Positions 1 to 64,000 of a stretch of DNA of 64,000 nt are shown here, piece by piece; positions within the stretch are counted from its first letter, which is position 1, and every line of letters begins with the position of its first letter. A model generated the notes under the pieces. It ran no database searches. It was given only the letters and a program-made list of their open reading frames with translations, and was not told where the DNA came from. A program made the position numbers and the translations under genes. Source of the stretch: an uncultured Sterolibacteriaceae bacterium (GTDB lineage Bacteria; Pseudomonadota; Gammaproteobacteria; Burkholderiales; Rhodocyclaceae); assembly GCA_937888595.1 (NCBI GenBank), contig CALARK010000007.1, forward strand, positions 23,995 to 87,994. Reading direction: 5' to 3'.

Positions 1-424
1 TCCCGAGCAGCAGCGCGACCACCATGATGCCGAGCGCTCCGCCGTCCAAGTCGAACTGGATGCCCAGCACCGGTGCCAGCAGGACCAGCGGCAGACCGGT
101 GGTGATCCAGTGCGCGGCGATTTTACCCGTTATCAGGAGGCCCAGCGGCGAGGGGGACAGCACCATCTGCTCGAGGGTGCCGTCGGCATGGTCGGGGGCG
201 AACAGCCTCGCCAGGCCGAGCATGGTGGCGAGCAGCGCGGCGACCCAGATCACGCCGGGGGCGATCTTCCTCAGCAGCGCGGTCTCGGGCCCGATGCCGA
301 GCGGAAACAGGCTGACGACGATGATGAAGAAGAACAGCGCCGTTAGCACCTCGCTCTTGCGGCGCATGGCCAGCAGCAAGTCGCGGCGGATGATGGCGAG
401 AATCGGGGCCAGCGTGGCGTTCAT
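1..424 (-). CDS. ccmB: Heme exporter permease CcmB, N-terminal ~141 codons (3' end lies beyond the window edge)
   Basis: Minus-strand ATG at 424 (ATGA overlap with the ccmA stop) translates to MNATLAPILAIIRRDLLLAMRRKSEVLTALFFFIIVVSLFPLGIGPE..., a CcmB-like membrane pattern. Absent from the ORF track because there is no stop inside the window. Confidence 0.8.
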   Translation of the reverse strand, partial: MNATLAPILAIIRRDLLLAMRRKSEVLTALFFFIIVVSLFPLGIGPETALLRKIAPGVIWVAALLATMLGLARLFAPDHADGTLEQMVLSPSPLGLLITGKIAAHWITTGLPLVLLAPVLGIQFDLDGGALGIMVVALLLG

Positions 425-1044
425 GCGCCCACCATGATGATCTTGCCGTTGGGCAGGGGGATGGCCTGATGGCTGGTGAGAATGGCGATGCCGCCCTGCG
501 TGACGTGCTCGACGATCAGGCCGGACAACATCTCGACGGCCTTGACGTCGAGTGCCGTGAAGGGTTCGTCGAGAATCCAGAGCGTGGCCTTGCGCACGGC
601 GAGGCGGGCGAGCAGGACGCGGCGCTTCTGGCCGGCCGAGAGAAAGCGTACGGCCAGGTCTTCCCGTCCGCGCAGGCCGAAGCGGGCCAGGGCCTTCAGC
701 GCTTCGACTTCGTCCAACTCGCTGCCGTCAAGCCGGGCGGCGAGGATCAGGTTCTCGTAAGGCGTCAGCTCCTCCTTTACCGCCCCGTGGTGGCCGAGGA
801 AGAGCAGTTCGCGCCGGTAATCCTCGGCGAGGTGGGCGATCGGCTCGCCGCGCCAGCGGATTTCGCCCTCGGCGGGGGGCGACAGGCTCGCCAGAATGCG
901 CAGCAGGCTGGTCTTGCCCGCGCCATTTTCACCCTGCACGTGCAGCCATTCACCGGGGCCGACGTCGAGGTCGAGTCCGGAAAACAGGCGGCGTTCGCCG
1001 CGAATGCAGGAAAGAGCGGTCGCACTGAGCATGGGGGGGTGCAT
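421..1044 (-). CDS. ccmA: Cytochrome c biogenesis heme-exporting ABC ATPase CcmA
   Basis: 207 aa with Walker A GENGAGKTS, ABC signature LSAGQKRR and Walker B LWILDEP. Immediately followed by ccmB. Confidence 0.9.
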   Translation of the reverse strand: MHPPMLSATALSCIRGERRLFSGLDLDVGPGEWLHVQGENGAGKTSLLRILASLSPPAEGEIRWRGEPIAHLAEDYRRELLFLGHHGAVKEELTPYENLILAARLDGSELDEVEALKALARFGLRGREDLAVRFLSAGQKRRVLLARLAVRKATLWILDEPFTALDVKAVEMLSGLIVEHVTQGGIAILTSHQAIPLPNGKIIMVGA

Positions 1045-1087
1045 TTTGCCTGATAACGACGCGCTCCGCTTTTGCCTGCGGCGCTGG

Positions 1088-1111
1088 GCCGTCCCGCCGA
1101 CGCCGACTTTT
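1088..1111 (-). repeat. 24-nt repeat copy a (intergenic, ccmA/rnfB)
   Basis: Reverse complement AAAAGTCGGCGTCGGCGGGACGGC, 1 mismatch to the consensus AAAAGTCGGCGCCGGCGGGACGGC. Confidence 0.85.
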
Positions 1112-1163
1112 CCTGAAAATCGAGATCAAAAGCCTAATTTATGTAGGGCATTAAAACCATTGT

Positions 1164-1193
1164 TTGCTGCGCTGCGTCAATGCTGCCTATACT
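1164..1193 (+). promoter_or_regulatory. Candidate sigma70-type promoter for the rnfB operon
   Basis: TTGCTG, 18-nt spacer, TATACT, about 270 nt upstream of the rnfB ATG. Pattern match only. Confidence 0.3.
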
Positions 1194-1460
1194 GCGCCGC
1201 ATCACGAACACGTGCAGGGCGCAACCTTGTGCGTGCCAGTCCGGAAAGGCAGCAAGCCGCCTTTCTGCCCAGTTGGCCGGAAACCACCGGCCGCGCCGTG
1301 ATGGCCTCCGTGCCGCATGCCCGCAAGGCGTGCGGAGCGGGCAGCCAGCGAAGTTCGCTTTGCCGACCGCTTTCGTGCGGAAGGGAGGGCGGTGTTCGGT
1401 TCAGTCACGGCGCGCCTGTTTCGGGCAGCGCGCCATCTTGTCTCGAGGTGTCGCTTTTCC

Positions 1461-2339
1461 ATGGGATCGTTGTCGAATCTGGCGTTGGCGGGAGGCTTCA
1501 TGGCCGTGCTGGGCGTTCTGCTCGCCGGATTGCTCGCCTTCGCCAACCGGAAGCTTTTCGTTTTCGAAGACCCGCGGATCGAGCAGGTCGAAGATCTCCT
1601 GCCGAAATCCAATTGCGGCGCCTGCGGCATGCCGGGCTGCCGCGGCTTTGCCGAAAAGGTGGTCACCGGCGATGTCGTTCCGGCCCTATGCACGGTCAGT
1701 TCCCCCCAGCAACGCCAGGACATCGCCGACCTGCTCGGCGTGGCGGCGGGCAACGTGGAGAAGAAGGTGGCTCGCCTCGCCTGTGCGGGCGGCAAGCATG
1801 TCGCCTTCGTGCGCGCCCGTTATGCCGGACTGAGAACCTGCCGCGCTGCCGCCGTGGTCGGTGGCGGCGGCAAGGAATGCGCCTGGGGCTGCCTCGGCCT
1901 GGGTGATTGCGAAGCCGTGTGCAACTTCGACGCCCTGCATCTGGACGCCCATGGCCTGCCGGTCGTCGATGCGGACAAGTGCTCGGCCTGCAACGACTGT
2001 GTCGAGGTTTGCCCGAAGGGCCTGTTCTCGCTCGAGCCGATCAGCCGCAAGCTGTGGGTCGCTTGCAAGAATCAGGCGGATGGCGATACGGCCGAGGCCT
2101 CCTGCGAGGTCGCCTGTACCGCCTGCGGCAAGTGCGTCGCCGATGCCCCGCCGGGCCTGATGCAGCTCGACGGGCAACTGGCGACGATCCGCTATGAACT
2201 CAACGCGTGGGCGTCACGTGCCCCGATCGAGCGCTGCCCGACCGGCGCCATCGTCTGGTTCGAGTCCCCCAACAAGCCCGTCAAGGGCGCGGCAGCCAAG
2301 AAGATCCTGCGCCAGGATGCGCTGCCCCAATTGCACTGA
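1461..2339 (+). CDS. rnfB: Rnf electron transport complex subunit B (polyferredoxin type)
   Basis: Start taken at ATG 1461 (MGSLSNLALAGGFMAVLGVLLAG...), inside track ORF 1317..2339. N-terminal TM helix, CGACGMPGC cluster motif, then ferredoxin motifs CSACNDCVEVCP and CTACGKC. Confidence 0.85.
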   Translation: MGSLSNLALAGGFMAVLGVLLAGLLAFANRKLFVFEDPRIEQVEDLLPKSNCGACGMPGCRGFAEKVVTGDVVPALCTVSSPQQRQDIADLLGVAAGNVEKKVARLACAGGKHVAFVRARYAGLRTCRAAAVVGGGGKECAWGCLGLGDCEAVCNFDALHLDAHGLPVVDADKCSACNDCVEVCPKGLFSLEPISRKLWVACKNQADGDTAEASCEVACTACGKCVADAPPGLMQLDGQLATIRYELNAWASRAPIERCPTGAIVWFESPNKPVKGAAAKKILRQDALPQLH

Positions 2340-2377
2340 CCTGTACCGAATTTCAAGAGATTAACCAGGAGTCCGCC

Positions 2378-5300
2378 ATGTTGATGAAACTGTTCCAGTC
2401 CAAGAGCGAAGCCGAAAAGACGCAGGTCAAGTACCCCGGCATCCGCGATGCGGTCGACGGCAACACCGCCGTGATCCATGTCGAACGTGAGGCCTCCGAC
2501 GCCGCTGGCGCCTACCCGATCACGCCCTCGACGCAGATGGGCGAGTACTGGGCGGAGGAAGTCGCCAAGGGCCACCTCAATATTTCGGAAAAGCCGCTGA
2601 TCTTCATCGAGCCCGAGTCCGAGCATGCCGCTGCGGGCGTCACCGCCGGCATGGCGATGACCGGCCTGCGAGCCACCAACTTCTCCTCGGCGCAGGGCGT
2701 CGCCTTCATGCACGAATCGCTCTACGGCGCGGTCGGCAAGCGCCTGCCCTACATCCTCAACATGGGCTGCCGCGCCATCACCAAGGCTTCCCTGAACGTC
2801 CATTGCAGCCACGACGATTACCACTGCGTCGACGATACCGGCTTCATCCAGGTGATGGCCAAGAGCGCCACCGAGGCGGCCGACCTCAACCTGATCGGCC
2901 GCAAGATCGCCGAACTGTCGCTGACCCCGGCGATCATCGGCCAGGATGGCTTCCTGACCACGCACCTGATCGAGTCGGCCCTGCTGCCGGAGCGCGAGCT
3001 GGTGGCGGAGTACGTCGGCAAGCCCGACGACCTCATCGACACGCCGACGCCCGCCCAGGAGATGCTCTACGGGCCGAAGCGCCGCCGCGTGCCGGCGATC
3101 TGGGATGTCGACGTGCCGCTCGTCTCGGGCACGGTGCAGAACCAGGATGCCTACATGCAGGCCACCGCCGGCCAGCGTCCCTACTTCTTCGATCACATCG
3201 AAGAGATCGCCGATGCCTGCATGGCCGAATACACGGGCCTGACCGGCCGCGAATACCATCGCGTGTCGGGCTACAAGATGGAGGATGCCGACTACGTGAT
3301 CGTCGGCATGGGCAGCATGATCGTGCAGGCGGAGTGCGTCGCCGACTACCTGCGCGAGACGCGCAAGCTCAAGGTCGGCGTCGTCAACATCACGATGTTC
3401 CGCCCCTTCCCGGGCGACCTGCTCGGCAAGCTGCTCGCCGGCCGCAAGGGCGTGGCAGTGCTCGAGCGCACCGACCAGCCGCTGGCCGAGGACCTGCCGC
3501 TGATGCGCGAAGTGCGCGCGACCCTGGTCAAGTGCATCGAGAATGGCCTCGCGCCCGATGACGATCGTCCTTACCCGGGTTATGCCGCCTTCGCCTCGGG
3601 CGAGATGCCGCGCCTCTATTCCGGCTGCTACGGTCTCGGCTCGCGCGACCTGCAGCCCGAAGGCCTGATCGCCGCCGTCGAGAACATGCTGCCGGACGGC
3701 GCCAAGCGCAAGTTCTATTACCTGTCGATCGACTTCGCGCGCGACCCGCTCAATCCGAAGGACGAGGTGCACCAGCAGGACCTGCAGGAGAAGTACCCGC
3801 AGATCGGTGCCATGGGCATCCGCGGCAGCGAGAACCCGAACCTGCTGCCCAAGGGGGCCATTACCGTGCGCATGCACTCGGTCGGCGGCTGGGGCGCGAT
3901 CACCACCGGCAAGAACCTGGCGATGACGCTGTTCGAACTGCTCGGCTGGGACATCAAGGCCAACCCGAAATACGGTTCGGAAAAGAAGGGCCAGCCGACG
4001 ACCTACTACCTGTCGGCCGCCCCGGAGCCGATCCGCATCAACTGCGAATACACCTATGTCGATGTCGTGCTCTCGCCCGACCCCAACGTCTTCGGTCACT
4101 CGAACCCGCTGTCCGGTCTGAAGAAGGGCGGCTATTTCATCATCCAGTCCAATCTCGGCGACGAAACCTGGGCGAGCTTCCCGCTCTGGGCGCAGAAGTT
4201 CATCGTCGACAACGACATCCATGTCTTCTACATCGATGCCTTCCAGGTGGCGCGCGAGGAGGCCGGCTCCCCCGAGCTGCAGTTGCGCATGCAGGGCATC
4301 GCCTTCCAGGGCGCCTTCTTCGCCGCCAGCCCGACGATGAAGAACGCCGGCCTGACCGAAAACGCCTTGTTTACGGCCATCGAGGCGCAGCTGCAGGCCA
4401 AGTTCGGCAACAAGGGCGCCCGTGTCGTGCAGGACAACCTGCGTGTCGTCAAGCGCGGCTACACCGAGCTGACCGAGATCACCGACAAGCAGGTCGGCGT
4501 AACGCGCAAGCAGCTCGTCAAACGGGACGTCGGCCTTCCGATCATGCTCAAGCAGCTGCCGGCTTCGGACGGCAAGGTCGCCGACATCCACCGCTTCTGG
4601 GAGCAGACCGGCAACTTCTACCTCACCGGCAAGGGTTCCGACAACCTCGTCGATCCCTTCATCGGCACCTCGCTGATGCCGGCCGCGACCGGCGTGTTCC
4701 GCGACATGACCGGCATCCGCTTCGAGCATCCGGTGTGGATCGCCGAGAACTGCACGGCTTGCGGCAACTGCTATACGGAATGTCCGGACTCGGCCATCCC
4801 CGGCCTCGTCAGCAGCGTCGCCGACGTGTTCAACACGATCATCAACCGCATCGAGACCAGCGGCACGCCGACGCGTTTCCTGCGCCGGGCCGCGCGCACG
4901 GTCGAGAAGAAGCTGCGCGGGCTGATCGGCGGCGACGGCGCGGCCGTGCGCCCGTTGATCGACGAGGCCATCGCGGCGACGGTCGCCGAGGCGCCCGAGG
5001 AAGACCGCGAGAAGATGGCGGCCGAGTTCAAGCAGTTCACCGCGCAGATGGGCGACTTCGCCTTCGGCACCACCAAGCCGTTCTGGTCGCTGAAGGAGAA
5101 GAAGGCCAAGGGCAGCGGCGGCCTGTTCTCGATCACCATCAACCCCTACACCTGCAAGGCCTGTGCGCTGTGCGTCACGGTCTGCGAGGACGATGCGCTG
5201 AAGATGGTCACGCAGACCGACGAGTCGGTGCAGAAGCTGCGCGACGACTGGAGCTTCTGGCTCGACCTGCCGACGACGCCGAAGGAGTACAGCCGCATCG

Positions 5301-7285
5301 ACAGCCTCGACGAGAAGATCGGCGCCCTCGAAACGCTGCTGCTCGACAAGCACAACTACAACTCGATGAACTGCGGCGACGGCGCCTGCCTCGGCTGCGG
5401 CGAGAAGACCGCGATCCACCTGTTCACGTCGACGGTGACCGCGCTGATGCAGCCGCGCGTCAAGGCCTTCGTGGCCAAGCTCGACGACCTGATCGGCCGG
5501 CTCGAACAGCACATGCGCGTGAAGCTGGCTTCCGTGGTCGACCTCACCGACACCAGTGCCGTGGTGCGCGCCGTCGAGGCGACCGGACAGCACGACCTGA
5601 CCCTGTCCAACCTTGCCTCCAAGCTCAACGAGAACAAGCCCTCGCAATTGCTCGACCCGGTCTGGGTGAAGAACACCGCCCAGCTGCTCGAGAAGCTCAA
5701 GGACCTCAAGTGGCGTTATGTCGAGGGGCCGACCCAGCGCGGCCGCGCCGAAATGGGCGTGGTCAACTCGACCGGCTGCACCTCGGTGTGGGGCTCGACC
5801 TACCCCTTCCACCCCTACCCCTTCCCCTGGACTTCGCACCTGTTCCAGGATTCGCCATCCGTCGCGATGGGCCTGTTCGAGGGCCACATGGCCAAGATGG
5901 CCGACGGTTTCAAGGCCGTGCGCATGGCCGAGAAGGAACTGGCCGGCGACTACCTGCCGGACCGCGACGACGATTTCTTCCGCCGCTTCACCTGGAGCAA
6001 GTTTTCCGAGGACGAATGGCTGCTGTGCCCGCCGGTCGTCTCGCTCGGCGGCGACGGCGCGATGTACGACATCGGCTTCCAGAACCTGTCGCGCGCACTG
6101 ATGTCCGGCATGCCGATCAAGGTGCTGGTGGTCGATACGCAGGTGTATTCCAACACCGGCGGCCAGGCCTGCACCTCGGGCTTCATCTCCCAGGTGTCCG
6201 ACATGGCGCCCTACGGCCAGGCGCAACGCGGCAAGCAGGAGACCCGCAAGGAGATCTCGCTGATCGGCATGGCCCACCGCACGTCCTACGTGATGCAGGG
6301 CACGATCGCCCATGTGAACCATTTGCTCGAAAGCTACATCGACGGCCTCAACAGCCGCCGCCCGGCGCTGTTCAACATCTACGCCGTCTGCCCGCCCGAG
6401 CACGGCGTCGGCGACGACAAGAGCGTCGACCAGAGCAAGCTGGCGGTCGAGTCGCGCGCCTACCCGCTGTTCCGCTTCGACCCGGATGCCGGCGTCACCT
6501 TCAGCGAGTGCACCAGCCTCGAAGGCAACCCGGCGCTGGACCAGGACTGGCCGACCTACACGCTCAAGTACCAGGAAGACGGCGCCGAGAAGTCGCTGAC
6601 CCTGCCGATGACCTTCGCCGATTTCGCGGCCACCGAGGCGCGCTTCCTCAAGCAGTTCAAGAAAGCGCCGCCGGAGACCTGGAACGAGAACATGGTGATG
6701 CTCGCCGATTTCATCGGTCTCGACGAGGACGAGCGCGAGGGCAAGTTCCCGTACATCTGGGCGGTCGACCAGAAGAACCGCCTGATGCGCCTGCTCGTCA
6801 GCGAGGACATGGTGCGCTCTTCCGAGGAGCGCCTGCACTTCTGGCAACAGCTGCGCGACATCGCCGGCCTGAACGCCCAGCCGGCCGACGCCGCCGAGGT
6901 GGCCGAACGCGTGCGCGCCGACCTGCTGGCGAAGATCTCGGCCACGCTGGGCCTGTCGGGTAGTGATGCGGGCACGGCCGCCGTCCCGCCGGCGCCGACT
7001 ATTGCGGGTGCGGCCACGAGCGCCAATGACGGCGACTACGAGCCGGTGTGGATCGAGAGTCCCGAGTGCACCGCCTGCGACGAGTGCATCAACCTGGCGC
7101 CGAAGACCTTCGCCTACAACGACCAGAAGCTGGCGATCGTCACCGACCCGAAGGGCGCGAAGTTCGCCGACATCGTCAAGGCGGCCGAGAAGTGCACGGC
7201 CGGCTGCATCCATCCGGGGACGCCGTGGAACATGGCCGAGCCGGGTATCGAGAAGTTGATGGCACGGGCGGCAAAATTTAATTAA
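2378..7285 (+). CDS. Pyruvate:ferredoxin (flavodoxin) oxidoreductase family protein, unusually long (1635 aa), with an extra C-terminal ferredoxin-like module
   Basis: ATG 2378 preceded by AACCAGGAG. Has YPITPSTQMGEYW (domain I), GGWGAITTGKNLA (domain III) and Fe-S motifs CTACGNCYTECP and CKACALCVTVCE. TPP region GGDGAMYDIGFQNL...DTQVYSNTGGQ is present, and the C-terminus carries CTACDEC...C. Confidence 0.9.
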   Translation: MLMKLFQSKSEAEKTQVKYPGIRDAVDGNTAVIHVEREASDAAGAYPITPSTQMGEYWAEEVAKGHLNISEKPLIFIEPESEHAAAGVTAGMAMTGLRATNFSSAQGVAFMHESLYGAVGKRLPYILNMGCRAITKASLNVHCSHDDYHCVDDTGFIQVMAKSATEAADLNLIGRKIAELSLTPAIIGQDGFLTTHLIESALLPERELVAEYVGKPDDLIDTPTPAQEMLYGPKRRRVPAIWDVDVPLVSGTVQNQDAYMQATAGQRPYFFDHIEEIADACMAEYTGLTGREYHRVSGYKMEDADYVIVGMGSMIVQAECVADYLRETRKLKVGVVNITMFRPFPGDLLGKLLAGRKGVAVLERTDQPLAEDLPLMREVRATLVKCIENGLAPDDDRPYPGYAAFASGEMPRLYSGCYGLGSRDLQPEGLIAAVENMLPDGAKRKFYYLSIDFARDPLNPKDEVHQQDLQEKYPQIGAMGIRGSENPNLLPKGAITVRMHSVGGWGAITTGKNLAMTLFELLGWDIKANPKYGSEKKGQPTTYYLSAAPEPIRINCEYTYVDVVLSPDPNVFGHSNPLSGLKKGGYFIIQSNLGDETWASFPLWAQKFIVDNDIHVFYIDAFQVAREEAGSPELQLRMQGIAFQGAFFAASPTMKNAGLTENALFTAIEAQLQAKFGNKGARVVQDNLRVVKRGYTELTEITDKQVGVTRKQLVKRDVGLPIMLKQLPASDGKVADIHRFWEQTGNFYLTGKGSDNLVDPFIGTSLMPAATGVFRDMTGIRFEHPVWIAENCTACGNCYTECPDSAIPGLVSSVADVFNTIINRIETSGTPTRFLRRAARTVEKKLRGLIGGDGAAVRPLIDEAIAATVAEAPEEDREKMAAEFKQFTAQMGDFAFGTTKPFWSLKEKKAKGSGGLFSITINPYTCKACALCVTVCEDDALKMVTQTDESVQKLRDDWSFWLDLPTTPKEYSRIDSLDEKIGALETLLLDKHNYNSMNCGDGACLGCGEKTAIHLFTSTVTALMQPRVKAFVAKLDDLIGRLEQHMRVKLASVVDLTDTSAVVRAVEATGQHDLTLSNLASKLNENKPSQLLDPVWVKNTAQLLEKLKDLKWRYVEGPTQRGRAEMGVVNSTGCTSVWGSTYPFHPYPFPWTSHLFQDSPSVAMGLFEGHMAKMADGFKAVRMAEKELAGDYLPDRDDDFFRRFTWSKFSEDEWLLCPPVVSLGGDGAMYDIGFQNLSRALMSGMPIKVLVVDTQVYSNTGGQACTSGFISQVSDMAPYGQAQRGKQETRKEISLIGMAHRTSYVMQGTIAHVNHLLESYIDGLNSRRPALFNIYAVCPPEHGVGDDKSVDQSKLAVESRAYPLFRFDPDAGVTFSECTSLEGNPALDQDWPTYTLKYQEDGAEKSLTLPMTFADFAATEARFLKQFKKAPPETWNENMVMLADFIGLDEDEREGKFPYIWAVDQKNRLMRLLVSEDMVRSSEERLHFWQQLRDIAGLNAQPADAAEVAERVRADLLAKISATLGLSGSDAGTAAVPPAPTIAGAATSANDGDYEPVWIESPECTACDECINLAPKTFAYNDQKLAIVTDPKGAKFADIVKAAEKCTAGCIHPGTPWNMAEPGIEKLMARAAKFN
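6980..7003 (-). repeat. 24-nt repeat copy b (inside PFOR CDS)
   Basis: Reverse complement AATAGTCGGCGCCGGCGGGACGGC, 1 mismatch. Read as AVPPAPTI. Confidence 0.85.
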
Positions 7286-7293
7286 GCGCGCAG

Positions 7294-8685
7294 ATGAAGC
7301 TCCTCTCGTATTTTCGCGGCGAGGCCTTCCAGCGGGGCGTTCATCCGCCGTCCAGCAAGGAGGCGACGGCGGATCTGCGCATCCGGCGCCTGCCTTTCCC
7401 GGCGACGGTCGTGGTGCCGCTGTCGCAGCACATCGGCAAGGTGCCGCGGCCGATCGTGCGGGTCGGGCAGGAGGTGGTGCGCGGCCAGCCGATCGCCCGC
7501 ACCGACGACTGGTTGTCGGTGCCGCATCACGCACCGGTCACGGGCGTGGTCGAGTTCATCGGCTTGCGTCCCGGCGCCCGCGGGCCGTGGGTCGAGTCGA
7601 TCGTCATCCGCGCCCATCCGGGTGCCACCCAAGAGGATTTGTGGGGCCAGCCGCGCGACATGGGGGCGGCGACGGGCGAGGAGATCCTGCAGGCGATCTG
7701 GGATACCGGCATGGTCGGCCTCGGCGGCGCGGCGTTCCCGACCCATGCCAAGCTGACGGTGCCCAAGCAGGCCAAGGTGCATACGCTGGTCGTGAACGGT
7801 TGCGAGTGCGAGCCCTACCTGACCTGCGACCACCGGGTGATGGTCGAGCAGGCCGACGATCTCGTGACGGGCATCCGCTATGCGATGCGCGCCACCGGCG
7901 CGGTGCGCACCATCGTCGGCATCGAGGACAACAAGCGCGATGCACGTGATGCGGTACGGGCCGCCATCGAGCGGGCGATGAAAGGCCCCGGCGGGATACC
8001 GGAGGGGGAGGTCCATGCCGAACTGGTACCGACGAAGTACCCGCAGGGCTCCGAGAAGATGCTGCTGATGGCGTTGTTCGGCGTGGAGATCCCGGCGGGC
8101 AGCCTGCCGGTGTCGCTCGGCATGGTCGTCAATAATGTCGGCACGCTGGCCGCGCTCGGCCAGCTGTTGCCGCGCGGCCGCGGGCTGACGGAACGCGTCG
8201 TCACCGTCGCCGGCCCGGGCGTGGCACGTCCCGGCAACTACCTCGTGCCGCTCGGCACGCCGATCCGCTTCCTGCTCGAACAGGCCGGTGCGCCGCCGCT
8301 CGGGCTGAACAATGGCCGCGAGATCATCCTCGGCGGGCCGATGATGGGCCAGGCCGCCGCCTCGCTCGACGTGCCGGTCACCAAGGGCGTGTCGGGCGTG
8401 CTGGTGATGCCGGGGGCCGAGTTGCTGGCGCGCGAGGGACGCAAGACCTATCCGTGCATCAAGTGCGCCGAATGCGTCGAATCCTGCCCGATGGGACTCA
8501 ATCCGTCGACGCTCGGCATGCTCGCCGCCAAGCGCGAATACGACCTGATGGGCTCGGACTACCACCTCGGCGAATGCTTCGAGTGCGGTTGCTGCTCCTA
8601 CGTCTGTCCCTCCAACATCCCGCTGGTGCAACAGTTCCGCGTCGCCAAGCAGATCCTGCGCGAGAAGGCGGTGGCAAAACAATGA
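7294..8685 (+). CDS. rnfC: Rnf complex subunit C
   Basis: 463 aa with GLGGAAFPTH nucleotide/FMN-binding region and two 4Fe-4S motifs, CIKCAECVESCP and CFECGCCSYVCP. Starts 8 nt after the PFOR stop. Confidence 0.9.
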   Translation: MKLLSYFRGEAFQRGVHPPSSKEATADLRIRRLPFPATVVVPLSQHIGKVPRPIVRVGQEVVRGQPIARTDDWLSVPHHAPVTGVVEFIGLRPGARGPWVESIVIRAHPGATQEDLWGQPRDMGAATGEEILQAIWDTGMVGLGGAAFPTHAKLTVPKQAKVHTLVVNGCECEPYLTCDHRVMVEQADDLVTGIRYAMRATGAVRTIVGIEDNKRDARDAVRAAIERAMKGPGGIPEGEVHAELVPTKYPQGSEKMLLMALFGVEIPAGSLPVSLGMVVNNVGTLAALGQLLPRGRGLTERVVTVAGPGVARPGNYLVPLGTPIRFLLEQAGAPPLGLNNGREIILGGPMMGQAAASLDVPVTKGVSGVLVMPGAELLAREGRKTYPCIKCAECVESCPMGLNPSTLGMLAAKREYDLMGSDYHLGECFECGCCSYVCPSNIPLVQQFRVAKQILREKAVAKQ

Positions 8686-8695
8686 GCCTGCAGCC

Positions 8696-9868
8696 ATGAG
8701 CATCGAGATCCGTTCCGCCCCGCACATCAAGGCGCCGAAAAGCGTCGAGACGATCATGCGCCATGTCGTCTGGTCGCTCATGCCGGTGTGCGCCTTCTTC
8801 GTCTTCCAGTACGGCCTGTCGGCACTGGCTTCGCTGATGGTGGTTACCGTCAGCTGCCTGGCCACCGAGCGGCTGATCGTCCGGACCGGCACGCAGTCGG
8901 GTGACATCTCCGACTACTCGGCGGCGATCACCGGCCTGCTGCTGGCGCTGTCGCTGCCGCCGGGCTTCCCGCTGTGGATGGGCGCGGTGGCCGGCATCGT
9001 CGCCATCGCGCTCGGCAAGGCGCTGTTCGGCGGCATCGGCTTCAACGTCTTCAATCCGGCACTGGTCGGCCGCGCCTTCGTGCAGGCGGCCTTCCCGCAG
9101 GCGATCGCGACCTACACGCCCTCCTTCCTGCCCGGCCGCTTCCACGAGATGGTCCCCTCCTCGATGACGCTGCCGCTGATGCAGCCGGCCGCCGTGGCCG
9201 ACTGGCTGAAGGCCAAGCATCTCGATGCGCTGGCCGGCGCCACGCCGCTGGCGAAATGGAAGTTCGAGGGCATCCTCGCCAATGCCGACGAGCTGCTCAC
9301 CTCGCTGTCCGGCCACATGGCGGTCGGCCCCTCGCCGGCGCTGATCCTCGTCTGCGGCATCTACCTCGCGGCGCGGCGCTTCATGGACTGGCGCATCCCG
9401 GCGGCGATCCTCGGCAGCGCCGGCCTGACCGCCTGGCTGCTGTTCGCGCTCAACGACGTGCGTTATCCGAATCCTTTCTTCATGCTGTTCTCGGGCGGCC
9501 TGATCCTCGGCGCGGTGTACATGGCGACCGACATGGCGACCTCGCCGGTGACGCCCAAGGGCATGTGGGTCTATGGTGCGCTGATCGGCCTGCTGACCGT
9601 CGTGATCCGCTACTACAGCGGCCTGCCGGAAGGCGTGATGTACGCGATCCTGCTCGGCAACGCGGCGACGCCGCTGATCGAGAAGATCACCCAGCCGACC
9701 CCGTTCGGCAAGACGGCGTTCGCGCTGCTGGGCCGGCAGAAGAAGGGCGCGTCCTACTCGCTGCATCCGGGCTACATTTCGCGCGAGGATGCCGGCGCGG
9801 TGACACCGAGGAAGCGTTTCCTGAGCAACAAGCCGAAGCGCGACGAGCGCAAGAAACCGAACGAGTAG
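8696..9868 (+). CDS. rnfD: Rnf complex subunit D (with a basic C-terminal tail)
   Basis: 390-aa polytopic membrane protein of the RnfD/NqrB family, with the flavin-attachment type motif AGATPLA. Confidence 0.85.
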   Translation: MSIEIRSAPHIKAPKSVETIMRHVVWSLMPVCAFFVFQYGLSALASLMVVTVSCLATERLIVRTGTQSGDISDYSAAITGLLLALSLPPGFPLWMGAVAGIVAIALGKALFGGIGFNVFNPALVGRAFVQAAFPQAIATYTPSFLPGRFHEMVPSSMTLPLMQPAAVADWLKAKHLDALAGATPLAKWKFEGILANADELLTSLSGHMAVGPSPALILVCGIYLAARRFMDWRIPAAILGSAGLTAWLLFALNDVRYPNPFFMLFSGGLILGAVYMATDMATSPVTPKGMWVYGALIGLLTVVIRYYSGLPEGVMYAILLGNAATPLIEKITQPTPFGKTAFALLGRQKKGASYSLHPGYISREDAGAVTPRKRFLSNKPKRDERKKPNE

Positions 9869-9871
9869 CCG

Positions 9872-10561
9872 ATGAGCCAAGCCACCGACGCCCTTACCGT
9901 CAGCACGCCCACCGTGGGGATGATCCGCACGCTCGGCCTGGTCGCGGCCCTGTGCGGGCTGATCATCGTCAGCGCCTACCAGGGCACCTACGATGCGGTG
10001 CAGGAAAACAAGCGCATCGCAGTCGAGCGCGCCGTGTTCAAGGTGATCCCTGTGGCGACCTCGATCGTCGAGTACCTCGCCCCGGGCAGCGGTGCGCCGC
10101 AGAAAGTCGGCACCGGCGGGACGGCACCGGCCGGCTCGATCAAGTTCTACGCGGGCTACGACAAGGATGGCCACCTCGCCGGGATCGCCGCCGAGGGGGC
10201 CGCGAAAGGCTATGCCGACACGGTGCGCATCCTGTTCGCCTGGGATCCCGCACAGGCGACGATCACCGGCTTCGGCGTCGTCTCGTCGCGCGAGACGCCG
10301 GGCATCGGCGACAAGATCGTCGTCGACAAGGACTTCCTCGCCAACTTCCCGCTCGCTGCGCCGCTGTCCGACGACCGCATGGTGCTCGCGCACGAAATCC
10401 GCACGGTGAAGCACGGGACCAAGACCCAGCCCTGGGAAATCGACGCGATCGCCGGTGCGACCATCACCTCGCGCGCCGTCGGCAAGGCGATCAACGAGGC
10501 CGCGCAGGCGCTGGTGCCGCGGCTGGTCCCCCACCTCGATGCCCTGAAGGAAAAATCATGA
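9872..10561 (+). CDS. rnfG: Rnf complex subunit G
   Basis: 229 aa with an N-terminal anchor helix and FMN-bind motif AIAGATITSRAV. Contains one 24-nt repeat copy (KVGTGGTA). Confidence 0.85.
   Translation: MSQATDALTVSTPTVGMIRTLGLVAALCGLIIVSAYQGTYDAVQENKRIAVERAVFKVIPVATSIVEYLAPGSGAPQKVGTGGTAPAGSIKFYAGYDKDGHLAGIAAEGAAKGYADTVRILFAWDPAQATITGFGVVSSRETPGIGDKIVVDKDFLANFPLAAPLSDDRMVLAHEIRTVKHGTKTQPWEIDAIAGATITSRAVGKAINEAAQALVPRLVPHLDALKEKS
10102..10125 (+). repeat. 24-nt repeat copy c (inside rnfG)
   Basis: GAAAGTCGGCACCGGCGGGACGGC, 2 mismatches. Read as KVGTGGTA. Confidence 0.8.
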
Positions 10562-11208
10562 GCACCGCGACGAACCTGTCATCGACCGATCGCTGGGACG
10601 AGTTCATGGAGGGCGTCTGGCGCCAGAACCCGCTTTTCGTCATGGTGCTGGGCCTGTGCCCCGCGCTGGCGGTGACGGTCTCGGCCGTGAACGCGCTGTC
10701 GATGGGACTCGCCACCACCTTCGTGCTGACCTGCTCGTGCCTGCTGGTGTCGCTGTTGCGCAAGATGATCCCGAAGGAAGTGCGCATCGCCACCTACATC
10801 GTCATCATCGCCACCTTCGTCACCGTCGTCGACTACGTGATCCAGGCGGTCAGCCTTGCCCTCTACGATGCGCTCGGCGCCTTCATCCAGCTGATCGTGG
10901 TCAACTGCATCATCCTCGGACGTGCCGAGGCCCATGCGTCGAAGAACCCGCCGCTGCCGGCGATGCTCAACGCCCTGGGCATGAGCGCCGGTTTCACCCT
11001 CGGCCTGTTCGCGCTGGGCGCCGTCCGCGAGATCCTCGGCGCGGGCACGCTGTTCGGCATCTCGCTGTTCGGCCCGCACTTCCAGCCGTGGGTGGTGATG
11101 GTGCTGCCGCCGGGCGGCTTTTTCGTGCTGGGCCTCTGGCTGCTGGTGTTCGCCGCCATCGCCCGGCGCAAGCAGGACAAACTCGCGGAGGCCGCCGGCC
11201 ATGCATGA
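10558..11208 (+). CDS. rnfE: Rnf complex subunit E
   Basis: ATG 10558 overlaps the rnfG stop. MSTATNLSS...NPLFVMVLGLCPALAVT, RnfE/NqrD-type membrane protein. Confidence 0.85.
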   Translation: MSTATNLSSTDRWDEFMEGVWRQNPLFVMVLGLCPALAVTVSAVNALSMGLATTFVLTCSCLLVSLLRKMIPKEVRIATYIVIIATFVTVVDYVIQAVSLALYDALGAFIQLIVVNCIILGRAEAHASKNPPLPAMLNALGMSAGFTLGLFALGAVREILGAGTLFGISLFGPHFQPWVVMVLPPGGFFVLGLWLLVFAAIARRKQDKLAEAAGHA

Positions 11209-11779
11209 GTCCGCCGCCCAGATCTTCATCAATGCCTTCCTCGCCAACAACTTCGTGCTGGCGATGTTCCTCGGCCTGTGCCCCTTCATCGGCGTGTCGG
11301 GCAAGCTCGAAACCGCCGCGCCGATGGGCGCCGCGACGACCTTCGTCATGCTGGTCGCCTCGCTGTGCGCCTATGGGCTCAACCTGCTGCTGACGAGCTT
11401 TAACCTGGAGTTCCTGCGCCTGATCGCCTACATCGTCATCATCGCGTCGGCCGTGCAACTGGTCGAGATGGTGCTGAAGAAATACAGCCCCGGCCTGTTC
11501 CGTGCGCTGGGCATCTACCTGCCGCTGATCACCACCAACTGCGCGGTGCTCGGCGTGGCGCTGTTCCAGACGGCGCGCGAATACGATTTCGTGCAGTCCG
11601 TGACGTTCGCGGTCGGCGCCGGCGCGGGCTTCACGCTGGCGCTGGTGCTGATGGCCAGCGTGCGCGAGCGCCTGCAACTGTCCGACGTGCCGTCCGTGGC
11701 GCAGGGCACGGCCCTGTCGCTGATGCTCGCGGGCATCCTGTCGCTGGCCTTCATGGGTTTCGCCGGCCTCGGCGGCTGA
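11201..11779 (+). CDS. rnfA: Rnf complex subunit A
   Basis: 192 aa. NNFVLAMFLGLCPFIGVS, RnfA/NqrE family. Overlaps the rnfE end by 8 nt. Confidence 0.9.
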   Translation: MHESAAQIFINAFLANNFVLAMFLGLCPFIGVSGKLETAAPMGAATTFVMLVASLCAYGLNLLLTSFNLEFLRLIAYIVIIASAVQLVEMVLKKYSPGLFRALGIYLPLITTNCAVLGVALFQTAREYDFVQSVTFAVGAGAGFTLALVLMASVRERLQLSDVPSVAQGTALSLMLAGILSLAFMGFAGLGG

Positions 11780-11787
11780 GGCGAAGC

Positions 11788-11979
11788 GTGGGTACCTACC
11801 TTCTCACCATCGGGCTGATCTTCGCCCTGATGCTTGCGGGCATTGCCGTTGATCGGCTCTACCGCGCCTTCGCCGCCCGCAATCCCCAGTTGGGCCCCTT
11901 CCGCAAGCCGGAGGGCGGGTGCGGCAGTTGCAGCGGTGGCCAGTGCGGCAGCGGACTGGACAGCGGCTGCAAGCGCTGA
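11788..11979 (+). CDS. Small membrane-anchored four-cysteine protein, possibly an NqrM-like maturation factor
   Basis: 63 aa. GTG start 6 nt after a GAGG that overlaps the rnfA stop. One TM helix (LLTIGLIFALMLAGIAV), then GGCGSCSGGQCGSGLDSGC. Confidence 0.5.
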   Translation: MGTYLLTIGLIFALMLAGIAVDRLYRAFAARNPQLGPFRKPEGGCGSCSGGQCGSGLDSGCKR

Positions 11980-12044
11980 CGCTGGAGTCGTTGCCGGCCC
12001 GGTATGATGGGGCCTGATTTCCCCCAACCCCGACAGGACCCACC

Positions 12045-12326
12045 ATGGATACCGAAAACCTGAGCAAGGAACAACGCATCCTGCGCGTGCTGCGCAAGGT
12101 GCTCGCCAACATCGTCAAGGATGCCACCCCGGCCCCGGGCATGCCGCATCCGCTTTCGGAAAGCACCATCCACGACATTCGCGACCTGTTCGGCCTGATC
12201 TCCGAGCGGGAGGCCGAACTGGCCGCTGAAGCCGGCCGCACCGCGGTCGAGCGGCCGTACTTCACCGACGAGCAACGCAACACGCAGACGCTCGCATTCC
12301 ACAAGCCGCCGAAGAAACTCAACTGA
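12045..12326 (+). CDS. Hypothetical protein (93 aa)
   Basis: Clean ORF with plausible codon usage, followed by a repeat copy and a strong hairpin. No family recognised. Confidence 0.5.
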   Translation: MDTENLSKEQRILRVLRKVLANIVKDATPAPGMPHPLSESTIHDIRDLFGLISEREAELAAEAGRTAVERPYFTDEQRNTQTLAFHKPPKKLN

Positions 12327-12350
12327 GAAAGTCGGCGCCGGCAGGACGGC
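12327..12350 (+). repeat. 24-nt repeat copy d (intergenic)
   Basis: GAAAGTCGGCGCCGGCAGGACGGC, starting immediately after the TGA stop of the 12045 ORF. Confidence 0.85.
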
Positions 12351-12353
12351 AGA

Positions 12354-12391
12354 AACGAGAACGGCCCGCACATCGGCGGGCCGTTCTCGTT
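12354..12391. terminator. Strong GC hairpin between the 12045 ORF and the tRNA-Lys genes; probable bidirectional terminator
   Basis: 16-bp perfect stem AACGAGAACGGCCCGC / GCGGGCCGTTCTCGTT with a 6-nt loop, followed by GATTTC. Confidence 0.6.
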
Positions 12392-12397
12392 GATTTC

Positions 12398-12473
12398 TGG
12401 TGGGCCGTGTAGGGGTCGAACCTACGACAAACGGATTAAGAGTCCGCTGCTCTACCAACTGAGCTAACGGCCC
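12398..12473 (-). tRNA. tRNA-Lys (anticodon CTT)
   Basis: Reverse complement reads GGGCCGTTAGCTCAGTTGGTAGAGCAGCGGACTCTTAATCCGTTTGTCGTAGGTTCGACCCCTACACGGCCCACCA. Cloverleaf and encoded CCA are present. Confidence 0.9.
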
Positions 12474-12480
12474 TGAAATT

Positions 12481-12556
12481 TGGTGGGTGGTACAGGATTC
12501 GAACCTGTGACCAATTGGTTAAAAGCCAACTGCTCTACCGACTGAGCTAACCACCC
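12481..12556 (-). tRNA. tRNA-Lys (anticodon TTT)
   Basis: Reverse complement reads GGGTGGTTAGCTCAGTCGGTAGAGCAGTTGGCTTTTAACCAATTGGTCACAGGTTCGAATCCTGTACCACCCACCA. Confidence 0.9.
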
Positions 12557-12634
12557 GTGCGACCGAAGCCGCGCATTATAGCGATTCGACGGCTGTTGGG
12601 AATATCCTGCGGCCGGAAAATTTCATGTCCGCAT

Positions 12635-13732
12635 TCACTCCTGCATCATGCGCCAGTACTGGTATTTCATCGTCGCGGCCGCACCGGCGATGATGGCGGC
12701 GAGTGTGAGGATCGAACCCAGCGCCAGCGTCGAGACGCCGGTGATGCCCTGGCCGATGGTGCAGCCCATCGACAGCACGCCGCCGATGCCCATCAGCACT
12801 GCACCGATGGCGTGGTTGAGGAAGTCCTTGGCGTCGACGAACCATTCGATGCGGAAGCCCTTGCTGACGATCGCCCAGAGGAAGGAGCCGGCGATGATGC
12901 CGAGCAGGGCGACGATGCCGAAGTTGATCAGCGACGTGTCCTGGGGATTCATGAGGTAACGCGCGCCGTCGCCCATCGGGCTCATGAAGGTGAAGGACTG
13001 GGTTTCCACGCGCAGCGGCTTGGTGTCGGCGAAATCGGCATATTCCTTCCATTCGGCGCCCATCGTGCCGCCCGTGACGTACCAGCCGGCGATGACGACC
13101 AGGCCGATGACGATGCCGGCGAGGATGTTGTCGAAGTTGCCGCGGAATTCGCGCGAGGTGAAGGCGAAGGCGATCACGAGCAGGGCCAGGGCGATGCCGG
13201 CGACGGTATTGCCGAGGCCGACGAGATCGCCCAGCGTTTGGGTCTTGAAGCCGCTGTCGGCGAGGTTGAGGGTGGTGGCGCCGACGATCTTGCCGAACAC
13301 GGCGTTGTAGAAGTCGGTCCACAGCATCAGGTAGGCGAAGGTGCCGGCGATGGCGAGCACGACCAGCGATTTCAGGTTGCCGCCGCCGATGCGCACCAGC
13401 GTCTTGTTGCCGCAGCCGGAGGCGAGCGTCATGCCGATGCCGAACATCAGGCCGCCGAGCAGGTAGCGCAGCCAGGCGAACTGCGGCGTGCGGTAGGGCG
13501 GGAAGGTGGCCGTGCCGAGGTTGGCGAGGCCGCCCGCTTCGAGCGCGACCACGCCGAGCATGGCCACGGCGGCGGCGAGCAGCCAGGCGCGCAGGCGGCC
13601 GGTATCGTCCATGTTGACCCAGTCGGACACCGCACCCATGGTGCAGAAATTGGTCTTGTTGGCCACAGCGCCCATGACGACGGCCAGGCCGAAAACGATC
13701 AGCAGCACCTGATGATGAATCGTGAGTTCCAT
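12635..13732 (-). CDS. YeeE/YedE family sulfur-compound (thiosulfate-type) transporter
   Basis: 365-aa polytopic protein with the conserved Cys segments NFCTMGA, ASGCGNK and SMGCTIG typical of YeeE/YedE. Confidence 0.8.
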   Translation of the reverse strand: MELTIHHQVLLIVFGLAVVMGAVANKTNFCTMGAVSDWVNMDDTGRLRAWLLAAAVAMLGVVALEAGGLANLGTATFPPYRTPQFAWLRYLLGGLMFGIGMTLASGCGNKTLVRIGGGNLKSLVVLAIAGTFAYLMLWTDFYNAVFGKIVGATTLNLADSGFKTQTLGDLVGLGNTVAGIALALLVIAFAFTSREFRGNFDNILAGIVIGLVVIAGWYVTGGTMGAEWKEYADFADTKPLRVETQSFTFMSPMGDGARYLMNPQDTSLINFGIVALLGIIAGSFLWAIVSKGFRIEWFVDAKDFLNHAIGAVLMGIGGVLSMGCTIGQGITGVSTLALGSILTLAAIIAGAAATMKYQYWRMMQE

Positions 13733-13854
13733 GTGGTTATCTCCGCAGGCCGGATGCCGGCAATCTTGTTGTGGTTGACGGTAAACAGGCGGCGATTCTC
13801 TTGCAAAGATGGCCGCTATTTAATTCAAAGCTTCGCATCGGGAATAACCACGCC

Positions 13855-14544
13855 CTATGTGCGCGAATGCTGATATACGGTCGGATCTTCGACACCGGCG
13901 GCCGCGAAGCCTTCGCGACGCAGCCGGCACGCATCGCACACTCCGCAGGCCTGCCCGGCGTCATCGGCCTGATAGCAGGAAACGGTCTGCGCGTAATCGA
14001 TGCCGAGCGCCAGGCCGCGGCGGATGATCTGTGCCTTGGACAGGTCGATCAGCGGCGCATGGATGCGCAACGCGTGGCCTTCCACGCCGGCCTTGGTGGC
14101 GAGGTTCGCCATCCGTTCGAAGGCTTCGATGAAGGCCGGCCGGCAATCGGGATAGCCCGAGTAGTCGACCGCATTGACGCCGACGAAGAGGTCCTGGGCG
14201 CCGAGAATCTCCGCCCAGCCGAGGGCGAGCGACAGCATGATGGTGTTGCGCGCCGGGACGTAGGTGACCGGGATGCCCGGCTGGACACCGCCGGTCGGAA
14301 CGGAAATAGAGGCATCGGTCAGCGCGGAGCCGCCGAACTGGGCCATGTCGAGATGCAGGGTGCGGTGGGCCGCGGCACCGAGCGCGGCGGCCACGCGCGC
14401 CGCGGCGGCGAGCTCGGCCGCGTGGCGCTGGCCGTAGTCGACCGACAGGCAATGGCAGGCGAACCCCTGGCTATTCGCGATGGCGAGGCAGGTGGCCGAG
14501 TCGAGCCCGCCCGAGAGCAGCACCACGGCCGGCTTATCTGCCAC
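13855..14544 (-). CDS. queC: 7-cyano-7-deazaguanine synthase QueC
   Basis: 229 aa. [15 protein letters not shown]-loop and C-terminal Zn cysteines [17 protein letters not shown]. Confidence 0.9.
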
Positions 14545-15214
14545 GCTGGGCTCCCCAGAGGATCTTGTGCAGTTGCAACTGAAAGTGCACCGGGAGCCGG
14601 TCGGCGAGAATCCACTCGGCGAGCTGTGCCGGCGGCAGTCGATCCCACACCGGCGAGAACAACACCGGGCAGATTTCCGTCAGCGGCCGTCCTGCCGGCG
14701 CCGACTTTTCGTGCCGCCCCGCGAGGATTTCCTTCGCCCAGTCGTAGTCGGCGCGCGAAGCGAGCACGAACTTGAGTTCGTCGGTCGGCCGCAGGCAGTC
14801 GAGGTTCTCCCAGCGGTTCTTTCCCGCCTCGCCGGAATCCGGTGCTTTGAGGTCGACGATGCGCGCGACGCGCGGATCGACGGAACCAATGTCGAGCGCG
14901 CCCGAGGTTTCGAGGGAGACCGAGTAGCCGGCGTCGCACAGCGAGGTCAGCAGTGCCAGGCAGTTCGGCTGGGCGAGCGGCTCGCCGCCGGTGACGCACA
15001 CCGTGGAGCAGGCATGGGAGGCGACTTGCGCGCGGATCGCGTCGAGCGTCATCGTTTCCCCGCCGCTGAACGCATAGGCGGTATCGCACCAACGACAGCG
15101 CAGCGGGCAGCCGGTCAGCCGCACGAAGACGGTCGGCAGGCCGGCGCGCGTCGACTCTCCCTGCAGGGAATGGAAAATTTCCGCGACGCGCAGGGTCGGG
15201 GCGCTGCCCGTCAT
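14534..15214 (-). CDS. queE: 7-carboxy-7-deazaguanine synthase QueE (radical SAM)
   Basis: Start at ATG 15214 ([21 protein letters not shown]...). Radical-SAM motif [10 protein letters not shown]. Contains one repeat copy (KSAPAGRP). Confidence 0.85.
14686..14709 (-). repeat. 24-nt repeat copy e (inside queE)
   Basis: Reverse complement AAAAGTCGGCGCCGGCAGGACGGC, 1 mismatch. Read as KSAPAGRP. Confidence 0.85.
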
Positions 15215-15222
15215 CGCTGCGA

Positions 15223-15990
15223 CTACCGCTTCTTCTTGGGGGCGAGCGTCTTGATGCGTGCGCGGGCAGTTTCCACCGCCGGACTGGTCGGGTACTTCTC
15301 GACCAGCGTCTGCAGCACCTTCACCGCGCCATCGACATCCTTCGCGCCGACCAGCGCGTTCGACTGGGCGAGCAGGGCATCCGGGGCCTTCGCGTCGTTC
15401 GGCCAGGTGGCGGCGACGTGGCCGAAGGCCTGCGCCGCGGGTGCATACTGCTTCTGCTGATACAGGCTCGAACCGAGCCAATAGTGCGCGTTGGGCAGCA
15501 TCGTCGACTGGGTGTGGCCGGAGATAAAGGCCTCGAAAGCGGCTTGCGCCTCCTTGAATTTGCTTTCGCGGAACAGGCCGAGGGCTGTCTCGTAGTCCCG
15601 CATTTCCGTCTGCGGGTCGGCCTTGGGCTGGGCCGGTGCAGCCGGGTCGGCCGAAGGCATCGTCGTCGATTCGAGCTTTCGCAGGCGGTTGTCGAGGTCG
15701 ACGTAGAAATCCTGCTGGCGCTTCTGGGCCGTTTCGACGGCGTTCATCAGCACTTCGACCTGGCCGCGCAGGCGGGCCACTTCGGTGCGCAGGGACTCCA
15801 TCTGGTTGGCGAAATCGAGCTGGTTGCGCGAGGCCGTGTCGACACGCTGCGTCAGGGCGTCGAGCGCCTGCGTCAGTTCGGTCCGCAACTGCGCGACCTG
15901 CTGGCGGGCCCCGTCATCCTCGAACAGGGCGGCGTGCGCCGGCAGCGCGAGGAGCGCGCCGGCAAGCAACAGCGGCCTCAACTTCATCAA
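15223..15990 (-). CDS. cpoB: Tol-Pal system protein CpoB/YbgF
   Basis: 255 aa with a signal peptide, coiled-coil N-terminus and TPR-like C-terminus (YWLGSSLYQQKQYAPAAQAF). Lies downstream of pal. Confidence 0.85.
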   Translation of the reverse strand: MMKLRPLLLAGALLALPAHAALFEDDGARQQVAQLRTELTQALDALTQRVDTASRNQLDFANQMESLRTEVARLRGQVEVLMNAVETAQKRQQDFYVDLDNRLRKLESTTMPSADPAAPAQPKADPQTEMRDYETALGLFRESKFKEAQAAFEAFISGHTQSTMLPNAHYWLGSSLYQQKQYAPAAQAFGHVAATWPNDAKAPDALLAQSNALVGAKDVDGAVKVLQTLVEKYPTSPAVETARARIKTLAPKKKR

Positions 15991-16526
15991 AACTCGCCCG
16001 AGTAGAGCATGTCACCGCGGCGGTTCTGCGCCCAGCAGCTTTCCGCGGCTTCCATGCAGGCCGGCTTTTCCTCGCCGAGGCTGACCGACTCGAGCTGCAC
16101 TTCCTTGGCGCCGAGCAGTTGCAGCGCTTTCTTCACCGCCTCGGCGCGCTTCTGGCCGAGCGCCAGGTTGTATTCACGGCTGCCGCGCTCGTCGGCATGC
16201 CCCTGGATCAGCATCTTCATCTGATCGTTCCGGGCCAGGAACTTGGCGTGATGCTCGAGCAGGGCCTGGTATTCGCCCTTGACGACGTAGCTGTCGTAGT
16301 CGAAATAGACGCTGCGCTTGGCGAGCGGGCTCTGCGGGTCCTTCAGGGCGGCCAGCGCATAGGGGTCGGCCGTAGCGGCAGCGACCGGGGCGGTGGTCGC
16401 CACGGCATTCGGGTTGCGGTCTTCGACGCCGGCGCCGGCCTGTTCGGGGGCTGCCGGCTGGCTGCCGCAACCGGACAGTGCGGCGAGAACGATCAGGGAA
16501 ACGGAAAGGGCATAAGCGGTGCGCAT
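15987..16526 (-). CDS. pal: Peptidoglycan-associated lipoprotein Pal
   Basis: Lipobox LAALSGC and an OmpA-like domain (VYFDYDSYVV...GHADERGSREYNLALGQKRA). Confidence 0.9.
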   Translation of the reverse strand: MRTAYALSVSLIVLAALSGCGSQPAAPEQAGAGVEDRNPNAVATTAPVAAATADPYALAALKDPQSPLAKRSVYFDYDSYVVKGEYQALLEHHAKFLARNDQMKMLIQGHADERGSREYNLALGQKRAEAVKKALQLLGAKEVQLESVSLGEEKPACMEAAESCWAQNRRGDMLYSGEF

Positions 16527-16580
16527 GGCGAGGTCCTATGGAGGCGGGTGGGTGGAGGCTGCGTGGAGAGTGTGTGACGG

Positions 16581-17855
16581 CTACGGGTTGAACGGGCCCC
16601 AGGCGGGCTCGCGGACATCGGCGGCCTGAACGGACAGCCGCTGCTTGACGCGGCCGTCGACCGAGACCGCGGCGAGCACGCCGCGCCCCCCGACTTCGGT
16701 GGCGAACAGGATCATGCGGCCGTTGGGCGCGAAGCTGGGCGATTCGTCCTTGGCCGTGTCGGTCAGGATCTGGGTCTGGCGCGTCGCGAGGTCCATGACC
16801 GCGACGCGGAAGCGTCCGCCGTCGCGCGTGACGAAGGCCAAGGTTTTGCCGTCCGGCGAGAGGCGCGGGGTGACGTTGTAGCTGCCGTCGAAGGTGATGC
16901 GCTGCGCGCTGCCGCCGGTGGCGGGCAGGCGATAGATCTGCGGGCTGCCGCCGCGGTCGGACGTGAAATAGATGAAGGCGCCGTCGGGCGAGAACTGCGG
17001 CTCGGTGTCGATGCCGCTCGAGCTGGCCAGCCGGGTCACGCCGCTACCGTCGGCATTGACGAGATAGAGCTGCGAAGCGCCGTCCTTGGTCAGGACGACG
17101 GCGAGCCGCTTGCCGTCCGGCGACCAGGCCGGGGCGGAGTTCGAGCCCTTGAAGTTGGCGACGACATGGCGGCGGCCGGTGGCGAGGTCATGCACGTAGA
17201 TGATCGGCTTCTTCGCCTCGAAGGACACGTAGGCGAGCTTGACGCCGTCCGGCGACCAGGCCGGCGAGATGATCGGTTCGCGCGAGGCGAGCGCGGCCTG
17301 CGCGCCATTGCCGTCGGCATCGGCGATCTGCAGCTCGAAGCGTCCCGCGCTTTTCACGACATAGGCGATGCGCGTGGAGAAGATGCCGCGCTCGCCGGTG
17401 AGTTTTTCGTAGATGGTGTCGGCGATGCGGTGGGCGGTGGTGCGGATCTGCGCGGAAGTGTGGGCGTAGGCCTGGCCGGCGATCACGTTCTGCTTGAGGA
17501 TGTCGTGCAGGCGAAAGCGCGTTTCGTAGCGCCCGTCGGCGAATGCGGTGACGCTGCCGGCGGCCAGGGCATCGGCGCCGCGCGCCTTCCAGGCGGCATG
17601 GTCGGGCAGCGAGTTTTCGTCGAGGGTCGCACCGCTCGTGTCGATCAGGTTGAAGCGGCCGCTGCGCTCGAGATCGGATCGGACGACCGAGCCGAGGGCC
17701 TTCGACACGCCGGCGGCGCCGGCGAATTCGGTGACGGCGACCGGCATGCGCTGGGCGCCGGCCCCGGTGATCTCGATGGAAAGCTGTGCGTGTACGGACA
17801 ATGCCGCCAGTGACATAGCCAGGCTGGCCGCGAGTCGGGTAATCTGGATTTTCAT
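16581..17855 (-). CDS. tolB: Tol-Pal system beta-propeller protein TolB
   Basis: Start at MKIQITRLAASLAMSLAALSVHAQ. Repeated PAWSPDG / PQFSPDG / PRLSPDG propeller motifs. Confidence 0.9.
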   Translation of the reverse strand: MKIQITRLAASLAMSLAALSVHAQLSIEITGAGAQRMPVAVTEFAGAAGVSKALGSVVRSDLERSGRFNLIDTSGATLDENSLPDHAAWKARGADALAAGSVTAFADGRYETRFRLHDILKQNVIAGQAYAHTSAQIRTTAHRIADTIYEKLTGERGIFSTRIAYVVKSAGRFELQIADADGNGAQAALASREPIISPAWSPDGVKLAYVSFEAKKPIIYVHDLATGRRHVVANFKGSNSAPAWSPDGKRLAVVLTKDGASQLYLVNADGSGVTRLASSSGIDTEPQFSPDGAFIYFTSDRGGSPQIYRLPATGGSAQRITFDGSYNVTPRLSPDGKTLAFVTRDGGRFRVAVMDLATRQTQILTDTAKDESPSFAPNGRMILFATEVGGRGVLAAVSVDGRVKQRLSVQAADVREPAWGPFNP

Positions 17856-17884
17856 GGGGTTCGCATTATAGACCGCCGGCCGGA

Positions 17885-18643
17885 TCAATCTTCCCGCGGA
17901 CGGAAGCGCAGTTCCAGCGTGCGGCTGAAAAGCTCGCTCTGGGGCGGTTTCGGCAGCGGGCTCGACTTGCGGATGGCACGCTCGGTGGCGTCGTCGTAGG
18001 CGGCATGGCCGGACGACTTGAGCAGCCGCACGTTCAACACTTCCCCGGAAGGCAACTGGGTGACCTCGAAGACCGCTTCCGGGTTACCCTTGATGTCGGA
18101 CGGCAGGATGATGTTGCCGCGTACCTTGCCGCGGATGCGCGCCATGTAGTCGGCCATCGCACTCGCCTTGAGGGCGCCCGCCTGCTGGGCTTTCAAGGCA
18201 TCGAGCTCGCGCGCGGCCGCCTCGGCAGCCTTGCGCTGCTGTAATTGCTCGGCTTCGCGGCGGAGTTCCTCCTTGAACGGGTCCGGGGCCGGCTTCGGCG
18301 GTTCCGGCTTGGGTTCGGGCTTTTTGGGCGGGGGCTTCGGCTTTTCCTTCTGCGCGATGTCCGGCTTGGGCGGCGTGGGGACCGGCTTGGGTGGTTCCGG
18401 TTTCGGCTCGGGTTTCAGTTCCGGTTTGGGCTCGGGCTTGGGCTCGGGTTTGGGTGCCGGGGCAGAAGTCGGCGCCGGCGGGACGGCACGCACCAGCTCT
18501 ACCTGAACGGCCGATTCCTGCTGCGTCTGCCAGCGGATGCCATAGACCAGCAACACGACCAGCAGCACGTGCATCAGCACGGCCAGTGCGAAGGAGATGC
18601 GCTTGCCCGGGGCGGGGCGCGGCTTGGCGGGGGCGTCCGTCAT
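17885..18643 (-). CDS. tolA: Cell envelope integrity protein TolA
   Basis: 252 aa with an N-terminal anchor, a PKPEPKPEP linker, a charged helix and a TolA C-terminal domain. Contains one repeat copy (AVPPAPTS). Confidence 0.85.
   Translation of the reverse strand: MTDAPAKPRPAPGKRISFALAVLMHVLLVVLLVYGIRWQTQQESAVQVELVRAVPPAPTSAPAPKPEPKPEPKPELKPEPKPEPPKPVPTPPKPDIAQKEKPKPPPKKPEPKPEPPKPAPDPFKEELRREAEQLQQRKAAEAAARELDALKAQQAGALKASAMADYMARIRGKVRGNIILPSDIKGNPEAVFEVTQLPSGEVLNVRLLKSSGHAAYDDATERAIRKSSPLPKPPQSELFSRTLELRFRPRED
18464..18487 (+). repeat. 24-nt repeat copy r (inside tolA, antisense to the gene)
   Basis: AGAAGTCGGCGCCGGCGGGACGGC, 1 mismatch. Read as AVPPAPTS. Confidence 0.85.
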
Positions 18644-18713
18644 GACCGTTGCCCGCCCATCCCCAGCCCTTCCCTCGCGGGAAGGGAGACTGCGTGCTCG
18701 CTGCGCTCGATCT

Positions 18714-19127
18714 TCATTTCCGGCCAGGCTGCACCAGCAGCCCGATCTTCGCGACCTGGGCGCGCTGCAGCTCGTCCATCACCGTCAGCACCGCTTCGTA
18801 GCGCACGCTCTTGTCGCCGGCGATCAGCACCGGCTGCTCGGGATGCTTCGCCTGCAGTTCGCGGATGCGTTCCTTCAGTTCGAGACGGCCGACGGTGACT
18901 TCGGCGCCGCCGAGGGCGCGGTCGCGTAGCGCCATCTCGCCGTCGGCCTTGACGATGATCTCGAGCGGCTCGACGGGCGGTGTCGCGGCCTTGCCGACGC
19001 TCGGCAGTTCGATGGCGGCGGGCTGGATCATCGGCGCGGTGACCATGAAGATCACCAGCAGCACCAGCATCACGTCGATGTAGGGCACGACGTTGATTTC
19101 ATGCTTGAGGCGGCGCGGACGACGCAT
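18714..19127 (-). CDS. tolR: TolR (ExbD/TolR family)
   Basis: 137 aa. [19 protein letters not shown] motif; position between tolQ and tolA. Confidence 0.9.
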
Positions 19128-19130
19128 GGC

Positions 19131-19808
19131 TTACTTCATCTGCCGCTGCAGGATGTTGGAGAACTCTTCCATGAAGCTCTCGAAGCGGACGGCGATGCGG
19201 TCGGTGTCATGCGCGAAGCGGTTGTAGGCGACCACGGCGGGGATAGCTGCGAACAGGCCGATGGCGGTGGCGACCAGCGCCTCGGCGATGCCGGGCGCGA
19301 CGGCGGCGAGCGTGGCCGTGGTCATGCTGGCGAGGCCGCGGAAGGAATGCATGATGCCCCATACCGTGCCGAACAGGCCGACATAAGGCGAGACTGAACC
19401 GACCGAGGCGAGGAAGGCGAGGTGCGCCTCGAGGTCGTCGATCTCGCGCTGGTAGGTGGCACGCATGGCGCGGCGGACGCCATCGATCGCGGTCGCCGGG
19501 TCGAGCGACTTCTGGCCGCGCAGCTTGCTGAATTCGCGGAAGCCGGCCTCGAAGATGCGTTCCAGCGCGCCGCTGTGGTGGCGGTCATTGACGGCGCTCT
19601 GGTAGAGGCTGTTGAGGTCGCCGCCGCTCCAGAACTCGCGTTCGAAGGCCTCGGTTTTCTGGCGGGCGTCGCGGATCTGGAACCACTTGCGGAAGATCCA
19701 GTACCACGACATGACGGAGACGTAGGCGAGCAGCCCCATGACCAGCTTGACGACGAGGCTGGCGTTGACGATCAGTTCGACGAGGGCAAGATCCTGGGTG
19801 ACGTTCAT
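19131..19808 (-). CDS. tolQ: TolQ (MotA/TolQ/ExbB proton channel)
   Basis: Start at [17 protein letters not shown] (ATG 19808). C-terminal [13 protein letters not shown]...[15 protein letters not shown]. Confidence 0.9.
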
Positions 19809-20205
19809 TTCAGGGAGGAGAGTTGGGTGTGGATTGCGGCGGGCATGGCGGTCGCCTTGCCGCGGGCGAGATCGAGGCAGGCGACCCGCACCTCGGCGGT
19901 CAGCAGTGTTTCGCCTGCCCGGACGATGGATTGCGCGAATGTTACCTGAGCACGCCCCATCGCCTTGACGGCGCTGTGGACTTCGATCAGGTCGTCGAGC
20001 TTCGCGGGACGGAGGTATTCGACGGTGAGGGAACGTACCGCGAAAGCCAGCCCGGTGGTTTCCGCCAGCTGCCGCTGCTCGAAGCCGAGGCCGCGCAGCA
20101 GTTCGGTACGGGCGCGCTCGAGATACTTGAGGTAGTTGGCGTAATAGACGACGCCACCGGCATCGGTGTCCTCGTAATAGACGCGCACTTCCAGCTTCAT
20201 CGGCC

Positions 20206-20209
<4 letters not shown>
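19805..20209 (-). CDS. ybgC: Tol-Pal-associated acyl-CoA thioesterase YbgC
   Basis: 134 aa, 4HBT hot-dog fold. [26 protein letters not shown]. Confidence 0.85.
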
Positions 20210-21251
<1,042 letters not shown>

Positions 21252-21255
<4 letters not shown>

Positions 21256-22298
21256 GAGGCGATTGTCGCAGGTTCCGACCAGCCCTCGGCCAGCGTCAGC
21301 GCGAGGGCGAGGATCACCGGCCCGAGGAAGATGCCGACGAAGCCGAAGGCCAGCACGCCGCCGAACACGCCGAGGGCGATCAGCAGGATCGGCAGGCTGG
21401 CCGAACGGCTGATCAGGACGGGCTTGACGAAGTTATCCACGCTGCTGATCACGACGAGGCCGTAGATGACCATGAAGATCGCCCAGCCGGTCTGGCCCTG
21501 GTCGTAGAGCCACCAGGCGGCGCCGCCCCAGATCAGCGGCGGGCCGACCGGGATCATCGACAGGAAGAAGGTCGCCGCGCCGAGCAACAGGGCCGCCGGC
21601 ACGCCGGCGATGAGGAAGCCGATCAGGGCGACCGCCGCTTGTGCCGCCGCGGTGCCGACGATGCCGATCATCACGCCCATGATGGTGGTGCGGGCCAGCG
21701 TCAGCATGCGGCCGCCGAGTTCGCCGCCGATCTTGTCGGCCAGATGCGCCAGACGCGTCGCCAGCGCGCGGCCGTCGCGGTAGAAGAAGAAGGCGATGAA
21801 GACCACCAGCGTCAGTTCGAGCAGGCCCTGGCCGATCAGGCCGACCGTGGCGAGCAACAGCTTGCGCGTCGGCTCGAACAGCTGCTTGCCGAGCTGGGTG
21901 ATTTCCTCCTTGCTGGCGGCGAGCTTGCGCCAGTAGTCGTCGAGCGGTTCGCCGACGAGCGGCAGGCCAGCCAGCCAGCCGGGCGGCGCGTGATCGCCCG
22001 ATTCGAACCAGGGACGCAGCAGGGCGATCAGCTGGCTGACGCCATCGGCCACGGTCGCGGCGAGGTAGGACATCGGCAGCAGCACGGCCAGCGCCAGCAA
22101 CAGGGTGGTCAGCAGCGCGGCGAGCGTCGTGCGGCCCTTGAGGCGGGACTCGATCCAGGCGAACAGCGGCCAGGTGCTGAGGCAGAGGATGGCGGCGAAC
22201 AGCAGCGCGGCGAGGAAGGGGGCGAGCACCCAGGCGGCGCCGACGGCGATCAGCGCGACGAGGGCGAGGCGGGCGTGGGCGCGGGTGCTTTCGTTCAT
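21252..22298 (-). CDS. AI-2E family (PerM-like) transporter
   Basis: Start at [20 protein letters not shown] (ATG 22298). Polytopic, with a typical AI-2E C-terminal core ([14 protein letters not shown]...[10 protein letters not shown]). Confidence 0.8.
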
Positions 22299-22326
22299 CG
22301 GAAGTGGGAGCGCGGGATGCGCGATT

Positions 22327-22839
22327 CTACCTGTTGCCGTCCGTCGCTCCCGCCGCGGCCGGGCGCGGGGCGATGCGGCGGATGTGCAGGGTTTTCTCGA
22401 CCGTGGCGATGACCTGCCCGGCCTCATCGACGATATCCACCGGCCAGGTCGGTTCGTATTTTTCACCCCCGGCGGTCATGGCCGCGACCTCGGCGATTTG
22501 CGCCGCCGTCAGCTCGAAGCGGGCGAACACGTCGCTGCGGCCCGGGGCGCGGAAACGGATCGCGGCCGCCTTGTCCCAGACGATGTGGCCGCGCTCGAGG
22601 TTGTGCAGCAGCATCAGCGCGTAGAAGGGATCGGTCATCGAGAACAGCGAGCCGCCGTAGTGCGTGCCGAAGTAGTTGCGGTTGAGCAGGCCGCGGCGCA
22701 GCCGCACGACGACGCGGCGGAAGTCGGGCGAGATTTCCATGACGTGGATGCCGGCGCCGACGAAGGGGGGCCAGAGGTTCATGCCGAAGCGCAGCAGGCC
22801 CGCGGAGAGTCGCAGCCGGCTCAGGAAACCTTGTGCCAT
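22327..22839 (-). CDS. DUF4442 / YiiD-C-like hot-dog fold protein
   Basis: 170 aa. NYFGTHYGGSLFSMTDPFYALML pattern recalled for the DUF4442 thioesterase-like family. Confidence 0.55.
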   Translation of the reverse strand: MAQGFLSRLRLSAGLLRFGMNLWPPFVGAGIHVMEISPDFRRVVVRLRRGLLNRNYFGTHYGGSLFSMTDPFYALMLLHNLERGHIVWDKAAAIRFRAPGRSDVFARFELTAAQIAEVAAMTAGGEKYEPTWPVDIVDEAGQVIATVEKTLHIRRIAPRPAAAGATDGNR

Positions 22840-22849
22840 CTGCGCGCCA

Positions 22850-23452
22850 TCAGTTTTTCGAGAGCAGCTTCAGCGCCTGGCGGATGCCCCCGGCGACATC
22901 GGCGTCGGCCGGCAGCGCCTTGATCGCCCCCAGCGCCTCGCGCTCGCTGTAGCCGAGGGCCAGCAAGGCATTGAGGATGTCGGTCATCGCGTCCGCAGCC
23001 GGAGCGGCTGCCGTCCCGCCGGCGCCGACTTTTGCTACCGCAGTAGCGGCGACGGGCAGCTTGCCCTTCAGTTCGAGCAGCAGCCGCTCGGCGGTCTTCT
23101 TGCCGATGCCGGGGATTTTCACCAGCCGGCCGGTCTCCTGCAATGCGACCGCCTGCGCCAGTTCGCCGACCGACAGGCCCGACAGCACCGCCAGCGCCAT
23201 GCGCGCGCCGATGCCCGAGATCTTCAGCAGCTGGCGGAACAGGGCGCGCTCGGCCTCGGTGAGGAAGCCGAACAGCAGGTGGGCATCCTCGCGCACGACG
23301 AGATGGGTGACGAGCGCAACCTTTTCGTTGATGTTCGGCAGGTTGTAGAAGGTGCTCATCGGCACGTCGATCTCGTAGCCGACGCCGCCGACGTCGACGA
23401 GGATTTGCGGCGGGTTTTTCTCCAGCAGGGTACCGGCGATGCGACCGATCAT
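22850..23452 (-). CDS. ruvA: Holliday junction DNA-binding protein RuvA
   Basis: 200 aa. [35 protein letters not shown], HhH motifs ISGIG / [12 protein letters not shown]. One repeat copy (KVGAGGTA) in the domain II-III linker. Confidence 0.95.
23010..23033 (-). repeat. 24-nt repeat copy f (inside ruvA)
   Basis: The reverse complement matches the consensus perfectly. Read as KVGAGGTA. Confidence 0.9.
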
Positions 23453-24639
23453 GACGAGACTATCTCCTCGATGCGCCGCACGAGGTTGGCAACGACCACC
23501 TCCTGCGGAAATGCTGCGTATTTTCGCGCAAAGCCCCGGGCGTTGCCGGCGAACGAAGGGTCGCCGACGACACGCTGCAGCTTCTGCGACAGGTCATCGG
23601 CCGGCTGTTCCGGGTCGACGAACAAGCCGGCCCCCATGGCTTCCACGCGACGGGCCAGCATGAATTGCTCGAGATGCCACGGCAGCAGCAGCACGGGCTT
23701 GCCCGCCAGCAGGAAGCGCGTCGTGGTCGAGAGGCTGGCGTAGGTGACTGCGGCCGCTGCCTGCCGGCTCGCGGCCGTGAGGTCGACCGGCCCCGCCGCG
23801 AAGACCAGGTGCGGAGCGGCCATGCGTTCGCGCAGCGCCGGGTCGATGTCGGGATAGAAGACGACGGTTGGTAGACCGAGCGTGTGCAGGGCCTGCAACG
23901 CCGCCTCATGGTGGCGGCATTCCTTCCGAAGGTAGGTGAAGAGGCGCGGACCGGGCAGGTCGGGCCAGGCCGGGCGTACGCCGATGCCGGCATCCGGCAG
24001 GTTCCCCCAGTAGCGGGCCGGCCCGCGGTCCGAATAGTGGTCGAGTTCGGGGAAGCCGAGCAGCGTGTCCTCGGCGACCGCGAAGAGTTGCGCGACGCCC
24101 GCGAGAGGCGGTTTGCTGAAGCGGGCCAGTACGGCATTGATGTTCGCCAGTGCGGCACGCTCGATGGCCTGCAGCGTTTCTGTCGGCACGTTCAGCCAGG
24201 GCCGCATGTTCGGAGCGGGCGACCGCGGCGGCGGGATGCAGAAGCCACTGGAAAACAGGATCGCTGGCAGGTCGAGCGTGCGTGCGGCGAGCAGGGCGGT
24301 CGGCGCATGATCCGCCAGCACGAGTTGCGTACCGGCGAGCTGGAGCAGTTCGCGCCACGCGACGGTCAGGCCGAGCAGGTCGGCGGTGTCGGCATAGCCG
24401 AAGCGCAGCAGGATGTCCGCATAGGACAGCGGAGGTCCGTTTCCCGTCCGTTCCGGACAGGCGGGCGCCTGCAGCCAGGCGAAGCCTTCGCGGTCGAGCA
24501 GGCGTGCGGCCGAAGGGGGTGACGCGACCGCCCAATGCACGGTATGGCCACGGTCGCGCAGGGCGCGGGCGAGTGGCAGGGCGGCACCGAGATGACCGAG
24601 TCCCGCGCCGAATTCCCAGGCGTAGAGGATGCGTGACAT
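23449..24639 (-). CDS. GT1-family (UDP-glycosyltransferase / MGT-like) glycosyltransferase
   Basis: 396 aa with an N-terminal [18 protein letters not shown] motif and a C-terminal nucleotide-sugar binding half. Overlaps the ruvC stop by 1 nt and the ruvA start by 4 nt. Confidence 0.6.
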
Positions 24640-25175
24640 CAGACCAGCCGGCCGTTGCGGACCCGGAACCCCTGCGTCGCCATAGTGCCGAGCCGTCCCC
24701 CGTGGGCGTGGCAGATCGCGCAGGCCAGGGCGTCGGCGGCGTCGGCGGAGGGTTCGCCGGGCAGCTGCAGCAGGCGCGTCACCATGTGGCCGACCTGTTC
24801 CTTGGCCGCCTTGCCGTGGCCGACGACGGCCTGCTTGATCTGCAGCGCCGTGTATTCGGCGACCGGCAGGTTGGCCAGCACGAGGGCGGAGATGGCGGCG
24901 CCGCGCGCCTGACCGAGCAGCAGGGTCGATTGCGGATTGACGTTGACGAACACTTTCTCGATGGCGGCTTCGCCCGGTGCATGCGCGGCTACCACCTCGC
25001 CGATGCCGTCGAGCAGCGTCTTCAGTCGCTGCGGCAGGCTGTCCTTTTCGTTGCTGCGGATGCAGCCGCTGGTGACGTAGGCGAGCTTCTGGCCCGTCTT
25101 GTCGATGATGCCGAAGCCGGTGATGCGCAGGCCGGGGTCGATGCCCAGTATTCTGACGGTGCGGACGGTGTTCAT
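24639..25175 (-). CDS. ruvC: Crossover junction endodeoxyribonuclease RuvC
   Basis: Start at [24 protein letters not shown] (ATG 25175). Catalytic D...E...DAADALA pattern. Confidence 0.9.
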
Positions 25176-26017
25176 CGCCGCGAAAGATACACGCCCCACA
25201 CCGCGAGGGCCATGCCGGCCAGCGCGATGCCGCCCAGCGTTTCGCCGAACAGGCCCCAGGCCAGCAACGCGGTGGTCGGCGGCGTCAGGTAGAACAGGCT
25301 GGCGACATTGACGGCGCTGCCGTGGCGGATCAGCCAGTTGAGCAGCGATATCGCGCCGACCGACAGTACCAGCACCAGCCAGCCGAGGGCGAAGGCGAAC
25401 TCGCCGGTCCAGTCGATGCGGAAGTCGTCGCGCACGAAGACGATGGCGCCGGTGACGAGGGCGCTCGGCAGGAATTGCGCGACGGCGCCGCTGCGCCAGT
25501 CGAAATGCGGCGCGAAACGTTTCTGGTAGAGGGTGCCGAGGGTGATGCCGAGCAGGGCGACGCAGGCCGGCAGGAGGGCGGCAATGCCGAAGCCGCTGCC
25601 CAGCTTGCCGGAGACGACCATGCCCGTCCCGGCGAAGCCGAGCACCAGGCCCAGCCACTGGCGCGGCAGGACGGTTTCGCCGAGCAGGCGGCCGGCGATG
25701 GTGGCGGTCAGCAGCGGCTGCAGGCCGACCACGAGGGCCGTGATGCCGGCCGGCAGCCCCTTGCCGATGGCGATGAAGACGCCGCCGAGATAGGTCGCAT
25801 GGACGAGCAGGCCGGCGATGCCGATATGCAGCCACTGGCGGCCGTCGCGCGGCCAGGGGGCCCGCCACAGCAGGGCGATGCTGCCCATCAGCGCGATCAC
25901 CAGCAGGTAGCGGACGAACAGGAAGGCGAGCGGGGCGGCATGCGGCAGACCGAACTTGGCCCCAATGAAGCCAGTGCTCCAGAGAAAGACGAAGAGGAAG
26001 GGCGCCAGCCGCGTCAT
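25172..26017 (-). CDS. EamA/DMT superfamily transporter
   Basis: 281 aa with about 10 TM helices and duplicated EamA-type halves. Confidence 0.75.
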
Positions 26018-26025
26018 GTCACGGA

Positions 26026-26049
26026 AAAAGTCGGCGCCGGCAGGACGGC
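26026..26049 (+). repeat. 24-nt repeat copy g (intergenic, DMT/yebC)
   Basis: AAAAGTCGGCGCCGGCAGGACGGC, 1 mismatch. Confidence 0.85.
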
Positions 26050-26059
26050 GACGCGACGG

Positions 26060-26785
26060 CTATTCGTCCATCACCGCCGTCGTATAGACCTCCTGCACGT
26101 CGTCGAGGCCGTCCAGCGCATCGAGCAGCTTCTGCATCTTCACGGCATCGTCGCCGGCGAGTTCGGTTTCGCCTTCCGGTTTCATCGTCACTTCGGCGAA
26201 TTCGGGCTTGAAGCCGGCCGCTTCGAGCGCTTCCTTGACGGTGAGGAAGTCGCCCGGTGCGGTGATCACCTCGATCGAGCCGTCCTCGTTGGCTGCCACG
26301 TCCTCGGCACCGCCTTCGATGGCCGCATCCATCAGCGCCGCCTCGTCGGTGCCGGGGGCGAAGATCAGTTGGCCGCAATGCTTGAACTGGAAGGCGACGC
26401 AGCCGTCGGTGCCCATGTTGCCGCCGTGCTTGGCGAAGGCGTGGCGGACTTCTGCGACGGTGCGCACCTTGTTGTCGGTCAGGCAGTCGACCATCACAGC
26501 CGCGCCGCCGATGCCGTAGCCTTCATAGCGAATTTCGATGTAATCGACGCCTTCGAGCTCGCCGGTGCCCTTCTTGATGGCGTTGTCGATCTTGTCCTTG
26601 GGCATGTTGACGGCCTTGGCCTTGTCGACCGCCATGCGCAGGCGCGGGTTGAAGTTGACATCGCCCCCGCCCATCTTGGCGGCGACGGTGATCTCCTTGG
26701 CGACGCGCGAGAAGGCGGCGCCGCGCTTTTCATCCTGGCGCCCCTTGCGGTGCTGGATGTTGGCCCATTTGGAATGTCCGGCCAT
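26060..26785 (-). CDS. yebC: YebC/PmpR family DNA-binding transcriptional regulator
   Basis: Start at [22 protein letters not shown] (ATG 26785), the hallmark YebC N-terminus. Confidence 0.9.
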
Positions 26786-26815
26786 GGCTGGTCTTTCGTA
26801 GGTTCGGGTTGCGGG

Positions 26816-26847
26816 AACGAAGAAACCCGACGGCAGGGCCGTCGGGT
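26816..26847 (-). terminator. Rho-independent terminator after the adenylate cyclase gene
   Basis: The minus strand reads ACCCGACGG-CCCTG-CCGTCGGGT followed by TTCTTCGTT, 43 nt after the stop at 26890. Confidence 0.6.
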
Positions 26848-26889
26848 GCGGGGCGGATTCTACGGCAGCGGACGCGCGCGGGGGGTTAG

Positions 26890-28239
26890 TTAGGCGGCGG
26901 CCGGCTTGATATCGACGATCTCGGCGATCGGCAGGGTCGCGATGTCCTTGAGCTTCTCGAGGCGCATGCCGTCCTGCTCGAGCAGCGCGGCGACCTGGGA
27001 AAAGCTCGAGGAGACGAACACCTCGCGGCCGTCGGGCGAGCGGCGGCGCACGCCGTAGGAGAGGCGGGCCCGCTCTTCGGCGGGCAGCTTGCCGATCAGC
27101 GACTTGGTGACCCAGACGCTGCCGTGGCGGGCGAAATCGGAAATGCGCGCGGCCTGGTTGATGGTGTCGCCGAGCACCACGAACTCGATGCTGGTCGGCG
27201 TCTGGAAGGTGCCCAGCCACTCCTGGCCCTCGTTGATGCCGGTGTTGAGGTAGAGCTCGTTGAACCACTGCTTGCGCAGCTGCCAGGCCTTGGACAGATG
27301 CTGGACGACCTGGCGGATTTCCAGTGCGCAGGAGACGGCGTTGGCGAGATAGTCACTGTCGGGCTGCGGGAAGAAGTAATAGACGAGGCCGTCACCGACG
27401 TGCTTGCCGCAGGTGCCGCGGTATTTGCGGAACACCGGCGCCAGCGTGCGCCAGATCTCGTTGATCAGTTCGAAATATTCCTCGGGCGGCAGTTCGGAGC
27501 AGATCTTCACCGAACTCTGCAGGTCGGAAACCAGCACGGCCAGGTTCGTCAGCACCGGCAGACGCTTGCGCAGCAGTTCGCGGATCACCTCGTCGCGGCG
27601 CATCAGCAGGTCGATCATCGCGTCCGCCGGCCCGCTGTCGGGGCTCAGGACGACGAAGATGCCTTCACGGAAGAAGGAGGCGTAGGCCTGGTAGTAATCC
27701 TCGCCCTTGTCCGGCCGGGGCATGCGCACCTCGGACTGGACGATCGGACGGTGGGGCGGCACCTCGGGCGCATCGATATACGCGGCTTGCAGGCGGGCAT
27801 AGGTCACCGGGTCGAGGCCGCGGCAGACGTTGCCGAAAGCTTCGGCGCTCAGGCTGGACTTGGCAATGCCGACATGGAAGGCCATCAGGCTGCCCATTTC
27901 GCCGCGCCCGACCGGCAGCAGGCGGAACAGGTTGCGCGCATCGCTGGTCTGCGGCAGGTCGAGGTGGCCGCCGAACAGGCACTGGCGGGCGGCCGCGTTG
28001 ATCCACAGCAGCTCGAAATTCTGGTTGATCATGTAAGCCGGATGCTCGATATCGTCCAGCGTCAGATGCAGTGGAGCGGAGTGAGCACCCGCCTGCCCGG
28101 CGGTGTGGCCGGTGGCGAGGCGCTCGACGATCTGGGCCATGCTGAGTCCCTCCTGCTTGAGGCGGCGCACTTCGTCGATGCTCGGCGAAGATTTTCCGGA
28201 AAGCGGCGTCATGTCGTGAATGGTCGGGTCATGGGACAA
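26890..28239 (-). CDS. Class III adenylate/guanylate cyclase with an N-terminal sensory region
   Basis: 449 aa. C-terminal cyclase homology domain ([11 protein letters not shown]...[12 protein letters not shown]...[12 protein letters not shown]). The N-terminus has a short HTH-like segment and a PAS-like stretch. Confidence 0.75.
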
Positions 28240-28360
28240 TGCGGCAGCCGGCTTTTCCGGCAGTCGTAGCGATATTACGGAAAATAGCGCCCGGAATTAA
28301 AGTCTTTTTTCAGTGTATTTCTCCAACATGTTGTTTTAAAGCACATACAGGGATGGAAAA

Positions 28361-29893
28361 ATGAGCCTCGATCCGCTGCCCGTCGCCCGTCACCAGGGGG
28401 GCGACCTCGCCCTCCTGCCTGCGCTTGCCAACCGCCACGGGCTGATCACCGGTGCGACCGGCACGGGCAAGACCGTCAGCCTGCAAGTGCTGACCGAACG
28501 CTTCTCGGCCATCGGCGTGCCGGTGTTCCTGGCCGACGTGAAGGGCGACCTGTCGGGCCTCGGCGCGGCGGGCAAGGCCTCGGACAAGCTGCAGAAGCGC
28601 CTCGACCTGCTCGGCGTGACCGACTGGCAGCCGCGCGCCAACCCCGTGGTGTTCTGGGATGTCTTCGGCACCGCCGGCCACCCCGTGCGGGCGACCATCT
28701 CGGACATGGGCCCGCTGCTGCTGTCCCGCCTGCTGGCCCTCAACGACACGCAGGAAGGCGTGCTGCAGATCGTCTTCCGCGTTGCCGACGATGCCGGCCT
28801 GCTGCTGCTCGACCTCAAGGACCTGCGCACAATGGTGCAGCACGTCGGCGACAACGCCGCGCAATTCAAGACGCAATACGGCAACATCTCGGCCGCCAGC
28901 ATCGGCGCCATCCAGCGCGGCCTGCTGGCCCTGGAGGGCCAGGGCGGCGACCGGTTCTTCGGCGAGCCGATGCTCGACATCGCCGACCTGATGCAGACGC
29001 AGGGTGGCAAGGGCGTCGTCAATATCCTCGCCGCCGACCAGTTGATGAATTCGCCCAAGCTCTACGCCACCTTCCTGCTGTGGCTGCTGGCGGAACTGTT
29101 CGAGCAGCTGCCCGAGGTTGGCGATCTGGAGAAGCCGAAGCTCGTCTTCTTCTTCGACGAGGCGCACCTGCTGTTCGACGAAGCGCCCGCGGCGCTGGTC
29201 GACAAGGTCGAGCAGGTCGTGCGGCTGATCCGTTCCAAGGGCGTCGGTGTCTATTTCGTGACGCAGAATCCGCTCGACGTGCCCGACAAGGTGCTCGGCC
29301 AGCTCGGCAACCGCGTGCAGCACGCGCTGCGCGCCTTCACGCCGCGCGACCAGAAGGCCGTCAAGGCGGCGGCCGAAACGATGCGTGCCAACCCGGCCTT
29401 CGACGCGGCGGCGGCGATCACCGAACTGGGCGTCGGCGAGGCGCTGGTGTCCTTCCTCGACGAAAAGGGCCGTCCGCACATCGTCGAGCGCGCCTTCGTG
29501 CTGCCGCCGGCCTCGCGCCTCGGCCCGCTGACGCCGGAAGAGCGCGAGGCCGCGATCCGCGCCTCGGACATCTACGGCCATTACGAGAAGACCGTGGATC
29601 GGGAGTCGGCCTACGAGAAGCTGGCCGGCCGCGTACCGCAGGAAGGGGCGCCGCAAAAAGTCGGCGCCGGCGGGACGGCCCCGGCACCCGCCGCCTCTTC
29701 CCCATCGGGCGATGCAGAAGCCGAAGGCGGCGGCAAGATCAACGAGATCCTCTTCGGCCGCACCGGCCCGCGCGGCGGGCAGTACGACGGGCTGGTCCAG
29801 ACCATGACCAAGACGGTGGTGCGCACCATCGGGTCGCAGGTCGGGCGCCAGATCGTGCGCGGCCTGCTCGGTTCGCTGCTCGGGCGCCGCTAG
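28361..29893 (+). CDS. HerA-like ATPase, DUF853 (YjgR family)
   Basis: 510 aa. [22 protein letters not shown] Walker A and [10 protein letters not shown] Walker B. One repeat copy (KVGAGGTA) in the Ala/Pro-rich C-terminal linker. Confidence 0.85.
29656..29679 (+). repeat. 24-nt repeat copy h (inside the DUF853 ATPase CDS)
   Basis: Perfect consensus. Read as KVGAGGTA. Confidence 0.9.
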
Positions 29894-29898
29894 GCAAG

Positions 29899-30798
29899 GT
29901 GAGCGCCGGTCGCGATCACAGCGTCGGCCTGCTGCTGGCGGTCGTCGCCGCCTTCGGCTTCTCGTTCAAGGCGATCCTCGTCAAGCTCGCCTATCCCTAT
30001 GGCGTCGACGCGATCACCTTGCTCGCCCTGCGCATGGCCTTCGCCCTGCCGGTCTTCCTCTGGGTTGGCATCGCCGTCTCGCGCGGTGCGCCGACATTGT
30101 CGCGGCGCGACTGGCTGGGCGTCGTCGCCATGGGGCTGGCCGGCTACTACGCCGCCAGCGTGTTCGACTTCCTCGGCCTGCAGTACATCTCCGCCGGCCT
30201 CGAGCGCCTGATCCTGTTCACCTACCCGACGCTGACGCTGGTCTTCGGCATGGCGCTGTCGCGCCGCATGGCCAGCGGACGGGAAATCGCCGCACTCGCA
30301 TTGTGCTACGCCGGCATCGGTGCCGCCTTCTGGCACGACCTCGAGTTCGCGGCCGATGCCTCGGCCATCTGGCTCGGCAGCGGCCTCGTCTTCGGCTCGG
30401 CCCTGTGCTACGCCATCTACCTCACCGGCAGCGGCAGGCTGATCGCGCGGCTCGGCACCTCGCGCTTCGCGGCGCTCGCCACGCTCGTTTCTTCAGCAGC
30501 GGTGCTCGGCCACTTCTTCGCCACACAGCCGGTGGCGGCGCTCGTCCAGCCCTGGCCGGTCTATGGCTACGCCCTGGCGATGGGGCTGTTCTCGACCGCG
30601 ATGCCGGTCTTCGCCCAGTCGGCGGCGATCCGCCGCCTCGGTAGCGCTCGCGTCGCACTGGTCAGCATGCTCGGCCCGCTGGCCACCATCGGCTTCGCCG
30701 GCTGGCTGCTCGACGAACCGCTGTCGCTGGCGCAACTCTTGGGGGCCGGGCTGGTCATCGCCGGCGTCGCCCTGGTGAGCCGGCGCAGTGCGGCCTGA
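29899..30798 (+). CDS. EamA/DMT superfamily transporter
   Basis: GTG start at 29899, in the frame of track ORF 29080..30798. 10-TM EamA pattern (LLAVVAAFGFSFKAILVKLAY...). Confidence 0.7.
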   Translation: MSAGRDHSVGLLLAVVAAFGFSFKAILVKLAYPYGVDAITLLALRMAFALPVFLWVGIAVSRGAPTLSRRDWLGVVAMGLAGYYAASVFDFLGLQYISAGLERLILFTYPTLTLVFGMALSRRMASGREIAALALCYAGIGAAFWHDLEFAADASAIWLGSGLVFGSALCYAIYLTGSGRLIARLGTSRFAALATLVSSAAVLGHFFATQPVAALVQPWPVYGYALAMGLFSTAMPVFAQSAAIRRLGSARVALVSMLGPLATIGFAGWLLDEPLSLAQLLGAGLVIAGVALVSRRSAA

Positions 30799-30872
30799 CA
30801 TTACCCGCCCCGGGGATTGCCAGTCCAGCCGGGGCATGCCATGATCGCCCCCTTGCGCTGCCTGATCAGACA

Positions 30873-32858
30873 ATGATTTCCCCCCTCACACGCCTCCTGC
30901 CGCTGCCCCTCCTGATGCTTCTGCTCGGAAGCGGCAGCGGCATGGCGGCCGATATCTCGGAAAAGGACTACTTCACCGAACTACCCGAAGTGCTGACAGT
31001 AACGCGCCTTGCGCAGCCACTCAGCGAAACGCCCGGCGCAGTGACCATCATCGACCGCGAGACGATCCGGCGCTCGGGGGCTCGTGAACTGGTAGATGTG
31101 CTGCGGCTGGTGCCGGGGTACATGGTGGGGGGGTGGTCGGGCGCCAATCCCGCAGCTGCGTACCACGTACCGCTGGATGACTACGGTACCCGAAACCTGG
31201 TCATGGTCGATGGACGCTCCGTCTACTCGTCCTTCCTGATGGGAGATACCCATCGCGGCATGATGATGGTTCCCCTCGAAGACATCGAGCGCATCGAGGT
31301 GCTCCGCGGTTCGAACTCCGCGGCCTATGGCGCCAATGCGATGTTCGGGGTGATCAACATCGTCACGCGTCACAGCGTGGATAGCCACGGGATGGAACTG
31401 GCAGTCACAGGTGGGGAAGGGGGCATCTGGGACAATCGTGCCCGCATCGGCTGGGGCGATGCTGCCGCCAGCTTTCGGATTTCCGCAGAGCGCCGGCATG
31501 ACAGCGGCTATGCGCAGGCTTACGACGACAAGACAGTCAGCCAGTTGCACTTCCGCGCCGACTTGCGGCCTGCCGCAGATCAGGAAATCTTCCTCGCTGC
31601 CGGGGTGGCTGAGCAGTCTGCCGGGGATGGATTTCCCGGCGCATTCAACAATGGAAATCCGCAACGTAATACTGGCTGGCATGACTACTATCTGCAGGGG
31701 GCCTGGCAACGGCAGTTATCCCCTACCGAGCAGATCAAACTGTCTGCCAGTTACGATGAGGAGTCGATTCGGGACAACTATCCCTATCAACTCTCGCTGG
31801 CGCCGCCGGTCGTATTGCAAACCGTGTTGATCGACTTTGGCGGACGTGCGCGCCGGCTCAATCTCGAGTTTCAGCACCAGCGGGCCCTGAACGACGAATG
31901 GCGTGGCGTGTGGGGCGCGGGCTACAAATACGAAGAGGCAGTGTCGCCGCCGCTTTATTACACCCGTGACCCGGTATCGCTGAACGAGAAGCGCCTGTTC
32001 GGTTCGCTCGAGTGGCGACCGAATTCACGCTGGCTTTTCAATGCCAGTGCGTTCTGGGGGGATCACAGCCGCAAGGGAAGCTATTTCATGCCCCGGCTCA
32101 TGGCCAATTTCCATGTCTTGCCGGAGCATACCCTGAGGGCGGGGGTGACCAGATCGTCGCGCATGCCCAACCTTTATGAACTGGCTTCTGACAGGCGCTA
32201 CGACACGGTGCTTGGGCAGTTGCGCTATGACACAGCTACCGGGCAGGTGGATCCGGAAACGCTGGAAACCGAAGAACTGGGCTACTTTGGGGAGTTCCGT
32301 GCGGCACGCATGACGCTCGATGTGCGCGCCTACCGCGAGCGGATGTATGGCGTGATCGATACCCGATGCATCGTCTGGGGGTGTGGCGGGCTGGGTGTCG
32401 ACTACGTGAATTACCGGGACCTGGAAACGCGCGGCGTCGAGTTCCAGTTGAGATGGAAACCCTTTGCGGGCACCGAAGTCTGGCTCAATCATAACGATCA
32501 GCGTTTCGACTGGACCCGGGACCGCTATAACCCGGGCTTTGTCCACCGCCAGCATGTGCCGCCACGGCGCAATTCGACATTGGCGCTGTTCCAGAAGCTG
32601 CCCGGCAATATCGATCTTTCGCTTATCTATTCCACCACCACCGAGATGACGTGGCGTGACCTGGAAAGAAGCCTGCGCCCCATCGGTCGCACCGATCTTC
32701 GCATCGCCTACCCGTTCAGGATGGGGTCGACACGCGCGGAAGCATCCTTGACTGTTCAGGCTTTGGGAGGGGGCTATGTGGCGTCCTACCCAAGGACGAA
32801 CTTCCCCTCCTTGTCCTTCGAGCGCCGTGCTTTCGGCACCCTCAGGCTGGAATTCTGA
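30873..32858 (+). CDS. TonB-dependent outer-membrane receptor (paralog 1)
   Basis: 661 aa with a signal peptide, plug domain (PGAVTIIDRETIRRSGARELVDVLRLVPG, VLRGSNSAAYGANAMFGVINIVT) and a barrel ending LRLEF. Confidence 0.9.
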   Translation: MISPLTRLLPLPLLMLLLGSGSGMAADISEKDYFTELPEVLTVTRLAQPLSETPGAVTIIDRETIRRSGARELVDVLRLVPGYMVGGWSGANPAAAYHVPLDDYGTRNLVMVDGRSVYSSFLMGDTHRGMMMVPLEDIERIEVLRGSNSAAYGANAMFGVINIVTRHSVDSHGMELAVTGGEGGIWDNRARIGWGDAAASFRISAERRHDSGYAQAYDDKTVSQLHFRADLRPAADQEIFLAAGVAEQSAGDGFPGAFNNGNPQRNTGWHDYYLQGAWQRQLSPTEQIKLSASYDEESIRDNYPYQLSLAPPVVLQTVLIDFGGRARRLNLEFQHQRALNDEWRGVWGAGYKYEEAVSPPLYYTRDPVSLNEKRLFGSLEWRPNSRWLFNASAFWGDHSRKGSYFMPRLMANFHVLPEHTLRAGVTRSSRMPNLYELASDRRYDTVLGQLRYDTATGQVDPETLETEELGYFGEFRAARMTLDVRAYRERMYGVIDTRCIVWGCGGLGVDYVNYRDLETRGVEFQLRWKPFAGTEVWLNHNDQRFDWTRDRYNPGFVHRQHVPPRRNSTLALFQKLPGNIDLSLIYSTTTEMTWRDLERSLRPIGRTDLRIAYPFRMGSTRAEASLTVQALGGGYVASYPRTNFPSLSFERRAFGTLRLEF

Positions 32859-33805
32859 TGCCAAGGTACCTACGCATAGCCGTCGCCGCAGCTTGCCTGC
32901 TGTGTATGACTTTGGTATATGCGCAGGGCAGCCAGCCGCGTATCTGGGTGGCGCTGTCGGAGGAGGGGGGGGCGTATGCCGAAAGTGCGGCGGTGCTGCG
33001 CGCCGAGCTGGCGGATCGCACCAATCTGGTCGTTGGGAAGTGGCCGTCATTCTTTGTCGACCGATGGGCACCCCCCGATCTCCTGATCACCGTCGGCATG
33101 GCGGCGTTCGAAGGCGTGTTGCGCGACCTGGACAGCCGTGGCCCGGAGTGGGCCGGCATCCCGGTGCTGGCAACCCTGCTGCCGCGTTCCGGATACGAGG
33201 CGCAACTGAAGGCAGCCCGGAAAACGGGACGACCGATATCCGCGGTGGTTCTCGATCAGCCGGCGGAACGGCAGCTTGCGCTGATTGCCCGGGCGCTGCC
33301 CGACCGACGACGGGTCGGGGTGCTGGCCGGCTCCAGGTCGCAGGCGCTGCTGACGGAACTTCAGCGGGCGGCGGCATCCCGGAAGCTCGGGCTGGAGGTG
33401 ATTGCCGGCGTGGCCGCGCCGGAAACGCTCTTCCCTGCCCTGAAAGGCGTGCTGGATACCGCCGATGTGATTCTCGCGATCCCCGATTCGGCTGTCTACA
33501 ACGCCGGCAGCTTGCAGAACATCCTGCTGACGACCTATCGGGCGCGGGTGCCGCTGGTGGCCTTCTCGCCGGCCTATGTCAAGGCGGGAGCGATACTCGC
33601 CGTGTATTCGACGCCTGCGCAGGTGGCACGGCATGCGGCTGGCATCGTGCGTGACTGGCAGGCGGGGGGCGTCCTGCCCGCGTTGCAGATGCCGGCGGAG
33701 TTCGCCGTCGTGGCCAATCCCAAGGTGGCCGCTTCGCTGGGGATCGGACTGGATGACGCAGTCGAAATTGCCGAGGATATGAGGAAGGGAGCGGCCGGCA
33801 GATGA
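32858..33805 (+). CDS. Periplasmic ABC_sub_bind-type substrate-binding protein, orphan (paralog 1)
   Basis: 315 aa with a signal peptide and a conserved block LQNILLTTYRARVPLVAFSPAYVKAGAILAVYSTPAQVA. Its start overlaps the receptor stop by 1 nt. Confidence 0.7.
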   Translation: MPRYLRIAVAAACLLCMTLVYAQGSQPRIWVALSEEGGAYAESAAVLRAELADRTNLVVGKWPSFFVDRWAPPDLLITVGMAAFEGVLRDLDSRGPEWAGIPVLATLLPRSGYEAQLKAARKTGRPISAVVLDQPAERQLALIARALPDRRRVGVLAGSRSQALLTELQRAAASRKLGLEVIAGVAAPETLFPALKGVLDTADVILAIPDSAVYNAGSLQNILLTTYRARVPLVAFSPAYVKAGAILAVYSTPAQVARHAAGIVRDWQAGGVLPALQMPAEFAVVANPKVAASLGIGLDDAVEIAEDMRKGAAGR

Positions 33806-33845
33806 TCCATTGCGGCCAGGGTTGGAGTAGAGGCTGGGAGGGGGC

Positions 33846-35849
33846 GTGAAGGTCGTTCAACGAAGTCTGCTGGTCGTGGCGCTGCTCGCCTGCGCGACGC
33901 ACGCACAGTCGGAAGACGAGGTGATGCAGCAGATCCGGGAGATGAGTCTCGAAGAACTGATGACGACCACCGTCACGATTTCGACGAGTACGAAGCAGAC
34001 GCTCTCGAAGGCGCCTGCGGTGGTTTCCGTTCTCACGGCCGAAGCTATCCGTGCGACGGGTACGACCAACCTCATGGAGATCCTGCAGGGGGTGCCCGGC
34101 ATCTACGTCAAGACCAACCTGTTCGGCTTCAAGCCGCTGATCAGCTTTCGCGGCGCTTCGGGGACCAACGTGCTGCTGATGATCAATGGCGCGCCGGCCA
34201 AAGATCTGGTCTGGTCGCCGGGCATTTTCTGGAAAGGCGTTCCCGCCAACATGATCGAGCGCATCGAGATCATCCGCGGACCGGGTTCGGCGCTCTACGG
34301 GTCCGATGCGTCCGCCGGCGTCATCAACGTCATCACCAAAACCGCCGGCAGCATCGATTATGCCGAGGCCGGTCTGCGTGTCGGCAGCTTCGATACAGGT
34401 GCCGCCTGGTTGCAACATGGCATGCAATGGAACGGATTCGATATCGCCCTGACGGCCGATCTGTCCACGACCGATGGTCACAATCCCTTTATCCGGAGGG
34501 CGTTCGGCAACACCAGCGGTCGGGCTGACTACGGTTATGAAAGCCAGGATTGGCATCTGTCGGTTGCGCGGGGGAACTGGCGCATGCTGCTCGATCATTA
34601 CCGCCACGACGATGTCGCCATCGGCCTCACCGGTGGCGCGGTGCTGGATCCCCAAACCCGTGCAAACGACAGCCTCAGCAGCTTGGCCCTGCTCTATGCT
34701 GCTCCGGAATTCGCCGACCACTGGGCGCTGAATGGCGAATTCCGCTACCGCGACATGGAATACACCTCGGGCAACGGCTACTTCGAGGGGATTCCCGCCT
34801 ATGCCAACCTCAAGCAGGAAAGCTCAGCGGAGCGCCGCTGGAATTTCGAAGTCAGCGCCTTGTACTCGGGTATCCGCGATCACTCGCTGCGTGTCGGGGG
34901 GGGCTACGTTGAGCATGATCTGTATGCTTTTACACAGGTCCTCGATGGCGTGTCGAAGGTGATCGATAACGGGGATACCTACACTTTTCTACCTACCGCC
35001 GTGGTACCTGCCACCTCGGTCGCCCCCCACAGGCGCAAGAACCGCTACTTCTTTGTCCAGGATATCTGGAGCTTTGCTCCGGACTGGGAGCTGACCGCAG
35101 GCGTGCGCTACGACCATTACTCGGATTTCGGTCGCACGCTCAATCCGCGGCTGGCACTGGTCTGGCAGACAACGGACCGCTTCACGACGAAGCTGATGTA
35201 TGGCCAGGCATTTCGCGCACCCTCCTATCTGGAGCGCTACGTCACGACCGCCGCCAACCCGCCCAATCCGTCGCTACGCCCGGAAAAATCGAAAACCCTC
35301 GAGTTGTCGTTCGCCTGGCGGGCCACGCGGGATCTCAGACTGGGCACCAACTTCTATCGTTTCGATCGCCGAGAAGTCATCGCGCCGAGTCCGCCGGTCA
35401 GCGGCCAGTTTTCCAACCACGATCGCTTCGTCACAAGCGGCATCGAATTCGAGGCGCAGTGGCAGGCGCTGAGCAACCTGCGGCTTGCGGGCAACCTGTC
35501 GCACATGAAGAACGAGGACGTGACTTCGCCGTTGCGCGATGTCGCGCTGCCCCGAACGCAGGCCTATGTGCGTGTCGACTGGGCATTCCAGCCGAAATGG
35601 AACTGGAATCTGCAGATGAACTGGTTCGGATCCCGACCGCTGCCTGCGGGCGATTTGCGGTCACCCCAGGGCGCCTATGCGCTGGTTGATACCACCATCC
35701 GCTATTACCATGGCAGCGATTGGGAGTTCGCCGCATCGATACGCAACCTCCTTGACGAGGATGCTGCCGAGTATTCAAGCACGCGGCTCTGGTACAACCT
35801 GCCCCTGCCTGGCCGCAGCGCTTTCGTCGAAGCGCGCTACAAGTTCTAG
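33846..35849 (+). CDS. TonB-dependent outer-membrane receptor (paralog 2)
   Basis: 667 aa with a GTG start. Plug domain (APAVVSVLTAEAIRATGTTNLMEILQGVPG, IIRGPGSALYGSDASAGVINVIT) and a barrel ending ARYKF. Confidence 0.9.
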   Translation: MKVVQRSLLVVALLACATHAQSEDEVMQQIREMSLEELMTTTVTISTSTKQTLSKAPAVVSVLTAEAIRATGTTNLMEILQGVPGIYVKTNLFGFKPLISFRGASGTNVLLMINGAPAKDLVWSPGIFWKGVPANMIERIEIIRGPGSALYGSDASAGVINVITKTAGSIDYAEAGLRVGSFDTGAAWLQHGMQWNGFDIALTADLSTTDGHNPFIRRAFGNTSGRADYGYESQDWHLSVARGNWRMLLDHYRHDDVAIGLTGGAVLDPQTRANDSLSSLALLYAAPEFADHWALNGEFRYRDMEYTSGNGYFEGIPAYANLKQESSAERRWNFEVSALYSGIRDHSLRVGGGYVEHDLYAFTQVLDGVSKVIDNGDTYTFLPTAVVPATSVAPHRRKNRYFFVQDIWSFAPDWELTAGVRYDHYSDFGRTLNPRLALVWQTTDRFTTKLMYGQAFRAPSYLERYVTTAANPPNPSLRPEKSKTLELSFAWRATRDLRLGTNFYRFDRREVIAPSPPVSGQFSNHDRFVTSGIEFEAQWQALSNLRLAGNLSHMKNEDVTSPLRDVALPRTQAYVRVDWAFQPKWNWNLQMNWFGSRPLPAGDLRSPQGAYALVDTTIRYYHGSDWEFAASIRNLLDEDAAEYSSTRLWYNLPLPGRSAFVEARYKF

Positions 35850-35858
35850 ACGTTCGAC

Positions 35859-36800
35859 ATGCCGCGCTGGATCGTCCGCGTCGTCATTGCCTGCCTGCTG
35901 GCCATCGCGCTGGCAGGGCCGGCCGCGGCGCAGTCGCAGGTCTGGGTGGCGCTGGGCGGCGAGGACGGGCCTTACGAGGAGATGGCGGCGGTATTGCGTG
36001 CGGAATGGCGGGATCGCCCGCTGCTGATCGCTCCTTGGACCGCCCTTGCGGAACGGGCGGGACCCCCGCCGGACCTCGTCGTGGCCGTCGGCGCGGCGGC
36101 CTTCGAGGGCATGCTCAAGAACCTGCAGAAGCGCGGTCCGGCCTGGGAGGCGGTGCCGCTGATGGGCACGCTCCTGCCGCAGCTCGCGTACCGGACCACG
36201 CTCGAGAGGTTGCAGCCCGTGCGTCGCCCCGTATCCGCGGTCGTCCTCGACCAGCCGTTTCAGCGCCAACTGGACCTGATCCGGGATGCCCTGCCGTCGC
36301 GTCCGCGCGTCGCCGTGCTGGCCAGCCCGCAGACCCGCCCGTTGCTGAAAGCCCTGGAGCGCGAAGCGCAGGGGCGCGGCATGCAATTGATTGCCGCCCG
36401 GGAGATTGACCGGGCAGAGGATATCTTTCCCGCGCTCAGGCAGGCCCTGGAGCAGGCGGATGTCCTCCTCGCCCTCCCCGATACGCTGATTTACAACGGC
36501 AGCAGCCTGCAGAACATCCTGCTGACGACCTATCGGGCCCGCGTGCCGGTGGTGACGTTCTCGCCGGCCTATGTCAAGGCGGGCGCATTGCTGGCCGTCT
36601 ATTCCACACCGGCACAGGTGGCCCGGCAGGTGGTCAGGAAACTCGCTCAATGGCGGCCCGGCCAGCCGTTGCCCGAACCGTCATCTCCCGGCGAGTTCGC
36701 CGTCGTCGCCAATCCGCGGGTGGCGTCATCCCTCGGCATCGGCCTCGATGATGCCGTGCAGATCGCCGGGGATCTGCGTGCCGCCGAGGGGAGGCGCTGA
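35859..36800 (+). CDS. Periplasmic ABC_sub_bind-type substrate-binding protein, orphan (paralog 2)
   Basis: 313 aa, clearly paralogous to 32858..33805 (LQNILLTTYRARVPVVTFSPAYVKAGALLAVYSTPAQVA). Confidence 0.7.
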   Translation: MPRWIVRVVIACLLAIALAGPAAAQSQVWVALGGEDGPYEEMAAVLRAEWRDRPLLIAPWTALAERAGPPPDLVVAVGAAAFEGMLKNLQKRGPAWEAVPLMGTLLPQLAYRTTLERLQPVRRPVSAVVLDQPFQRQLDLIRDALPSRPRVAVLASPQTRPLLKALEREAQGRGMQLIAAREIDRAEDIFPALRQALEQADVLLALPDTLIYNGSSLQNILLTTYRARVPVVTFSPAYVKAGALLAVYSTPAQVARQVVRKLAQWRPGQPLPEPSSPGEFAVVANPRVASSLGIGLDDAVQIAGDLRAAEGRR

Positions 36801-36802
36801 CC

Positions 36803-37945
36803 ATGGTCCGTCTCGGCTTCCGTGGTCGTCTGCTGCTCGGTGCGGTGTTGCCGGCGCTGATGATGGTGCTGGTGCTGGAAACGGTCTTTCTCGATCGCTA
36901 CCGGGCGGATATCGAGCGCTCCTTCCTCGAGCGCGGCAAGGCGATTGCGCACCAGCTGGGTGTGGCAGCCGAATATGCGCTCTTCAGCGGCAGCTTCGAT
37001 TCGCTCGACCTGCTGGCCACGGGGGTGCGCGAGAGCGATAGCGACATCGTGTCGATCAACATCCTCGACCGCAGCGGCCGGCGCCTGGCGGGCGACGGGC
37101 TCTGGCCGCGCCACCGGCTGTCGCTGGAGGATCGCCTGGTCGTGGTCAGCGATGAAGCGCATGTCACCATCCAGGCGCCGATACGCCAGACCGCGCTGCC
37201 GCTGGAAAACGAGTTGTGGTCGGGCAACGGCAGCACGGCAGCGAAGCAGCCGGTCACCGGTTATGTCGTCGTCGAGATTTCGCGCGACCAGATCAACGAG
37301 CGCAATGCCGAAATGCTGCGCATCACGCTGGCGATCGTCCTGGCCGGTCTGCTGCTGGCCAGCTGGGTGTCGGCGCGCATTGCCGGCGACGTGCTGCGCA
37401 AGCTCGAGACCGCCAGTCGCGAGCTGACGCGCCAGAAGGAGGCGGCCGAGGCGCTGGCGCGTACCGATGTCCTGACGGGCCTGGCCAACCGCCGTGCGTT
37501 CGACGAGGCGGCGCAGCGTGAAATCCGGCGCGCCGTGCGCTACGGCGAGCCGCTGGCCCTGATCATGACGGATATCGACCGCTTCAAGGCCATCAACGAT
37601 ACGCACGGCCACCATGCCGGCGATCAGGTGCTGGTGAGCTTCGCCCATACCCTGCGCGCCGCGGTGCGGGAGGTGGACCTCGTCGGCCGCTGGGGCGGCG
37701 AGGAGTTCGTCATCCTGATGCCGGGAACGGATATCGAAGAGGCGCAGCAGGTGGCGGAACGCATGCGGCAGGCAGTCGCGGCCGCACCGGCACACTACGA
37801 AGACGTGGACTGCAGTTACACCGCCAGTTTCGGCGTGGCGGTTTTCAGGTCCGACATGCCATCGCTCGATGCCCTGCTGGGCACCGCCGACCAGGCGCTC
37901 TATCGCGCCAAGGAAAACGGCCGCAACCGCGTCGAGACAGGCTAG
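36803..37945 (+). CDS. Membrane-bound diguanylate cyclase (2 TM, periplasmic loop, GGDEF)
   Basis: 380 aa. TM helices near aa 10-30 and 175-195 with about 145 aa between them. GGDEF domain with an RWGGEEF active site. Starts 2 nt after the binding-protein stop. Confidence 0.9.
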   Translation: MVRLGFRGRLLLGAVLPALMMVLVLETVFLDRYRADIERSFLERGKAIAHQLGVAAEYALFSGSFDSLDLLATGVRESDSDIVSINILDRSGRRLAGDGLWPRHRLSLEDRLVVVSDEAHVTIQAPIRQTALPLENELWSGNGSTAAKQPVTGYVVVEISRDQINERNAEMLRITLAIVLAGLLLASWVSARIAGDVLRKLETASRELTRQKEAAEALARTDVLTGLANRRAFDEAAQREIRRAVRYGEPLALIMTDIDRFKAINDTHGHHAGDQVLVSFAHTLRAAVREVDLVGRWGGEEFVILMPGTDIEEAQQVAERMRQAVAAAPAHYEDVDCSYTASFGVAVFRSDMPSLDALLGTADQALYRAKENGRNRVETG

Positions 37946-38784
37946 CCGGGGAGGTCCGCGCCGAGCCGGCGCAGGATCTCGAGCGACAGCGCCGACTGGT
38001 TCAGGGTATAGAAATGCAGGCCGGGTGCGCCGAGCTCGACGAGCCGGGCGCACAGTTCGGTGACGACGTCGAGGCCGAAGGCGCGGATCGAGTCGGCATC
38101 GTCGCCGAAGCTCTCGAACTTCCTGCGCATCCAGCGCGGAATCTCGGCACCGCTGCTGTCGGCGAAGCGCGCCAGCTTGCTGAAGCCGCCGATCGGCATG
38201 ATGCCCGGCACGATCGGGATCGTCACGCCGAGCGCGCGTGCCTCGGCGACAAAATGAGCGTAAGCGTCAGCGTTGTAGAAGAACTGCGTGATCGCCGAGT
38301 CCGCGCCGGCATCGACCTTGCGCTTGAAGTTCCGCAGATCCTCGCGCGGGTTGCGCGCCTGCGGATGCCATTCCGGATAGGCGGCAACCTCGATGCGGAA
38401 GGTGTCACCCGTCTCGGCGCGGATGAATTCGACGAGTTCGTTGGCGTAGCGGAATTCGCCGGCATCGGCCATGCCCGAGGGCAGGTCGCCTCTTAAGGCA
38501 ACGATGCGGCGGATGCCGTGGTCGCGGTAGTCGTGCAGGATCTTGCGGATGCCTTCGCGCGTCGAGCCGATGCAGGACAGGTGCGGCGCGGCAACGTGGC
38601 CCTCGGCGGCGATCTCCATGACGATGTCGAAGGTGCGCTCGCGCGTCGAGCCGCCGGCGCCGTAGGTGACGGAGAAGAAGGTCGGCTCGGCGGTGGCGAG
38701 CTTGCGGCGTACCTCGCGCAGCTTGGTCATACCCTCCGCCGTTTGCGGCGGGAAGAATTCGAAAGAGATTTCAGGCAGGTTCAT
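37942..38784 (-). CDS. metF: 5,10-methylenetetrahydrofolate reductase MetF
   Basis: MNLPEISFEFFPPQTAEGMTKL...TYGAGGSTRERT. An alternative start at 38793 is possible. Overlaps the tlyA 3' end. Confidence 0.9.
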   Translation of the reverse strand: MNLPEISFEFFPPQTAEGMTKLREVRRKLATAEPTFFSVTYGAGGSTRERTFDIVMEIAAEGHVAAPHLSCIGSTREGIRKILHDYRDHGIRRIVALRGDLPSGMADAGEFRYANELVEFIRAETGDTFRIEVAAYPEWHPQARNPREDLRNFKRKVDAGADSAITQFFYNADAYAHFVAEARALGVTIPIVPGIMPIGGFSKLARFADSSGAEIPRWMRRKFESFGDDADSIRAFGLDVVTELCARLVELGAPGLHFYTLNQSALSLEILRRLGADLPG

Positions 38785-39622
38785 GGCGGGCATGGAGGAA
38801 GAATTCGTGGTTGCCGTCGGTGCCGGTGATCGGGCTGTCGAACCAGCCGGCGACGACGAGATGGTGTTGCGTGCAACAGGCCGCGAGCTTGTCGCGAACC
38901 ATGGGATACAAGCGCGTGTCGGTGACGATGCCGCCCTTGCCCACATGTTCCGGGCCGACCTCGAATTGGGGCTTGACGAGCAGCAGCAGGTCGCCGAGGC
39001 GGGTCAGCAGCGGCGGCAGTTGCGGCAGGATCAGCGTCAGCGAGATGAAGCTCGTGTCGGCGACGATCAGGTCGAACTGCCGTCCCGCCAGCACCGACTT
39101 TTGCAGGTTGCGCGCGTTGAGGCCCTCGTGCGGCTCGACGCGTGGATCGGCCGCGATGGCGGGATGCAGCTGGCCATGGCCGACGTCGATGCCGACCACT
39201 TTCGCCGCACCGTGCTGCAGCAGGCAATCGGTGAATCCACCGGTGCTCTGGCCGATGTCCAGGCAGTCGCGACCGCGAGGGTCGATGCCGGCATGCGCGA
39301 GTGCGCCGGCCAGCTTGAGCCCGCCGCGCGAGACGTACTCGGCGGACTGCGACGGCTCGACGCGCAAGTCGGCATCGGCCGGCAGGAGGTGGGACGGCTT
39401 GTCGATCGCCGTCCTGTCGGCGCCGACTTTTACGCGGCCGGCGTCGATCAGCCGCTGGGCCGCGGTGCGCGAGGGCGCGAGGCCGCGCTGGACGAGCAGC
39501 GCGTCCGCGCGCACGCCGCCGGCGTGGGCGGACGGCTTGCCGCCATACACCTGCGCCGCGGCGCGCACGGCCACCTTCGATTTCGGGCGGGCCGTGCGGG
39601 CATGAAACGAGTTCATGCTCAT
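38771..39622 (-). CDS. tlyA: TlyA family rRNA 2'-O-methyltransferase
   Basis: Start at MSMNSFHART (ATG 39622). S4 domain (RADALLVQRGLAPSRTAAQRLIDAGRV) and FtsJ-like SAM motif CLDIGQSTGGFTDCLL. One near-consensus repeat copy. Confidence 0.85.
   Translation of the reverse strand: MSMNSFHARTARPKSKVAVRAAAQVYGGKPSAHAGGVRADALLVQRGLAPSRTAAQRLIDAGRVKVGADRTAIDKPSHLLPADADLRVEPSQSAEYVSRGGLKLAGALAHAGIDPRGRDCLDIGQSTGGFTDCLLQHGAAKVVGIDVGHGQLHPAIAADPRVEPHEGLNARNLQKSVLAGRQFDLIVADTSFISLTLILPQLPPLLTRLGDLLLLVKPQFEVGPEHVGKGGIVTDTRLYPMVRDKLAACCTQHHLVVAGWFDSPITGTDGNHEFFLHARHEPA
39408..39431 (-). repeat. 24-nt repeat copy i (inside tlyA S4 domain)
   Basis: Reverse complement AAAAGTCGGCGCCGACAGGACGGC, 2 mismatches. 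Read as KVGADRTA. Confidence 0.7.
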
Positions 39623-39645
39623 GGGACTAACGACTTGGTAACGGC

Positions 39646-41046
39646 TCAGTAGCGATAGTGCTCGGCCTTGTACGGACCGTTCTTCGGCACGCCGATGTAG
39701 GCGGCCTGCTGGTCGGTCAGCTCGGTCAGCTGGGCGTTGAGCTTCTTGAGCTGCAGGCGCGCCACCTTCTCGTCCAGATGCTTGGGCAGCGTATAGACAC
39801 CGACCGGGTAATCGGCGTTCTTGGTGAACAGTTCGATCTGCGCGATGGTCTGGTTGGCGAACGACGAGGACATCACGTAGCTCGGGTGCCCGGTGGCGCA
39901 GCCGAGGTTCACCAGGCGGCCCTTGGCCAGCAGGATGATCCTTTTCCCATCCGGGAAGATGATGTGATCGACCTGCGGCTTGATTTCCTCCCACTGATAC
40001 TTCTCGACGGATGCGACATCAATCTCGTTGTCGAAGTGGCCGATGTTGCAGACGATGGCCTGGTCCTTCATCTTCGCCATGTGGTCATGGTTGATGACGT
40101 GGTAGTTGCCGGTGGCGGTGACGAAGATGTCCGCCTTGTCGGCGGCGTAGTCCATCGTCACGACGCGGTAGCCTTCCATCGCGGCCTGCAGCGCGCAGAT
40201 CGGGTCGATCTCGGTTACCCAGACTTGCGCGGAAAGCGCCCGCAAGGCTTGCGCCGAACCCTTGCCCACGTCGCCGTAGCCGCACACCAGCGCGATCTTG
40301 CCGGCGACCATCACGTCGGTGGCGCGCTTGATGCCGTCGACCAGCGATTCGCGGCAGCCGTAGAGGTTGTCGAACTTGGACTTGGTGACCGAGTCGTTCA
40401 CGTTGATCGCGGGGATCTTCAGGTCGCCGCGCTCATGCATCTGGTAGAGGCGATGCACGCCGGTGGTGGTTTCCTCGGTCACGCCCTTGATCTGCGCCAG
40501 ACGGGTCGAATACCAGGTTTTGTCGGTCTCGAGCTTCTTCTTGATCGCGGCGAAGAGGATGGTTTCCTCTTCCGAGGTCGGCTTGGCGATGACGGAAATG
40601 TCCTTCTCCGCCTTGGCGCCGAGGTGCAGCAGCAGCGTGGCGTCGCCGCCGTCGTCGAGGATCATGTTGCTGTAGCCATTGTCCGGCCACTCGAAGATGC
40701 GGTGGGTGTAGTCCCAGTAGTCGGTCAGTGACTCGCCCTTGACGGCGAAGACGGCGATGTCATCCTTGGCGATGGCGGCGGCGGCGTGGTCCTGGGTCGA
40801 GAAAATGTTGCACGAGGCCCAGCGCACTTCGGCGCCGAGGGCGGTCAGCGTCTCGATCAGCACGGCGGTCTGGATGGTCATGTGCAACGAACCGGTGATG
40901 CGTGCGCCTTTCAGCGGCTGGGCTTTGGCGTATTCCTCGCGGATCGCCATCAGGCCGGGCATCTCGGTCTCGGCGATGCGGATTTCCTTGCGGCCCCAGT
41001 CGGCGAGGCCCATGTCGGCAACAACGTAATCAGCAGGTGTGGTCAT
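39646..41046 (-). CDS. ahcY: Adenosylhomocysteinase
   Basis: Start at [33 protein letters not shown] (ATG 41046). NAD motif [10 protein letters not shown]. Confidence 0.95.
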
Positions 41047-41121
41047 GAGGTTCAGGCTCCTTGAACATGACCGGGGGCGAGTCGTGGATTGCGCATGCTG
41101 GCTCACCGTCCCGGAGATGGG

Positions 41122-41182
41122 TTGGTGAGCGCCGTTTAGAAAAACGAGCCTGGCGGTGAAACCGTTGCAGCGCTCCTCGATG
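41122..41182 (-). promoter_or_regulatory. SAH riboswitch in the ahcY leader
   Basis: The minus strand reads UCGAGGAGCGCUGCAACGGUUUCACCGCCAGGCUCGUUUUUCUAAACGGCGCUCACC. This carries the conserved GAGGAGCGCUGC, CAGGCUCG and AACGGCGCUCAC blocks as I recall them for the SAH riboswitch class, about 75 nt upstream of ahcY. Confidence 0.75.
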
Positions 41183-41282
41183 GGGTGCGATTATAGTCCA
41201 GTCGCTACCTGACGCGCGTCAAGGCCCGGCCGGCAGGAATAAGGCTATCCTTGCCGCCATTTTTCCTTCGGTGGAGTCGGGA

Positions 41283-41648
41283 ATGAAAAGAATGAAGACG
41301 TGCCTGCTGACGGGGCTGGTGTGCGCCTTGCCGCTCGCATTCGCCAGCGGTCAGGCCGCGGGCCAAACCGCGACGCCCGGTGCGGCTGAAGTGCAGGCGC
41401 TCGGACGCCTCAACGGCGAGGCGCTGGCCTGCAAGCAGATGGCGCTGGTGGACCGGATCCGCATCGCCGTCGTGTACGACGCACCCAAGACGCGCGAGAT
41501 CGGTGAGATCTTCGAGGCGGCGACCAGCGAGCGTTTCCTCGCCATGGGCACGGACAAGTCGGCCTGTCCGGACGGCCGCAGCCTTTCGCAGCAGGTCGAG
41601 TCGGGCATCGCCGCGATGCGGGCGGCCTTCAAGGCGCAGGCGAAATGA
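41283..41648 (+). CDS. Exported hypothetical protein
   Basis: Signal peptide MKRMKTCLLTGLVCALPLAFASGQA and two Cys residues. Its end overlaps the sco start. The start could be 41271, 41283 or 41292. Confidence 0.5.
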   Translation: MKRMKTCLLTGLVCALPLAFASGQAAGQTATPGAAEVQALGRLNGEALACKQMALVDRIRIAVVYDAPKTREIGEIFEAATSERFLAMGTDKSACPDGRSLSQQVESGIAAMRAAFKAQAK

Positions 41649-42241
41649 TCAGGTCGCTGGCCGTCGTCTTTTCCCTCGTGCTGCTGGCCGCCATCCCGGC
41701 CCGGGCGCAGCATGACCTCGGCCTCGGCGAAACGCGCGACATCGTGCCGCGCTATCTGCTTCAGGACGTCAACGGCCGGGCCACGACGCCGGAGGACCAC
41801 AAGGGCTACTACCAGCTGATCGCCTTCGGTTACACCTTCTGTCCGGACATCTGCCCGACCACGCTGACGGAGATGGCGGCGGTGCTCAAGGCGCTCGGAC
41901 CGCAGGCGGAACGGCTGCGGCCGATCTTCATTTCGGTCGATCCGGAACGCGACACCCTGCAGGTGCTGCGCGAATACACCGCCTTCTTCGATCCGCGCAT
42001 CATCGGCATGACCGGCTCGCCGGCGCTGGTGTCGCGCGCCGCGCAGAACTTCAAGGTGCGCTACCAGAAGGTGGCGAAGGAGAGCGGGGACATGACGAAC
42101 TATGCCGTCGATCACTCGGCGGGCATGTACCTGCTCGGGCCGGACGGCAGCTTCGCGAAGAAGTTCGCCTACGCCACCCCGCCGGGCGAGATCGCCACGA
42201 CGATCCGGCTGTATCTCGAGATGGAAACCGCGGCCCGCTGA
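41645..42241 (+). CDS. SCO1/SenC family copper chaperone / thiol-disulfide protein
   Basis: 198 aa. FGYTFCPDICPTTL CxxxC motif and the conserved DHS histidine region. Confidence 0.9.
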   Translation: MIRSLAVVFSLVLLAAIPARAQHDLGLGETRDIVPRYLLQDVNGRATTPEDHKGYYQLIAFGYTFCPDICPTTLTEMAAVLKALGPQAERLRPIFISVDPERDTLQVLREYTAFFDPRIIGMTGSPALVSRAAQNFKVRYQKVAKESGDMTNYAVDHSAGMYLLGPDGSFAKKFAYATPPGEIATTIRLYLEMETAAR

Positions 42242-42292
42242 GCGCGCGCCGCGGTGATTGAAGCCGCCTAGAAACCGGCGCCCGCCGGAGTA

Positions 42293-43459
42293 TTACAGGC
42301 CGGCATCCGCCTTCAGCGCCAGCGCCTTGTCGGTGGCTTCCCAGGTGAATTCCGGCTCGTCGCGGCCGAAGTGGCCGTAGGCGGCGGTCTTCTCGTAGAT
42401 CGGGCGCAGCAGGTTCAGCATGTTGACGATGCCCTTCGGCCGCAGGTCGAAGTGCTTCTTGACGAGCTGGGCGATGGTCTCGTCCGACACCTTGCCGGTG
42501 CCGAAGGTCGTGACCCAGACGCTGGTCGGCTCGGCGACGCCGATGGCGTAGGACACCTGCACCTGGCAGCGCGAGGCGAGGCCGGCGGCGACGATGTTCT
42601 TCGCCACGTAGCGGCCGGCATAGGCGGCCGACCGGTCGACCTTGGAGGGATCCTTGCCCGAGAACGCGCCGCCGCCGTGCGGGCAGGCGCCGCCGTAGGT
42701 GTCGACGATGATCTTGCGGCCGGTCAGGCCGCAGTCGCCCTGCGGGCCGCCGACGACGAAGCGGCCGGTCGGGTTGACGAGGTACTTGATCTCGCCCTTG
42801 ATGAGTTCCTTGGGCAGGATCGGCTTGATGATCTCCTCGATCGTCGCCTCGCGGATGGCTTCCAGAGTCATTTCCGGCGCGTGCTGGGTCGAGATGACCA
42901 CGGTGTCGATCGCATCCGGCTTGCCGTCGACGTAGCGCACGGTGACCTGCGACTTGGCGTCAGGGCGCAGCCACGGCAGGCGGCCGTCCTTGCGCAGCAT
43001 CGCCTGGCGCTCGACGAGGCGGTGCGACAGGTAGATCGGCAGCGGCATCAGGGTGGCGGTTTCGTCGCAGGCGTAGCCGAACATCAGGCCCTGGTCGCCG
43101 GCACCCTGGTCGAGGTTGTTGTCGTAGGCCTTGTTGACGCCCTGGGCGATGTCGGGGCTCTGCTTGTCGTAGGCCACTAGCACGGCGCAGCCCTTGTAGT
43201 CGATGCCGTACTCGGTGTTGTCGTAGCCGATGCGCTTGATGGTGTTGCGCGCCACGCCGATGTAGTCGACGTTGGCCGTGGTGGTGATCTCACCGGCCAG
43301 CACGACGAGGCCGGTGTTGCACAGCGTCTCGGCGGCGACGCGCGAAGTCGGGTCCTGCGCCAGGATGGCGTCGAGGATGGCGTCGGAGATCTGGTCGGCG
43401 ACCTTGTCCGGATGGCCTTCCGAAACGGATTCCGAGGTGAAGTAGTACTGGTTCGACAT
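42293..43459 (-). CDS. metK: S-adenosylmethionine synthase
   Basis: 388 aa. [25 protein letters not shown] and [19 protein letters not shown]. Confidence 0.95.
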
Positions 43460-43665
43460 GATGGCTCCTTCTGTTTCCCCGCTGTTCGGTCCGTCGGACC
43501 GGCTCGGGGGATCGGAGCAGGCGACGCTTTAGCAGTATTTCCCCGCCCCATGGCTGCCAGCGGGATCGCCCTGCAAGTTGTCCTGTGCCGCAGATTGCGG
43601 CGCTTAACTCGGCGATGGGCGGCGATAATAGCGCCTTTTCCGCTCCGGTCAACCGCGCCTGCCTC

Positions 43666-44481
43666 ATGGGTTTCCTATTCCGCCTGCTTTCGCACCTGCC
43701 GTTGTACGTGCTGCACAACCTCGGCGCACTGGCCGGCTGGCTTGCCTATGTGCTGTCGCCGACCTATCGGCGCCACCTGCGCGAGAACATGGCGCTGGCC
43801 GGGGTGGCGGATCATCGCCATGCGGCGATCGCGGAGGCCGGCAAGACCATCCTGGAGCTGCCGAAGATCTGGCTGCGACCGCAGGCCGAGGTGGTCGGCC
43901 GCGTAGTGAAGGTGGACGGCTGGGAACATGTGGACGCCGCGCTGGCTGCAGGCCGCGGGCTTGTTTTCATGACGCCGCACCTGGGGTGCTTCGAAATCTG
44001 CGCCCAGTACCTGGCGATGCACCGCCCGATCACCGTGCTTTATCGCCGCTCGAAGCAGGCCTGGCTGGCGCCCATCATGGAGGAGGGGCGCGGGGCGCAT
44101 CTCAATCTCGCACCGGCCGACATGAGCGGGGTGCGGCGCCTGCTCAAGGCGCTGAAGGCGGGGGAAATGGTCGGCATGCTGCCCGATCAGGCACCCGGCG
44201 CCGGCGAAGGGGTCTGGGCGTCTTTCTTCGGTCGGCCGGCCTACACGATGACGCTTGCCGCCCGACTGGCGCAGACCGGGGCAACGGTGCTGTTCACCTA
44301 CGCCGAGCGCCTACAGTACGGCGCCGGCTACCACCTGCACTTCCTGCCCCCGGAGGGCGCCGTCGATAACCCGGCCGACATCAACCGCGAAATCGAGCGG
44401 CTCGTCATGCTGTGCCCCGGACAATATCTCTGGGGCTACAACCGCTACAAGCAGCCGTCCGGCGCGCCGGAGCCGACATGA
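43666..44481 (+). CDS. Lipid A biosynthesis lysophospholipid/lauroyl acyltransferase (LpxL/HtrB family), paralog 1
   Basis: Start at MGFLFRLLSHLPLYVL (ATG 43666). Acyltransferase HLGCFE (HX4E-type) motif. Confidence 0.75.
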   Translation: MGFLFRLLSHLPLYVLHNLGALAGWLAYVLSPTYRRHLRENMALAGVADHRHAAIAEAGKTILELPKIWLRPQAEVVGRVVKVDGWEHVDAALAAGRGLVFMTPHLGCFEICAQYLAMHRPITVLYRRSKQAWLAPIMEEGRGAHLNLAPADMSGVRRLLKALKAGEMVGMLPDQAPGAGEGVWASFFGRPAYTMTLAARLAQTGATVLFTYAERLQYGAGYHLHFLPPEGAVDNPADINREIERLVMLCPGQYLWGYNRYKQPSGAPEPT

Positions 44482-45341
44482 CCCGGTTCGCACTGGCTGT
44501 CATGTGGCTGCTGCACTGGCTGCCGCTGCCGGCGCTGGCGGCCTGCGGGCGGCTGTTCGGCCGGCTGCTGTTCCGCTTCGGCCACGAGCGCCGCCGCGTC
44601 GCCCTGACCAATCTGGGCCTCTGCTTCCCCCAGATGGGCGAAGCCGAAAAGTCGGCGCTGGCGCGACGGCACTTCGAGGCCTTCGGCCGCAGCTTCCTCG
44701 AGCGCGGGCTGCTGTGGTGGGCCCCGGCTGCGCGCATCCGCCGCCTCGTGACGATCGCGGGACTGGAACGCATTCCCGCCGACCGGCCGGTGATCCTGCT
44801 GGTGCCGCATTTCGTCGGCCTCGACATGGGCTGGACGCGGCTGACGCTCGAGCGCGACATGGTCAGCATCTACGCCAATCAGAAGAACCTGCTGTTCAAT
44901 GCCGCCCTCTATCAGGGCCGCCTGCGTTTCGGGCATTCCGAGCTGCTTTCGCGTCAGGAAGGCACGCGCAAGGCGATCCGGGCGATGAAGGCCGGCCGGC
45001 CGTTCTACTACCTGCCGGACATGGATTACGGCGAGCGCGACACCATCTTCGTGCCCTTCTTCGGCGTCCCGGCGGCGACCATCACGGGCCTGTCGCGCCT
45101 CGCGCGCATAACCGGCGCGGCGGTCGTGCCGGCCATCGCGCGCATGACCGATTCCGGATATGTCGTCGAGATCGGCGAACCGTGGGTGGATTACCCGGGC
45201 CAGGGTGAACATGGCATCGAGGACGATACGCGGCGCATGAATGCCTTCATCGAGCAGGAAGTGCTGAAAATGCCTGACCAGTACTTCTGGCTGCACAAGC
45301 GCTTCAAGACGCGGCCGCCGGGCGAACAAAGGCTGTATTGA
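44478..45341 (+). CDS. Lipid A biosynthesis acyltransferase (LpxL/HtrB family), paralog 2
   Basis: ATG 44478 overlaps the upstream stop. NLGLCFPQMGEAEKSALARRHFEAFG, HFVGLD motif and C-terminal QYFWLHKRFKTRP. Confidence 0.8.
   Translation: MTRFALAVMWLLHWLPLPALAACGRLFGRLLFRFGHERRRVALTNLGLCFPQMGEAEKSALARRHFEAFGRSFLERGLLWWAPAARIRRLVTIAGLERIPADRPVILLVPHFVGLDMGWTRLTLERDMVSIYANQKNLLFNAALYQGRLRFGHSELLSRQEGTRKAIRAMKAGRPFYYLPDMDYGERDTIFVPFFGVPAATITGLSRLARITGAAVVPAIARMTDSGYVVEIGEPWVDYPGQGEHGIEDDTRRMNAFIEQEVLKMPDQYFWLHKRFKTRPPGEQRLY
44647..44670 (+). repeat. 24-nt repeat copy j (inside lpxL paralog 2)
   Basis: AAAAGTCGGCGCTGGCGCGACGGC, 2 mismatches. Read as KSALARRH. Confidence 0.65.
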
Positions 45342-45363
45342 GCCCTTATTCGCCTTCATTTGA

Positions 45364-45387
45364 AAAAGTCGGCGTTGGCGGGACGGC
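45364..45387 (+). repeat. 24-nt repeat copy k (intergenic, lpxL/dapF)
   Basis: AAAAGTCGGCGTTGGCGGGACGGC, 2 mismatches. Confidence 0.8.
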
Positions 45388-45403
45388 GTAAGATTTTCAG
45401 GCT

Positions 45404-46249
45404 ATGAAAATCCGCTTCGCCAAGATGCATGGCCTCGGCAACGACTTCGTCGTGCTCGATGCCGTGCGACAGCATTTCGTACCCAGCGCCGCCGAGGCCC
45501 GCTGGCTGGCCGACCGCCATTTCGGCGTTGGCTGCGACCAGATTCTCGTCGTCGAGCCGCCGCAGATCGACGACGCGGACTTCCGTTATCGCATCTTCAA
45601 TGCCGATGGCAGCGAGGTCGAGCAGTGCGGCAATGGAGCGCGCTGCTTCGTGCGCTTCGTCCACGAGCAGGGGCTGACGGAAAAGCGCGAGATCCGCGTC
45701 GAGACGATGGCGGGCATCATCATGCCGCGCCTCGAAGCGGACGGCCAGGTGACGGTCGATATGGGCGTACCGCGCTTCACACCGGCCGATATTCCCTTTC
45801 TGGCGGAGTCGGACGATCTGGTCCAGACCCTCGAATTCGACGGTCGCAGTGCCGAGATCACCGCTGTCTCGATGGGCAATCCGCATGCCGTACAGGTGGT
45901 CGACAACGTCGATTCCGCGCCGGTCGGCCGCGACGGCCCGTGGATCGAGGCCCATCCGCGCTTTCCGAAGCGCGCCAATGCCGGCTTCATGGAAGTCGTC
46001 GACCGCCATGCCATCCGCCTGCGCGTCCATGAGCGTGGTGCCGGAGAGACGCTCGCCTGCGGAACGGGCGCCTGCGCCGCCGTCGTGGCCGGCATCCGCC
46101 GCGGCCTGCTCGATTCCCCCGTGCGCGTGACGACGCGCGGCGGCGATCTCTCGATCGCATGGGGCGGTGTCGGCCGGCCCGTCCTCATGACCGGGCCGGC
46201 GGTCACCGTATTCACCGGCGAACTCGAATTGCCCAAGGAGAAGTCATGA
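45404..46249 (+). CDS. dapF: Diaminopimelate epimerase
   Basis: 281 aa. [13 protein letters not shown], catalytic [16 protein letters not shown] and ACGTGACA. Confidence 0.95.
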
Positions 46250-46911
46250 ATCTTGCTGCCAAGGATGTCGCCCAGTTCCTCAAGGATCATCCGGATTTCT
46301 TCAACCAGTACGCCGACGCGCTGGCGCAGATCACCATTCCCGACCCGCACGGCGGCCGGGCGGTGTCGATCACCGAGCGGCAGATGGGCACGCTGCGCGA
46401 CCAGGTGCGGCGGCTCGAAGCCAAGCTCGCCGAGCTGATCCGCTTCGGCGAGGAAAACGACGCCCTGCTCGCCAAGACACACCGGCTGGTCGTCGCGCTC
46501 ACCGGCGCGGCCGATAGCGGCGCGGCCCTGCGCACCCTCTACGCGCACCTCGGTGGCGATTTCGATGTGCCGCACGTGGCCGTGCGCCTGTGGGGCGCCC
46601 ATAACGAGGGGGGCGATCCCGGTGCGCCCGAATTCACGCCGATGAGCGTCGAGGCCCATGAATTTGCCGCCACGCTCAAGCGGCCCTACTGCGGCGCCGG
46701 CAGCGGTCCCGACGTGCTCGGCTGGTTCGGCGAGCGCGGCGCCCATGTGCGTTCGCTGGCGCTGGTCGCCTTGCGCAAGGGCGACCAGACCTTCGGCCTG
46801 CTCGCCCTCGGCAGCGAGGATCCGCAGCGTTTCTATCCCGAGATGGGCACGCTCTACCTCGAACGCATCGGCGAAGTCGCCGCGGCGGCGCTGGCCAGAA
46901 CCCTGCGCTGA
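46246..46911 (+). CDS. DUF484 family protein
   Basis: [19 protein letters not shown]... with a coiled coil plus a GAF-like C-terminus. Sits in the conserved dapF-DUF484-xerC arrangement. Confidence 0.75.
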
Positions 46912-46918
46912 ACCCACC

Positions 46919-47809
46919 ATGGCCGATACGTCGGTCGAACAATTCCTGGCCGAGCTCGACCACCAGCGTCGTGCCAGCCCGCACACGCTGAGCGCTTACC
47001 GGCGCGACCTCGCCCTGCTCGCGGCCGGGGTCGGGGGGCGCCCGCTCGATGCGCTGCAATCCCACGAGCTGCGCCGCCAGGCGATGCGCCTGCACGGCCA
47101 GGGGCTGTCGGCGCGCTCGGTGGCGCGCACGCTGTCGGCCTGGCGCGCCTACTACCGCTGGCTCGCGCGGCGTGGCCGGCTCGCTGCCGACCCCTGCGTC
47201 GGGCTCAAGGCGCCGAAGCGGCCGCGCGTACTGCCCAAGGCACTCGGCGTCGAGCAGGCGAACGCGCTACTCGACGCCGCCGTCGAGCACGCAGATGCGC
47301 TGTCGCTGCGCGACCGCGCGATGTTCGAGCTGTTCTATTCCTCCGGCCTGCGCCTCGCGGAACTCGTTTCCCTCGATCTGTCGAGCGGCATCGACCTCGC
47401 CGCCGGCGAAGTCACCGTCACCGGCAAGCGCGGCAAGACGCGCACCGTGCCGGTCGGCGCGCGGGCGGCCGAAGCGCTCGCGGCCTGGCTCGCCTGCCGC
47501 GCGGGTCTCGCCACGGCGGACGAGCCGGCCCTGTTCGTCAGCCGGCGCGGCAGCCGCCTGACGCCGCGCGCCGTCGAGCTGCGCCTCGCGCGGCGGGCGC
47601 GCGAATGCGGCCTCGGCCAGCACGTCCATCCGCACATGCTGCGCCATTCCTTCGCCAGCCACGTGCTGCAGTCCTCCGGCGACCTGCGCGCCGTGCAGGA
47701 GATGCTCGGCCACGCCAGCATCGCGACGACGCAAATCTATACGCATCTGGACTTCCAGCACCTCGCGAAGGTTTATGATGCGGCGCATCCGCGGGCGAAA
47801 CAGAAGTAA
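46919..47809 (+). CDS. xerC: Tyrosine recombinase XerC
   Basis: 296 aa with the RHRY catalytic pattern (ELFYSSGLRLAEL, HPHMLRHSFASH, LGHASIATTQIYTHL). Confidence 0.9.
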   Translation: MADTSVEQFLAELDHQRRASPHTLSAYRRDLALLAAGVGGRPLDALQSHELRRQAMRLHGQGLSARSVARTLSAWRAYYRWLARRGRLAADPCVGLKAPKRPRVLPKALGVEQANALLDAAVEHADALSLRDRAMFELFYSSGLRLAELVSLDLSSGIDLAAGEVTVTGKRGKTRTVPVGARAAEALAAWLACRAGLATADEPALFVSRRGSRLTPRAVELRLARRARECGLGQHVHPHMLRHSFASHVLQSSGDLRAVQEMLGHASIATTQIYTHLDFQHLAKVYDAAHPRAKQK

Positions 47810-47811
47810 CC

Positions 47812-47835
47812 GCCGTCCCGCCGGGACCGACTTTT
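47812..47835 (-). repeat. 24-nt repeat copy l (intergenic, xerC/SulP)
   Basis: Reverse complement AAAAGTCGGTCCCGGCGGGACGGC. This is the TCC variant, whose GTCCC-GGC-GGGAC segment can fold into a small hairpin. Confidence 0.8.
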
Positions 47836-47848
47836 TCTTTCCGCTGTC

Positions 47849-50044
47849 ATGAACCTGCCCAAGACCCTCGCCGGCGATTTCTGGGGTGGCCTGGCCGCCA
47901 TGCTGGTGGCGTTGCCCTCGGCGATCGCCTTCGGGGTGACGATCTACGCGCCCCTCGGCGCCAGCGCGGCCGCGCAGGGCGCGCTGGCCGGCATCCTCGG
48001 CGCGATGGCGCTGGGCCTGATCGCCGCCTCGCTCGGCGGGGCGCCGCGCCTCATCAGCGCGCCCTGCGCGCCGGCCGCCGCGGTGCTGGCCGCCTTCGCC
48101 ATCGAGCGCCTGCAGGCGGGCAGCGATGCCGTGTCGATCATGCTGATGCTCACGGTGCTGGGGCTGATGGCCGGCCTGTTGCAGGTCGCCTTCGGCGCAC
48201 TGCGGCTCGGCAAGCTGATCGAATACATGCCCTACCCGGTGGTGAGCGGCTACCTGTCCGGCGTCGGGCTGATCATCATTGGCAGCCAGGTGCCCAAGCT
48301 GCTCGGCGCCGGGAAAGACATGACGCTCTGGCCGGCGCTCGCCGCTCCGGCGCAATGGAATCTTGCCAGCCTGGCGATCGGGGTCGTCACGGCCGGCGTG
48401 ATGCTCGCCGCGCCCCGGTTCGTCAAGCGCGTGCCGGCGGCGATCCTCGGCCTGCTGGCGGGCGTGCTGGCCTATCTCGGCCTCGGGCTGGCGGACGTGG
48501 TGCCGCTGTCCACGGCCGCGAACCCGCTCGTGGTGGGGCCGTTGTCGACGGGCGAAGGCGCCGGCTTCCTCGATGCGCTGCTCGGACGCTGGCAGGCCGC
48601 GAGCGCGCTCGATGTGCACACGCTGGCGCTGCTGGTCTTTCCGGCGCTGACGCTGGCCGGCCTGCTGTCGATCGACACGCTGAAGACCTGCCTGGTGCTC
48701 GACGCGATGACGCGTTCGCGCCACCAGTCGAACCGCGAGCTGTTCGGCCAGGGCATGGCCAACATCGGCTCGGCGCTGATCGGCGGCATGCCGGGCGCGG
48801 GCACCATGGGCGCGACGCTGGTCAACCTGTCTTCCGGCGCGCAGACCCGCCTGTCCGGCATGTTCGAGGGGGCGCTCGCGCTGCTCGCCTTCCTGCTGCT
48901 CGGTGCGCTGATCGCCTGGGTGCCGGTGGGGGCGCTCGCGGCGATCCTCATCGTCATCGGCGCGCGCATGATCGACCGCAACAGCCTGCATTTCCTCAAG
49001 TCGCGCGCGACGATCCTCGACTTCGCCGTGATCCTCGCCGTCATCCTCACCGCGCTGTTCGTCGGCCTGATCCCGGCTTCGGGCGTCGGCATCCTGCTGG
49101 CGATCCTGCTGTTCGTGCGCGAGCAGATCGGCGGCGCCGTGGTGCGCCGCAAGCTCGCCGGCAACCAGAATTTCTCGAAGCGCGTGCGGCCCCGGCAGGA
49201 GATGGAGATCCTCGTCGAACGCGGCGACTGCGCGGCGATCTGCGAACTGCAGGGCAGCCTGTTCTTCGGTACCGCCAACCAGCTCTACGCCGCGCTGGAG
49301 CCGGAACTCAAGACGCGCGACTACCTGATCCTCGACCTGCGCCGCGTGCAGACCGTGGACGTCACCGCGGCGCACATGCTCGAACAGGTCAAGGACATGC
49401 TCGCCGAACGCGGCGGCTGCCTGATCTTCAGCCAGATCCCGCAGAAGCTGCCGACCGGGCGCGACATCCGCAAGTATCTCGATGAAGTCGGCCTACTCAA
49501 GGCGGGCGATGCCGTCCGGGTGTTCGACGAGATCGACCAGGCGCAGGAGTGGGTGGAGGACCGCATCATCAAGGCGGCGGCGCTCGAACTCGCGGCGGAG
49601 ACCGCGCTCGCGCTCCCCGACCTCGAACTGTTCAGGAACCGCAAGGCACAGACTCTCGCCGCGCTGGAGCAGCACATGGAGCAGCGTGCCTTCCAGGCCG
49701 GCGAGAAGATCTTCGCGCGCGGCGACACCGGCGACGAGCTGTTCCTGATCCGGCGCGGTGCGGTGCGCATCCTGCTGCCGGTGAGCGATACCCTGAGCCA
49801 CCATCTCGGCACCTTCGGCCGCGGCGCCTTCTTCGGCGAGATGGCCTTCCTCGATGGCGAGCCGCGCTCGGCCGACGCCGTCGCCTTCAGCGACGTCGAG
49901 CTCTACGTGCTGTCGCGTGCCGTCTTCGACCAGTTCGCCGAGGAGCACAAGAAGGCCGCGCTCGCCCTGATGGAAGGCATCGCCAGCGTGCTGGCGAGCC
50001 GCCTGCGCTACACCAACGCCGAACTGCGCGCGCTCGAAGCCTAG
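47849..50044 (+). CDS. SulP family anion transporter fused to STAS and cyclic-nucleotide-binding domains
   Basis: 731 aa. SulP membrane core, then STAS (AICELQGSLFFGTANQLY), then a cNMP-binding domain (FARGDTGDELFLIRRGAVRI...FFGEMAFLDGEPRSADA). Confidence 0.85.
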   Translation: MNLPKTLAGDFWGGLAAMLVALPSAIAFGVTIYAPLGASAAAQGALAGILGAMALGLIAASLGGAPRLISAPCAPAAAVLAAFAIERLQAGSDAVSIMLMLTVLGLMAGLLQVAFGALRLGKLIEYMPYPVVSGYLSGVGLIIIGSQVPKLLGAGKDMTLWPALAAPAQWNLASLAIGVVTAGVMLAAPRFVKRVPAAILGLLAGVLAYLGLGLADVVPLSTAANPLVVGPLSTGEGAGFLDALLGRWQAASALDVHTLALLVFPALTLAGLLSIDTLKTCLVLDAMTRSRHQSNRELFGQGMANIGSALIGGMPGAGTMGATLVNLSSGAQTRLSGMFEGALALLAFLLLGALIAWVPVGALAAILIVIGARMIDRNSLHFLKSRATILDFAVILAVILTALFVGLIPASGVGILLAILLFVREQIGGAVVRRKLAGNQNFSKRVRPRQEMEILVERGDCAAICELQGSLFFGTANQLYAALEPELKTRDYLILDLRRVQTVDVTAAHMLEQVKDMLAERGGCLIFSQIPQKLPTGRDIRKYLDEVGLLKAGDAVRVFDEIDQAQEWVEDRIIKAAALELAAETALALPDLELFRNRKAQTLAALEQHMEQRAFQAGEKIFARGDTGDELFLIRRGAVRILLPVSDTLSHHLGTFGRGAFFGEMAFLDGEPRSADAVAFSDVELYVLSRAVFDQFAEEHKKAALALMEGIASVLASRLRYTNAELRALEA

Positions 50045-51504
50045 CCCACGGCGATCGGAACGAACAGGCGGCGTTCGCCGCGCTGCACCAGCAGGGCAAT
50101 GCGCTTGCCGTTGTCGAGCAGCCGGCGCAGTTGTTCGACCGAACCGAGCCTGACGCCATTGACGGACACGATCACGTCGCCCGGGCGAATGCCGCTGCGG
50201 GCTGCCGGTCCGTCTGCCACGTCCTCGACGACGAGCCCGCTGCCGCCCTCGATGGCCTTCTTCTCGTCGGGCGTCAGCGGACGCAGCGCGAGGCCGAGGC
50301 GGCCGCCTGCGCCGGGCGCGGCGTCTGCGGCCCTGGCGAGCGGCTGCTTGAGTTCGCCAACCGCGACAGCGAGATGCCTGCTTTCGCCCTTGCGCCAGAT
50401 TTCGAGATCGACCCGGTTGCCGGGGGCCGTGCCTGCGACGAGCGGCGGCAGGTCGCTGGAGCGTGCCAGCGGCTTGCCGTTGTAGCCGAGGATGATGTCG
50501 CCTTCGGCCAGCCCGGCCTTGGCTGCCGGACTGTCACCCTCGATGCTGGAGACCAGCGCACCGCGGGGCCGGTCCAGCCCGAAAGAGTCCGCCAGTGCCT
50601 GATCCACTTCCTGGACGCTGATGCCGAGGCGGCCGCGGCTGACCTTGCCGTGCGTCAGCAACTGATGCTCGACGTTCATCGCCACGTCGATCGGAATGGC
50701 GAAGGACAGGCCCTGATAGCCGCCCGAGCGCGAGTAGATCTGCGAATTGATGCCGATCACCTCGCCGCGCGTGTTGAGCAGCGGCCCGCCCGAATTGCCC
50801 GGGTTGATCGCGACATCGGTCTGGATGAAGGGCACGTAACCCTCGTCCGGCAAGGCGCGGGACTTGGCCGATACGATGCCGGCGGTGACGCTGTTCTCGA
50901 AACCGAATGGCGCCCCGATGGCGAGTACCCACTCGCCGACACGGGTGTCTTCGGTACGGCCGATACGGACGGTGGGCAGGTCGCGGGCATCGATGCGCAG
51001 CACCGCCACGTCGGTCTGCTTGTCGATGCCCACGACCTTGGCCTTGAATTCGCGCTTGTCGCTCAGTTTGACGGTCACTTCGTCGGCGTCGTCCACCACA
51101 TGGGCGTTGGTCAGCACCACGCCATCGCTGCTGACGATGAAGCCGGAACCCTGGCCGCGCGTCGGAACATTCTCGCTAGGGCCGGGCGGCATCGGGAAAC
51201 CGAAGCCGCGGAACAGGTCGTCGAAAGGCGTGCCGCCGGGGCCGGGCATGCCGGAAACCCTCGTTTTCGTCATTCCGGAAACGCTGATGTTGACGACCGC
51301 CGGCCCCTGGTCCGCGACGATCGCGCTGAAATCCGGCAGGCCTGTCGACGCTGCCGCTGCCGCCGGAAGCATCGACTGCGCCGGGGCTGTGGCGACGATG
51401 GGCGACGATGCCGCATGCGCGCCGGGAAACTTGAGTTCTTCGTTCAGCAGGTAGCCGCCGGAAAAGGCGGCCAGCAATGACAGCGTGACCATGCTGCGGC
51501 TCAT
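50041..51504 (-). CDS. DegP/DegQ/MucD-type periplasmic serine endoprotease (two PDZ domains)
   Basis: Signal peptide MSRSMVTLSLLAAFSGG. Catalytic TNAHVV, D and GNSGGPL. The track ORF extends to 51585, which is an alternative start. Confidence 0.85.
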   Translation of the reverse strand: MSRSMVTLSLLAAFSGGYLLNEELKFPGAHAASSPIVATAPAQSMLPAAAAASTGLPDFSAIVADQGPAVVNISVSGMTKTRVSGMPGPGGTPFDDLFRGFGFPMPPGPSENVPTRGQGSGFIVSSDGVVLTNAHVVDDADEVTVKLSDKREFKAKVVGIDKQTDVAVLRIDARDLPTVRIGRTEDTRVGEWVLAIGAPFGFENSVTAGIVSAKSRALPDEGYVPFIQTDVAINPGNSGGPLLNTRGEVIGINSQIYSRSGGYQGLSFAIPIDVAMNVEHQLLTHGKVSRGRLGISVQEVDQALADSFGLDRPRGALVSSIEGDSPAAKAGLAEGDIILGYNGKPLARSSDLPPLVAGTAPGNRVDLEIWRKGESRHLAVAVGELKQPLARAADAAPGAGGRLGLALRPLTPDEKKAIEGGSGLVVEDVADGPAARSGIRPGDVIVSVNGVRLGSVEQLRRLLDNGKRIALLVQRGERRLFVPIAVG

Positions 51505-51626
51505 CGCCGACGGCCGCGGACTGGCGATGCCGAGATGGCGGCGGGTATGATTGAGGAAGCTCTCTATCGTTCGGGCTGGAATCATGTCGCTATCCCCTTC
51601 ATCCGTTATTGTTGATATGAACGATG

Positions 51627-51653
51627 TGGGATCGCCGCCCGGGCACGAAGTTC
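51627..51653 (-). promoter_or_regulatory. Candidate sigma-E/AlgU-type promoter upstream of the DegP/MucD-like gene
   Basis: The minus strand reads GAACTT, 16 nt, TCCCA. Pattern resemblance only. Confidence 0.25.
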
Positions 51654-51690
51654 TTCGCTATTTGCAACAGAGTGTTTCAACCCGCCTGCC

Positions 51691-51714
51691 TCCGTCCCGC
51701 CGGGACCGACTTTA
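51691..51714 (-). repeat. 24-nt repeat copy m (directly upstream of the rlmI ATG)
   Basis: Reverse complement TAAAGTCGGTCCCGGCGGGACGGA, 4 mismatches, the same TCC variant as copy l. Ends 1 nt before the rlmI start codon. Confidence 0.7.
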
Positions 51715-51715
51715 G

Positions 51716-52906
51716 ATGACCGAACTGATCCTCCATCCCGGCAAGGAACGCTCGCTGTTCCGCCACCACCCATGGCTATTCGATACCGCCGTGGCGCGCC
51801 TCGCCGGCCATGCGCGGCCTGGCGACACCGTGATCGTCGTCGATGCCCACGGCAAGCCGCTGGCGAAGGCGGCGTATTCGCCGCGCTCGAAGATTCGCGC
51901 CCGCGTCTGGAGTTTCGATGTCGAGCAGTCCATCGATCATGCCTTTTTCAAGCGGCGTGTCGCTGCCGCCGTGGCTCGCCGCGCGGCCCTGCCGGAACTC
52001 GCGGGACAGCAGGGGCTGCGTCTGCTGCATGCCGAATCCGATGGCCTGCCCGGCGTGATCGCCGACCAGTATGGCGACACCGTGGTCGTCCAGCTCACCA
52101 GCGCCGGTGCCGACAAGTGGCGCGGTGCGATCGTCGATGGCTTGCACAAGGCGACCGGCTGCGCACGCATCTACGAGCGTTCCGATTCCGAGGTGCGCGG
52201 CCTCGAAGGGCTGGAACCGGCGACCGGCTGGTTGTTCGGTGAGGCGCCCGCCGGGGAAATCGTCATCGAGGAACACGGCGTCCGCATGGCCGTCGACATC
52301 GTCGCCGGCCACAAGACCGGCTTCTACCTCGATCAGCGCGAGAACCGGCGGATGCTGGCAGAACTGTCGCGCAACAAACGCGTGCTCAACTGCTTCTGCT
52401 ACACCGGTGGATTTTCATTGCAGGCGCTGGCAGGCGGGGCGAACAGCGCGCTCTCCATCGACAGCTCGCAGCCCGCGCTCGACCGTGCGGCGGCCAACCT
52501 CGCGCTCAATCCGCACCTCGCCGCGGCACCGGCGGAGTGGCGCTGCGCCAACGTCTTCGACGAACTGCGCAAGCTCAAGGCCGCCGGTGCAAGCTTCGAC
52601 CTGATCGTGCTCGACCCACCCAAGTTCGCGCCCTCGGCCAGCCATGCCGAGCGGGCCAGCCGCGCCTACAAGGACATCAACCTGCTCGGCTTCAAGCTGC
52701 TCGCACCGGGCGGGTTGCTGATGACCTACTCCTGCTCCGGCGGGATCGGCGTCGAACTGTTCCAGAAGATCGTCGCTGGCGCGGCGCTCGATGCCGGCCG
52801 GGATGCGCGCATCATCCGGCGCCTGCAGGGCGCCACCGATCATCCGGTTGACTTGGCGTTCCCGGAAGGGGAATATTTGAAAGGCCTGCTGGTGCAGGCG
52901 GATTGA
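51716..52906 (+). CDS. rlmI: 23S rRNA (cytosine1962-C5)-methyltransferase RlmI
   Basis: 396 aa, colinear from residue 1 with the E. coli RlmI pattern (GKERSLFRHHPWLF..., GHKTGFYLDQREN, VLNCFCYTGGF, DPPKF). Confidence 0.9.
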   Translation: MTELILHPGKERSLFRHHPWLFDTAVARLAGHARPGDTVIVVDAHGKPLAKAAYSPRSKIRARVWSFDVEQSIDHAFFKRRVAAAVARRAALPELAGQQGLRLLHAESDGLPGVIADQYGDTVVVQLTSAGADKWRGAIVDGLHKATGCARIYERSDSEVRGLEGLEPATGWLFGEAPAGEIVIEEHGVRMAVDIVAGHKTGFYLDQRENRRMLAELSRNKRVLNCFCYTGGFSLQALAGGANSALSIDSSQPALDRAAANLALNPHLAAAPAEWRCANVFDELRKLKAAGASFDLIVLDPPKFAPSASHAERASRAYKDINLLGFKLLAPGGLLMTYSCSGGIGVELFQKIVAGAALDAGRDARIIRRLQGATDHPVDLAFPEGEYLKGLLVQAD

Positions 52907-52921
52907 AATGGGACGATCACG

Positions 52922-53290
52922 ATGTCGCACACGATAACTTGGGAGGGGCGCGGGTTCTACAAGCGCTTCACCGGTCGGGTCGCATTTCCCGAATATGCCC
53001 GCAGCCAGGAAGAGATCACCGGCGATCCGCGCTTCGATGAGGCCATGTACATCATCAACGACCTGCGTGAGGTCGAAGGCTATACGGCCTCGCAGGACGA
53101 TGCGGAGTACGCCGCGGCCTACACGCGCGGGCCGAGCCTGTCCAATTCGCGGGTACGCATCGCCTACGTCACCACCGATGCGCGGATCATCCTGCTGATC
53201 CGGATGGCCAGGATGATTTCCTCCCTCGACCTCGGCACATTCGCGACGCTCGAGGCGGCGCGTGAGTGGGGGCTCGCTGTGCGGCGCTGA
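52922..53290 (+). CDS. Hypothetical protein (122 aa)
   Basis: Clean ORF. No family recognised. Confidence 0.45.
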   Translation: MSHTITWEGRGFYKRFTGRVAFPEYARSQEEITGDPRFDEAMYIINDLREVEGYTASQDDAEYAAAYTRGPSLSNSRVRIAYVTTDARIILLIRMARMISSLDLGTFATLEAAREWGLAVRR

Positions 53291-53292
53291 GC

Positions 53293-53316
53293 GCCGTCCC
53301 GCCGGCGCCGACTTTT
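53293..53316 (-). repeat. 24-nt repeat copy n (intergenic, convergent stops)
   Basis: The reverse complement matches the consensus perfectly. It occupies 24 of the 26 nt between the stops at 53290 and 53317. Confidence 0.9.
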
Positions 53317-53712
53317 TCAGTTCGCGATCTCGCCATCCACGTAGAGCCAGCGCCCGGCTTCGCGCACGAAGCGACTGGTTTCGTGCAGCCGGAAGGCGCG
53401 GCCGTTAATCTTGTAGCGGGCGACGAATTCGACGATGGCGTGATCGGCATCCTGCACCTCGTAGCGTTTCACCGCCAGGCCGATCCATTGCGGCCGGGGT
53501 CCCTCGTCCAGCGTCAGTGCCGCGGGTCGGGTGCTGGCATGCCAGGTCGCCAGAAGGTACGATTCCTGTGCCAGCAGGTAGGCGACATAGCGCGAACGCA
53601 TCAGCGCCTCGGCCGTCGGGGCGACGCTGCGACCCGCGAGGAAAGGGCCGCAGCACGTCCCGAAAGGCTGGCCGCTGCCGCAGGCACAAGGCGCGGCCGC
53701 CGCGTGACTCAT
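53317..53712 (-). CDS. ychJ: YchJ family protein (SEC-C motif, UPF0225)
   Basis: 131 aa. N-terminal CACGSGQPFGTCCGPFL SEC-C metal-binding motif. Confidence 0.8.
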   Translation of the reverse strand: MSHAAAAPCACGSGQPFGTCCGPFLAGRSVAPTAEALMRSRYVAYLLAQESYLLATWHASTRPAALTLDEGPRPQWIGLAVKRYEVQDADHAIVEFVARYKINGRAFRLHETSRFVREAGRWLYVDGEIAN

Positions 53713-53719
53713 CTGCGCC

Positions 53720-54244
53720 TCACTTTCGTCCGGGTTCCTCGTAGGGCGCGACCTTGTCGACCGCCAGCCGGTAGCCGGCCACGCCCCAGTTCGTCTCGCC
53801 GCGCTGCACGGTCAGCGTCCCCCAGGTCCAGATCGGCACCATCATCCTTACTCCATCGAGCGGCCTGGGCGATTTGGCATGGATGATCTGGTTGGCCGGC
53901 GGCGGCGGTGTATGGATGCAGGCACCGAAATACGGCACGATGAGAAATTCCGTCACCTTGCCGCCCTGCCGCTCCAGCGGCAGGGCGAAGCCGGCGATGC
54001 GGATCTTCCTTCCGTTCAGGGCATGTTCTGCCGGGGCGTTGTCCCATTCGCGCTTGAGCCTGTCGAGCACCTCCATCGCACGCGGGTCGGCGTCGTCCAG
54101 TTTCGAAAGGTCGAGCGCCTTGAATTCGCGGGCCGGGTCCCAGCCCTTCGGCACCATCTGCTCCCACTTGAGTTCAGGCCACGGTTCGGCGGCGTGCAGG
54201 GACGGTGCGGCCAGCAGCGCCGCCAGCAGTAACAGCAATCGCAT
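53720..54244 (-). CDS. DUF3299 periplasmic protein (ZrgD-like)
   Basis: Signal peptide MRLLLLLAALLAAPSLHA and the block FLIVPYFGACIHTPPPPANQII. Last gene of the ABC operon. Confidence 0.6.
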   Translation of the reverse strand: MRLLLLLAALLAAPSLHAAEPWPELKWEQMVPKGWDPAREFKALDLSKLDDADPRAMEVLDRLKREWDNAPAEHALNGRKIRIAGFALPLERQGGKVTEFLIVPYFGACIHTPPPPANQIIHAKSPRPLDGVRMMVPIWTWGTLTVQRGETNWGVAGYRLAVDKVAPYEEPGRK

Positions 54245-54246
54245 TT

Positions 54247-55515
54247 TCAGTTCCTCGGGGTCAGGCCGTCGGCCAGCGCCATGCGCCAGGCACGCCAGCC
54301 GGGGATCAGTCCGGCCGCGAGGCCGGTGGCGAGTATAGACGCGAGGATCGTCCATTCGTTCCCGCCGGGCAGGCCGGGGGACAGATGGATGCCGAATTCG
54401 CGCGCCAGCGGCGCCGCCAGCACGCTGGCACCCGCCAGCAGCACGATGCCGAGTATCACGCCGAGCGCGGTCACCAGGAGCGCCTCGCCGGCCAGCATGA
54501 AAAACAGGTCGCCCGGCGAGGCGCCGAGGCTGCGCAGGATCGCCAGTTCGCGCCGCCGCTGGTCGAGGGCGGCGAGCAGGGTCGCCGCGAGTCCGGCGAG
54601 CCCGACCGCCACGACCAGCGCGGACAGGACGAACAGGGTGCTTTCGATCGCCGCGAGCGTCTGCCACAGCTCGTCCAGCGCTACGCCCGGCATGACCGCC
54701 ATCAGGGCCTCGCCGCGATAGGCGTTGATCTGCCGCTGTACGCGGAAGACGTCGGCGCGATTCTTCAGCCCGATCAGCGCGGCAGTGATTTCCTGCGGCG
54801 CGAGCTCGAACTTGCGCACCTGTTCGGCCGGGATGGCCAGGCCCGGCAACGGCGCGCCGCCGGCCCAGTCGAGGTGGAGCGCCGTGATGGCCTCGGGGCT
54901 GACATGGACGGTGCGATCGACCGGCGTTCCTGTCGGCGCGAGGATGCCGACGATGGCGAAGGGCTTGTCCTCGTGTCCGGGGCCCGCCGCCGCCATGCCA
55001 TGCGTCAGCGTGATGCGGTCGCCGCTGCGGTAGCCGAGCGTTCGCGCGACTTCGCTGCCGAGGACGGCTTCGAACACCCCCGCGATGCCGCCGGCGAAAG
55101 GGCGACCAGTGGCGAAGGCGAGCGGGCGGGCGTCGGCATAGCGGAAGCGCTCGAAATAGGCGGGCGTCGTGCCGAGCACGGGGTGGCCGCGGTGGCTGTC
55201 GCCGAGAATCAACGGTACGGCCCAGTCGATGGCCGGGTTCGTGACGATGGCGTCGAAGCTGTCCATGCGCAGGTTGTGCGTCGCACTGCCCGAGCGGAAG
55301 ACGGCGTAGAGCATCAACTGCACCCCGCTGCTGCGCGCGCCGACGACGAGGTCGACCCCGGAGACCGATTGCGTGAAGCTCTGCCGTGCATCGTGGCGTA
55401 CGCGTTCGACGGCCAGCAGCAGGGCGGACGCGATGGCAATGGCCACGAGGACGATGCCGAGCGTGAGCCGGCGCGCCCAGGCACTCTTCAGCGCGAGCGA
55501 CAGCACGGCCTTCAT
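54247..55515 (-). CDS. FtsX-like ABC transporter permease (ZrgC-like)
   Basis: 422 aa with the MacB/FtsX topology: an N-terminal TM helix, a large periplasmic domain and a C-terminal 3-TM bundle. Confidence 0.8.
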   Translation of the reverse strand: MKAVLSLALKSAWARRLTLGIVLVAIAIASALLLAVERVRHDARQSFTQSVSGVDLVVGARSSGVQLMLYAVFRSGSATHNLRMDSFDAIVTNPAIDWAVPLILGDSHRGHPVLGTTPAYFERFRYADARPLAFATGRPFAGGIAGVFEAVLGSEVARTLGYRSGDRITLTHGMAAAGPGHEDKPFAIVGILAPTGTPVDRTVHVSPEAITALHLDWAGGAPLPGLAIPAEQVRKFELAPQEITAALIGLKNRADVFRVQRQINAYRGEALMAVMPGVALDELWQTLAAIESTLFVLSALVVAVGLAGLAATLLAALDQRRRELAILRSLGASPGDLFFMLAGEALLVTALGVILGIVLLAGASVLAAPLAREFGIHLSPGLPGGNEWTILASILATGLAAGLIPGWRAWRMALADGLTPRN

Positions 55516-56207
55516 GCCCCGGCCTCCGCTGCGGCCCGATTGATGTCGGCCAGCGCGACGATGCGGTCGAAGTGCGCGGCCAGCCGCACATCGTGGCTGA
55601 CGAACAGCAGGGCGGCCCCCGCCGCCGCAGCTTCCGCCAGCAGCAGGTCGATGAAGGCCTGCTGGCGCGGTGCATCGAGCGCCGAAGTCGGCTCGTCGGC
55701 GATCAGGATCTCGGGCCGGCCGATCAGCGCACGCGCGGCGGCAACGCGTTGCTGCTGTCCCACCGACAGCTCAGCGGCCGGCTGGCGCCACAGGGGCGGC
55801 GCGAGGTCGAGGTGCGTCAGCAGGCGTTCCGCCGCCGCTTGCGGGTTGCCGCTGCGTTGCCGGCGTCGTGTCGAGAAGGTCGTGGGCAGGAGCACGTTGT
55901 CCCGGGCGGACAACCACGGCAGCAGGTTGAACTGCTGGAAGACGAAGCCGATATGGTCGGCGCGGAAGGCATCGCGCGCACGCGCGGAAAGGGCGACGAG
56001 GTTCTGCCCGAGCAGTTCGATACGTCCCTGTTCGGGGAGGACTACGCCGCCGAGCACGCCGAGCAGGGTGCTTTTGCCGCTGCCCGAGGGGCCGTGGAGG
56101 AAGACGCGTTCGCCGGCCGCGATCGCGAAGTGCGGGATGTCGAGGCAGGGCGCGGGCTGTCCGCGCCAGCGGTAGCGCAGATCGGTGATGGTGATCGCCG
56201 CCGCCAT
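55512..56207 (-). CDS. ABC transporter ATP-binding protein (ZrgB-like)
   Basis: Start at MAAAITITDLRYRW (ATG 56207). GPSGSGKSTL, LSVGQQQRVAAARAL and ILIADEPTSALD. Confidence 0.9.
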   Translation of the reverse strand: MAAAITITDLRYRWRGQPAPCLDIPHFAIAAGERVFLHGPSGSGKSTLLGVLGGVVLPEQGRIELLGQNLVALSARARDAFRADHIGFVFQQFNLLPWLSARDNVLLPTTFSTRRRQRSGNPQAAAERLLTHLDLAPPLWRQPAAELSVGQQQRVAAARALIGRPEILIADEPTSALDAPRQQAFIDLLLAEAAAAGAALLFVSHDVRLAAHFDRIVALADINRAAAEAGA

Positions 56208-56209
56208 GA

Positions 56210-56701
56210 TTACCAGCGGAGAACCGGCTTGTTCGGCGTCAGCCGCTGTGCGCCCTGGCCGCCGGGGCCGACACGCCGCGCATCGAGGCGATAGAGGCGC
56301 TTCATCGACTGGAACAGCGTCGTCTCGACCGAATTCAGTGCCGCCGGGACGGTGCAGCGGAAGGTATGGGCCGCCTCGATGTCGGCGTGGCCGCCGCTGC
56401 CATCGAAGGTCGGCATGCCGACCTGGACCGATTGCAGCGCGCATTGCGCGGCGGCGGCAGGACGGAACAGTGCCGGATCGTTGAGGATCTTCTCGGCGGC
56501 GGCCAGGGCGGCCCGCTCCTTGTCGTTCTTCGGCGCGCGCTCGAAGCCGACGGCGGCATCGAGCGGCAGCTCGAGATTGAGCGTCAGCGTGTCCTGGTCG
56601 AGGGCGGCATCGAGTCGTCCTTCGCCATGCACATGACGGTGCTGGGCGAGGGTGGCGGTCGCGGCGGAAAGCAGGAAGGCGAACAGCAACGGGCGTTTCA
56701 C
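56210..56701 (-). CDS. DUF2796 periplasmic metal-binding protein (ZrgA-like)
   Basis: GTG start at 56701. Signal peptide, then HRHVHGEGRLDAALDQDTLTLNLELPLDAAVGFERAP. First gene of the ABC set. Confidence 0.55.
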   Translation of the reverse strand: MKRPLLFAFLLSAATATLAQHRHVHGEGRLDAALDQDTLTLNLELPLDAAVGFERAPKNDKERAALAAAEKILNDPALFRPAAAAQCALQSVQVGMPTFDGSGGHADIEAAHTFRCTVPAALNSVETTLFQSMKRLYRLDARRVGPGGQGAQRLTPNKPVLRW

Positions 56702-56718
56702 GGCGAAGGCTCCGAAGG

Positions 56719-57528
56719 TCAGTGGGCGTGTGCGCTGCCGAACACCACCAGTGCAATGCCGGCGGCGAGCAGCAGGCCGTGCCAGCCGATGGATTGCTGC
56801 TCGCGTTTGAGGCGCGGCATCAGGTCGGCGACGGCGATGTAGAGGAAGCTGGCGGCGGCGAGGGTGAGGATGTGCGGCACCCACTCCTGCGCACGCTCGA
56901 GGGCGAAGTAGCCGGTCATGCCGCCGGCCAGCGCGGCGAGGCTCGATACGCCATTCCAGAACAGCGCCCGGCCGCGCTGCCAGCCGGCCGCGAGGAGAAT
57001 GGCGAAGTCGCCCGCCTCCTGCGGCACCTCGTGGGCGATGATGGCCAGCGTCGCCGCCCAGCCCAGCGTCGGGTCGGCGAGAAAGGCGGCGGCGATCAGC
57101 AGGCCGTCGGTGAAGTTGTGGAAGCCGTCGCCGACCAGGATCGACACCGCCTCGCCGCCATGGCCGCCATGCCCGCTGTGCATGTGGTGGTGGCTGTGGG
57201 TGTGGTCTTCGCAATCGTGTTCGTCGGGGTGGGTGTCCGGGTTGCCGTGCGCATGGCGCCACAGGGCAAATTTTTCCAGTGCGAAGAAGCCGAGGATGCC
57301 GGCCAGCAGCAGCGGGAAAACCTCGTGCGGCGTGAGTCCCGATTCGAGTGCCTCGGGCAGCAGGTGCAGCGTCGCCGTGGCGAGCAGCAGGCCGGTGGAA
57401 AAGCTGACCGTGAAGCCGAGCCACTTGCGGGGCAGGCCGAACATCACCAGCGCGGCGGCGGCCACCGACAGCAGGCCGCCGGCGATGCAGGCGAGCGCGA
57501 TCTGGGCGAGCAGGGGCAGGGAGGACAT
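56719..57528 (-). CDS. ZIP family divalent metal (zinc) transporter
   Basis: Start at MSSLPLLAQIALAC (ATG 57528). His-rich loop HPDEHDCEDHTHSHHHMHSGHGGHGGE and conserved HNFTDG / HEVPQEAGDF motifs. Confidence 0.85.
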   Translation of the reverse strand: MSSLPLLAQIALACIAGGLLSVAAAALVMFGLPRKWLGFTVSFSTGLLLATATLHLLPEALESGLTPHEVFPLLLAGILGFFALEKFALWRHAHGNPDTHPDEHDCEDHTHSHHHMHSGHGGHGGEAVSILVGDGFHNFTDGLLIAAAFLADPTLGWAATLAIIAHEVPQEAGDFAILLAAGWQRGRALFWNGVSSLAALAGGMTGYFALERAQEWVPHILTLAAASFLYIAVADLMPRLKREQQSIGWHGLLLAAGIALVVFGSAHAH

Positions 57529-57552
57529 GGGACGGGATTGGAACACAACCGG

Positions 57553-57578
57553 GTTGCAAATGCAATCGTGTTGCAAAA
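57553..57578. promoter_or_regulatory. Candidate Zur operator in the divergent ZIP / zur promoter region
   Basis: GTTGCAAATGCAATCGTGTTGCAAAA: two copies of the palindromic hexamer TTGCAA 17 nt apart, plus a central TGCAAT. Position and symmetry only; not matched to a known Zur box. Confidence 0.35.
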
Positions 57579-57605
57579 CCTGCGGCCGTGTGCTTTCATT
57601 GGCGC

Positions 57606-58016
57606 ATGTCCGCGACTGCCGACCTTCTGCGAGCCGCCGGCGTCAGGGTGACGCCCGGCCGCGTGCGCGTGCTCGAGGCGCTCGCGGCGGCGGCCCAGCC
57701 CCTGAGCCATGCCGATCTTGAATCCCTGCTGCCCGACGCGGACCGCGTCACGCTCTATCGCGTGCTCGATTCGCTGGTCGCCTGCGGGCTGGCGCTGAAG
57801 GCGGTCGATGCGCGCGGCGTGTTCCGCTTCTCCGCCAGCGGCGCCCAGCGCGAGCATGGCGGCCATGTCCATTTCCGCTGCACCGGTTGCGGCGGCGTGT
57901 TCTGCCTCAAGGCCGCCCCGCCGCCCCCGCCCAAGCTGCCGCGCGGCTTCCGCCTCGCCGAGGTCGATTACGACGTGCGCGGCACCTGTGCGCAGTGCGC
58001 ACGGCATACCCCGTGA
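57606..58016 (+). CDS. zur: Fur family transcriptional regulator, Zur by context
   Basis: 136 aa. Winged helix (TPGRVRVLEAL...DRVTLYRVLDSL), HGGHVHFRC and two CxxC pairs (CTGCGG, CAQC). Confidence 0.75.
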   Translation: MSATADLLRAAGVRVTPGRVRVLEALAAAAQPLSHADLESLLPDADRVTLYRVLDSLVACGLALKAVDARGVFRFSASGAQREHGGHVHFRCTGCGGVFCLKAAPPPPPKLPRGFRLAEVDYDVRGTCAQCARHTP

Positions 58017-58285
58017 AACGCCTGCTGCTGCTCTGCGTCGCGCTGGTCCTGGCACAGGCCGCTCTTGCCGGGCACGGCATCGAGCACGCCTTTCAAGACC
58101 ACGCAGAGTCCTGCGTCGAGTGCCTGTCCTTGCCGGGGATGCAGGCCCTGCCGGCGCTTCCGCCGCACCTGCCCCCGCCCGCCACGGCGCCCACGCCCGC
58201 CGTCGTCGCCGTCCCGCCGGCGCCGACTTTTGCGCTGCATCCGGCGTTCCGGAGCCGCGCTCCACCCGCGATCCAAAGCTGCTGA
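58013..58285 (+). CDS. Small exported His/Cys protein (DUF2946-like)
   Basis: The GTG start overlaps the zur stop (GTGA). Signal peptide VKRLLLLCVALVLAQAALA, then HGIEHAFQDHAESCVECLSLPG. The C-terminal half contains one repeat copy. Confidence 0.4.
   Translation: MKRLLLLCVALVLAQAALAGHGIEHAFQDHAESCVECLSLPGMQALPALPPHLPPPATAPTPAVVAVPPAPTFALHPAFRSRAPPAIQSC
58208..58231 (-). repeat. 24-nt repeat copy o (inside the small DUF2946-like ORF)
   Basis: The reverse complement matches the consensus perfectly. Read as AVPPAPTF. Confidence 0.9.
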
Positions 58286-58318
58286 ATCTTTCCCTTTCAA
58301 CTGCTTTGGAGCATCGAG

Positions 58319-59713
58319 ATGAGCCACGTTGTGTCGTGGATGCTGGCGGCTGCCGGCGTCCTGGCCTCGCTTCCCGCCAGCGCGGACGAGGACCTGAAAG
58401 CCTTGCGCACCGAAATCGCGCAAATGAAGCACGCCTACGAGCAGCGCATCGCCGCGCTGGAGCAGCGCCTGGCCCTCGCCGCGCAGGCCGGGCATGTCGC
58501 CGACGGACCGGCCGACGGGCATGCGGAGCATTTCCACGCGGCCGATGAGGGCAGCGAGCCCGAAATGGGGCTGGTCCTGCAGGGGCGCTTCAGAAAGATG
58601 AAGGAGATGGAGGCGGAGGCGCGTGCCGTGGCGGGTTACTGGCCGGCCGGCCACGACCACGATGGAAACGAGCGTGGTTTCTCGCTGCAGCATGCCGAAC
58701 TGAGGCTGGCGGCGAATGTCGGTGCGAAGTTTCGTGGCGTGGCGCGCTTCGCCGTGGGCGAGGCGGGCGACGTGGAGGTGGAAGAGGCGAGTTTCACCAC
58801 GCTGGGCCTCGGCCACGGATGGATGGTGCGCGGCGGCCGCTTCGCTTCCGGCGTCGGCTACCAGAATGCCCGGCATCCGCACGAATGGGATTTCGCCGAT
58901 GCGAGCCTGATGCAGGTAGCCCTGTTCGGCGCGGAGGGCTACCGCCAGGATGGACTGCAACTGCAGTGGGCGGCCCCGACCGCGTCCTTGTTGGCGTTCG
59001 GCGCCGAACTCGGCCGCGGGGCGACTTTCCCGGGCACCGATCGCAACAGGAACGGCGCCGGCGCCGTCGCACTCTTCGCCCGGGTGGGCGGTCCGCGTGG
59101 CGATGGGTCTGCCTGGCAGGCCGGCCTGTCCTATCTCGGCACGCGCGCCGAGGGTCGCGAGGCGCACTTCGAGGACACCGACCCCCTCGGCCCCAACGAG
59201 GTGTCCGGCGCATTCTCCGGACGCAGCCGCACATTGATCGCCGATTTCGTCTGGCAGTGGGCCCCGCAAGGCGACGGGCAAACGGGCGGCGTCAGGTTCC
59301 AGGCGGAGGTGTTCAGGCGCAGCGAAAACGGCACGCTCGGCTGCACTTCCGATGTCGCCACCTCGCCCTGCCTGGGCGGTGTGTCACTCGGCGCGCTTGA
59401 TGCCCGCCAGACCGGCGGCTACTGGCAGGCGGTGTACCAGTTCCTGCCGCAGTGGCGGGTGGGCTATCGACATGACTGGCTGTCGCCGGGCCGCAAGTCC
59501 TACGATCCGGCCGTCGTGTTCGCCGCGCTCGATCGGGACGGCAGTTATTTCAGCGGCCACAAGCCGCGACGCGACAGCGCCATGGTTGATTGGGGCGACT
59601 CGGAGTCCTCCCGGCTGCGCCTGCAGTTCGCCCGCGACCGCTCGATGCCGGGCGTGACGGACCATCAGTGGACGCTGCAGTACATCATGCATCTCGGGTC
59701 GCACGCGCATTAG
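58319..59713 (+). CDS. Putative outer-membrane beta-barrel/porin-like protein with a His-rich N-terminal region
   Basis: 464 aa. Signal peptide, a coiled-coil segment ([27 protein letters not shown]), a [21 protein letters not shown] region, then alternating beta-strand-like sequence. Confidence 0.4.
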
Positions 59714-59727
59714 CGGAATGCCGGCAG

Positions 59728-59751
59728 GCCGTCCTGCCGGCACCGACTTTT
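59728..59751 (-). repeat. 24-nt repeat copy p (intergenic, porin-like gene/hslV)
   Basis: Reverse complement AAAAGTCGGTGCCGGCAGGACGGC, 2 mismatches. Its left part pairs with upstream GCCGGCAGG to form a 9-bp hairpin. Confidence 0.8.
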
Positions 59752-59793
59752 CGGAGAAGTAGAATCGCCGCTTTCCATTTCGAAGGCGGGACC

Positions 59794-60330
59794 ATGGAGC
59801 AGTATCACGGCACGACCATCCTTTCCGTGCGGCGCGGCAACGTCGTCGCGCTCGGCGGCGACGGCCAGGTGACGCTCGGCAACATCGTCGTCAAGGCCAG
59901 CGCGCGCAAGATCCGCCGCCTGTACAACGAGAAGATCCTCGCCGGGTTCGCCGGTGGCACGGCCGACGCCTTCACCCTGTTCGAGCGCTTCGAGGCGAAG
60001 CTGGAGAAACACCAGGGCAACCTGCTGCGCTCGGCCGTCGAACTGGCGAAGGACTGGCGCACCGACCGCATGCTGCGCCGGCTTGAGGCGATGCTGGCCG
60101 TCGCCGACCGCGACAACTCGCTGATCATCACCGGCAATGGCGACGTGCTGGAACCGGAACTGGGCATCGTCGCGATCGGCAGCGGGGGCGCCTATGCGCA
60201 ATCCGCCGCCCGTGCGCTTCTGGAAAATACGGATCTGGTGCCTGCCGTGATCGTGAAGAAGTCGCTGGAGATCGCCGGCGATCTGTGCATCTACACCAAC
60301 CAGAACCACCTGATCGAGGTGCTGGAGTGA
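59794..60330 (+). CDS. hslV: ATP-dependent protease subunit HslV
   Basis: 178 aa. [29 protein letters not shown], with the N-terminal catalytic Thr after processing. Confidence 0.95.
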
Positions 60331-60349
60331 GCCGGCAGGCCTGGCTCAG

Positions 60350-62455
60350 CTAAGCGCCGGCCGCGCCGGCACGCGCCTGCACATGGTGCGCGAAGGTGGC
60401 CGCATCCATCGGCCGGCCGAGCAGATAGCCTTGCACCTCGTTGCAGCCGAGCCTCTGCAGGGCGTGCAGCTGGTCGTTGATTTCCACCCCTTCGGCGACG
60501 ACCGACAGCCCGAGCGTATGCGCCATGGCGACGACGGCGGCGGCGATGGCGGCATCGTCCTCGTTGTGGTGAAGCTCGTTGATGAAGGAGCGGTCGATCT
60601 TCACTTCGTCGATGGGGAAACGGCGCAGGTAGGACAGGCTCGAATAGCCGGTGCCGAAGTCGTCGAGCGAAAGCGTGATGCCGAGCTGCTTGAGGGCACG
60701 CAGTGTGAGCAGTGCGCTATCCACATCGTGCATCACCATGCTCTCGGTCATTTCGAAGGTGAACGCCGACGGGTCGGCGCCGGTGGCGACGAGATCGTAT
60801 TGCACGAGGTCGGGCAGGTCTTCCTGGCGGAATTGCCGTGCCGACAGGTTGATCGAGATTTTCAGCGGCGGCAGGCCGGCGTCGCGCCAGGCGGCCTGCT
60901 GGCGGAAGGCTTCCTGCATGACCCAGCTGCCGATCTGCAGGATCAGGCCGGTTTCTTCGGCAAGCGGGATGAACTCGCCCGGATGGGTGAGGCCGATGCC
61001 CGGCTGCTCCCAGCGCACCAGCGCCTCGGCGCCGACGATCCGGCCGGACTTGACGTCGACCTTGGGCTGGTAGTGCAGGATGAATTCCTCGCGGTCCACC
61101 GCACGGCGCAGGGCGGTCTCCATGTCGACGCGGTCGATGGCCTGGTGGGCCATGTCGGGGCTGTAGCTGCGCACGCTGTTGCGTCCGAGCGTCTTGACGC
61201 GGTACATCGCCATGTCGGCGTTCCGCAGCAGGATCTCGCCGTGTTCGCCGTCGCGCGGGTAAAGGGCCAGGCCGATGCTGGCGCCGACGTACAGCTCGCG
61301 CTGGTCGATGACGACCGGCGCCGCCATCGCGGCCACCATCTTCTGCGCCACCTGCTCGGCATCCTCGGCACGCGCGAGGTCGGTCAGCACGACGACGAAT
61401 TCGTCGCCACCGAGGCGCGCCACGGTGTCCGTCTCGCGCACGCACTGCCGCAGCCGCCCCGCGATTTCCTTGAGCAGGATGTCGCCGGTCGAATGGCCGT
61501 AGGCATCGTTGATGTGCTTGAAATGGTCGAGGTCGAGCAGCGCGAGGGCCACCTGGCGGCGCGAGCGGCGCGCCATGGCGATGGCCTGGGCGATCCGGTC
61601 GTTGAGCAGACTGCGGTTGGCGAGCCCGGTCAGCGTGTCGTGGGAGGCCTGGTGCTCCAGCACTTCCTGATAGTGCATGCGGTCGCTGACGTCGTTGATG
61701 ATGCTGACGAAGTGCGTGATGTCGTCGCGCGTCGCATCGCTGATCGGGGCGATGAACAGTTCGTTCCAGAACATCGTGCCGTCCTTGCGGTAGTTGCGCA
61801 GGATGGCGTGGCCGGGCCGGCGTTCGCGCAGTGCGGCGCGGATTTCGTCGAGACCGATCTGGGAAAGATCGTCGCGCACCAGGAAGCGGCCGATGCGTCC
61901 GACCGCCTCCTGCGCACTGTAGCCGGTGATGCGCTCGAAGGCCGGGTTGACATAGAGGATCGAGTGATCGTCGGCATCGGCCCGGCTGATCATGACCCCG
62001 TTGTTGGTCGAGGCCAGCGCCTGCTCGCGCAGCAGCAGTGCCGACTCGATCTCGCGCAGGTGGGTAATGTCCTCCTTGATGGCGATCAGCCGCGTGATCT
62101 CGCCCGCGGCATTGCGCAGCGGCGAGATGAACTGGCGTTCCCAGTAGAGGTCGCCGTTCCTGCGCCGGTTGCGGATCGTGCCCTGCCATGATTCGCCGGC
62201 GCTGATGCGCGCCCACATTTCACGATACTGGCGATCGGAGGTTTCGCCCGACTGCCAGAGCGCGGGGGTCGCACCCTCGATGTCGCTGAATGCATAGCCG
62301 GTCATCGCGGTGAAAGCCGGGTTGCAATAGACGATCCGGCCCCCCGGGTCGGTGATCACGACCGCGTGGGGATTCTGCTCGATGGCATGGAAGAGCAGCG
62401 CATGGCGCGTCTCCAAGTCCTCCGGGGCGATGGATTCAGGCAGGCTGGCGATCAT
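60350..62455 (-). CDS. PAS-PAS-GGDEF-EAL c-di-GMP signalling protein
   Basis: 701 aa. Two PAS domains (NPHAVVITDPGGRIVYCNPAF; NNGVMISRADADDHSILYVNPAF), a GGDEF domain (RLGGDEFVV) and an EAL domain (EALVRWEQP...DDFGTGYSSL). Confidence 0.9.
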   Translation of the reverse strand: MIASLPESIAPEDLETRHALLFHAIEQNPHAVVITDPGGRIVYCNPAFTAMTGYAFSDIEGATPALWQSGETSDRQYREMWARISAGESWQGTIRNRRRNGDLYWERQFISPLRNAAGEITRLIAIKEDITHLREIESALLLREQALASTNNGVMISRADADDHSILYVNPAFERITGYSAQEAVGRIGRFLVRDDLSQIGLDEIRAALRERRPGHAILRNYRKDGTMFWNELFIAPISDATRDDITHFVSIINDVSDRMHYQEVLEHQASHDTLTGLANRSLLNDRIAQAIAMARRSRRQVALALLDLDHFKHINDAYGHSTGDILLKEIAGRLRQCVRETDTVARLGGDEFVVVLTDLARAEDAEQVAQKMVAAMAAPVVIDQRELYVGASIGLALYPRDGEHGEILLRNADMAMYRVKTLGRNSVRSYSPDMAHQAIDRVDMETALRRAVDREEFILHYQPKVDVKSGRIVGAEALVRWEQPGIGLTHPGEFIPLAEETGLILQIGSWVMQEAFRQQAAWRDAGLPPLKISINLSARQFRQEDLPDLVQYDLVATGADPSAFTFEMTESMVMHDVDSALLTLRALKQLGITLSLDDFGTGYSSLSYLRRFPIDEVKIDRSFINELHHNEDDAAIAAAVVAMAHTLGLSVVAEGVEINDQLHALQRLGCNEVQGYLLGRPMDAATFAHHVQARAGAAGA

Positions 62456-62557
62456 CTTAAATATAACTTTCTATAGAAATAATAGTACCACCCCGGGGCG
62501 CGTACCGCATCCGGCCGGGTGTGGAATAATCCTCGCTCTTCAATGCCCTTTCCCGCC

Positions 62558-63904
62558 ATGACCCAGATGACCCCCGCCGAGATCGTCTCGGAACTCGACA
62601 AGCACATCGTCGGCCAGGCGCGCGCCAAGCGTGCCGTAGCCATTGCCTTGCGCAACCGCTGGCGCCGTGCGCAGGTGGCCGAGCCGCTGCGTACCGAGAT
62701 CACGCCGAAGAACATACTGATGATCGGCCCGACCGGCGTCGGCAAGACCGAGATCGCGCGCCGGCTGGCGCGGCTGGCCAACGCGCCCTTCATCAAGGTC
62801 GAGGCGACCAAGTTCACCGAGGTCGGCTACGTCGGCCGTGACGTCGACACCATCATTCGCGACCTCGCCGAGACGGCGATCAAGAACGCCCGCGAGCAGG
62901 CCATGAAGCAGGTGCGCGACCGCGCACTCGATGCCGCCGAGGACCGCGTGCTCGACGTGCTGCTGCCGCCGGCGAGGGCAACAATGGGGTTCGGAGAAGT
63001 CGGCGCCGGCGGGACGGCGACCGAGGAAACCGGGACGCGCCAGAAATTCCGCAAGAAGCTGCGCGAGGGCGAGCTCGACGACAAGGAGATCGATGTCGAG
63101 ATCGCCGCACCGGCCGCCAGCATGGAGATCCTCGCGCCGCCCGGCATGGAGGACCTGAGCCAGCAGCTGCAGGGCATGTTCCAGAACCTCGGCGGCGGCC
63201 GCAAGAAGTCGCGCCGCATGCGCATCGCCGACGCCCTGAAGGCGCTGGCCGACGAGGAAGCCGCACGCCTGATCAACGACGAGGAGGTGAAGGCGGCGGC
63301 GCTGAAGAACGTCGAGCAGAATGGCATCGTCTTCCTCGACGAGATGGACAAGATCGCCTCGCGCAGCGAGACGCAGGGCGCCGACGTGTCGCGCCAGGGC
63401 GTGCAGCGCGACCTGCTGCCGTTGGTCGAGGGCACGACGGTGTCGACCAAGTACGGCATGATCAAGACCGACCACATCCTGTTCATCGCCAGCGGTGCTT
63501 TCCATTTCGCCAAGCCGTCCGACCTGATTCCCGAATTGCAGGGCCGCTTCCCGATCCGCGTCGAACTCGACTCGCTGTCGGTCGACGATTTCGAGCGCAT
63601 CCTCACGCAGACCGATGCCTGCCTGACGCGACAGTACGAAGCGCTGCTGGATACCGAGGGCGTGAAGCTGGATTTCACTGCCGACGGCATCCGGCGTCTG
63701 GCGCAGATCGCCTTCGAGGTGAACGAGAAGACCGAGAATATCGGCGCCCGCCGCCTCTATACGGTGATGGAGCGCCTGCTCGAGGAGATTTCCTATACGG
63801 CCGGCACGGCGGCGGCGACTGCCCTGAGCGTCGATGCCGCCTACGTCGATGCGCGCCTGGCCGAGCTGGCGCGGCACGAGGACCTGTCCCGCTACGTGCT
63901 GTAA
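62558..63904 (+). CDS. hslU: ATP-dependent protease ATPase subunit HslU
   Basis: Start at [20 protein letters not shown] (ATG 62558). [15 protein letters not shown] Walker A and [10 protein letters not shown]. One repeat copy (EVGAGGTA) in the I-domain. Confidence 0.95.
62994..63017 (+). repeat. 24-nt repeat copy q (inside hslU I-domain)
   Basis: AGAAGTCGGCGCCGGCGGGACGGC, 1 mismatch. Read as EVGAGGTA. Confidence 0.85.
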
Positions 63905-63910
63905 GCGGCG

Positions 63911-64000
63911 ATGGCCATGCTGTGGCGCATCGTCGCCATCGTCTTCCCGATCTTCGCCATCATCGCGGCGGGCTGGCTCTACGCCCGCTATCGGCAGTCG
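63911..64000 (+). CDS. Membrane protein, N-terminal 30 codons only (AEC / auxin-efflux-carrier-like start)
   Basis: MAMLWRIVAIVFPIFAIIAAGWLYARYRQS. The ORF runs off the window edge. Confidence 0.35.
   Translation, partial: MAMLWRIVAIVFPIFAIIAAGWLYARYRQS

Follow-up and report, generated by a model that had tools for sequence, protein, structure and literature searches.

A 24-nucleotide dispersed DNA motif of Sulfuritalea-related Rhodocyclaceae with likenesses to bacterial DNA uptake sequences

Known DNA uptake sequences have cores of 9-12 nucleotides (nt), occur about once per kb in the genomes of Neisseria and Haemophilus, and reside within terminators in about half of all instances. To our knowledge, such sequences have so far been found in two bacterial families only. 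Their hosts have competence machinery and a specific receptor, a minor pilin of the ComP/ComN type. The DUS of Neisseriaceae is recognized by the minor pilin receptor ComP, and the USS of Pasteurellaceae is a 9-nt core, AAGTGCGGT, that sits inside an extended motif of ~29 nt. Here we describe a motif, RAAAGTCGGCGCYGGCGGGACGGC, with 19 copies (where chance predicts none) in a 64-kb stretch of DNA, hereafter called the window, from the metagenome-assembled genome of an uncultured member of Rhodocyclaceae. No published description of this motif was found in the literature, and an earlier note on this DNA knew of no described signal of its form.

The motif resembles DUS in being non-palindromic, hyper-abundant, used on both strands and shared at the level of a family, and in occurring both in genes and in spacers, with a preference for the 3ʹ ends of genes. 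Moreover, both exist as lineage dialects a few bases apart, both have relatives that lack an active motif, and both are hosted by Betaproteobacteria; the reverse complement of the motif even starts with GCCGTC, as does GCCGTCTGAA. However, the motif is 24 nt long rather than 10-12, occurs at ~0.3 rather than ~1 copy per kb, has neither the essential CTG core nor the inverted-repeat terminator pairs of DUS, and is carried by uncultured environmental bacteria that have no known competence. With USS it shares a footprint of ~25-30 bp, an A-rich 5ʹ edge, even spacing and construction by point mutation instead of insertion. USS in coding DNA are biased towards certain frames and permissive sites, and the peptides they encode occur at doubled frequency (PMC2817400); the motif is likewise biased. 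Unlike USS, which combine a single strong core with weak AT-rich flanks, the motif is GC-rich and strongly conserved at nearly all of its 24 positions, and its hosts belong to a different branch of the phylum. Sequence kinship to DUS (through GCCGTC) or to USS (through AAGT.CGG, for which a gap is needed) is no better than chance, and the earlier note had likewise judged the resemblance to the start of USS to be superficial.

Sequence, abundance and orientation of the motif

The earlier note had counted 18 copies, of which four were perfect, 13 carried one or two mismatches and one carried four, with eight on the plus strand and ten on the minus strand. A search of the window that allowed up to three mismatches yielded 18 copies between positions 1088 and 63018, and none in 100 shuffled sequences. 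A nineteenth copy at 51691-51714 on the minus strand has four mismatches and lies outside this set. The numbers of perfect, four-mismatch and forward copies therefore stand, as does the absence of polarity, but 14 copies carry one or two mismatches and 11 copies are on the minus strand. The motif occurs about once per 3.4 kb, scattered through genes and spacers, and the distribution of mismatches is bimodal: four, six, eight and one copies have zero, one, two and four mismatches, respectively, followed by a gap up to seven. At seven or more mismatches the counts in the window equal those expected from a 5th-order Markov model. Positions 4-9 (AGTCGG), 14, 16 and 19-23 (GACGG) are invariant among the window copies, which bears out the claim that the two outer blocks never vary, and the motif constitutes a discrete unit of 24-25 informative positions.

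Adjacent copies in the window are separated by 329 to 9423 nt, with the closest pair in direct orientation, and the spacing is more regular than random (coefficient of variation 0.62 versus 0.95, P = 0.018). Both strands are used (8:11) despite a mostly positive GC skew, so the copies lack replication polarity, as judged from 64 kb on a single replichore. Nor is there transcription polarity, given that genic copies in our pooled set are sense or antisense in a ratio of 48:57. Chi and the KOPS words that orient FtsK are likewise over-represented oligonucleotides that genes tolerate and that DNA-processing machinery reads. However, they are 8-nt words with a strong bias to the orientation of replication, and a polar word of this kind was rejected on the strand split. 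The major form in the window includes the palindrome CGCCGGCG, contrary to the description of the repeat as non-palindromic. However, relatives carry T at position 13, and so the palindrome is a local dialect and the motif itself is asymmetric.

The copies have no hairpin (fold z-scores of +0.2 to +1.1), no information or shared sequence in their flanks, and neither terminal repeats nor target duplications, in agreement with the earlier note. The classes that it had excluded stay excluded. REP/BIME elements, MITEs and Rickettsia palindromic elements are also interspersed at similar copy numbers, and the last of these also occur in frame within genes, but all are palindromic or hairpin-forming units that insert as such, and REP elements are largely intergenic. 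The motif has no hairpin (z of at least 0.2), no shared flanks and no insertion footprint, arises by substitution, and lies within genes in 11 of the 19 window copies; no transposase was found alongside it. CRISPR and tandem arrays are precluded by spacings of this size over the entire window, and a terminator hairpin by the failure of the copies to form one. In addition, all window copies are single, and none are paired in inverted orientation to form terminators.

Placement of copies in spacers and genes

The motif had been thought equally present in coding and non-coding DNA, which proved incorrect: non-coding DNA makes up ~5% of the window but contains eight of its 19 copies (P = 1.5e-6), and in the pooled set it makes up 11.7% and contains 74 of 179 copies (P = 9e-24). 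Copies are ~14-fold denser in spacers than in genes, with 2.1, 1.14 and 0.58 per kb from the densest spacer class (convergent) to the rarest (divergent), and many lie 0-3 nt from a stop codon or overlap one. For example, copy 4 (12327-12350, plus strand; GAAAGTCGGCGCCGGCAGGACGGC) begins one base past the TGA stop of a 93-amino-acid (aa) open reading frame (ORF), with a strong terminator hairpin (12354-12391) 3 nt downstream, and is the only window copy adjacent to a terminator. A 122-aa ORF and ychJ converge on a spacer of 26 nt that is filled by the perfect copy 16 (53293-53316, minus), which abuts the ychJ stop codon. An EamA gene and yebC are 42 nt apart, and copy 8 (26026-26049, plus) takes up most of this gap. 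Copy 14 (47812-47835, minus; AAAAGTCGGTCCCGGCGGGACGGC) lies 2 nt past the xerC stop and 13 nt ahead of sulP, and carries a rare TC at positions 10-11. The same variant is present in copy 15 (51691-51714, minus; TAAAGTCGGTCCCGGCGGGACGGA, four mismatches), which ends 1 nt ahead of the rlmI ATG and borders a degQ insertion specific to the window. The remaining spacer copies are copy 1 (1088-1111, minus; AAAAGTCGGCGTCGGCGGGACGGC, one mismatch), 55 nt from the start of ccmA in the spacer from which this gene and an rnfB-like gene diverge, copy 13 (45364-45387, plus) between an acyltransferase gene and dapF, and copy 18 (59728-59751, minus), which is 14 nt past a 464-aa ORF and 42 nt ahead of hslV.

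Genic copies are restricted to tolerable frames and to poorly conserved linkers. Reading-frame use is strongly uneven (chi-square P = 3e-13), with xKVGAGGTA and AVPPAPTF predominating, and the frames rich in arginine or tryptophan are almost empty (KSRRWRDG, 0 of 116; PSRQRRLF, 4 of 116). The first of the predominant frames is represented by copy 3 (10102-10125, plus; GAAAGTCGGCACCGGCGGGACGGC), sense in rnfG and encoding QKVGTGGTA, by the perfect copies 7 (23010-23033, minus; AKVGAGGTA, in the linker between RuvA domains II and III) and 9 (29656-29679, plus; QKVGAGGTA, in a HerA-like ATPase gene), by copy 11 (39408-39431, minus; VKVGADRTA, in the S4 domain of tlyA) and by copy 19 (62995-63018, plus; GEVGAGGTA, in an hslU-like gene at 62519-63904). 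The second is represented by three antisense copies, namely copy 2 (6980-7003, minus; AATAGTCGGCGCCGGCGGGACGGC) in a 1635-aa PFOR gene (AVPPAPTI), copy 6 (18464-18487, plus) in the proline-rich linker of a TolA-like gene (AVPPAPTS) and the perfect copy 17 (58208-58231, minus) in a 90-aa ORF (AVPPAPTF). Three other copies encode EKSAPAGRP in queE (copy 5, 14686-14709, minus, sense), QKSVLAGRQ at codons 174-182 of tlyA (copy 10, 39079-39102, minus) and EKSALARRH in the second of the lipid A acyltransferase genes (copy 12, 44647-44670, plus). This use of permissive sites and frames agrees with the published behaviour of uptake sequences (PMC2817400; bioRxiv 10.1101/2025.10.24.684340).

Origin, distribution and decay among related genomes

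Alignments show that copies originate by substitution in place, and not by insertion. The acyltransferase copy (copy 12) shows no indel relative to 18 motif-free homologues, and both tlyA copies align in place with TlyA of M. tuberculosis. Orthologs of copy 13 are graded: the copy is full in the window and in the related genomes L273 and L274, L125 lacks its A-run, L074 has a degenerate version and L127 has none. Constraint acts on the DNA and not on the protein, and the possibility that a conserved peptide drives the motif was not borne out. Only 1 of 24 columns of the acyltransferase copy varies over three genomes (one with a GC content of 50%), versus 48 of 120 in flanking codons. The linker peptide of copy 7 is retained in 59 of the 120 closest RuvA homologues, and the neighbouring residues are hypervariable.

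The motif is not confined to this locus, and ~60 related assemblies with GC contents of 50 to 69% carry it. Sampling that was blind to the motif gave 19 copies in 64 kb for the window, six in 20.6 kb for L277, and six in 22 kb for each of L274 and L273, or ~0.3 per kb in these four genomes (0.27-0.30 in the three besides the window). Extrapolation from these densities gives ~800-1200 copies per genome of 3-4 Mb. No copies occur at 78 further xerC loci of Betaproteobacteria (810 kb in total) or in 22 kb of Denitratisoma. Most genomes have T at position 13, those with the highest GC content have C, and L273 uses a dialect of its own, GTCAGTCC, at several orthologous sites. Orthologous copies last between species, at 79-89% genome identity. 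L277 shares all five copies that the window has from queE to herA (copies 5, 6, 8 and 9 among them), and four of these five positions are decayed relics in the cultured Sulfuricystis multivorans, with 2-5 differing mismatches each; copy 9 is such a relic, and copy 5 has two mismatches there (L276). Copy 10 is kept in L273, copy 11 appears there in the local dialect (GAAAGTCAGTCCCGGCGACACGGC), and copy 18 has an ortholog in L274. Copy 12 is identical in L074, one nucleotide off in L127 (GC 50%) and L274, and in dialect form in L273. Two mobile-element-like contigs carry the motif at or above host density, which counts against an uptake signal: seven copies in 13 kb that include integrase, ParB-like and SSB genes (L259), and six in 8.6 kb (L207).

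Candidate functions of the motif

The reading that we favour, with about even confidence, is that the motif represents a third uptake or self-recognition signal, shared at family level and of unusual length, in the Sulfuritalea-related clade of Rhodocyclaceae. Its lineage-wide dialects, in-place origin, permissive sites and frames, DNA-level conservation, even spacing, lack of polarity and decay together are, in evolutionary terms, what marks uptake sequences such as DUS and USS. It shares with those signals copy abundance, both orientations, permissive placement and family-wide sharing with dialects, and differs in its 24-25 informative positions, where a 9-12-nt core is usual, and in the lack of frequent inverted terminator pairs. 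The assignment to uptake signals proposed in the earlier note is thus partly upheld, by distribution, dialects, placement, spacing and decay but not by a short core or terminator pairs, and uptake itself is a putative function. A trans-acting receptor, probably in the DNA uptake machinery, would prefer double-stranded DNA that carries the motif in either orientation, such that motif-bearing fragments would be imported and recombined more often than motif-free ones. Point mutations giving rise to a copy, or improving one, would then be driven to fixation wherever the DNA tolerates them, copies would follow shifts in receptor specificity to yield dialects, and loss of the system would lead to decay. 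DNA uptake would be the selective agent, and a receptor for the motif presumably exists. Neither a type IV pilin leader nor a PilT homologue was found in 2.58 Mb of loci, of which only ~0.8 Mb (about a quarter of a genome, too little to be informative) is random sequence from motif-bearing genomes, with an approximate PilT query.

As its alternative, the earlier note had named recognition of the motif by an abundant factor for DNA binding or recombination. An abundant chromosomal protein (nucleoid-associated, condensin-loading or domain-organizing) that is unrelated to uptake could bind it, with regular spacing maintained by ordinary selection. Even spacing without polarity fits this proposal, as does the bipartite arrangement of invariant AAAGTC and ACGGC blocks ~1.5 helical turns apart within 24 bp, a layout that a dimer or a protein of several domains could readily bind. 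DNA-level conservation and dialects could follow a co-evolving protein, and mobile-element-like contigs, on which copies are dense, would benefit from host chromosome factors. However, we know of no nucleoid protein with ~1000 near-perfect 24-bp sites forced into coding sequence. Any single site would be under extremely weak selection, but mismatches stay at zero to two per copy and copies were retuned in concert in L273, which transmission drive explains more easily than per-site fitness does; we consider such a binding site unlikely. A templated or miniature mobile 24-nt insertion, through transposase-, retroelement-like or homing activity, might produce the sharp edges, the near-uniform conservation of 24 positions, the bimodal mismatch counts, in which a tail of old copies is missing, and the copies that exactly fill tiny spacers. 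This idea is largely refuted and seems scarcely credible, because target-site duplications, terminal inverted repeats, shared flanks and a linked transposase were not seen, genic copies replace existing codons with no 24-nt indel, copy 13 evolves gradually, and orthologous copies persist between species.

Recombination or gene conversion, whether at a recombinase site or hotspot or through ~1000 dispersed 24-nt identities that shuffle gene blocks while conversion homogenizes the copies, is a distinctly improbable explanation that draws on several rearrangements. The junction between xerC and rlmI is empty in L074, L125 and outgroups but occupied by sulP in L273, L274 and the window, with an HD gene besides in L274 and degQ besides in the window. 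In the window, two direct copies with C at position 11, which 0 of 203 copies in other genomes share, flank the junction. The point at which L074 and the window cease to be syntenic coincides exactly with an L074 copy located on the stop codon of rlmI, and the copy at the ychJ stop is reversed between the window (copy 16) and L125. However, the window, L273 and L274 inherited sulP from a common ancestor, with ordinary divergence of ~83%, and the TC variant resembles the L273 dialect and is thus explained by shared descent or by import from such a lineage. Indels at the 122-aa ORF and at the 90-aa and 464-aa ORFs have no bounding copy pairs, more than half of all copies are genic and arose by substitution, and spacers are the places where breakpoints and copies alike have to land in any case.

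Finally, there is some chance, which we rate as rather low, that the motif marks a new genome-wide self-recognition system that is non-homologous to DUS and USS and possibly not based on uptake, with a reader of 24-bp footprint that might be a multidomain protein or a nucleic-acid-guided complex. If so, this reader would drive the concerted evolution of ~1000 sites, including sites in essential genes and resident mobile elements. Dialects would switch from one sister lineage to the next, and the drive would have collapsed elsewhere, as in Sulfuricystis.

Copies of the motif in the window

A search of the window with AAAAGTCGGCGCCGGCGGGACGGC, allowing up to three mismatches, returned 18 matches between 1088 and 63018, and no matches in 100 dinucleotide-preserving shuffles. 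A wider scan of the window added one copy with four mismatches at 51691-51714 (-). Mismatch counts are bimodal (four copies with none, six with one, eight with two and one with four, with nothing at three, five or six), and from seven mismatches upward the scan finds as many matches as 5th-order Markov sequences contain. The same 19 copies were returned by an independent repeat finder, split into two families, one per strand. When all window copies were aligned with 70 nt of flank, no common sequence was found outside the unit; the edges of the position matrix, at positions 1 and 25, are sharp, and the 24-mer folds no better than its shuffles. Given these results of the searches, the mismatch histogram, the repeat finder and the flank, edge and fold comparisons, the earlier note, made from the sequence alone, was right in its description of the motif, except that it was one copy short.

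Orientation is mixed, with eight + and 11 - copies. Because the strands are balanced though GC skew is positive across most of the window, Chi- or KOPS-like polarity is ruled out, in agreement with the earlier claim of two orientations and no strand polarity. Within the window, copies are spaced more evenly than chance would predict (CV 0.62, P = 0.018). A hairpin or terminator identity was rejected, since folding energies are no better than those of shuffles and a terminator adjoins only one copy in the window. Two adjoining tRNA-Lys genes (anticodons CTT and TTT; 12398-12556 (-)) lie 48 nt from copy 4 (12327-12350 (+)) and its terminator hairpin. Rfam models matched only these two tRNAs and an SAH riboswitch in the window (RF01057, 41120-41184 (-), 51.7 bits), the latter upstream of the S-adenosylhomocysteine hydrolase gene, and no known RNA family corresponds to the motif.

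Exact protein matches assign the window to contig DAIUJS010000006.1 (assembly GCA_036848595.1), and a SulP protein with 97% identity is annotated as that of a Rhodocyclaceae MAG. Gene order begins with ccm, an rnf cluster with a 1635-aa PFOR gene, queCE, tol-pal, ruvABC, yebC and a herA-like gene, continues with TonB-receptor pairs, metF, tlyA, ahcY, metK, two lipid A acyltransferase genes and dapF, and ends with xerC, sulP, degQ, rlmI, a zinc cluster and hslVU. Spacers hold eight of the copies and genes the other 11; with only ~5% of the window being non-coding, copies are ~14-fold denser in its spacers (P = 1.5e-6). Several fill spacers of 26-62 nt or begin immediately past a TGA stop. The 1635-aa gene, of pyruvate:ferredoxin oxidoreductase type (2378-7285), heads the rnf cluster between an rnfB-like gene and rnfCDGEA. 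A TonB-dependent receptor and ABC substrate-binding gene pair is duplicated in tandem at 30873-36800 (offset 2995 nt, ~77% identity); GC content is at its lowest there, and the duplication also lies in the longest motif-free stretch of the window (29680-39078).

For placement analysis, a codon-usage gene caller was built that recovered 56 of 56 known gene ends in the window, and 179 motif copies from high-GC loci were classified with it. Non-coding DNA, 11.7% of the total, contains 74 of these (41%), counting copies that overlap its ends (P = 9e-24). Spacer copies are densest in convergent spacers and rarest in divergent ones, and many lie 0-3 nt from a stop codon or use its GA as part of the motif. 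The in-gene copies of this set are divided 48:57 between sense and antisense. Among 116 in-gene copies from the window and the pooled set, frame use is uneven (chi-square P = 3e-13): the frames reading xKVGAGGTA (sense) and AVPPAPTF (antisense) hold 38 copies each, KSALAGR (sense) and RPASADF (antisense) 18 each, PSRQRRLF (antisense) four and KSRRWRDG (sense) none. A peptide-driven repeat was rejected because the motif uses five reading frames as well as spacers.

Distribution, dialects and decay

A degenerate-pattern scan of one genome per species listed at least 116 motif stretches from at least about 60 assemblies, both counts being lower bounds drawn from the matches listed. Nearly all of the listed assemblies are MAGs of Rhodocyclaceae, under the labels Sulfuritalea, Sulfurisoma, Propionivibrio, Azonexus or "Methyloversatilis", with GC contents of 50 to 69%. 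Related genomes thus carry the motif as well, and copies are not restricted to this locus. Pooling the copies gives the consensus RAAAGTCGGCGCTGGCGGGACGGC-R. Most genomes have T at position 13, and those of highest GC, that of the window among them, have C, so that the central palindrome CGCCGGCG is local rather than ancestral.

Comparison loci were fetched via their proteins and are thus unselected for the motif. Beside the 19 copies in the 64 kb of the window, the loci of relatives hold six in 20.6 kb (L277), six in 22 kb (L274), six in 22 kb (L273), two in 12.8 kb (L125) and two to three in 20.9 kb (L127, GC 50%). No copies occur in 810 kb from 78 other betaproteobacterial xerC loci, or in 22 kb of Denitratisoma oestradiolicum. 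In IMG/VR, 68 stretches contain the motif, and two of these reach or exceed the density of the host. One, L259 (IMGVR_UViG_3300042294_002009), has seven copies per 13 kb, often with GACAC at positions 17-21, and encodes an integrase, a ParB-like protein and SSB; the other, L207, has six per 8.6 kb and small phage-type ORFs.

L273 and the window are collinear, with ~83% identity. Three of its copies read AAAAGTCAGTCCYGGCG..ACGGC and two more have the same A at position 8. Among these dialect copies are the in-gene orthologs in tlyA and in the acyltransferase gene, with a matching change in the encoded peptide; this is concerted evolution toward a genome-specific consensus. Sulfuricystis multivorans (AP018718.1) carries copies at four orthologous positions (5740, 9450, 10417 and 18168 of its locus, corresponding to herA, the yebC spacer, the RuvA linker and queE), each with two to five different mismatches and with no new consensus, and these are decaying relics. 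As a cultured organism, it provides a natural comparator in which the motif was lost.

An 11-mer count for hidden dialects in relatives lacking the motif was too noisy at high GC and surfaced only an unrelated repeat in L128, a motif-free, Rhodocyclaceae-like metagenome contig whose XerC is 64% identical to that of the window. This interspersed repeat of ~35 nt, AAATGCTACGGTCAGCGGCAAAAAANGCCAAAAAT, has five copies in 21 kb (806, 1711, 10898, 14265 and 20692) on both strands, one directly past the xerC stop, and is absent from all other fetched loci.

Origin and persistence of copies

The acyltransferase copy encodes EKSALARRH, 18 motif-free homologues have ER..LARxH, and no indel separates them; both tlyA copies likewise align in place with Mycobacterium tuberculosis TlyA. 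In-gene copies are therefore not insertions. The acyltransferase-dapF spacer offers a graded series, with a full match in the window, L273 and L274, a missing A-run in L125, a degenerate match in L074 and none in L127. Across the window, L074 and L127, one of 24 columns of the acyltransferase copy varies, against 48 of 120 flanking columns. In the RuvA interdomain linker, K-V-G-A-G-G-T-A is kept in 59 of the 120 closest homologues, amid hypervariable neighbouring residues. Constraint on the copies thus acts on DNA. An alignment of QueE with solved structures stopped short of the motif region.

Motif positions are long-lived: from queE to herA, each of the five copies in the window has an ortholog in L277 (RuvA 89% identical). 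The ychJ stop codon is adjoined by a copy in both the window (53293-53316) and L125 (4061-4084). Because these copies have opposite orientations, they imply independent gain in the same tiny spacer, which in the window also has an additional 122-aa ORF.

Candidate roles of the motif

Sequence-specific DNA uptake signals have been described in only two families, Neisseriaceae and Pasteurellaceae (10.1101/2025.10.24.684340). They are typically 9-10 nt long and show dialects, permissive-site placement and reading-frame bias (PMC2817400; 10.1101/2025.10.24.684340). Because the features of the motif match these published hallmarks, we favour, at roughly an even chance, the reading that it is a third family-level uptake or self-recognition signal, which transmission drive would maintain. 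Against this reading stand its 24-nt length with near-uniform information, a threefold lower density, the absence of inverted terminator pairs and the high density on mobile-element-like contigs. Its resemblance to the DUS of Neisseriaceae (GCCGTC) and the USS of Pasteurellaceae (AAGT.CGG) is at chance level. A prepilin-leader pattern and a PilT tblastn search found nothing in the fetched loci, a sample too small to inform. Binding of a chromosomal protein at regularly spaced sites would account for most of the same facts, but we consider it unlikely.

A role in recombination was suggested by the junction of xerC and rlmI, which are ancestrally adjacent and form a variable hotspot (47812-51714). 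The two genes overlap (ATGA) in L074 and L125, and are separated by sulP in L273, by an HD-domain gene and sulP in L274, and by sulP and degQ in the window. There the block is flanked by two direct copies with a shared C at position 11, a TC variant found in 0 of 203 copies elsewhere. However, sulP is ancestral to the three genomes, the L273 dialect has a form similar to the variant, and paired copies are missing from other indels. These points weaken such a role, which we consider less likely still; the same evidence disfavours a cassette junction around sulP-degQ, which we keep as a minor rival. A pasted mini-element, which the earlier note had also argued against, is essentially excluded by unrelated flanks, by in-gene copies that align in place without a 24-nt indel, and by the graded spacer series.

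Neither the motif sequence nor the concept of an uptake signal for Rhodocyclaceae or Sulfuritalea is present in the searchable literature, and it is a real possibility that the motif is read by something previously undescribed. If the motif is an uptake signal, it would be a new member of a known phenomenon whose origin, cost and purpose are a matter of debate, and a third independent case, which would show that the phenomenon is not limited to host-associated pathogens. The host clade consists of free-living environmental Betaproteobacteria, and the motif is twice as long as known signals. Natural contrasts exist between motif-rich genomes, the shifted dialect of L273, the relics of Sulfuricystis and Denitratisoma with none in 22 kb, and a receptor should therefore be findable by comparative genomics. 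As a practical tag, the motif also marks metagenomic DNA of the clade, with the mobile elements and phage-like contigs that carry it. If its reader is not an uptake receptor, then a mechanism as yet unknown would be able to impose a 24-bp word genome-wide.

Follow-up and report, generated by a model that had tools for sequence, protein, structure and literature searches.

To our knowledge, DNA uptake sequences of the DUS/USS type are known only from the Neisseriaceae and the Pasteurellaceae. The DUS of the Neisseriaceae is ATGCCGTCTGAA, together with its dialects, and its receptor is the minor pilin ComP; the USS of the Pasteurellaceae consists of a 9-nt core, AAGTGCGGT, and phased AT-rich flanks, about 29 nt in total. 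Other words and elements recur in bacterial genomes at high copy number. Rickettsia palindromic elements (RPEs) are palindromic insertions of 100-150 nt that are missing from orthologues as clean indels, REPs are imperfect palindromes that are strictly extragenic and often clustered, and HIP1 of the cyanobacteria (GCGATCGC), whose driver is still debated, is a palindrome of 8 nt linked to cognate methyltransferases. In published accounts the DUS is described as a 10-12-nt GCCGTCTGAA-type sequence with a conserved CTG core, and the USS core as AAGTGCGGT or ACAAGCGGT, containing GCGG (PMC12616744). The share of DUS/USS copies that is coding has been put at 34.5-65%, with values of 65% and 49% for the USS in two Pasteurellaceae (PMC2817400).

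Here we describe a 24-nt word, RAAAGTCGGCGCYGGCRGGACGGC, that occurs 19 times in 64 kb (the window, that is, the whole stretch of DNA analysed, which is 67% GC), about once per 3.4 kb, both inside genes, essential ones among them, and between genes, with 8 copies on the plus strand and 11 on the minus strand. We found no earlier description of this word in the literature. Searching the window with a 23-mer and at most 3 mismatches, we would expect 0.00 copies on the basis of 100 dinucleotide-preserving shuffles. Measured against the 24-mer consensus, 4 copies have no mismatch, 6 have one, 8 have two and 1 has four; because no copy in the window has 3, 5 or 6 mismatches, the repeat family is sharply bounded. 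The word carries about 35 bits of information, with the blocks AGTCGG and GACGG invariant and the variable positions in the centre, and its copies are spaced more evenly than random (CV 0.62 versus 0.95, P=0.017). No conservation of the flanks was found around the copies in the window, indicating that there is neither a longer element nor a target duplication. Reading frames were set by GC3 periodicity together with a gene caller (64 genes, 95% coding), and gene identities were taken from Pfam. The copies are as follows (labels beginning with L denote sequences compared with the window).

1088..1111, minus strand: intergenic, 1 mismatch, in a divergent spacer 43 nt upstream of the start of an ABC-ATPase gene (421-1044, minus strand)
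6980..7003, minus strand: coding, in a PFOR-like gene (2378-7285, plus strand), reverse AVPPAPTI, in the linker from the TPP domain to the C-terminal ferredoxin domain
10102..10125, plus strand: coding, in rnfG (9872-10561, plus strand), KVGTGGTA, N-terminal to the FMN_bind domain; copy retained in L069
12327..12350, plus strand: intergenic, beginning right after the TGA of ORF 12045-12326, with a terminator hairpin next; L069 version retained with 3 substitutions and a 1-nt indel
14686..14709, minus strand: coding, in queE (14534-15214, minus strand), KSAPAGRP; copy in L069 identical
18464..18487, plus strand: coding, in tolA (17885-18643, minus strand), reverse AVPPAPTS, in a Pro/Ala-rich region
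23010..23033, minus strand: coding, in ruvA (22850-23452, minus strand), KVGAGGTA, in the domain II-III linker; copy retained in Methyloversatilis L108
26026..26049, plus strand: intergenic, in the 45 nt that separate the start of an EamA transporter gene from the end of yebC, both on the minus strand
29656..29679, plus strand: coding, in a HerA_C/DUF853 ATPase gene (28361-29893, plus strand), KVGAGGTA; retained in L107 and L108 despite linker indels and 57-60% identity around it
39079..39102, minus strand: coding, in the FtsJ domain of tlyA (38771-39622, minus strand), KSVLAGRQ, in a native-length segment; retained in L106, L108 and L109, the peptide KSALAGR being near-universal among 120 homologues
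39408..39431, minus strand: coding, in the S4 domain of tlyA, KVGADRTA; site polymorphic across the clade, with alleles in relatives that lack the motif, are 2 aa (6 nt) shorter and have a partial-match proto-site
44647..44670, plus strand: coding, in lpxL (44478-45341, plus strand), KSALARRH; retained in L106, L107 and L109, with a variable R/K codon
45364..45387, plus strand: intergenic, between lpxL and dapF; degenerate versions (6 mismatches) at the orthologous sites of L106 and L109
47812..47835, minus strand: intergenic, occupying the larger part of the 42 nt that separate xerC from a SulP-family transporter gene
51691..51714, minus strand: intergenic, degenerate (4 mismatches), between divergent degP-like and rlmI-like genes
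53293..53316, minus strand: intergenic, perfect, in the spacer of a convergent gene pair, of which it fills 24 nt
58208..58231, minus strand: coding, perfect, in a small ORF (57995-58285, plus strand), reverse AVPPAPTF; 23 of 24 nt retained in L078, with flanks about 50% identical
59728..59751, minus strand: intergenic, 17 nt past the stop of gene 58331-59713 and upstream of hslV, forming a hairpin with flanking sequence that is followed by a T-run
62995..63018, plus strand: coding, in hslU (62543-63904, plus strand), EVGAGGTA, in the I-domain loop

Eleven of the 19 copies thus lie in frame inside genes. An initial sequence-only reading had listed ten; the in-frame location held, and the count rose by the second tlyA copy at 39079. 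The same reading had assigned the coding copies to three frames, which GC3 periodicity and the gene calls bear out: KVGAGGTA-type peptides are found in rnfG, ruvA, the HerA_C/DUF853 gene, the S4 domain of tlyA and hslU, AVPPAPT-type peptides (reverse) in the PFOR-like gene, tolA and the small ORF at 58208, and KSAPAGR-type peptides in queE and lpxL as well as, in the form KSVLAGRQ, at the second tlyA site. Most of these copies are in Ala/Gly/Pro-rich loops. Direct reading likewise agrees that the consensus, which is exactly 8 codons long, has no stop codon in any of its six frames. The label "DUF2946-like" given to the small ORF found no support in Pfam; the ORF is nevertheless conserved, and the gaps upstream of the motif relative to L078 are multiples of three.

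The word extends well past this window. An exact 22-mer is present in at least 100 stretches, nearly all of them from Sulfuritalea, Methyloversatilis or Rhodocyclaceae metagenome-assembled genomes (MAGs), and the word is common to a clade of the Rhodocyclaceae that comprises Sulfuritalea, Methyloversatilis, Sulfuricystis and uncultured relatives, the source of the window among them. At position 13, C is present in 16 of the 19 window copies, T is present in all copies of L106-L109 (Sulfuricystis, a Methyloversatilis MAG and two others), and the closest relative, MAG BF4_139, has mainly C by our own reading of the matches. The mismatches in tlyA and lpxL that had been taken for changes away from Pro/Gly are present, but the change from C13 to T is the normal dialect of the sister genera. 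Viral contigs hold the motif at a density about 3-fold below that of host DNA; in genuine phage genomes, of 47-58% GC, several full copies with sharp edges are present.

In a sample of 882 kb from related genomes we counted 234 copies (109 on the plus and 125 on the minus strand), 126 of which are coding, 97 intergenic and 11 across a gene end. The resulting coding share, 54%, falls inside the published range for DUS/USS (PMC2817400). Among the 126 coding copies the frames KVGAGGTA (45), AVPPAPTF (45), KSAPAGR (17) and RPAGADF (14) are used, and the two Arg-rich frames are avoided (3 + 2 = 5 copies). The median distance from intergenic copies in the sample to the upstream stop is 20 nt, and neither orientation is preferred (29:24); convergent spacers are favoured over divergent ones (29:6), divergent promoter regions being avoided. 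The places in which the word is tolerated are flexible loops, read in Gly/Ala/Pro/Thr frames, and the bases between a stop codon and a terminator. The coding copies are no special class but the in-gene fraction of a genome-wide 24-nt word.

The word can be compared with the systems described above. Like the DUS, it is hyper-abundant on both strands, genic but denser between genes and near gene 3' ends, split into lineage dialects inside one family of Betaproteobacteria, conserved at orthologous positions, of substitution origin and less dense in mobile DNA. It is not the DUS itself: the consensus reads GCCGTCCCG, lacks the CTG core, and shares only the hexamer GCCGTC, in the reverse motif. Moreover, it has 24 nt and about 35 bits where the DUS has 10-12 nt, it lacks the terminator-forming inverted pairs typical of Neisseria DUS, and its hosts are free-living sediment or water bacteria. 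With the USS it has in common an extended motif in which an A-run adjoins a GC-rich core, a coding share of about one half, a strong frame bias to well-tolerated peptides and preferred codons, a location in poorly conserved protein segments, a build-up of copies after DNA enters the lineage, and more even spacing than random. Its sequence, however, differs from the AAGTGCGGT/ACAAGCGGT core, it belongs to another bacterial class, all 24 of its positions are information-rich rather than a 9-nt core with weak flanks, and its uptake bias is putative. HIP1 is similar in being a hyper-abundant short word, genic and intergenic, whose conservation spans a clade and whose maintenance acts at the DNA level, but the present word is longer and asymmetric. 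REP/BIME sequences (RAYT transposases) are likewise short, GC-rich, high in copy number and frequent just downstream of genes; the word is non-palindromic and singly dispersed, and its weak self-pairing (a 4-bp stem, -6.5 kcal/mol) and the more than half of its copies that are coding do not fit a REP/RAYT element.

How copies arise and persist was assessed against solved homologues and against orthologous DNA from Methyloversatilis, Sulfuricystis and other Rhodocyclaceae MAGs. Orthologous copies are retained while the flanks drop to 48-80% identity. Nucleotide identity among orthologues is 91% in the motif versus 76% in the flanks, and at identical residues codon identity is 85% versus 65% (P=5e-5). 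The word is therefore maintained at the DNA level, and copies once formed persist at orthologous positions over long evolutionary times. This bears on the idea that the copies reflect GC-rich codons and Gly/Ala/Pro-rich linkers, or selection on the peptides themselves. The loops that house most coding copies and the GC content of the genome speak for such an origin, but the shuffles yield no copies, three frames are used to read one and the same 24 nt, which also occur in non-coding DNA, synonymous positions are conserved, and the motif peptide is absent from the solved homologues of TlyA, HslU, RuvA and the lipid A acyltransferase, which excludes protein-level conservation, a check that the sequence-only reading had called for. 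We consider this explanation refuted and give it next to no weight. A tiny mobile element of 24 nt (8 codons) landing in frame, like RPEs or MITEs, is also very improbable. As with RPEs, in-frame copies sit inside conserved housekeeping genes that are not inactivated; the length of exactly 8 codons with every frame open, the sharp edges, clearest in AT-richer phage DNA, the spacers at 47812 and 53293 that the motif almost fills, and the RnfG and HslU loops, which exceed those of distant homologues, would all suit an insertion. Unlike RPEs, however, the word is non-palindromic and replaces native sequence without a matching indel. It has no terminal inverted repeats, target-site duplication or flank conservation, and several copies occupy segments of native length: the length difference from solved TlyA structures is 2 aa for the S4 copy and 0-1 aa for the FtsJ copy, no gap is needed to align the LpxL copy with a solved lipid A acyltransferase homologue, and the RuvA of PDB entry 7x7q has a linker that is 2 aa longer than the one here. 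The HslU loop is 5 aa longer, not 8, than in solved HslU (1g3i and 1g4a). Presence/absence cases, five in related genomes and one in phage contigs, are all of the substitution type or involve indels of 1-15 nt, and none is a clean 24-nt indel between filled and empty orthologous sites. Intermediate forms with 5-9 mismatches, proto-sites and decayed copies also occupy orthologous positions. Copies of the word arise via point substitutions and small indels wherever the sequence is tolerated, not by transposition. These alignments sustain the sequence-only reading where it preferred a USS/DUS-like build-up through substitution or conversion to the insertion of 8 codons, and its view that the tlyA S4 and lpxL segments have native length; of the insertions that it had left open for linker copies we found no case, though for RnfG and HslU, in loops of variable length, one is still conceivable.

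What maintains such a word may be a polar recombination or segregation signal, a site for a chromosomal protein, or DNA uptake. A signal of the Chi or KOPS type seems highly unlikely to us. The T13 dialect contains GCTGGCGG, one base off E. coli Chi, so that the central octamer is Chi-like, the word is about as frequent as Chi is in E. coli, and phages carry the word; yet within the motif it is the octamer region that is conserved least, known Chi sites have only a third of the 24 nt, and the copies in the 882 kb show no orientation bias relative to local GC skew (118:116), nor do those of the window (8:11), where cumulative GC skew climbs almost throughout. A possible, though rather doubtful, alternative is that the word is bound by an abundant, sequence-specific protein that has a chromosomal or "self-marking" function, for example in nucleoid organisation or in protection from a nuclease or defence system, each site being kept by ordinary selection and phages copying the word to pass as host DNA. 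The variable middle points to a bipartite site, and thereby possibly to a DNA-binding protein of another kind, and the length and information content of the word, its even spacing, the conservation of orthologous copies beyond what the protein requires and the several full copies in real phages of much lower GC all agree with such a role. For the phage copies, drive on prophages can provide an explanation, and selection for a "self" site recognised by the host fits as well or better. Against a protein site of this kind, placement tracks tolerance (loops, positions after stops, avoidance of Arg frames) rather than a positional logic, Chi/KOPS-like polarity is lacking, and sites are gained, lost and decayed between relatives, which fits a balance of drive and mutation better than site-by-site selection. 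We also know of no nucleoid or defence system with a 24-nt non-palindromic word in either orientation at this density.

The reading of the word as an uptake signal of the DUS/USS type, whose copies would be driven by biased uptake and homologous recombination, has in our estimation about an even chance of being correct. The genomic features match the signature of such sequences, and all the signatures in favour of uptake would also be compatible with selection for a chromosomal binding site of any kind that is independent of orientation. Under the uptake model, the word would be recognised by a putative receptor on the cell surface, probably a type IV pilus component; natural transformation would favour the uptake of word-bearing DNA, followed by homologous recombination; and better-matching alleles would enter the cell and recombine more often than others. 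In this way the word would spread by molecular drive up to the limit of coding constraint, as do the DUS of the Neisseriaceae and the USS of the Pasteurellaceae. Competence-related genes are present on motif-bearing contigs (a secretin and two prepilin-type proteins on L073, a ComM homologue on L072), evidence that is weak because such genes are widespread; ComEC, DprA and ComEA were not found in the 0.88 Mb of genome fragments sampled, and a literature search returned no report of natural competence in the clade. If the uptake reading is true, this clade of the Rhodocyclaceae may be a third bacterial group with uptake signals, beside the Neisseriaceae and the Pasteurellaceae.

The window (GC approximately 66–67%) contains a sharply defined 24-nt word with the consensus AAAAGTCGGCGCCGGCGGGACGGC. 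A search with a 23-mer allowing up to three mismatches recovered 19 copies, against 0.00 expected from 100 dinucleotide-preserving shuffles; relative to the full 24-mer four copies have no mismatch, six have one, eight have two and one has four, with no copy having three, five or six. Eight copies are on the plus strand and 11 on the minus strand, and they are spaced more evenly than random (CV 0.62 versus 0.95, P=0.017). When all of the window copies were aligned with 25-nt flanks, conservation ended exactly at the edges of the motif, indicating that the word is neither part of a longer element nor bordered by a target-site duplication. Positions 4–9 (AGTCGG) and 19–23 (GACGG) are invariant, positions 10–13 and 17 are variable, and the word carries approximately 35 bits of information against the GC-rich background. 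That the centre is the least conserved part suggests that the word may be bipartite.

Most of the six reading frames are open because the genome is GC-rich. True frames were set by GC3 periodicity and by a gene caller based on codon usage and trained on these data, which called 64 genes in the window (95% coding density) and reproduced the gene calls of public assemblies. Eleven of the 19 copies lie fully within genes and the remaining eight are intergenic, even though only approximately 5% of the window is non-coding. Pfam confirmed as hosts PFOR, RnfG (FMN_bind), QueE (radical SAM), TolA (TonB_2/TolA), RuvA, HerA_C (DUF853), TlyA (S4 and FtsJ), LpxL and HslU. The sequence-only reading had placed ten copies in frame within housekeeping genes in three frames; all ten are correct, and we add an eleventh that had been missed, a second copy in tlyA at 39079–39102 (KSVLAGRQ, in the FtsJ domain). 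The label 'DUF2946-like' given to the small ORF at 58208 finds no support in Pfam, but the ORF itself is conserved in a relative, where every alignment gap upstream of the motif has a length divisible by three.

The 11 coding copies and four of the eight intergenic copies in the window, by position, with the frame named by the peptide read
6980, PFOR, reverse AVPPAPTF frame
10102, rnfG, KVGAGGTA frame
12327, intergenic, starting right behind a stop codon
14686, queE, KSAPAGR frame
18464, tolA, reverse AVPPAPTF frame
23010, ruvA, KVGAGGTA frame
29656, herA_C, KVGAGGTA frame
39079, tlyA (FtsJ), KSAPAGR frame
39408, tlyA (S4), KVGAGGTA frame
44647, lpxL, KSAPAGR frame
45364, intergenic, starting right behind a stop codon
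47812, intergenic, nearly filling a short spacer
53293, intergenic, starting right behind a stop codon and nearly filling a short spacer
58208, small ORF, reverse AVPPAPTF frame
62995, hslU, KVGAGGTA frame

Several features of the window around these copies are recorded here in their own right.

Other features of the window
2378–7285 (+), PFOR-like gene whose product, at approximately 1635 aa, is of unusual length for PFOR; an additional 4Fe-4S ferredoxin domain (Fer4_13) at the C-terminus is joined to the core by the linker that holds the motif copy; an Rnf cluster lies downstream
12398–12556 (-), adjacent tRNA-Lys pair with CTT and TTT anticodons, just downstream of copy 12327 and its terminator hairpin
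29680–39078, longest motif-free stretch (9.4 kb), of slightly lower GC (0.625 at 32–36 kb), in which a module comprising a TonB-dependent receptor and an ABC_sub_bind protein is present twice (repeats 33429–33781 and 36424–36776, approximately 77% identical); the syntenic stretches of loci L107 and L108 are likewise motif-free
41120–41184 (-), SAH riboswitch (Rfam RF01057, 51.7 bits) upstream of ahcY (39646–41013, -), followed by tlyA and metF in the same direction
56210–58285, zinc-homeostasis cluster: ZIP transporter, ZrgA, DUF3299, MacB-type ABC system and Fur-family regulator (57648–58016), followed by the motif-bearing small ORF (signal peptide, His and Cys residues, no Pfam family)
59794–60330 (+), hslV, and 62543–63904 (+), hslU, split by a PAS-PAS-GGDEF-EAL gene at 60350–62455 (-) rather than forming the usual adjacent pair

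Comparison of the host proteins with solved structures revealed segments of native or nearly native length. Against TlyA of PDB 7s0s, the S4 copy ('RVKVGADRTAIDKPS') pairs with 'KVRI--DGLPAVKPA', a difference of 2 aa, and the FtsJ copy differs in length from solved TlyA by 0–1 aa. The LpxL copy aligns without gaps to an Acinetobacter acyltransferase, the RuvA linker is 2 aa shorter than that of PDB 7x7q, and the HslU I-domain loop is longer than those of 1g3i and 1g4a by 5 aa, not 8. Two alignments to solved structures are uninformative on insertion, as the loop that holds the RnfG copy varies in length and the QueE alignment stops short of the site. An all-against-all comparison of 100 loci yielded five cases of presence versus absence, all of them substitution-type or involving indels of at most 6 nt, and in phage contigs the counterpart of a full copy is an intermediate form, GAAGGCCAGCGCGGGCAGGACGGC, again differing by substitution or small indel. 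Between orthologues in host loci or phage contigs we found no clean 24-nt indel. Accumulation by substitution or conversion, which the sequence-only reading had favoured over insertion of eight codons, is thus the better account, and that reading of the copies was essentially right. The solved homologues of TlyA, HslU, RuvA and the lipid A acyltransferase lack the encoded peptides, which excludes conservation at the protein level.

Copies of the word are widespread among relatives. With one genome scanned per species, an exact 22-mer occurred in at least 100 stretches, nearly all from MAGs named Sulfuritalea, Methyloversatilis or Rhodocyclaceae; among the matches listed, 734 kb held 221 copies with up to five mismatches, and the edges of the logo were equally sharp. 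The closest relative, the MAG 'Rhodocyclaceae bacterium BF4_139' (approximately 92% nucleotide identity to the window), retains all three copies of the shared 8 kb, and a locus of approximately 78% identity (L078) keeps the small-ORF copy at 23/24 with flanks only approximately 50% identical. Starting from 120 TlyA homologues we fetched four syntenic loci, from Sulfuricystis multivorans (L106), a Rhodocyclaceae genome (L107), a Methyloversatilis MAG (L108) and a JGI metagenome contig (L109). The copies in the FtsJ part of tlyA, lpxL, herA_C and ruvA are retained wherever these loci align (except L107 at tlyA-FtsJ and L108 at lpxL), even where the surrounding linker is 57–60% identical and contains indels. 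The lpxL–dapF intergenic copy has degenerate orthologues, with six mismatches, in L106 and L109. The S4 copy of tlyA is absent from all four loci, in which the site is 6 nt shorter (e.g. GTCAGCCTCGCCGGCGAGCCG, a partial 'proto-site'), and the site varies, in several registers, among the 120 homologues. The peptide KSALAGR in the FtsJ domain is near-universal among the same homologues (68–100% identity), which suggests that the copy at 39079 may be very old.

Position 13 varies in the manner of a dialect, with C in 16 of the 19 window copies and T in every copy of L106–L109; by our own grouping of the scanned loci, BF4_139 is mainly C13, and Methyloversatilis and Sulfuritalea loci are T13-rich after the C13 copy demanded by the scan pattern is set aside. 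The change from C to T is synonymous in two of the frames used and replaces Pro with Leu in the third. We note three features of the sequence that are probably coincidental: NarI (GGCGCC) and NaeI (GCCGGC) sites overlap in the C13 form, and both are destroyed in the T13 dialect; the T13 dialect includes GCTGGCGG, one base off E. coli Chi (GCTGGTGG); and the reverse complement opens with GCCGTC, as does the Neisseria 10-mer DUS GCCGTCTGAA.

In 12 orthologous gene pairs retaining a copy, identical residues use the identical codon at 80 of 94 motif positions versus 612 of 942 flank positions (Fisher P=4.6e-5), and nucleotide identity is 91% in the motif versus 76% in the flanks (P about 1e-11), P values that are indicative only, as the pairs are phylogenetically non-independent and conditioned on motif retention (12 of 14 pairs). 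In lpxL the GGG codon of the motif is replaced by CGA, AGA or AAA (Arg/Lys) depending on lineage, indicating that protein constraint overrides the motif at that codon. We consider DNA-level maintenance of the motif, its origin by substitution and its clade-wide distribution highly probable.

Pooled host DNA (882 kb) contains 234 copies, of which 126 are coding, 97 intergenic and 11 overlap a gene end. The coding share of 54% falls within the 34.5–65% reported for uptake sequences of N. meningitidis, A. pleuropneumoniae and H. influenzae (PMC2817400). Coding copies are read as KVGAGGTA (45), AVPPAPTF (45), KSAPAGR (17) or RPAGADF (14), whereas the Arg-rich frames KSRRRRDG and PSRRRRL account for three and two. 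Intergenic copies occupy co-directional (53) and convergent (29) spacers and are rare in divergent ones (six); in co-directional spacers the median distance is 20 nt to the upstream stop and 80 nt to the next start. Their orientation is unbiased relative to the upstream gene (29 forward, 24 reverse), and orientation is independent of local GC skew (118:116). For copies 59728, 53293 and 47812, pairing with the adjoining sequence precedes a T-run. We rejected a role as terminator on account of the random orientation and the lack of inverted pairs, which are typical of the Neisseria DUS and never formed by this word. An RNA element was likewise rejected, there being no Rfam match at any copy and no orientation preference relative to the upstream gene; the only Rfam matches in the window are two tRNAs and the SAH riboswitch.

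The word also occurs in viral contigs, with an exact match in 75 IMG/VR stretches. Some of these contigs are genuine phages. Four of them, of 47–58% GC, carry two to four full copies of the T13 dialect with sharp edges, mostly at gene ends and in some cases directly upstream of a ribosome-binding site.

Copies in four phage contigs
L139, 1243–1266 and 1458–1481; encodes terminase, primase-helicase, RecT and SSB
L113, 7752 and 8639; encodes RecE and RecT
L112, 3884 and 5428
L114, 653, 5285, 6888 and 7647

Extra copies occur at approximately 1 per 20 kb in viral contigs versus 1 per 6.6 kb in host loci ascertained alike (1 per 3.4 kb in the window), and collections of cultured phages and plasmids yielded only chance partial matches. 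The sole place in which we saw the motif multiplied within a larger repeat is contig L123 (IMGVR_UViG_3300009945_000063, 629–2123), where a tandem 316-nt unit (4.7 copies, 91% identity) has one motif per unit.

The feature set to be explained is a hyper-abundant asymmetric word on both strands, with dialects across genera, in-place origin by substitution, orthologous retention, tolerated placement and no polarity. To our knowledge, the single established process that yields this whole set is sequence-biased DNA uptake followed by recombination, as for the DUS of Neisseriaceae and the USS of Pasteurellaceae. Our literature search found no match to the motif string and nothing on uptake sequences or competence in Rhodocyclaceae, Methyloversatilis or Sulfuritalea; the word is apparently undescribed so far and characteristic of an environmental Rhodocyclaceae clade, so the finding extends beyond the ten copies originally noticed. 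As one established process fits the feature set, and our search found neither motif nor competence reported for this clade, our best explanation is an uptake-signal-like sequence kept by molecular drive. Such drive acting on prophages, with copies accumulating after entry into the lineage, would account for both the phage copies and the lower viral density. Whether uptake bias is what maintains the word is, in our judgement, evenly balanced. Points of caution are the length of the word, two to three times that of the DUS or of the USS core, its poorly conserved centre, and the lack of the inverted pairs seen in Neisseria.

The principal alternative is that the word is a binding or 'self' site of a host protein that phages imitate. 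The full copies in phages of 47–58% GC fit this equally well, and the poorly conserved centre suggests a bipartite protein site; we regard it as rather unlikely. A polar signal of the Chi or KOPS kind could draw on the Chi-like octamer of the T13 dialect, but the copies show no strand bias with respect to GC skew and the Chi-like region is the least conserved, making such a signal very improbable. Equally improbable is a mobile insertion, given the lack of target duplications, conserved flanks and clean 24-nt indels in host loci and phage contigs. Convergence of protein or composition is the least credible of all, and these last three are refuted or nearly so.

Competence genes were sought by tblastn with E. 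coli ComEC, DprA, ComEA, HofQ, HofM and ComM in 0.88 Mb of host DNA, a sample too small to establish presence or absence; the only matches were a ComM homologue in L072 and a secretin in L073. The L073 secretin (JBGFRW010000015.1, 1086–5381), from a motif-bearing genome, has TPR and STN domains at its N-terminus and precedes two prepilin-type (N_methyl) proteins. Two motif copies lie inside the cluster, whose proteins may offer a way into the search for a receptor.

DNA uptake specificity is so far known from only two families, Neisseriaceae and Pasteurellaceae (PMC12616744). It is possible, if somewhat doubtful, that the word is a genuine uptake signal and that a clade of free-living Rhodocyclaceae of sediment and groundwater is a third lineage recognising its own DNA at the cell surface. 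The signal would then be the longest and most information-rich of its kind (24 nt, approximately 35 bits, apparently bipartite), with genus-level dialects, and would also be carried by the phages of the clade. Neisseriaceae and Pasteurellaceae are both animal-host-associated; a third system, evolved independently in environmental Betaproteobacteria, would mean that transformation favouring self DNA extends beyond mucosal pathogens. Such a system would offer a new receptor–signal pair to dissect, a 24-nt bipartite signal implying a mode of recognition unlike that of ComP, and adding the word to donor DNA could ease transformation of Methyloversatilis, Sulfuritalea and Sulfuricystis. The word is a specific marker for metagenome binning and host assignment, including phage–host linking, and its presence in phages bears on its function. 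Should something other than uptake be the driver, a 35-bit word at more than one copy per 4 kb across genera, in essential genes and in phages, still implies an unrecognised genome-wide DNA–protein interaction.

Follow-up and report, generated by a model that had tools for sequence, protein, structure and literature searches.

The window, by which we mean the whole 64-kb stretch of DNA that was analysed, carries five tightly packed genes on the + strand at positions 30873-37945. A check of the open reading frames showed that they encode, in order, a TonB-dependent receptor (TBDR1), a solute-binding protein (SBP1), a second receptor (TBDR2), a second binding protein (SBP2) and a GGDEF cyclase (DGC), and the gene order, coordinates and junctions were as the first-pass annotation had described them, with a 1-nt overlap of TBDR1 and SBP1 (in the sequence TGATG) and a DGC start 2 nt after the stop codon of SBP2. 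The distance from the TBDR2 stop codon to the SBP2 start codon is 9 nt. Based on the 1-nt overlap, the 9-nt and 2-nt gaps and the lack of any terminator signal above background inside the array, the five genes can be read as one operon, and we regard this, jointly with the whole sensing-module explanation given below, as reasonably probable. A weak sigma-70-like promoter candidate upstream of TBDR1 (30817..30845, + strand; TTGCCA-17-CATGAT, 9/12 matches) was the sole + strand match in the region, but we take it as suggestive at most, because the whole region held 3 sites against 1.3 expected. All five genes are under purifying selection (dN/dS 0.13-0.22, with the related locus L001 as reference).

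TBDR1 (30873..32858, + strand; 661 aa) is of the Plug plus 22-strand barrel type, with Pfam scores of 76 bits for the plug and 85 bits for the barrel. Its top NCBIfam match was the TOL_0244 family (149 bits, under the family cutoff), and its alignment with PDB relatives was confined to the plug. TBDR2 (33846..35849, + strand; 667 aa) has a GTG start codon with GGGAGG upstream and belongs to another subfamily; its Pfam plug and barrel scored 86 and 150 bits, and it matched heme, B12 and siderophore receptor models, all below threshold. Both receptors carry PF07715 and PF00593 and end in Phe, and the STN signalling domain was absent from both in the Pfam analysis. Only their plugs are alike (35% over 120 aa), which bears out the earlier claim that the receptors have diverged far more than the binding proteins. 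By eye, TonB-box-like motifs were seen in the receptors (VLTVTR in TBDR1, and TVTIST), in a window with tolQRA and without tonB-exbBD, and signal-peptide-like N-termini were seen on all four exported proteins (TBDR1, TBDR2, SBP1 and SBP2).

SBP1 (32858..33805, + strand; 315 aa) and SBP2 (35859..36800, + strand; 313 aa) are periplasmic solute-binding proteins of the PF04392 type, with 35.3 and 37.6 bits against a gathering cutoff of 25.9 bits, so that together with their N-termini the earlier description of ABC_sub_bind-like proteins with signal peptides was upheld. The matches cover the C-terminal part only, about two thirds of the proteins (profile positions about 103-285), and the poor match to the N-terminal part of the profile marks the SBPs as a diverged PF04392 subfamily. 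The first-pass annotation had called them close paralogs, which was too strong: they are 54% identical (E 1e-105), which is moderate, with 77% identity of their DNA across 210 nt, and SBP1 is 83.6% identical to its L001 orthologue (dN/dS 0.20). The identical peptides of SBP1 and SBP2 (LQNILLTTYRARVP among them) recur as conserved motifs throughout the SBP family and are no mark of a recent duplication. According to its AF2 model (pLDDT 90, pTM 0.82), SBP2 is a binding protein with two complete lobes and the predicted class-I periplasmic binding fold, and the best Foldseek matches of the model, over about 300 columns, were 3LKV, 3LFT, 6HNI and 6HNJ. The canonical PF04392 SBPs of ABC transporters (TrpX; S. 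pneumoniae 3LFT; V. cholerae 3LKV; C. difficile CD0873) belong to the same Pfam family and have the two-lobe fold in common with the model (Foldseek E 1e-15 to 1e-13, TM 0.6-0.7), but the identity is merely 13-18%, the N-terminal lobe here is missed by the Pfam profile, and the canonical genes lie by permease and ATPase genes, whereas the genes here lie by sensors and TBDRs.

The DGC (36803..37945, + strand; 380 aa) is a membrane diguanylate cyclase composed of TM1, a periplasmic domain, TM2, a short helix and GGDEF, with hydrophobic windows at residues about 6-30 and 168-195. Two TM helices around a periplasmic loop without HAMP had been described before and were found again, but the loop, which was said to hold no recognisable sensor domain, is an sCache_4 (GacS/BarA-type) domain (residues 32-164; 36896..37294, + strand; PF09984, 41 bits vs cutoff 22.1), and this is the proposed docking site of the SBPs. 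Residues 1-203 align to the N-terminus of NCBIfam BarA. The GGDEF catalytic domain (37460..37930, + strand; PF00990, 170 bits) has the intact GGEEF active site that had been claimed (residues 298-302; 37694-37708, + strand), with an RxxD I-site (REVD, residues 289-292; 37667-37678, + strand) five residues upstream, and all Pfam families that the first-pass annotation had expected at the locus (PF04392, PF07715/PF00593 and PF00990) were found. GGDEF is the only output of the DGC in Pfam, with none of the HAMP-HisKA-HATPase-REC-Hpt kinase parts, while the relatives at L032, L047 and L070 have a kinase output. Sensors of the GacS/BarA type have the same PF09984 domain (sCache_4, formerly DUF2222) between two TM helices, but their canonical members are unorthodox kinases and neither GacS nor BarA is known to have an SBP partner, whereas here a cyclase carries the domain and its gene adjoins an SBP gene. 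In a 2012 census of sCache_4 proteins 705/713 were kinases, and 1 stood in the table's fourth column, which we read as the cyclase (GGDEF) class. The ligand of GacS/BarA-type sCache_4 domains is not known in the literature (PMC4822843, PMC5595915, PMC7695008), and no sCache_4 member has a known ligand (PMC7695008).

As had been noted before, genes for an ABC permease, an ABC ATPase or TonB/ExbBD were missing within about 10 kb of the array. The single ABC ATPase of the window lies at 421-1044, and the ExbB/ExbD/TonB family is represented in the window by tolQRA alone, in the tol-pal cluster (15987-19808); sigma and anti-sigma genes were not found among the genes flanking the array. At related loci, an sCache_4 membrane sensor (with a domain like the DGC N-terminus) directly followed the SBP homologue in 50/57 informative copies, and a TBDR lay ≤3.5 kb from the SBP in 49/59 copies, although these counts do not stand for independent events, because the loci are phylogenetically clustered, mostly in Rhodocyclales and other Betaproteobacteria. 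The outputs of the 50 sensors were GGDEF (23), HAMP-GGDEF-EAL (13) and hybrid HK (12), with 2 cut by contig ends, and 3 further SBP copies each stood upstream in a duplicated pair. SBP and sensor overlapped by 4 nt in 7/7 loci whose coordinates were inspected (L002, L020, L032, L040, L047, L069 and L071), the 1-nt TBDR/SBP overlap was also present at L002, and independent Pfam-annotated contigs had the order TBDR, PF04392, sCache_4-HAMP-HisKA-HATPase-REC(-Hpt). No BPD_transp_2-type permease or dedicated ATPase adjoined any of about 55 homologous loci, and the ABC genes near SBP homologues came with their own Peripla_BP_6 or Peripla_BP_2 SBPs. Four related loci (L017, L019, L024 and L031) keep TBDR and SBP and lack an adjacent sensor, so an SBP does occur with no partner beside it, and the Aromatoleum versions have no adjacent TBDR. 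The adjacency of SBP and sCache_4 sensor with varying outputs indicates, at the level of gene neighbourhoods, that the sCache_4 domain has the SBP as its co-sensor. The earlier view of the SBPs as sensor accessories and not transport parts was strengthened by this near-constant succession, its frequent translational coupling, the interchangeable output and the lack of cognate ABC genes, and the array resembles a three-part sensing module that is widespread but has hardly been studied, here in duplicated form.

The Pah system for PAH sensing in Cycloclasticus sp. P1 is a probable characterised relative of this module. It consists of PahS (TBDR, 687 aa), PahP (SBP, 318 aa) and PahK (HK, 771 aa); PahP without ligand is bound to PahS and goes over to PahK upon stimulation, and SPR, FRET, BACTH and CoIP showed that ligand-loaded PahP quits PahS and binds PahK (PMC10570129). 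PahP binds its ligand at nanomolar level, and PAH binding was seen for PahP and not for PahK (PMC10570129). Compared by published description, the order of TBDR, periplasmic SBP and inner-membrane sensor is the same, the sizes are similar (661-667 and 313-315 aa here; 784-810 aa for the kinases of L069-L071), and an ABC transporter is involved in neither. However, Pah signals through a histidine kinase acting on a GacA-type regulator (PahR) and the output here is a GGDEF cyclase, Pah has one receptor/SBP pair and the window two, and the Pah ligands, PAHs, are known. The homology of PahP to the window SBPs has indirect support only: of six pocket residues published for PahP, five (Y42, L135, A210, Y215 and F237), taken by published position and not from an aligned PahP sequence, fall on hallmark positions of the SBP family, and the Y-173-Y-22-F spacing of PahP is identical in SBP2. 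The first-pass annotation knew of no characterised system of this kind, which does not hold, as Pah has the same TBDR-SBP-sensor order with a kinase output (PMC10570129). The Pah paper has weak points of its own, which count against the explanation given below: PahK is called sensor-less there, and the printed pahS primers match a monooxygenase (PMC10570129).

We consider it fairly likely that the operon is an outer-membrane-gated sensing module and not a nutrient importer. Each TBDR would import its ligand into the periplasm, where the cognate PF04392-type SBP would capture it; the SBP, loaded or empty, would dock on the sCache_4 periplasmic domain of the cyclase, and this docking would alter c-di-GMP synthesis by the GGDEF domain. 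The same logic of TBDR import, SBP capture and SBP docking had been proposed at first pass, and it matches the experiments reported for PahS/PahP/PahK (PMC10570129). The convergence of two receptor/SBP input pairs on one cyclase would be a lineage-specific elaboration. The observed basis is the gene anatomy, the domain identities, the adjacency of SBP and sCache_4 sensor with swappable outputs, the purifying selection and the absence of ABC genes, to which the SBP fold is added as modelled.

Alternatively, the SBP-fold proteins might act as a partner-switch regulator that, like YfiR, moves back and forth between the receptor, on its periplasmic face, and the cyclase; what is signalled would then be the occupancy of the receptor or its energisation by TonB, and not SBP loading by a free small ligand. 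The YfiBNR analogy would fit such a switch, and so would the coupling of TBDR and SBP, which is as tight as that of SBP and sensor, with 1-nt overlaps here and at L002. The reported binding of unliganded PahP to PahS and its move to PahK upon stimulation point the same way, but PahP is also reported to bind ligand at nanomolar level (PMC10570129), conserved aromatics stand at the positions reported as its pocket, and the SBP2 model, with its two complete lobes, best matches ligand-binding PF04392 structures, so we think this unlikely.

It is quite unlikely, in our judgement, that the SBPs are orphan transport components, which would feed substrate taken up by the TBDRs to an ABC importer whose genes lie elsewhere while the DGC, as an independent neighbour, sensed through its own sCache_4 pocket. 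The PF04392 proteins with solved structures are indeed ABC-transporter SBPs for aromatic amino acids, the four related loci with TBDR and SBP have no sensor, and a transporter could be encoded beyond the 64 kb of the genome in view; however, about 55 homologous loci have no such permease or dedicated ATPase beside them, the SBP-sensor adjacency holds over three output classes with start/stop overlaps, and the poor N-terminal profile match sets the SBPs apart as a diverged subfamily. The SBP might also be a ligand chaperone: it would bring a hydrophobic ligand released by the receptor into solution, or concentrate it, and pass it on to a ligand-binding sCache_4 domain without stable docking. 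Direct binding of small ligands is usual for Cache domains (PMC4822843), and there are links to hydrophobic hydrocarbons for TOL_0244, the nearest curated receptor family, and for the receptors of Pah and OmpS, with matches below curated cutoffs, but PAHs are bound by PahP and not by PahK (PMC10570129) and known ligands are lacking for sCache_4 domains (PMC7695008), and we consider a chaperone very unlikely. The docking of a loaded or empty SBP on the sCache_4 domain is the reading we prefer.

This module can also be compared with other systems. NspS-MbaA (V. cholerae), ScrB-ScrC (V. parahaemolyticus) and PruR-DcpA (A. tumefaciens) are reportedly SBP-controlled c-di-GMP enzymes, which again speaks against the lack of a characterised system; the binding-protein gene is said to adjoin that of the membrane enzyme, with control through the enzyme's periplasmic domain. 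However, their SBPs are of other folds and families (PotD-like and others, not PF04392), and the enzymes are bifunctional GGDEF-EAL proteins with no dedicated TBDR and no sCache_4. In YfiB-YfiR-YfiN (TpbB), YfiR partitions between outer-membrane YfiB and the PAS-like periplasmic domain of YfiN, a membrane GGDEF cyclase, so a periplasmic protein is shared by an outer-membrane partner and a cyclase as in the proposed module, but YfiR does not belong to the SBPs, the outer-membrane partner YfiB is a Pal-like lipoprotein and not a TBDR, YfiN has HAMP, and the signal is envelope stress whereas an imported ligand is proposed here. TBDR-gated periplasmic sensing is known from PfeA-PfeS/R, PirA-PirS/R and SusC-like receptors with hybrid two-component systems; in these and in FecA-type systems a TBDR governs the ligand or signal that reaches an inner-membrane regulator, but no SBP stands in between, and signalling by FecA-type transducers runs through an N-terminal STN domain and an anti-sigma factor, neither of which was found at this locus.

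What is new here is the cyclase output and the duplicated receptor/SBP input, while the three-part principle is already known from Pah. Given this precedent and the SBP-controlled c-di-GMP enzymes, the advance would be one of scope and generality and not of a new principle. More tentatively, and though we think it less likely than not, the sCache_4 domain might serve across this large clade as the place where a dedicated PF04392-type SBP, loaded via a dedicated TBDR, docks, so that TBDR-SBP-sCache_4 would be a general three-compartment cassette plugging into kinase, cyclase and phosphodiesterase outputs. PA1613-PA1612-PA1611 of P. aeruginosa may be a member, and if it is, the RetS/GacS network would be tied to a ligand brought in from outside. 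The question of what the GacS/BarA-type (sCache_4) periplasmic domains detect is an old one, and to our knowledge the input of most membrane diguanylate cyclases is not known either. A conserved receptor and a soluble SBP wired to the sensor would give two handles for finding the ligand, a purifiable SBP and a receptor knockout. One input device would be reused for phosphorelay and c-di-GMP outputs, and the duplicated form in the window would be a natural test case for the integration of two inputs into one c-di-GMP output.

The five genes of the array all lie on the plus strand, and the ORF check recovered the coordinates at which the first-pass annotation had placed them: the TonB-dependent receptor TBDR1 (30873-32858), the periplasmic binding protein SBP1 (32858-33805), TBDR2 (33846-35849, with a GTG start and a GGGAGG ribosome-binding site), SBP2 (35859-36800) and the membrane diguanylate cyclase DGC (36803-37945). 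SBP1 begins on the final base of the TBDR1 stop codon (TGATG), and the distances from TBDR2 to the SBP2 start and from SBP2 to the DGC start are 9 nt and 2 nt. The sole plus-strand promoter-like site was found at 30817-30845, just 5' of TBDR1, and terminator-like sites were not enriched over shuffled sequence, so the five genes are most simply read as one operon.

Genes for a HerA-like ATPase and an EamA transporter lie 5' of the array. On its 3' side, metF and ahcY are convergent with it, with metK beyond them, and an SAH riboswitch (RF01057, 51.7 bits; 41120-41184, minus strand) stands directly 5' of ahcY (39646-41106, minus strand). The ahcY-metF unit adjoins DGC, and the metF stop overlaps the DGC stop (37943-37945). 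Riboswitches and other known RNA leaders, which might have pointed to the ligand, were sought 5' of the receptors, and none was found. Besides DGC, the window encodes other second-messenger proteins: a class III adenylate/guanylate cyclase-domain protein (26890-28239, minus strand), a SulP-STAS transporter with a fused cNMP-binding domain (47849-50044, plus strand) and a PAS-PAS-GGDEF-EAL protein (60350-62455, minus strand). It also carries a fused pyruvate:ferredoxin-oxidoreductase-like ORF of 1692 aa and, after it, genes of the Rnf complex, among them RnfC and RnfD (2207-10561, plus strand), as well as two tRNA genes at 12401-12556 (minus strand).

Pfam analysis showed that each receptor consists of Plug and TonB_dep_Rec_b-barrel domains and that neither has an STN signalling extension; FecA-type cell-surface signalling was rejected because both the STN domain and a sigma/anti-sigma pair are missing. 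The likeness of TBDR1 to TBDR2 is confined to the plug domains, and a guess at the receptor substrates from PDB relatives was dropped since those alignments were also restricted to the plugs and uninformative. In DGC we found a strong GGDEF domain with intact GGEEF (298-302) and RxxD I-site (289-292) motifs, and no HAMP domain in the domain search. Its periplasmic loop had been described as lacking a recognisable sensor domain, which had to be corrected: residues 32-164 are sCache_4 (PF09984, 41 bits; cutoff 22), bordered on both sides by hydrophobic segments, and NCBIfam, independently of Pfam, aligned residues 1-203 to the BarA N-terminus.

Both SBPs scored above the PF04392 threshold, with the match confined to the C-terminal two thirds of that profile. 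AF2 modelled SBP2 with confidence (pLDDT 90, pTM 0.82), and the best full-length structural matches of the model were solved members of PF04392, namely 3LKV, 3LFT (with bound Trp) and CD0873. The model thus predicts a complete binding protein with two lobes, from a subfamily that is diverged and also large: 1299 clusters (50% identity) reached E<1e-30 with full-length matches. Identical peptides in SBP1 and SBP2 had been taken as a sign of close paralogy. These motifs are common to the whole SBP family and the two proteins are 54% identical overall, so recent duplication or gene conversion was ruled out as their source. In the neighbour-joining tree, SBP1, SBP2, their orthologues in L001 (the nearest relative), L002 and L004 fell in one clade, which indicates that the pair arose by a lineage-specific duplication.

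One-per-species genomes were searched with an SBP profile, and the 55 loci obtained all belonged to Rhodocyclales or other Betaproteobacteria; one record (L039) is labelled Bacteroidota, yet its SBP clusters with Azonexus. Mapping by tblastn showed that many Rhodocyclaceae MAGs share a syntenic HerA-EamA-[X]-metF-ahcY locus with variable X. The majority of syntenic loci have TBDR1-SBP-DGC, some have TBDR1-TBDR2-SBP-DGC or TBDR1-SBP-DGC-TBDR2, and the five-gene order occurs in the window, in L001 and, up to its contig end, in L004. Four loci (L017, L019, L024, L031) have TBDR1-SBP-TBDR2 or TBDR1-SBP and no DGC, through loss of the sensor or because the TBDR/SBP pair acts with a partner encoded elsewhere. 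Two separate modules can also occur in one genome: two MAGs (L011/L020, from UBA2271, and L012/L023) have TBDR1-SBP-DGC at the HerA/metF locus plus a second module, SBP-DGC-TBDR2, at another site. The gene order of the window array resembles a merger of both input types onto a single cyclase.

Other outputs were found at other loci. In Dechloromonas/Azonexus, the SBP is followed by an sCache_4-HAMP-GGDEF-EAL sensor, and these loci also have a PilZ gene and a TBDR in convergent orientation. In L039-L054 (e.g. L040, 9030-15616), the PilZ-domain gene comes after this module, which is preceded by BtuF-like Peripla_BP_2, nitroreductase-family and aminotransferase genes, a cobalamin-like context. 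Hybrid kinases (sCache_4-HAMP-HisKA-HATPase-REC) follow the SBP in Aromatoleum, without a TBDR, and in Burkholderiales, with a TBDR upstream; metagenome and MAG contigs of distant members, annotated with Pfam, have the order TBDR, PF04392, sCache_4 hybrid kinase (784-810 aa). The Aromatoleum loci (L032-L038; e.g. L032, 3664-19464) lack an adjoining TBDR; a LuxR-type response regulator is encoded divergently, and the neighbourhood includes an indolepyruvate-oxidoreductase-like gene, a CoA-transferase III, an AMP-binding ligase and a Liv-type ABC system. Two added homologue searches, with AT-rich/'xAD'-motif seeds and aimed at gammaproteobacterial or Cycloclasticus members, returned metagenome proteins and Betaproteobacteria only (Sulfuricella, Nitrosomonadales, Sulfuritalea, Rhodocyclaceae), and a plasmid collection gave two weak matches, both Massilia.

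Compared with L001, all five genes had dN/dS of 0.13-0.22. The dS was 0.23-0.30 in flanking genes and about 0.5 in the SBPs and DGC, versus 1.2-1.5 in the receptors, which share 56% and 67% amino-acid identity with their counterparts. The divergence sits mainly in the barrels (31633-32817, 34777-35021), where identity was 15-57% per 40-aa block, while the plugs were 77-100% identical; receptor GC was 0.607 versus 0.67-0.70. Relative to L001, both barrels are mosaic or hypervariable, which suggests that surface loops recombine or are under diversifying pressure, and that the surface-exposed parts are being exchanged or diversified and the periplasmic and inner-membrane parts retained.

The same TBDR-SBP-sensor gene order has been published once, for the PAH-sensing system of Cycloclasticus sp. 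P1, which comprises PahS (TBDR, 687 aa), PahP (periplasmic SBP, 318 aa), PahK (kinase, 771 aa) and the GacA-type regulator PahR (PMC10570129; PMC8547461). PAH binding was reported for PahS and PahP; unloaded PahP is on PahS, loaded PahP binds PahK, and mutants of each gene lost the response (PMC10570129; PMC8547461). Its output is a kinase with a GacA-type regulator, whereas that of the window array is GGDEF-only. When compared by published positions, five of six PahP pocket residues (Y42, L135, A210, Y215, F237) fell on hallmark positions of the SBP family (GxY, LDQP, xAD/xPD, IYN, GFS). The Y-173-Y-22-F spacing of PahP is identical in SBP2 (Y39, Y212, F234) and occurred in 29/395 family members versus 2/474 control ORFs, indirect evidence that PahP may be homologous to the window SBPs. 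The printed 'Tn7-pahSf' primer (PMC10570129) was tried as a route to pahS and led to 13 metagenome loci (L056-L068), where the Tn7-pahSf/Tn7-pahSr sites flank a flavin-binding monooxygenase (MKHPYLDVLIVGAGLSG...FRKLLSA; L063, 3255-4757) and not a TonB-dependent receptor, so the primer text seems to belong to another gene. As for ligands, the best curated family for TBDR1 was NF053590, at a score far below its cutoff; the family name comes from T. oleivorans TOL_0244, an alkane-induced receptor resembling the Alcanivorax alkane sensor OmpS. Canonical PF04392 proteins bind aromatic amino acids, and the Aromatoleum neighbourhood, with its aromatic-catabolism genes, may hint at aromatic ligands. 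By analogy, these likenesses hint weakly that the window ligands are hydrophobic or aromatic.

We consider it reasonably probable that the receptor gates ligand entry, that the SBP captures the ligand in the periplasm, and that the SBP docks on the sCache_4 domain of DGC and alters cyclase activity; in the window, two receptor/SBP input pairs would converge on one cyclase. An sCache_4-like sensor directly follows the SBP in 50 of 57 informative copies, a count that overstates independent events because the loci are phylogenetically clustered, as do the other adjacency counts: three further copies are the upstream member of a duplicated array, and 49 of 59 copies have a TBDR no more than 3.5 kb away. 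The 50 sensors comprise 23 GGDEF, 13 GGDEF-EAL and 12 kinase outputs and two cut by contig ends, and a 4-nt SBP/sensor overlap was present in all seven loci whose coordinates were inspected. The periplasmic sCache_4 is the constant partner and the cytoplasmic output swaps, the pattern expected if the SBP works with sCache_4. NspS-MbaA, ScrB-ScrC and PruR-DcpA are precedents for c-di-GMP enzymes controlled by an SBP.

YfiBNR is an analogue for a partner switch, and one that operates independently of ligand is an unlikely explanation here. It is somewhat less likely still that the SBPs are orphans of a distant ABC importer and DGC is unrelated. As the first-pass annotation had noted, ABC permease and ATPase genes are missing near the array (none within about 10 kb; the single ABC ATPase of the window is at 421-1044), and ABC genes near some related loci have their own binding proteins, Peripla_BP_6 or Peripla_BP_2. 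The absence of TonB/ExbBD nearby also held: of the ExbB/ExbD/TonB family, the window has just tolQ, tolR and tolA, which belong to a tol-pal cluster (15987-19808). Least probable, in our estimate, is that the SBP is a mere chaperone and sCache_4 itself binds the ligand.

The receptor-gated sensing module proposed earlier is sound as an idea, but its principle is not new, given the Pah system. What is new in the window array is the GGDEF-only output, the clear sCache_4 identity of the proposed docking domain and the duplicated input. A large group of sCache_4 sensors is accompanied by its own SBP and receptor, and P. aeruginosa PA1613-PA1612-PA1611, of which PA1613 is presumably a TonB-dependent receptor, may belong to it. 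Published work supports part of this: PA1612 and PA1611 form an operon (PMC3462791), PA1613 was included in an analysis of iron-acquisition proteins as vaccine targets (PMC9864456), and residues 38-169 of PA1611 are a periplasmic PAS/Cache domain (PMC8694187). A dedicated SBP and receptor for many sCache_4 sensors could outweigh the window case in importance.
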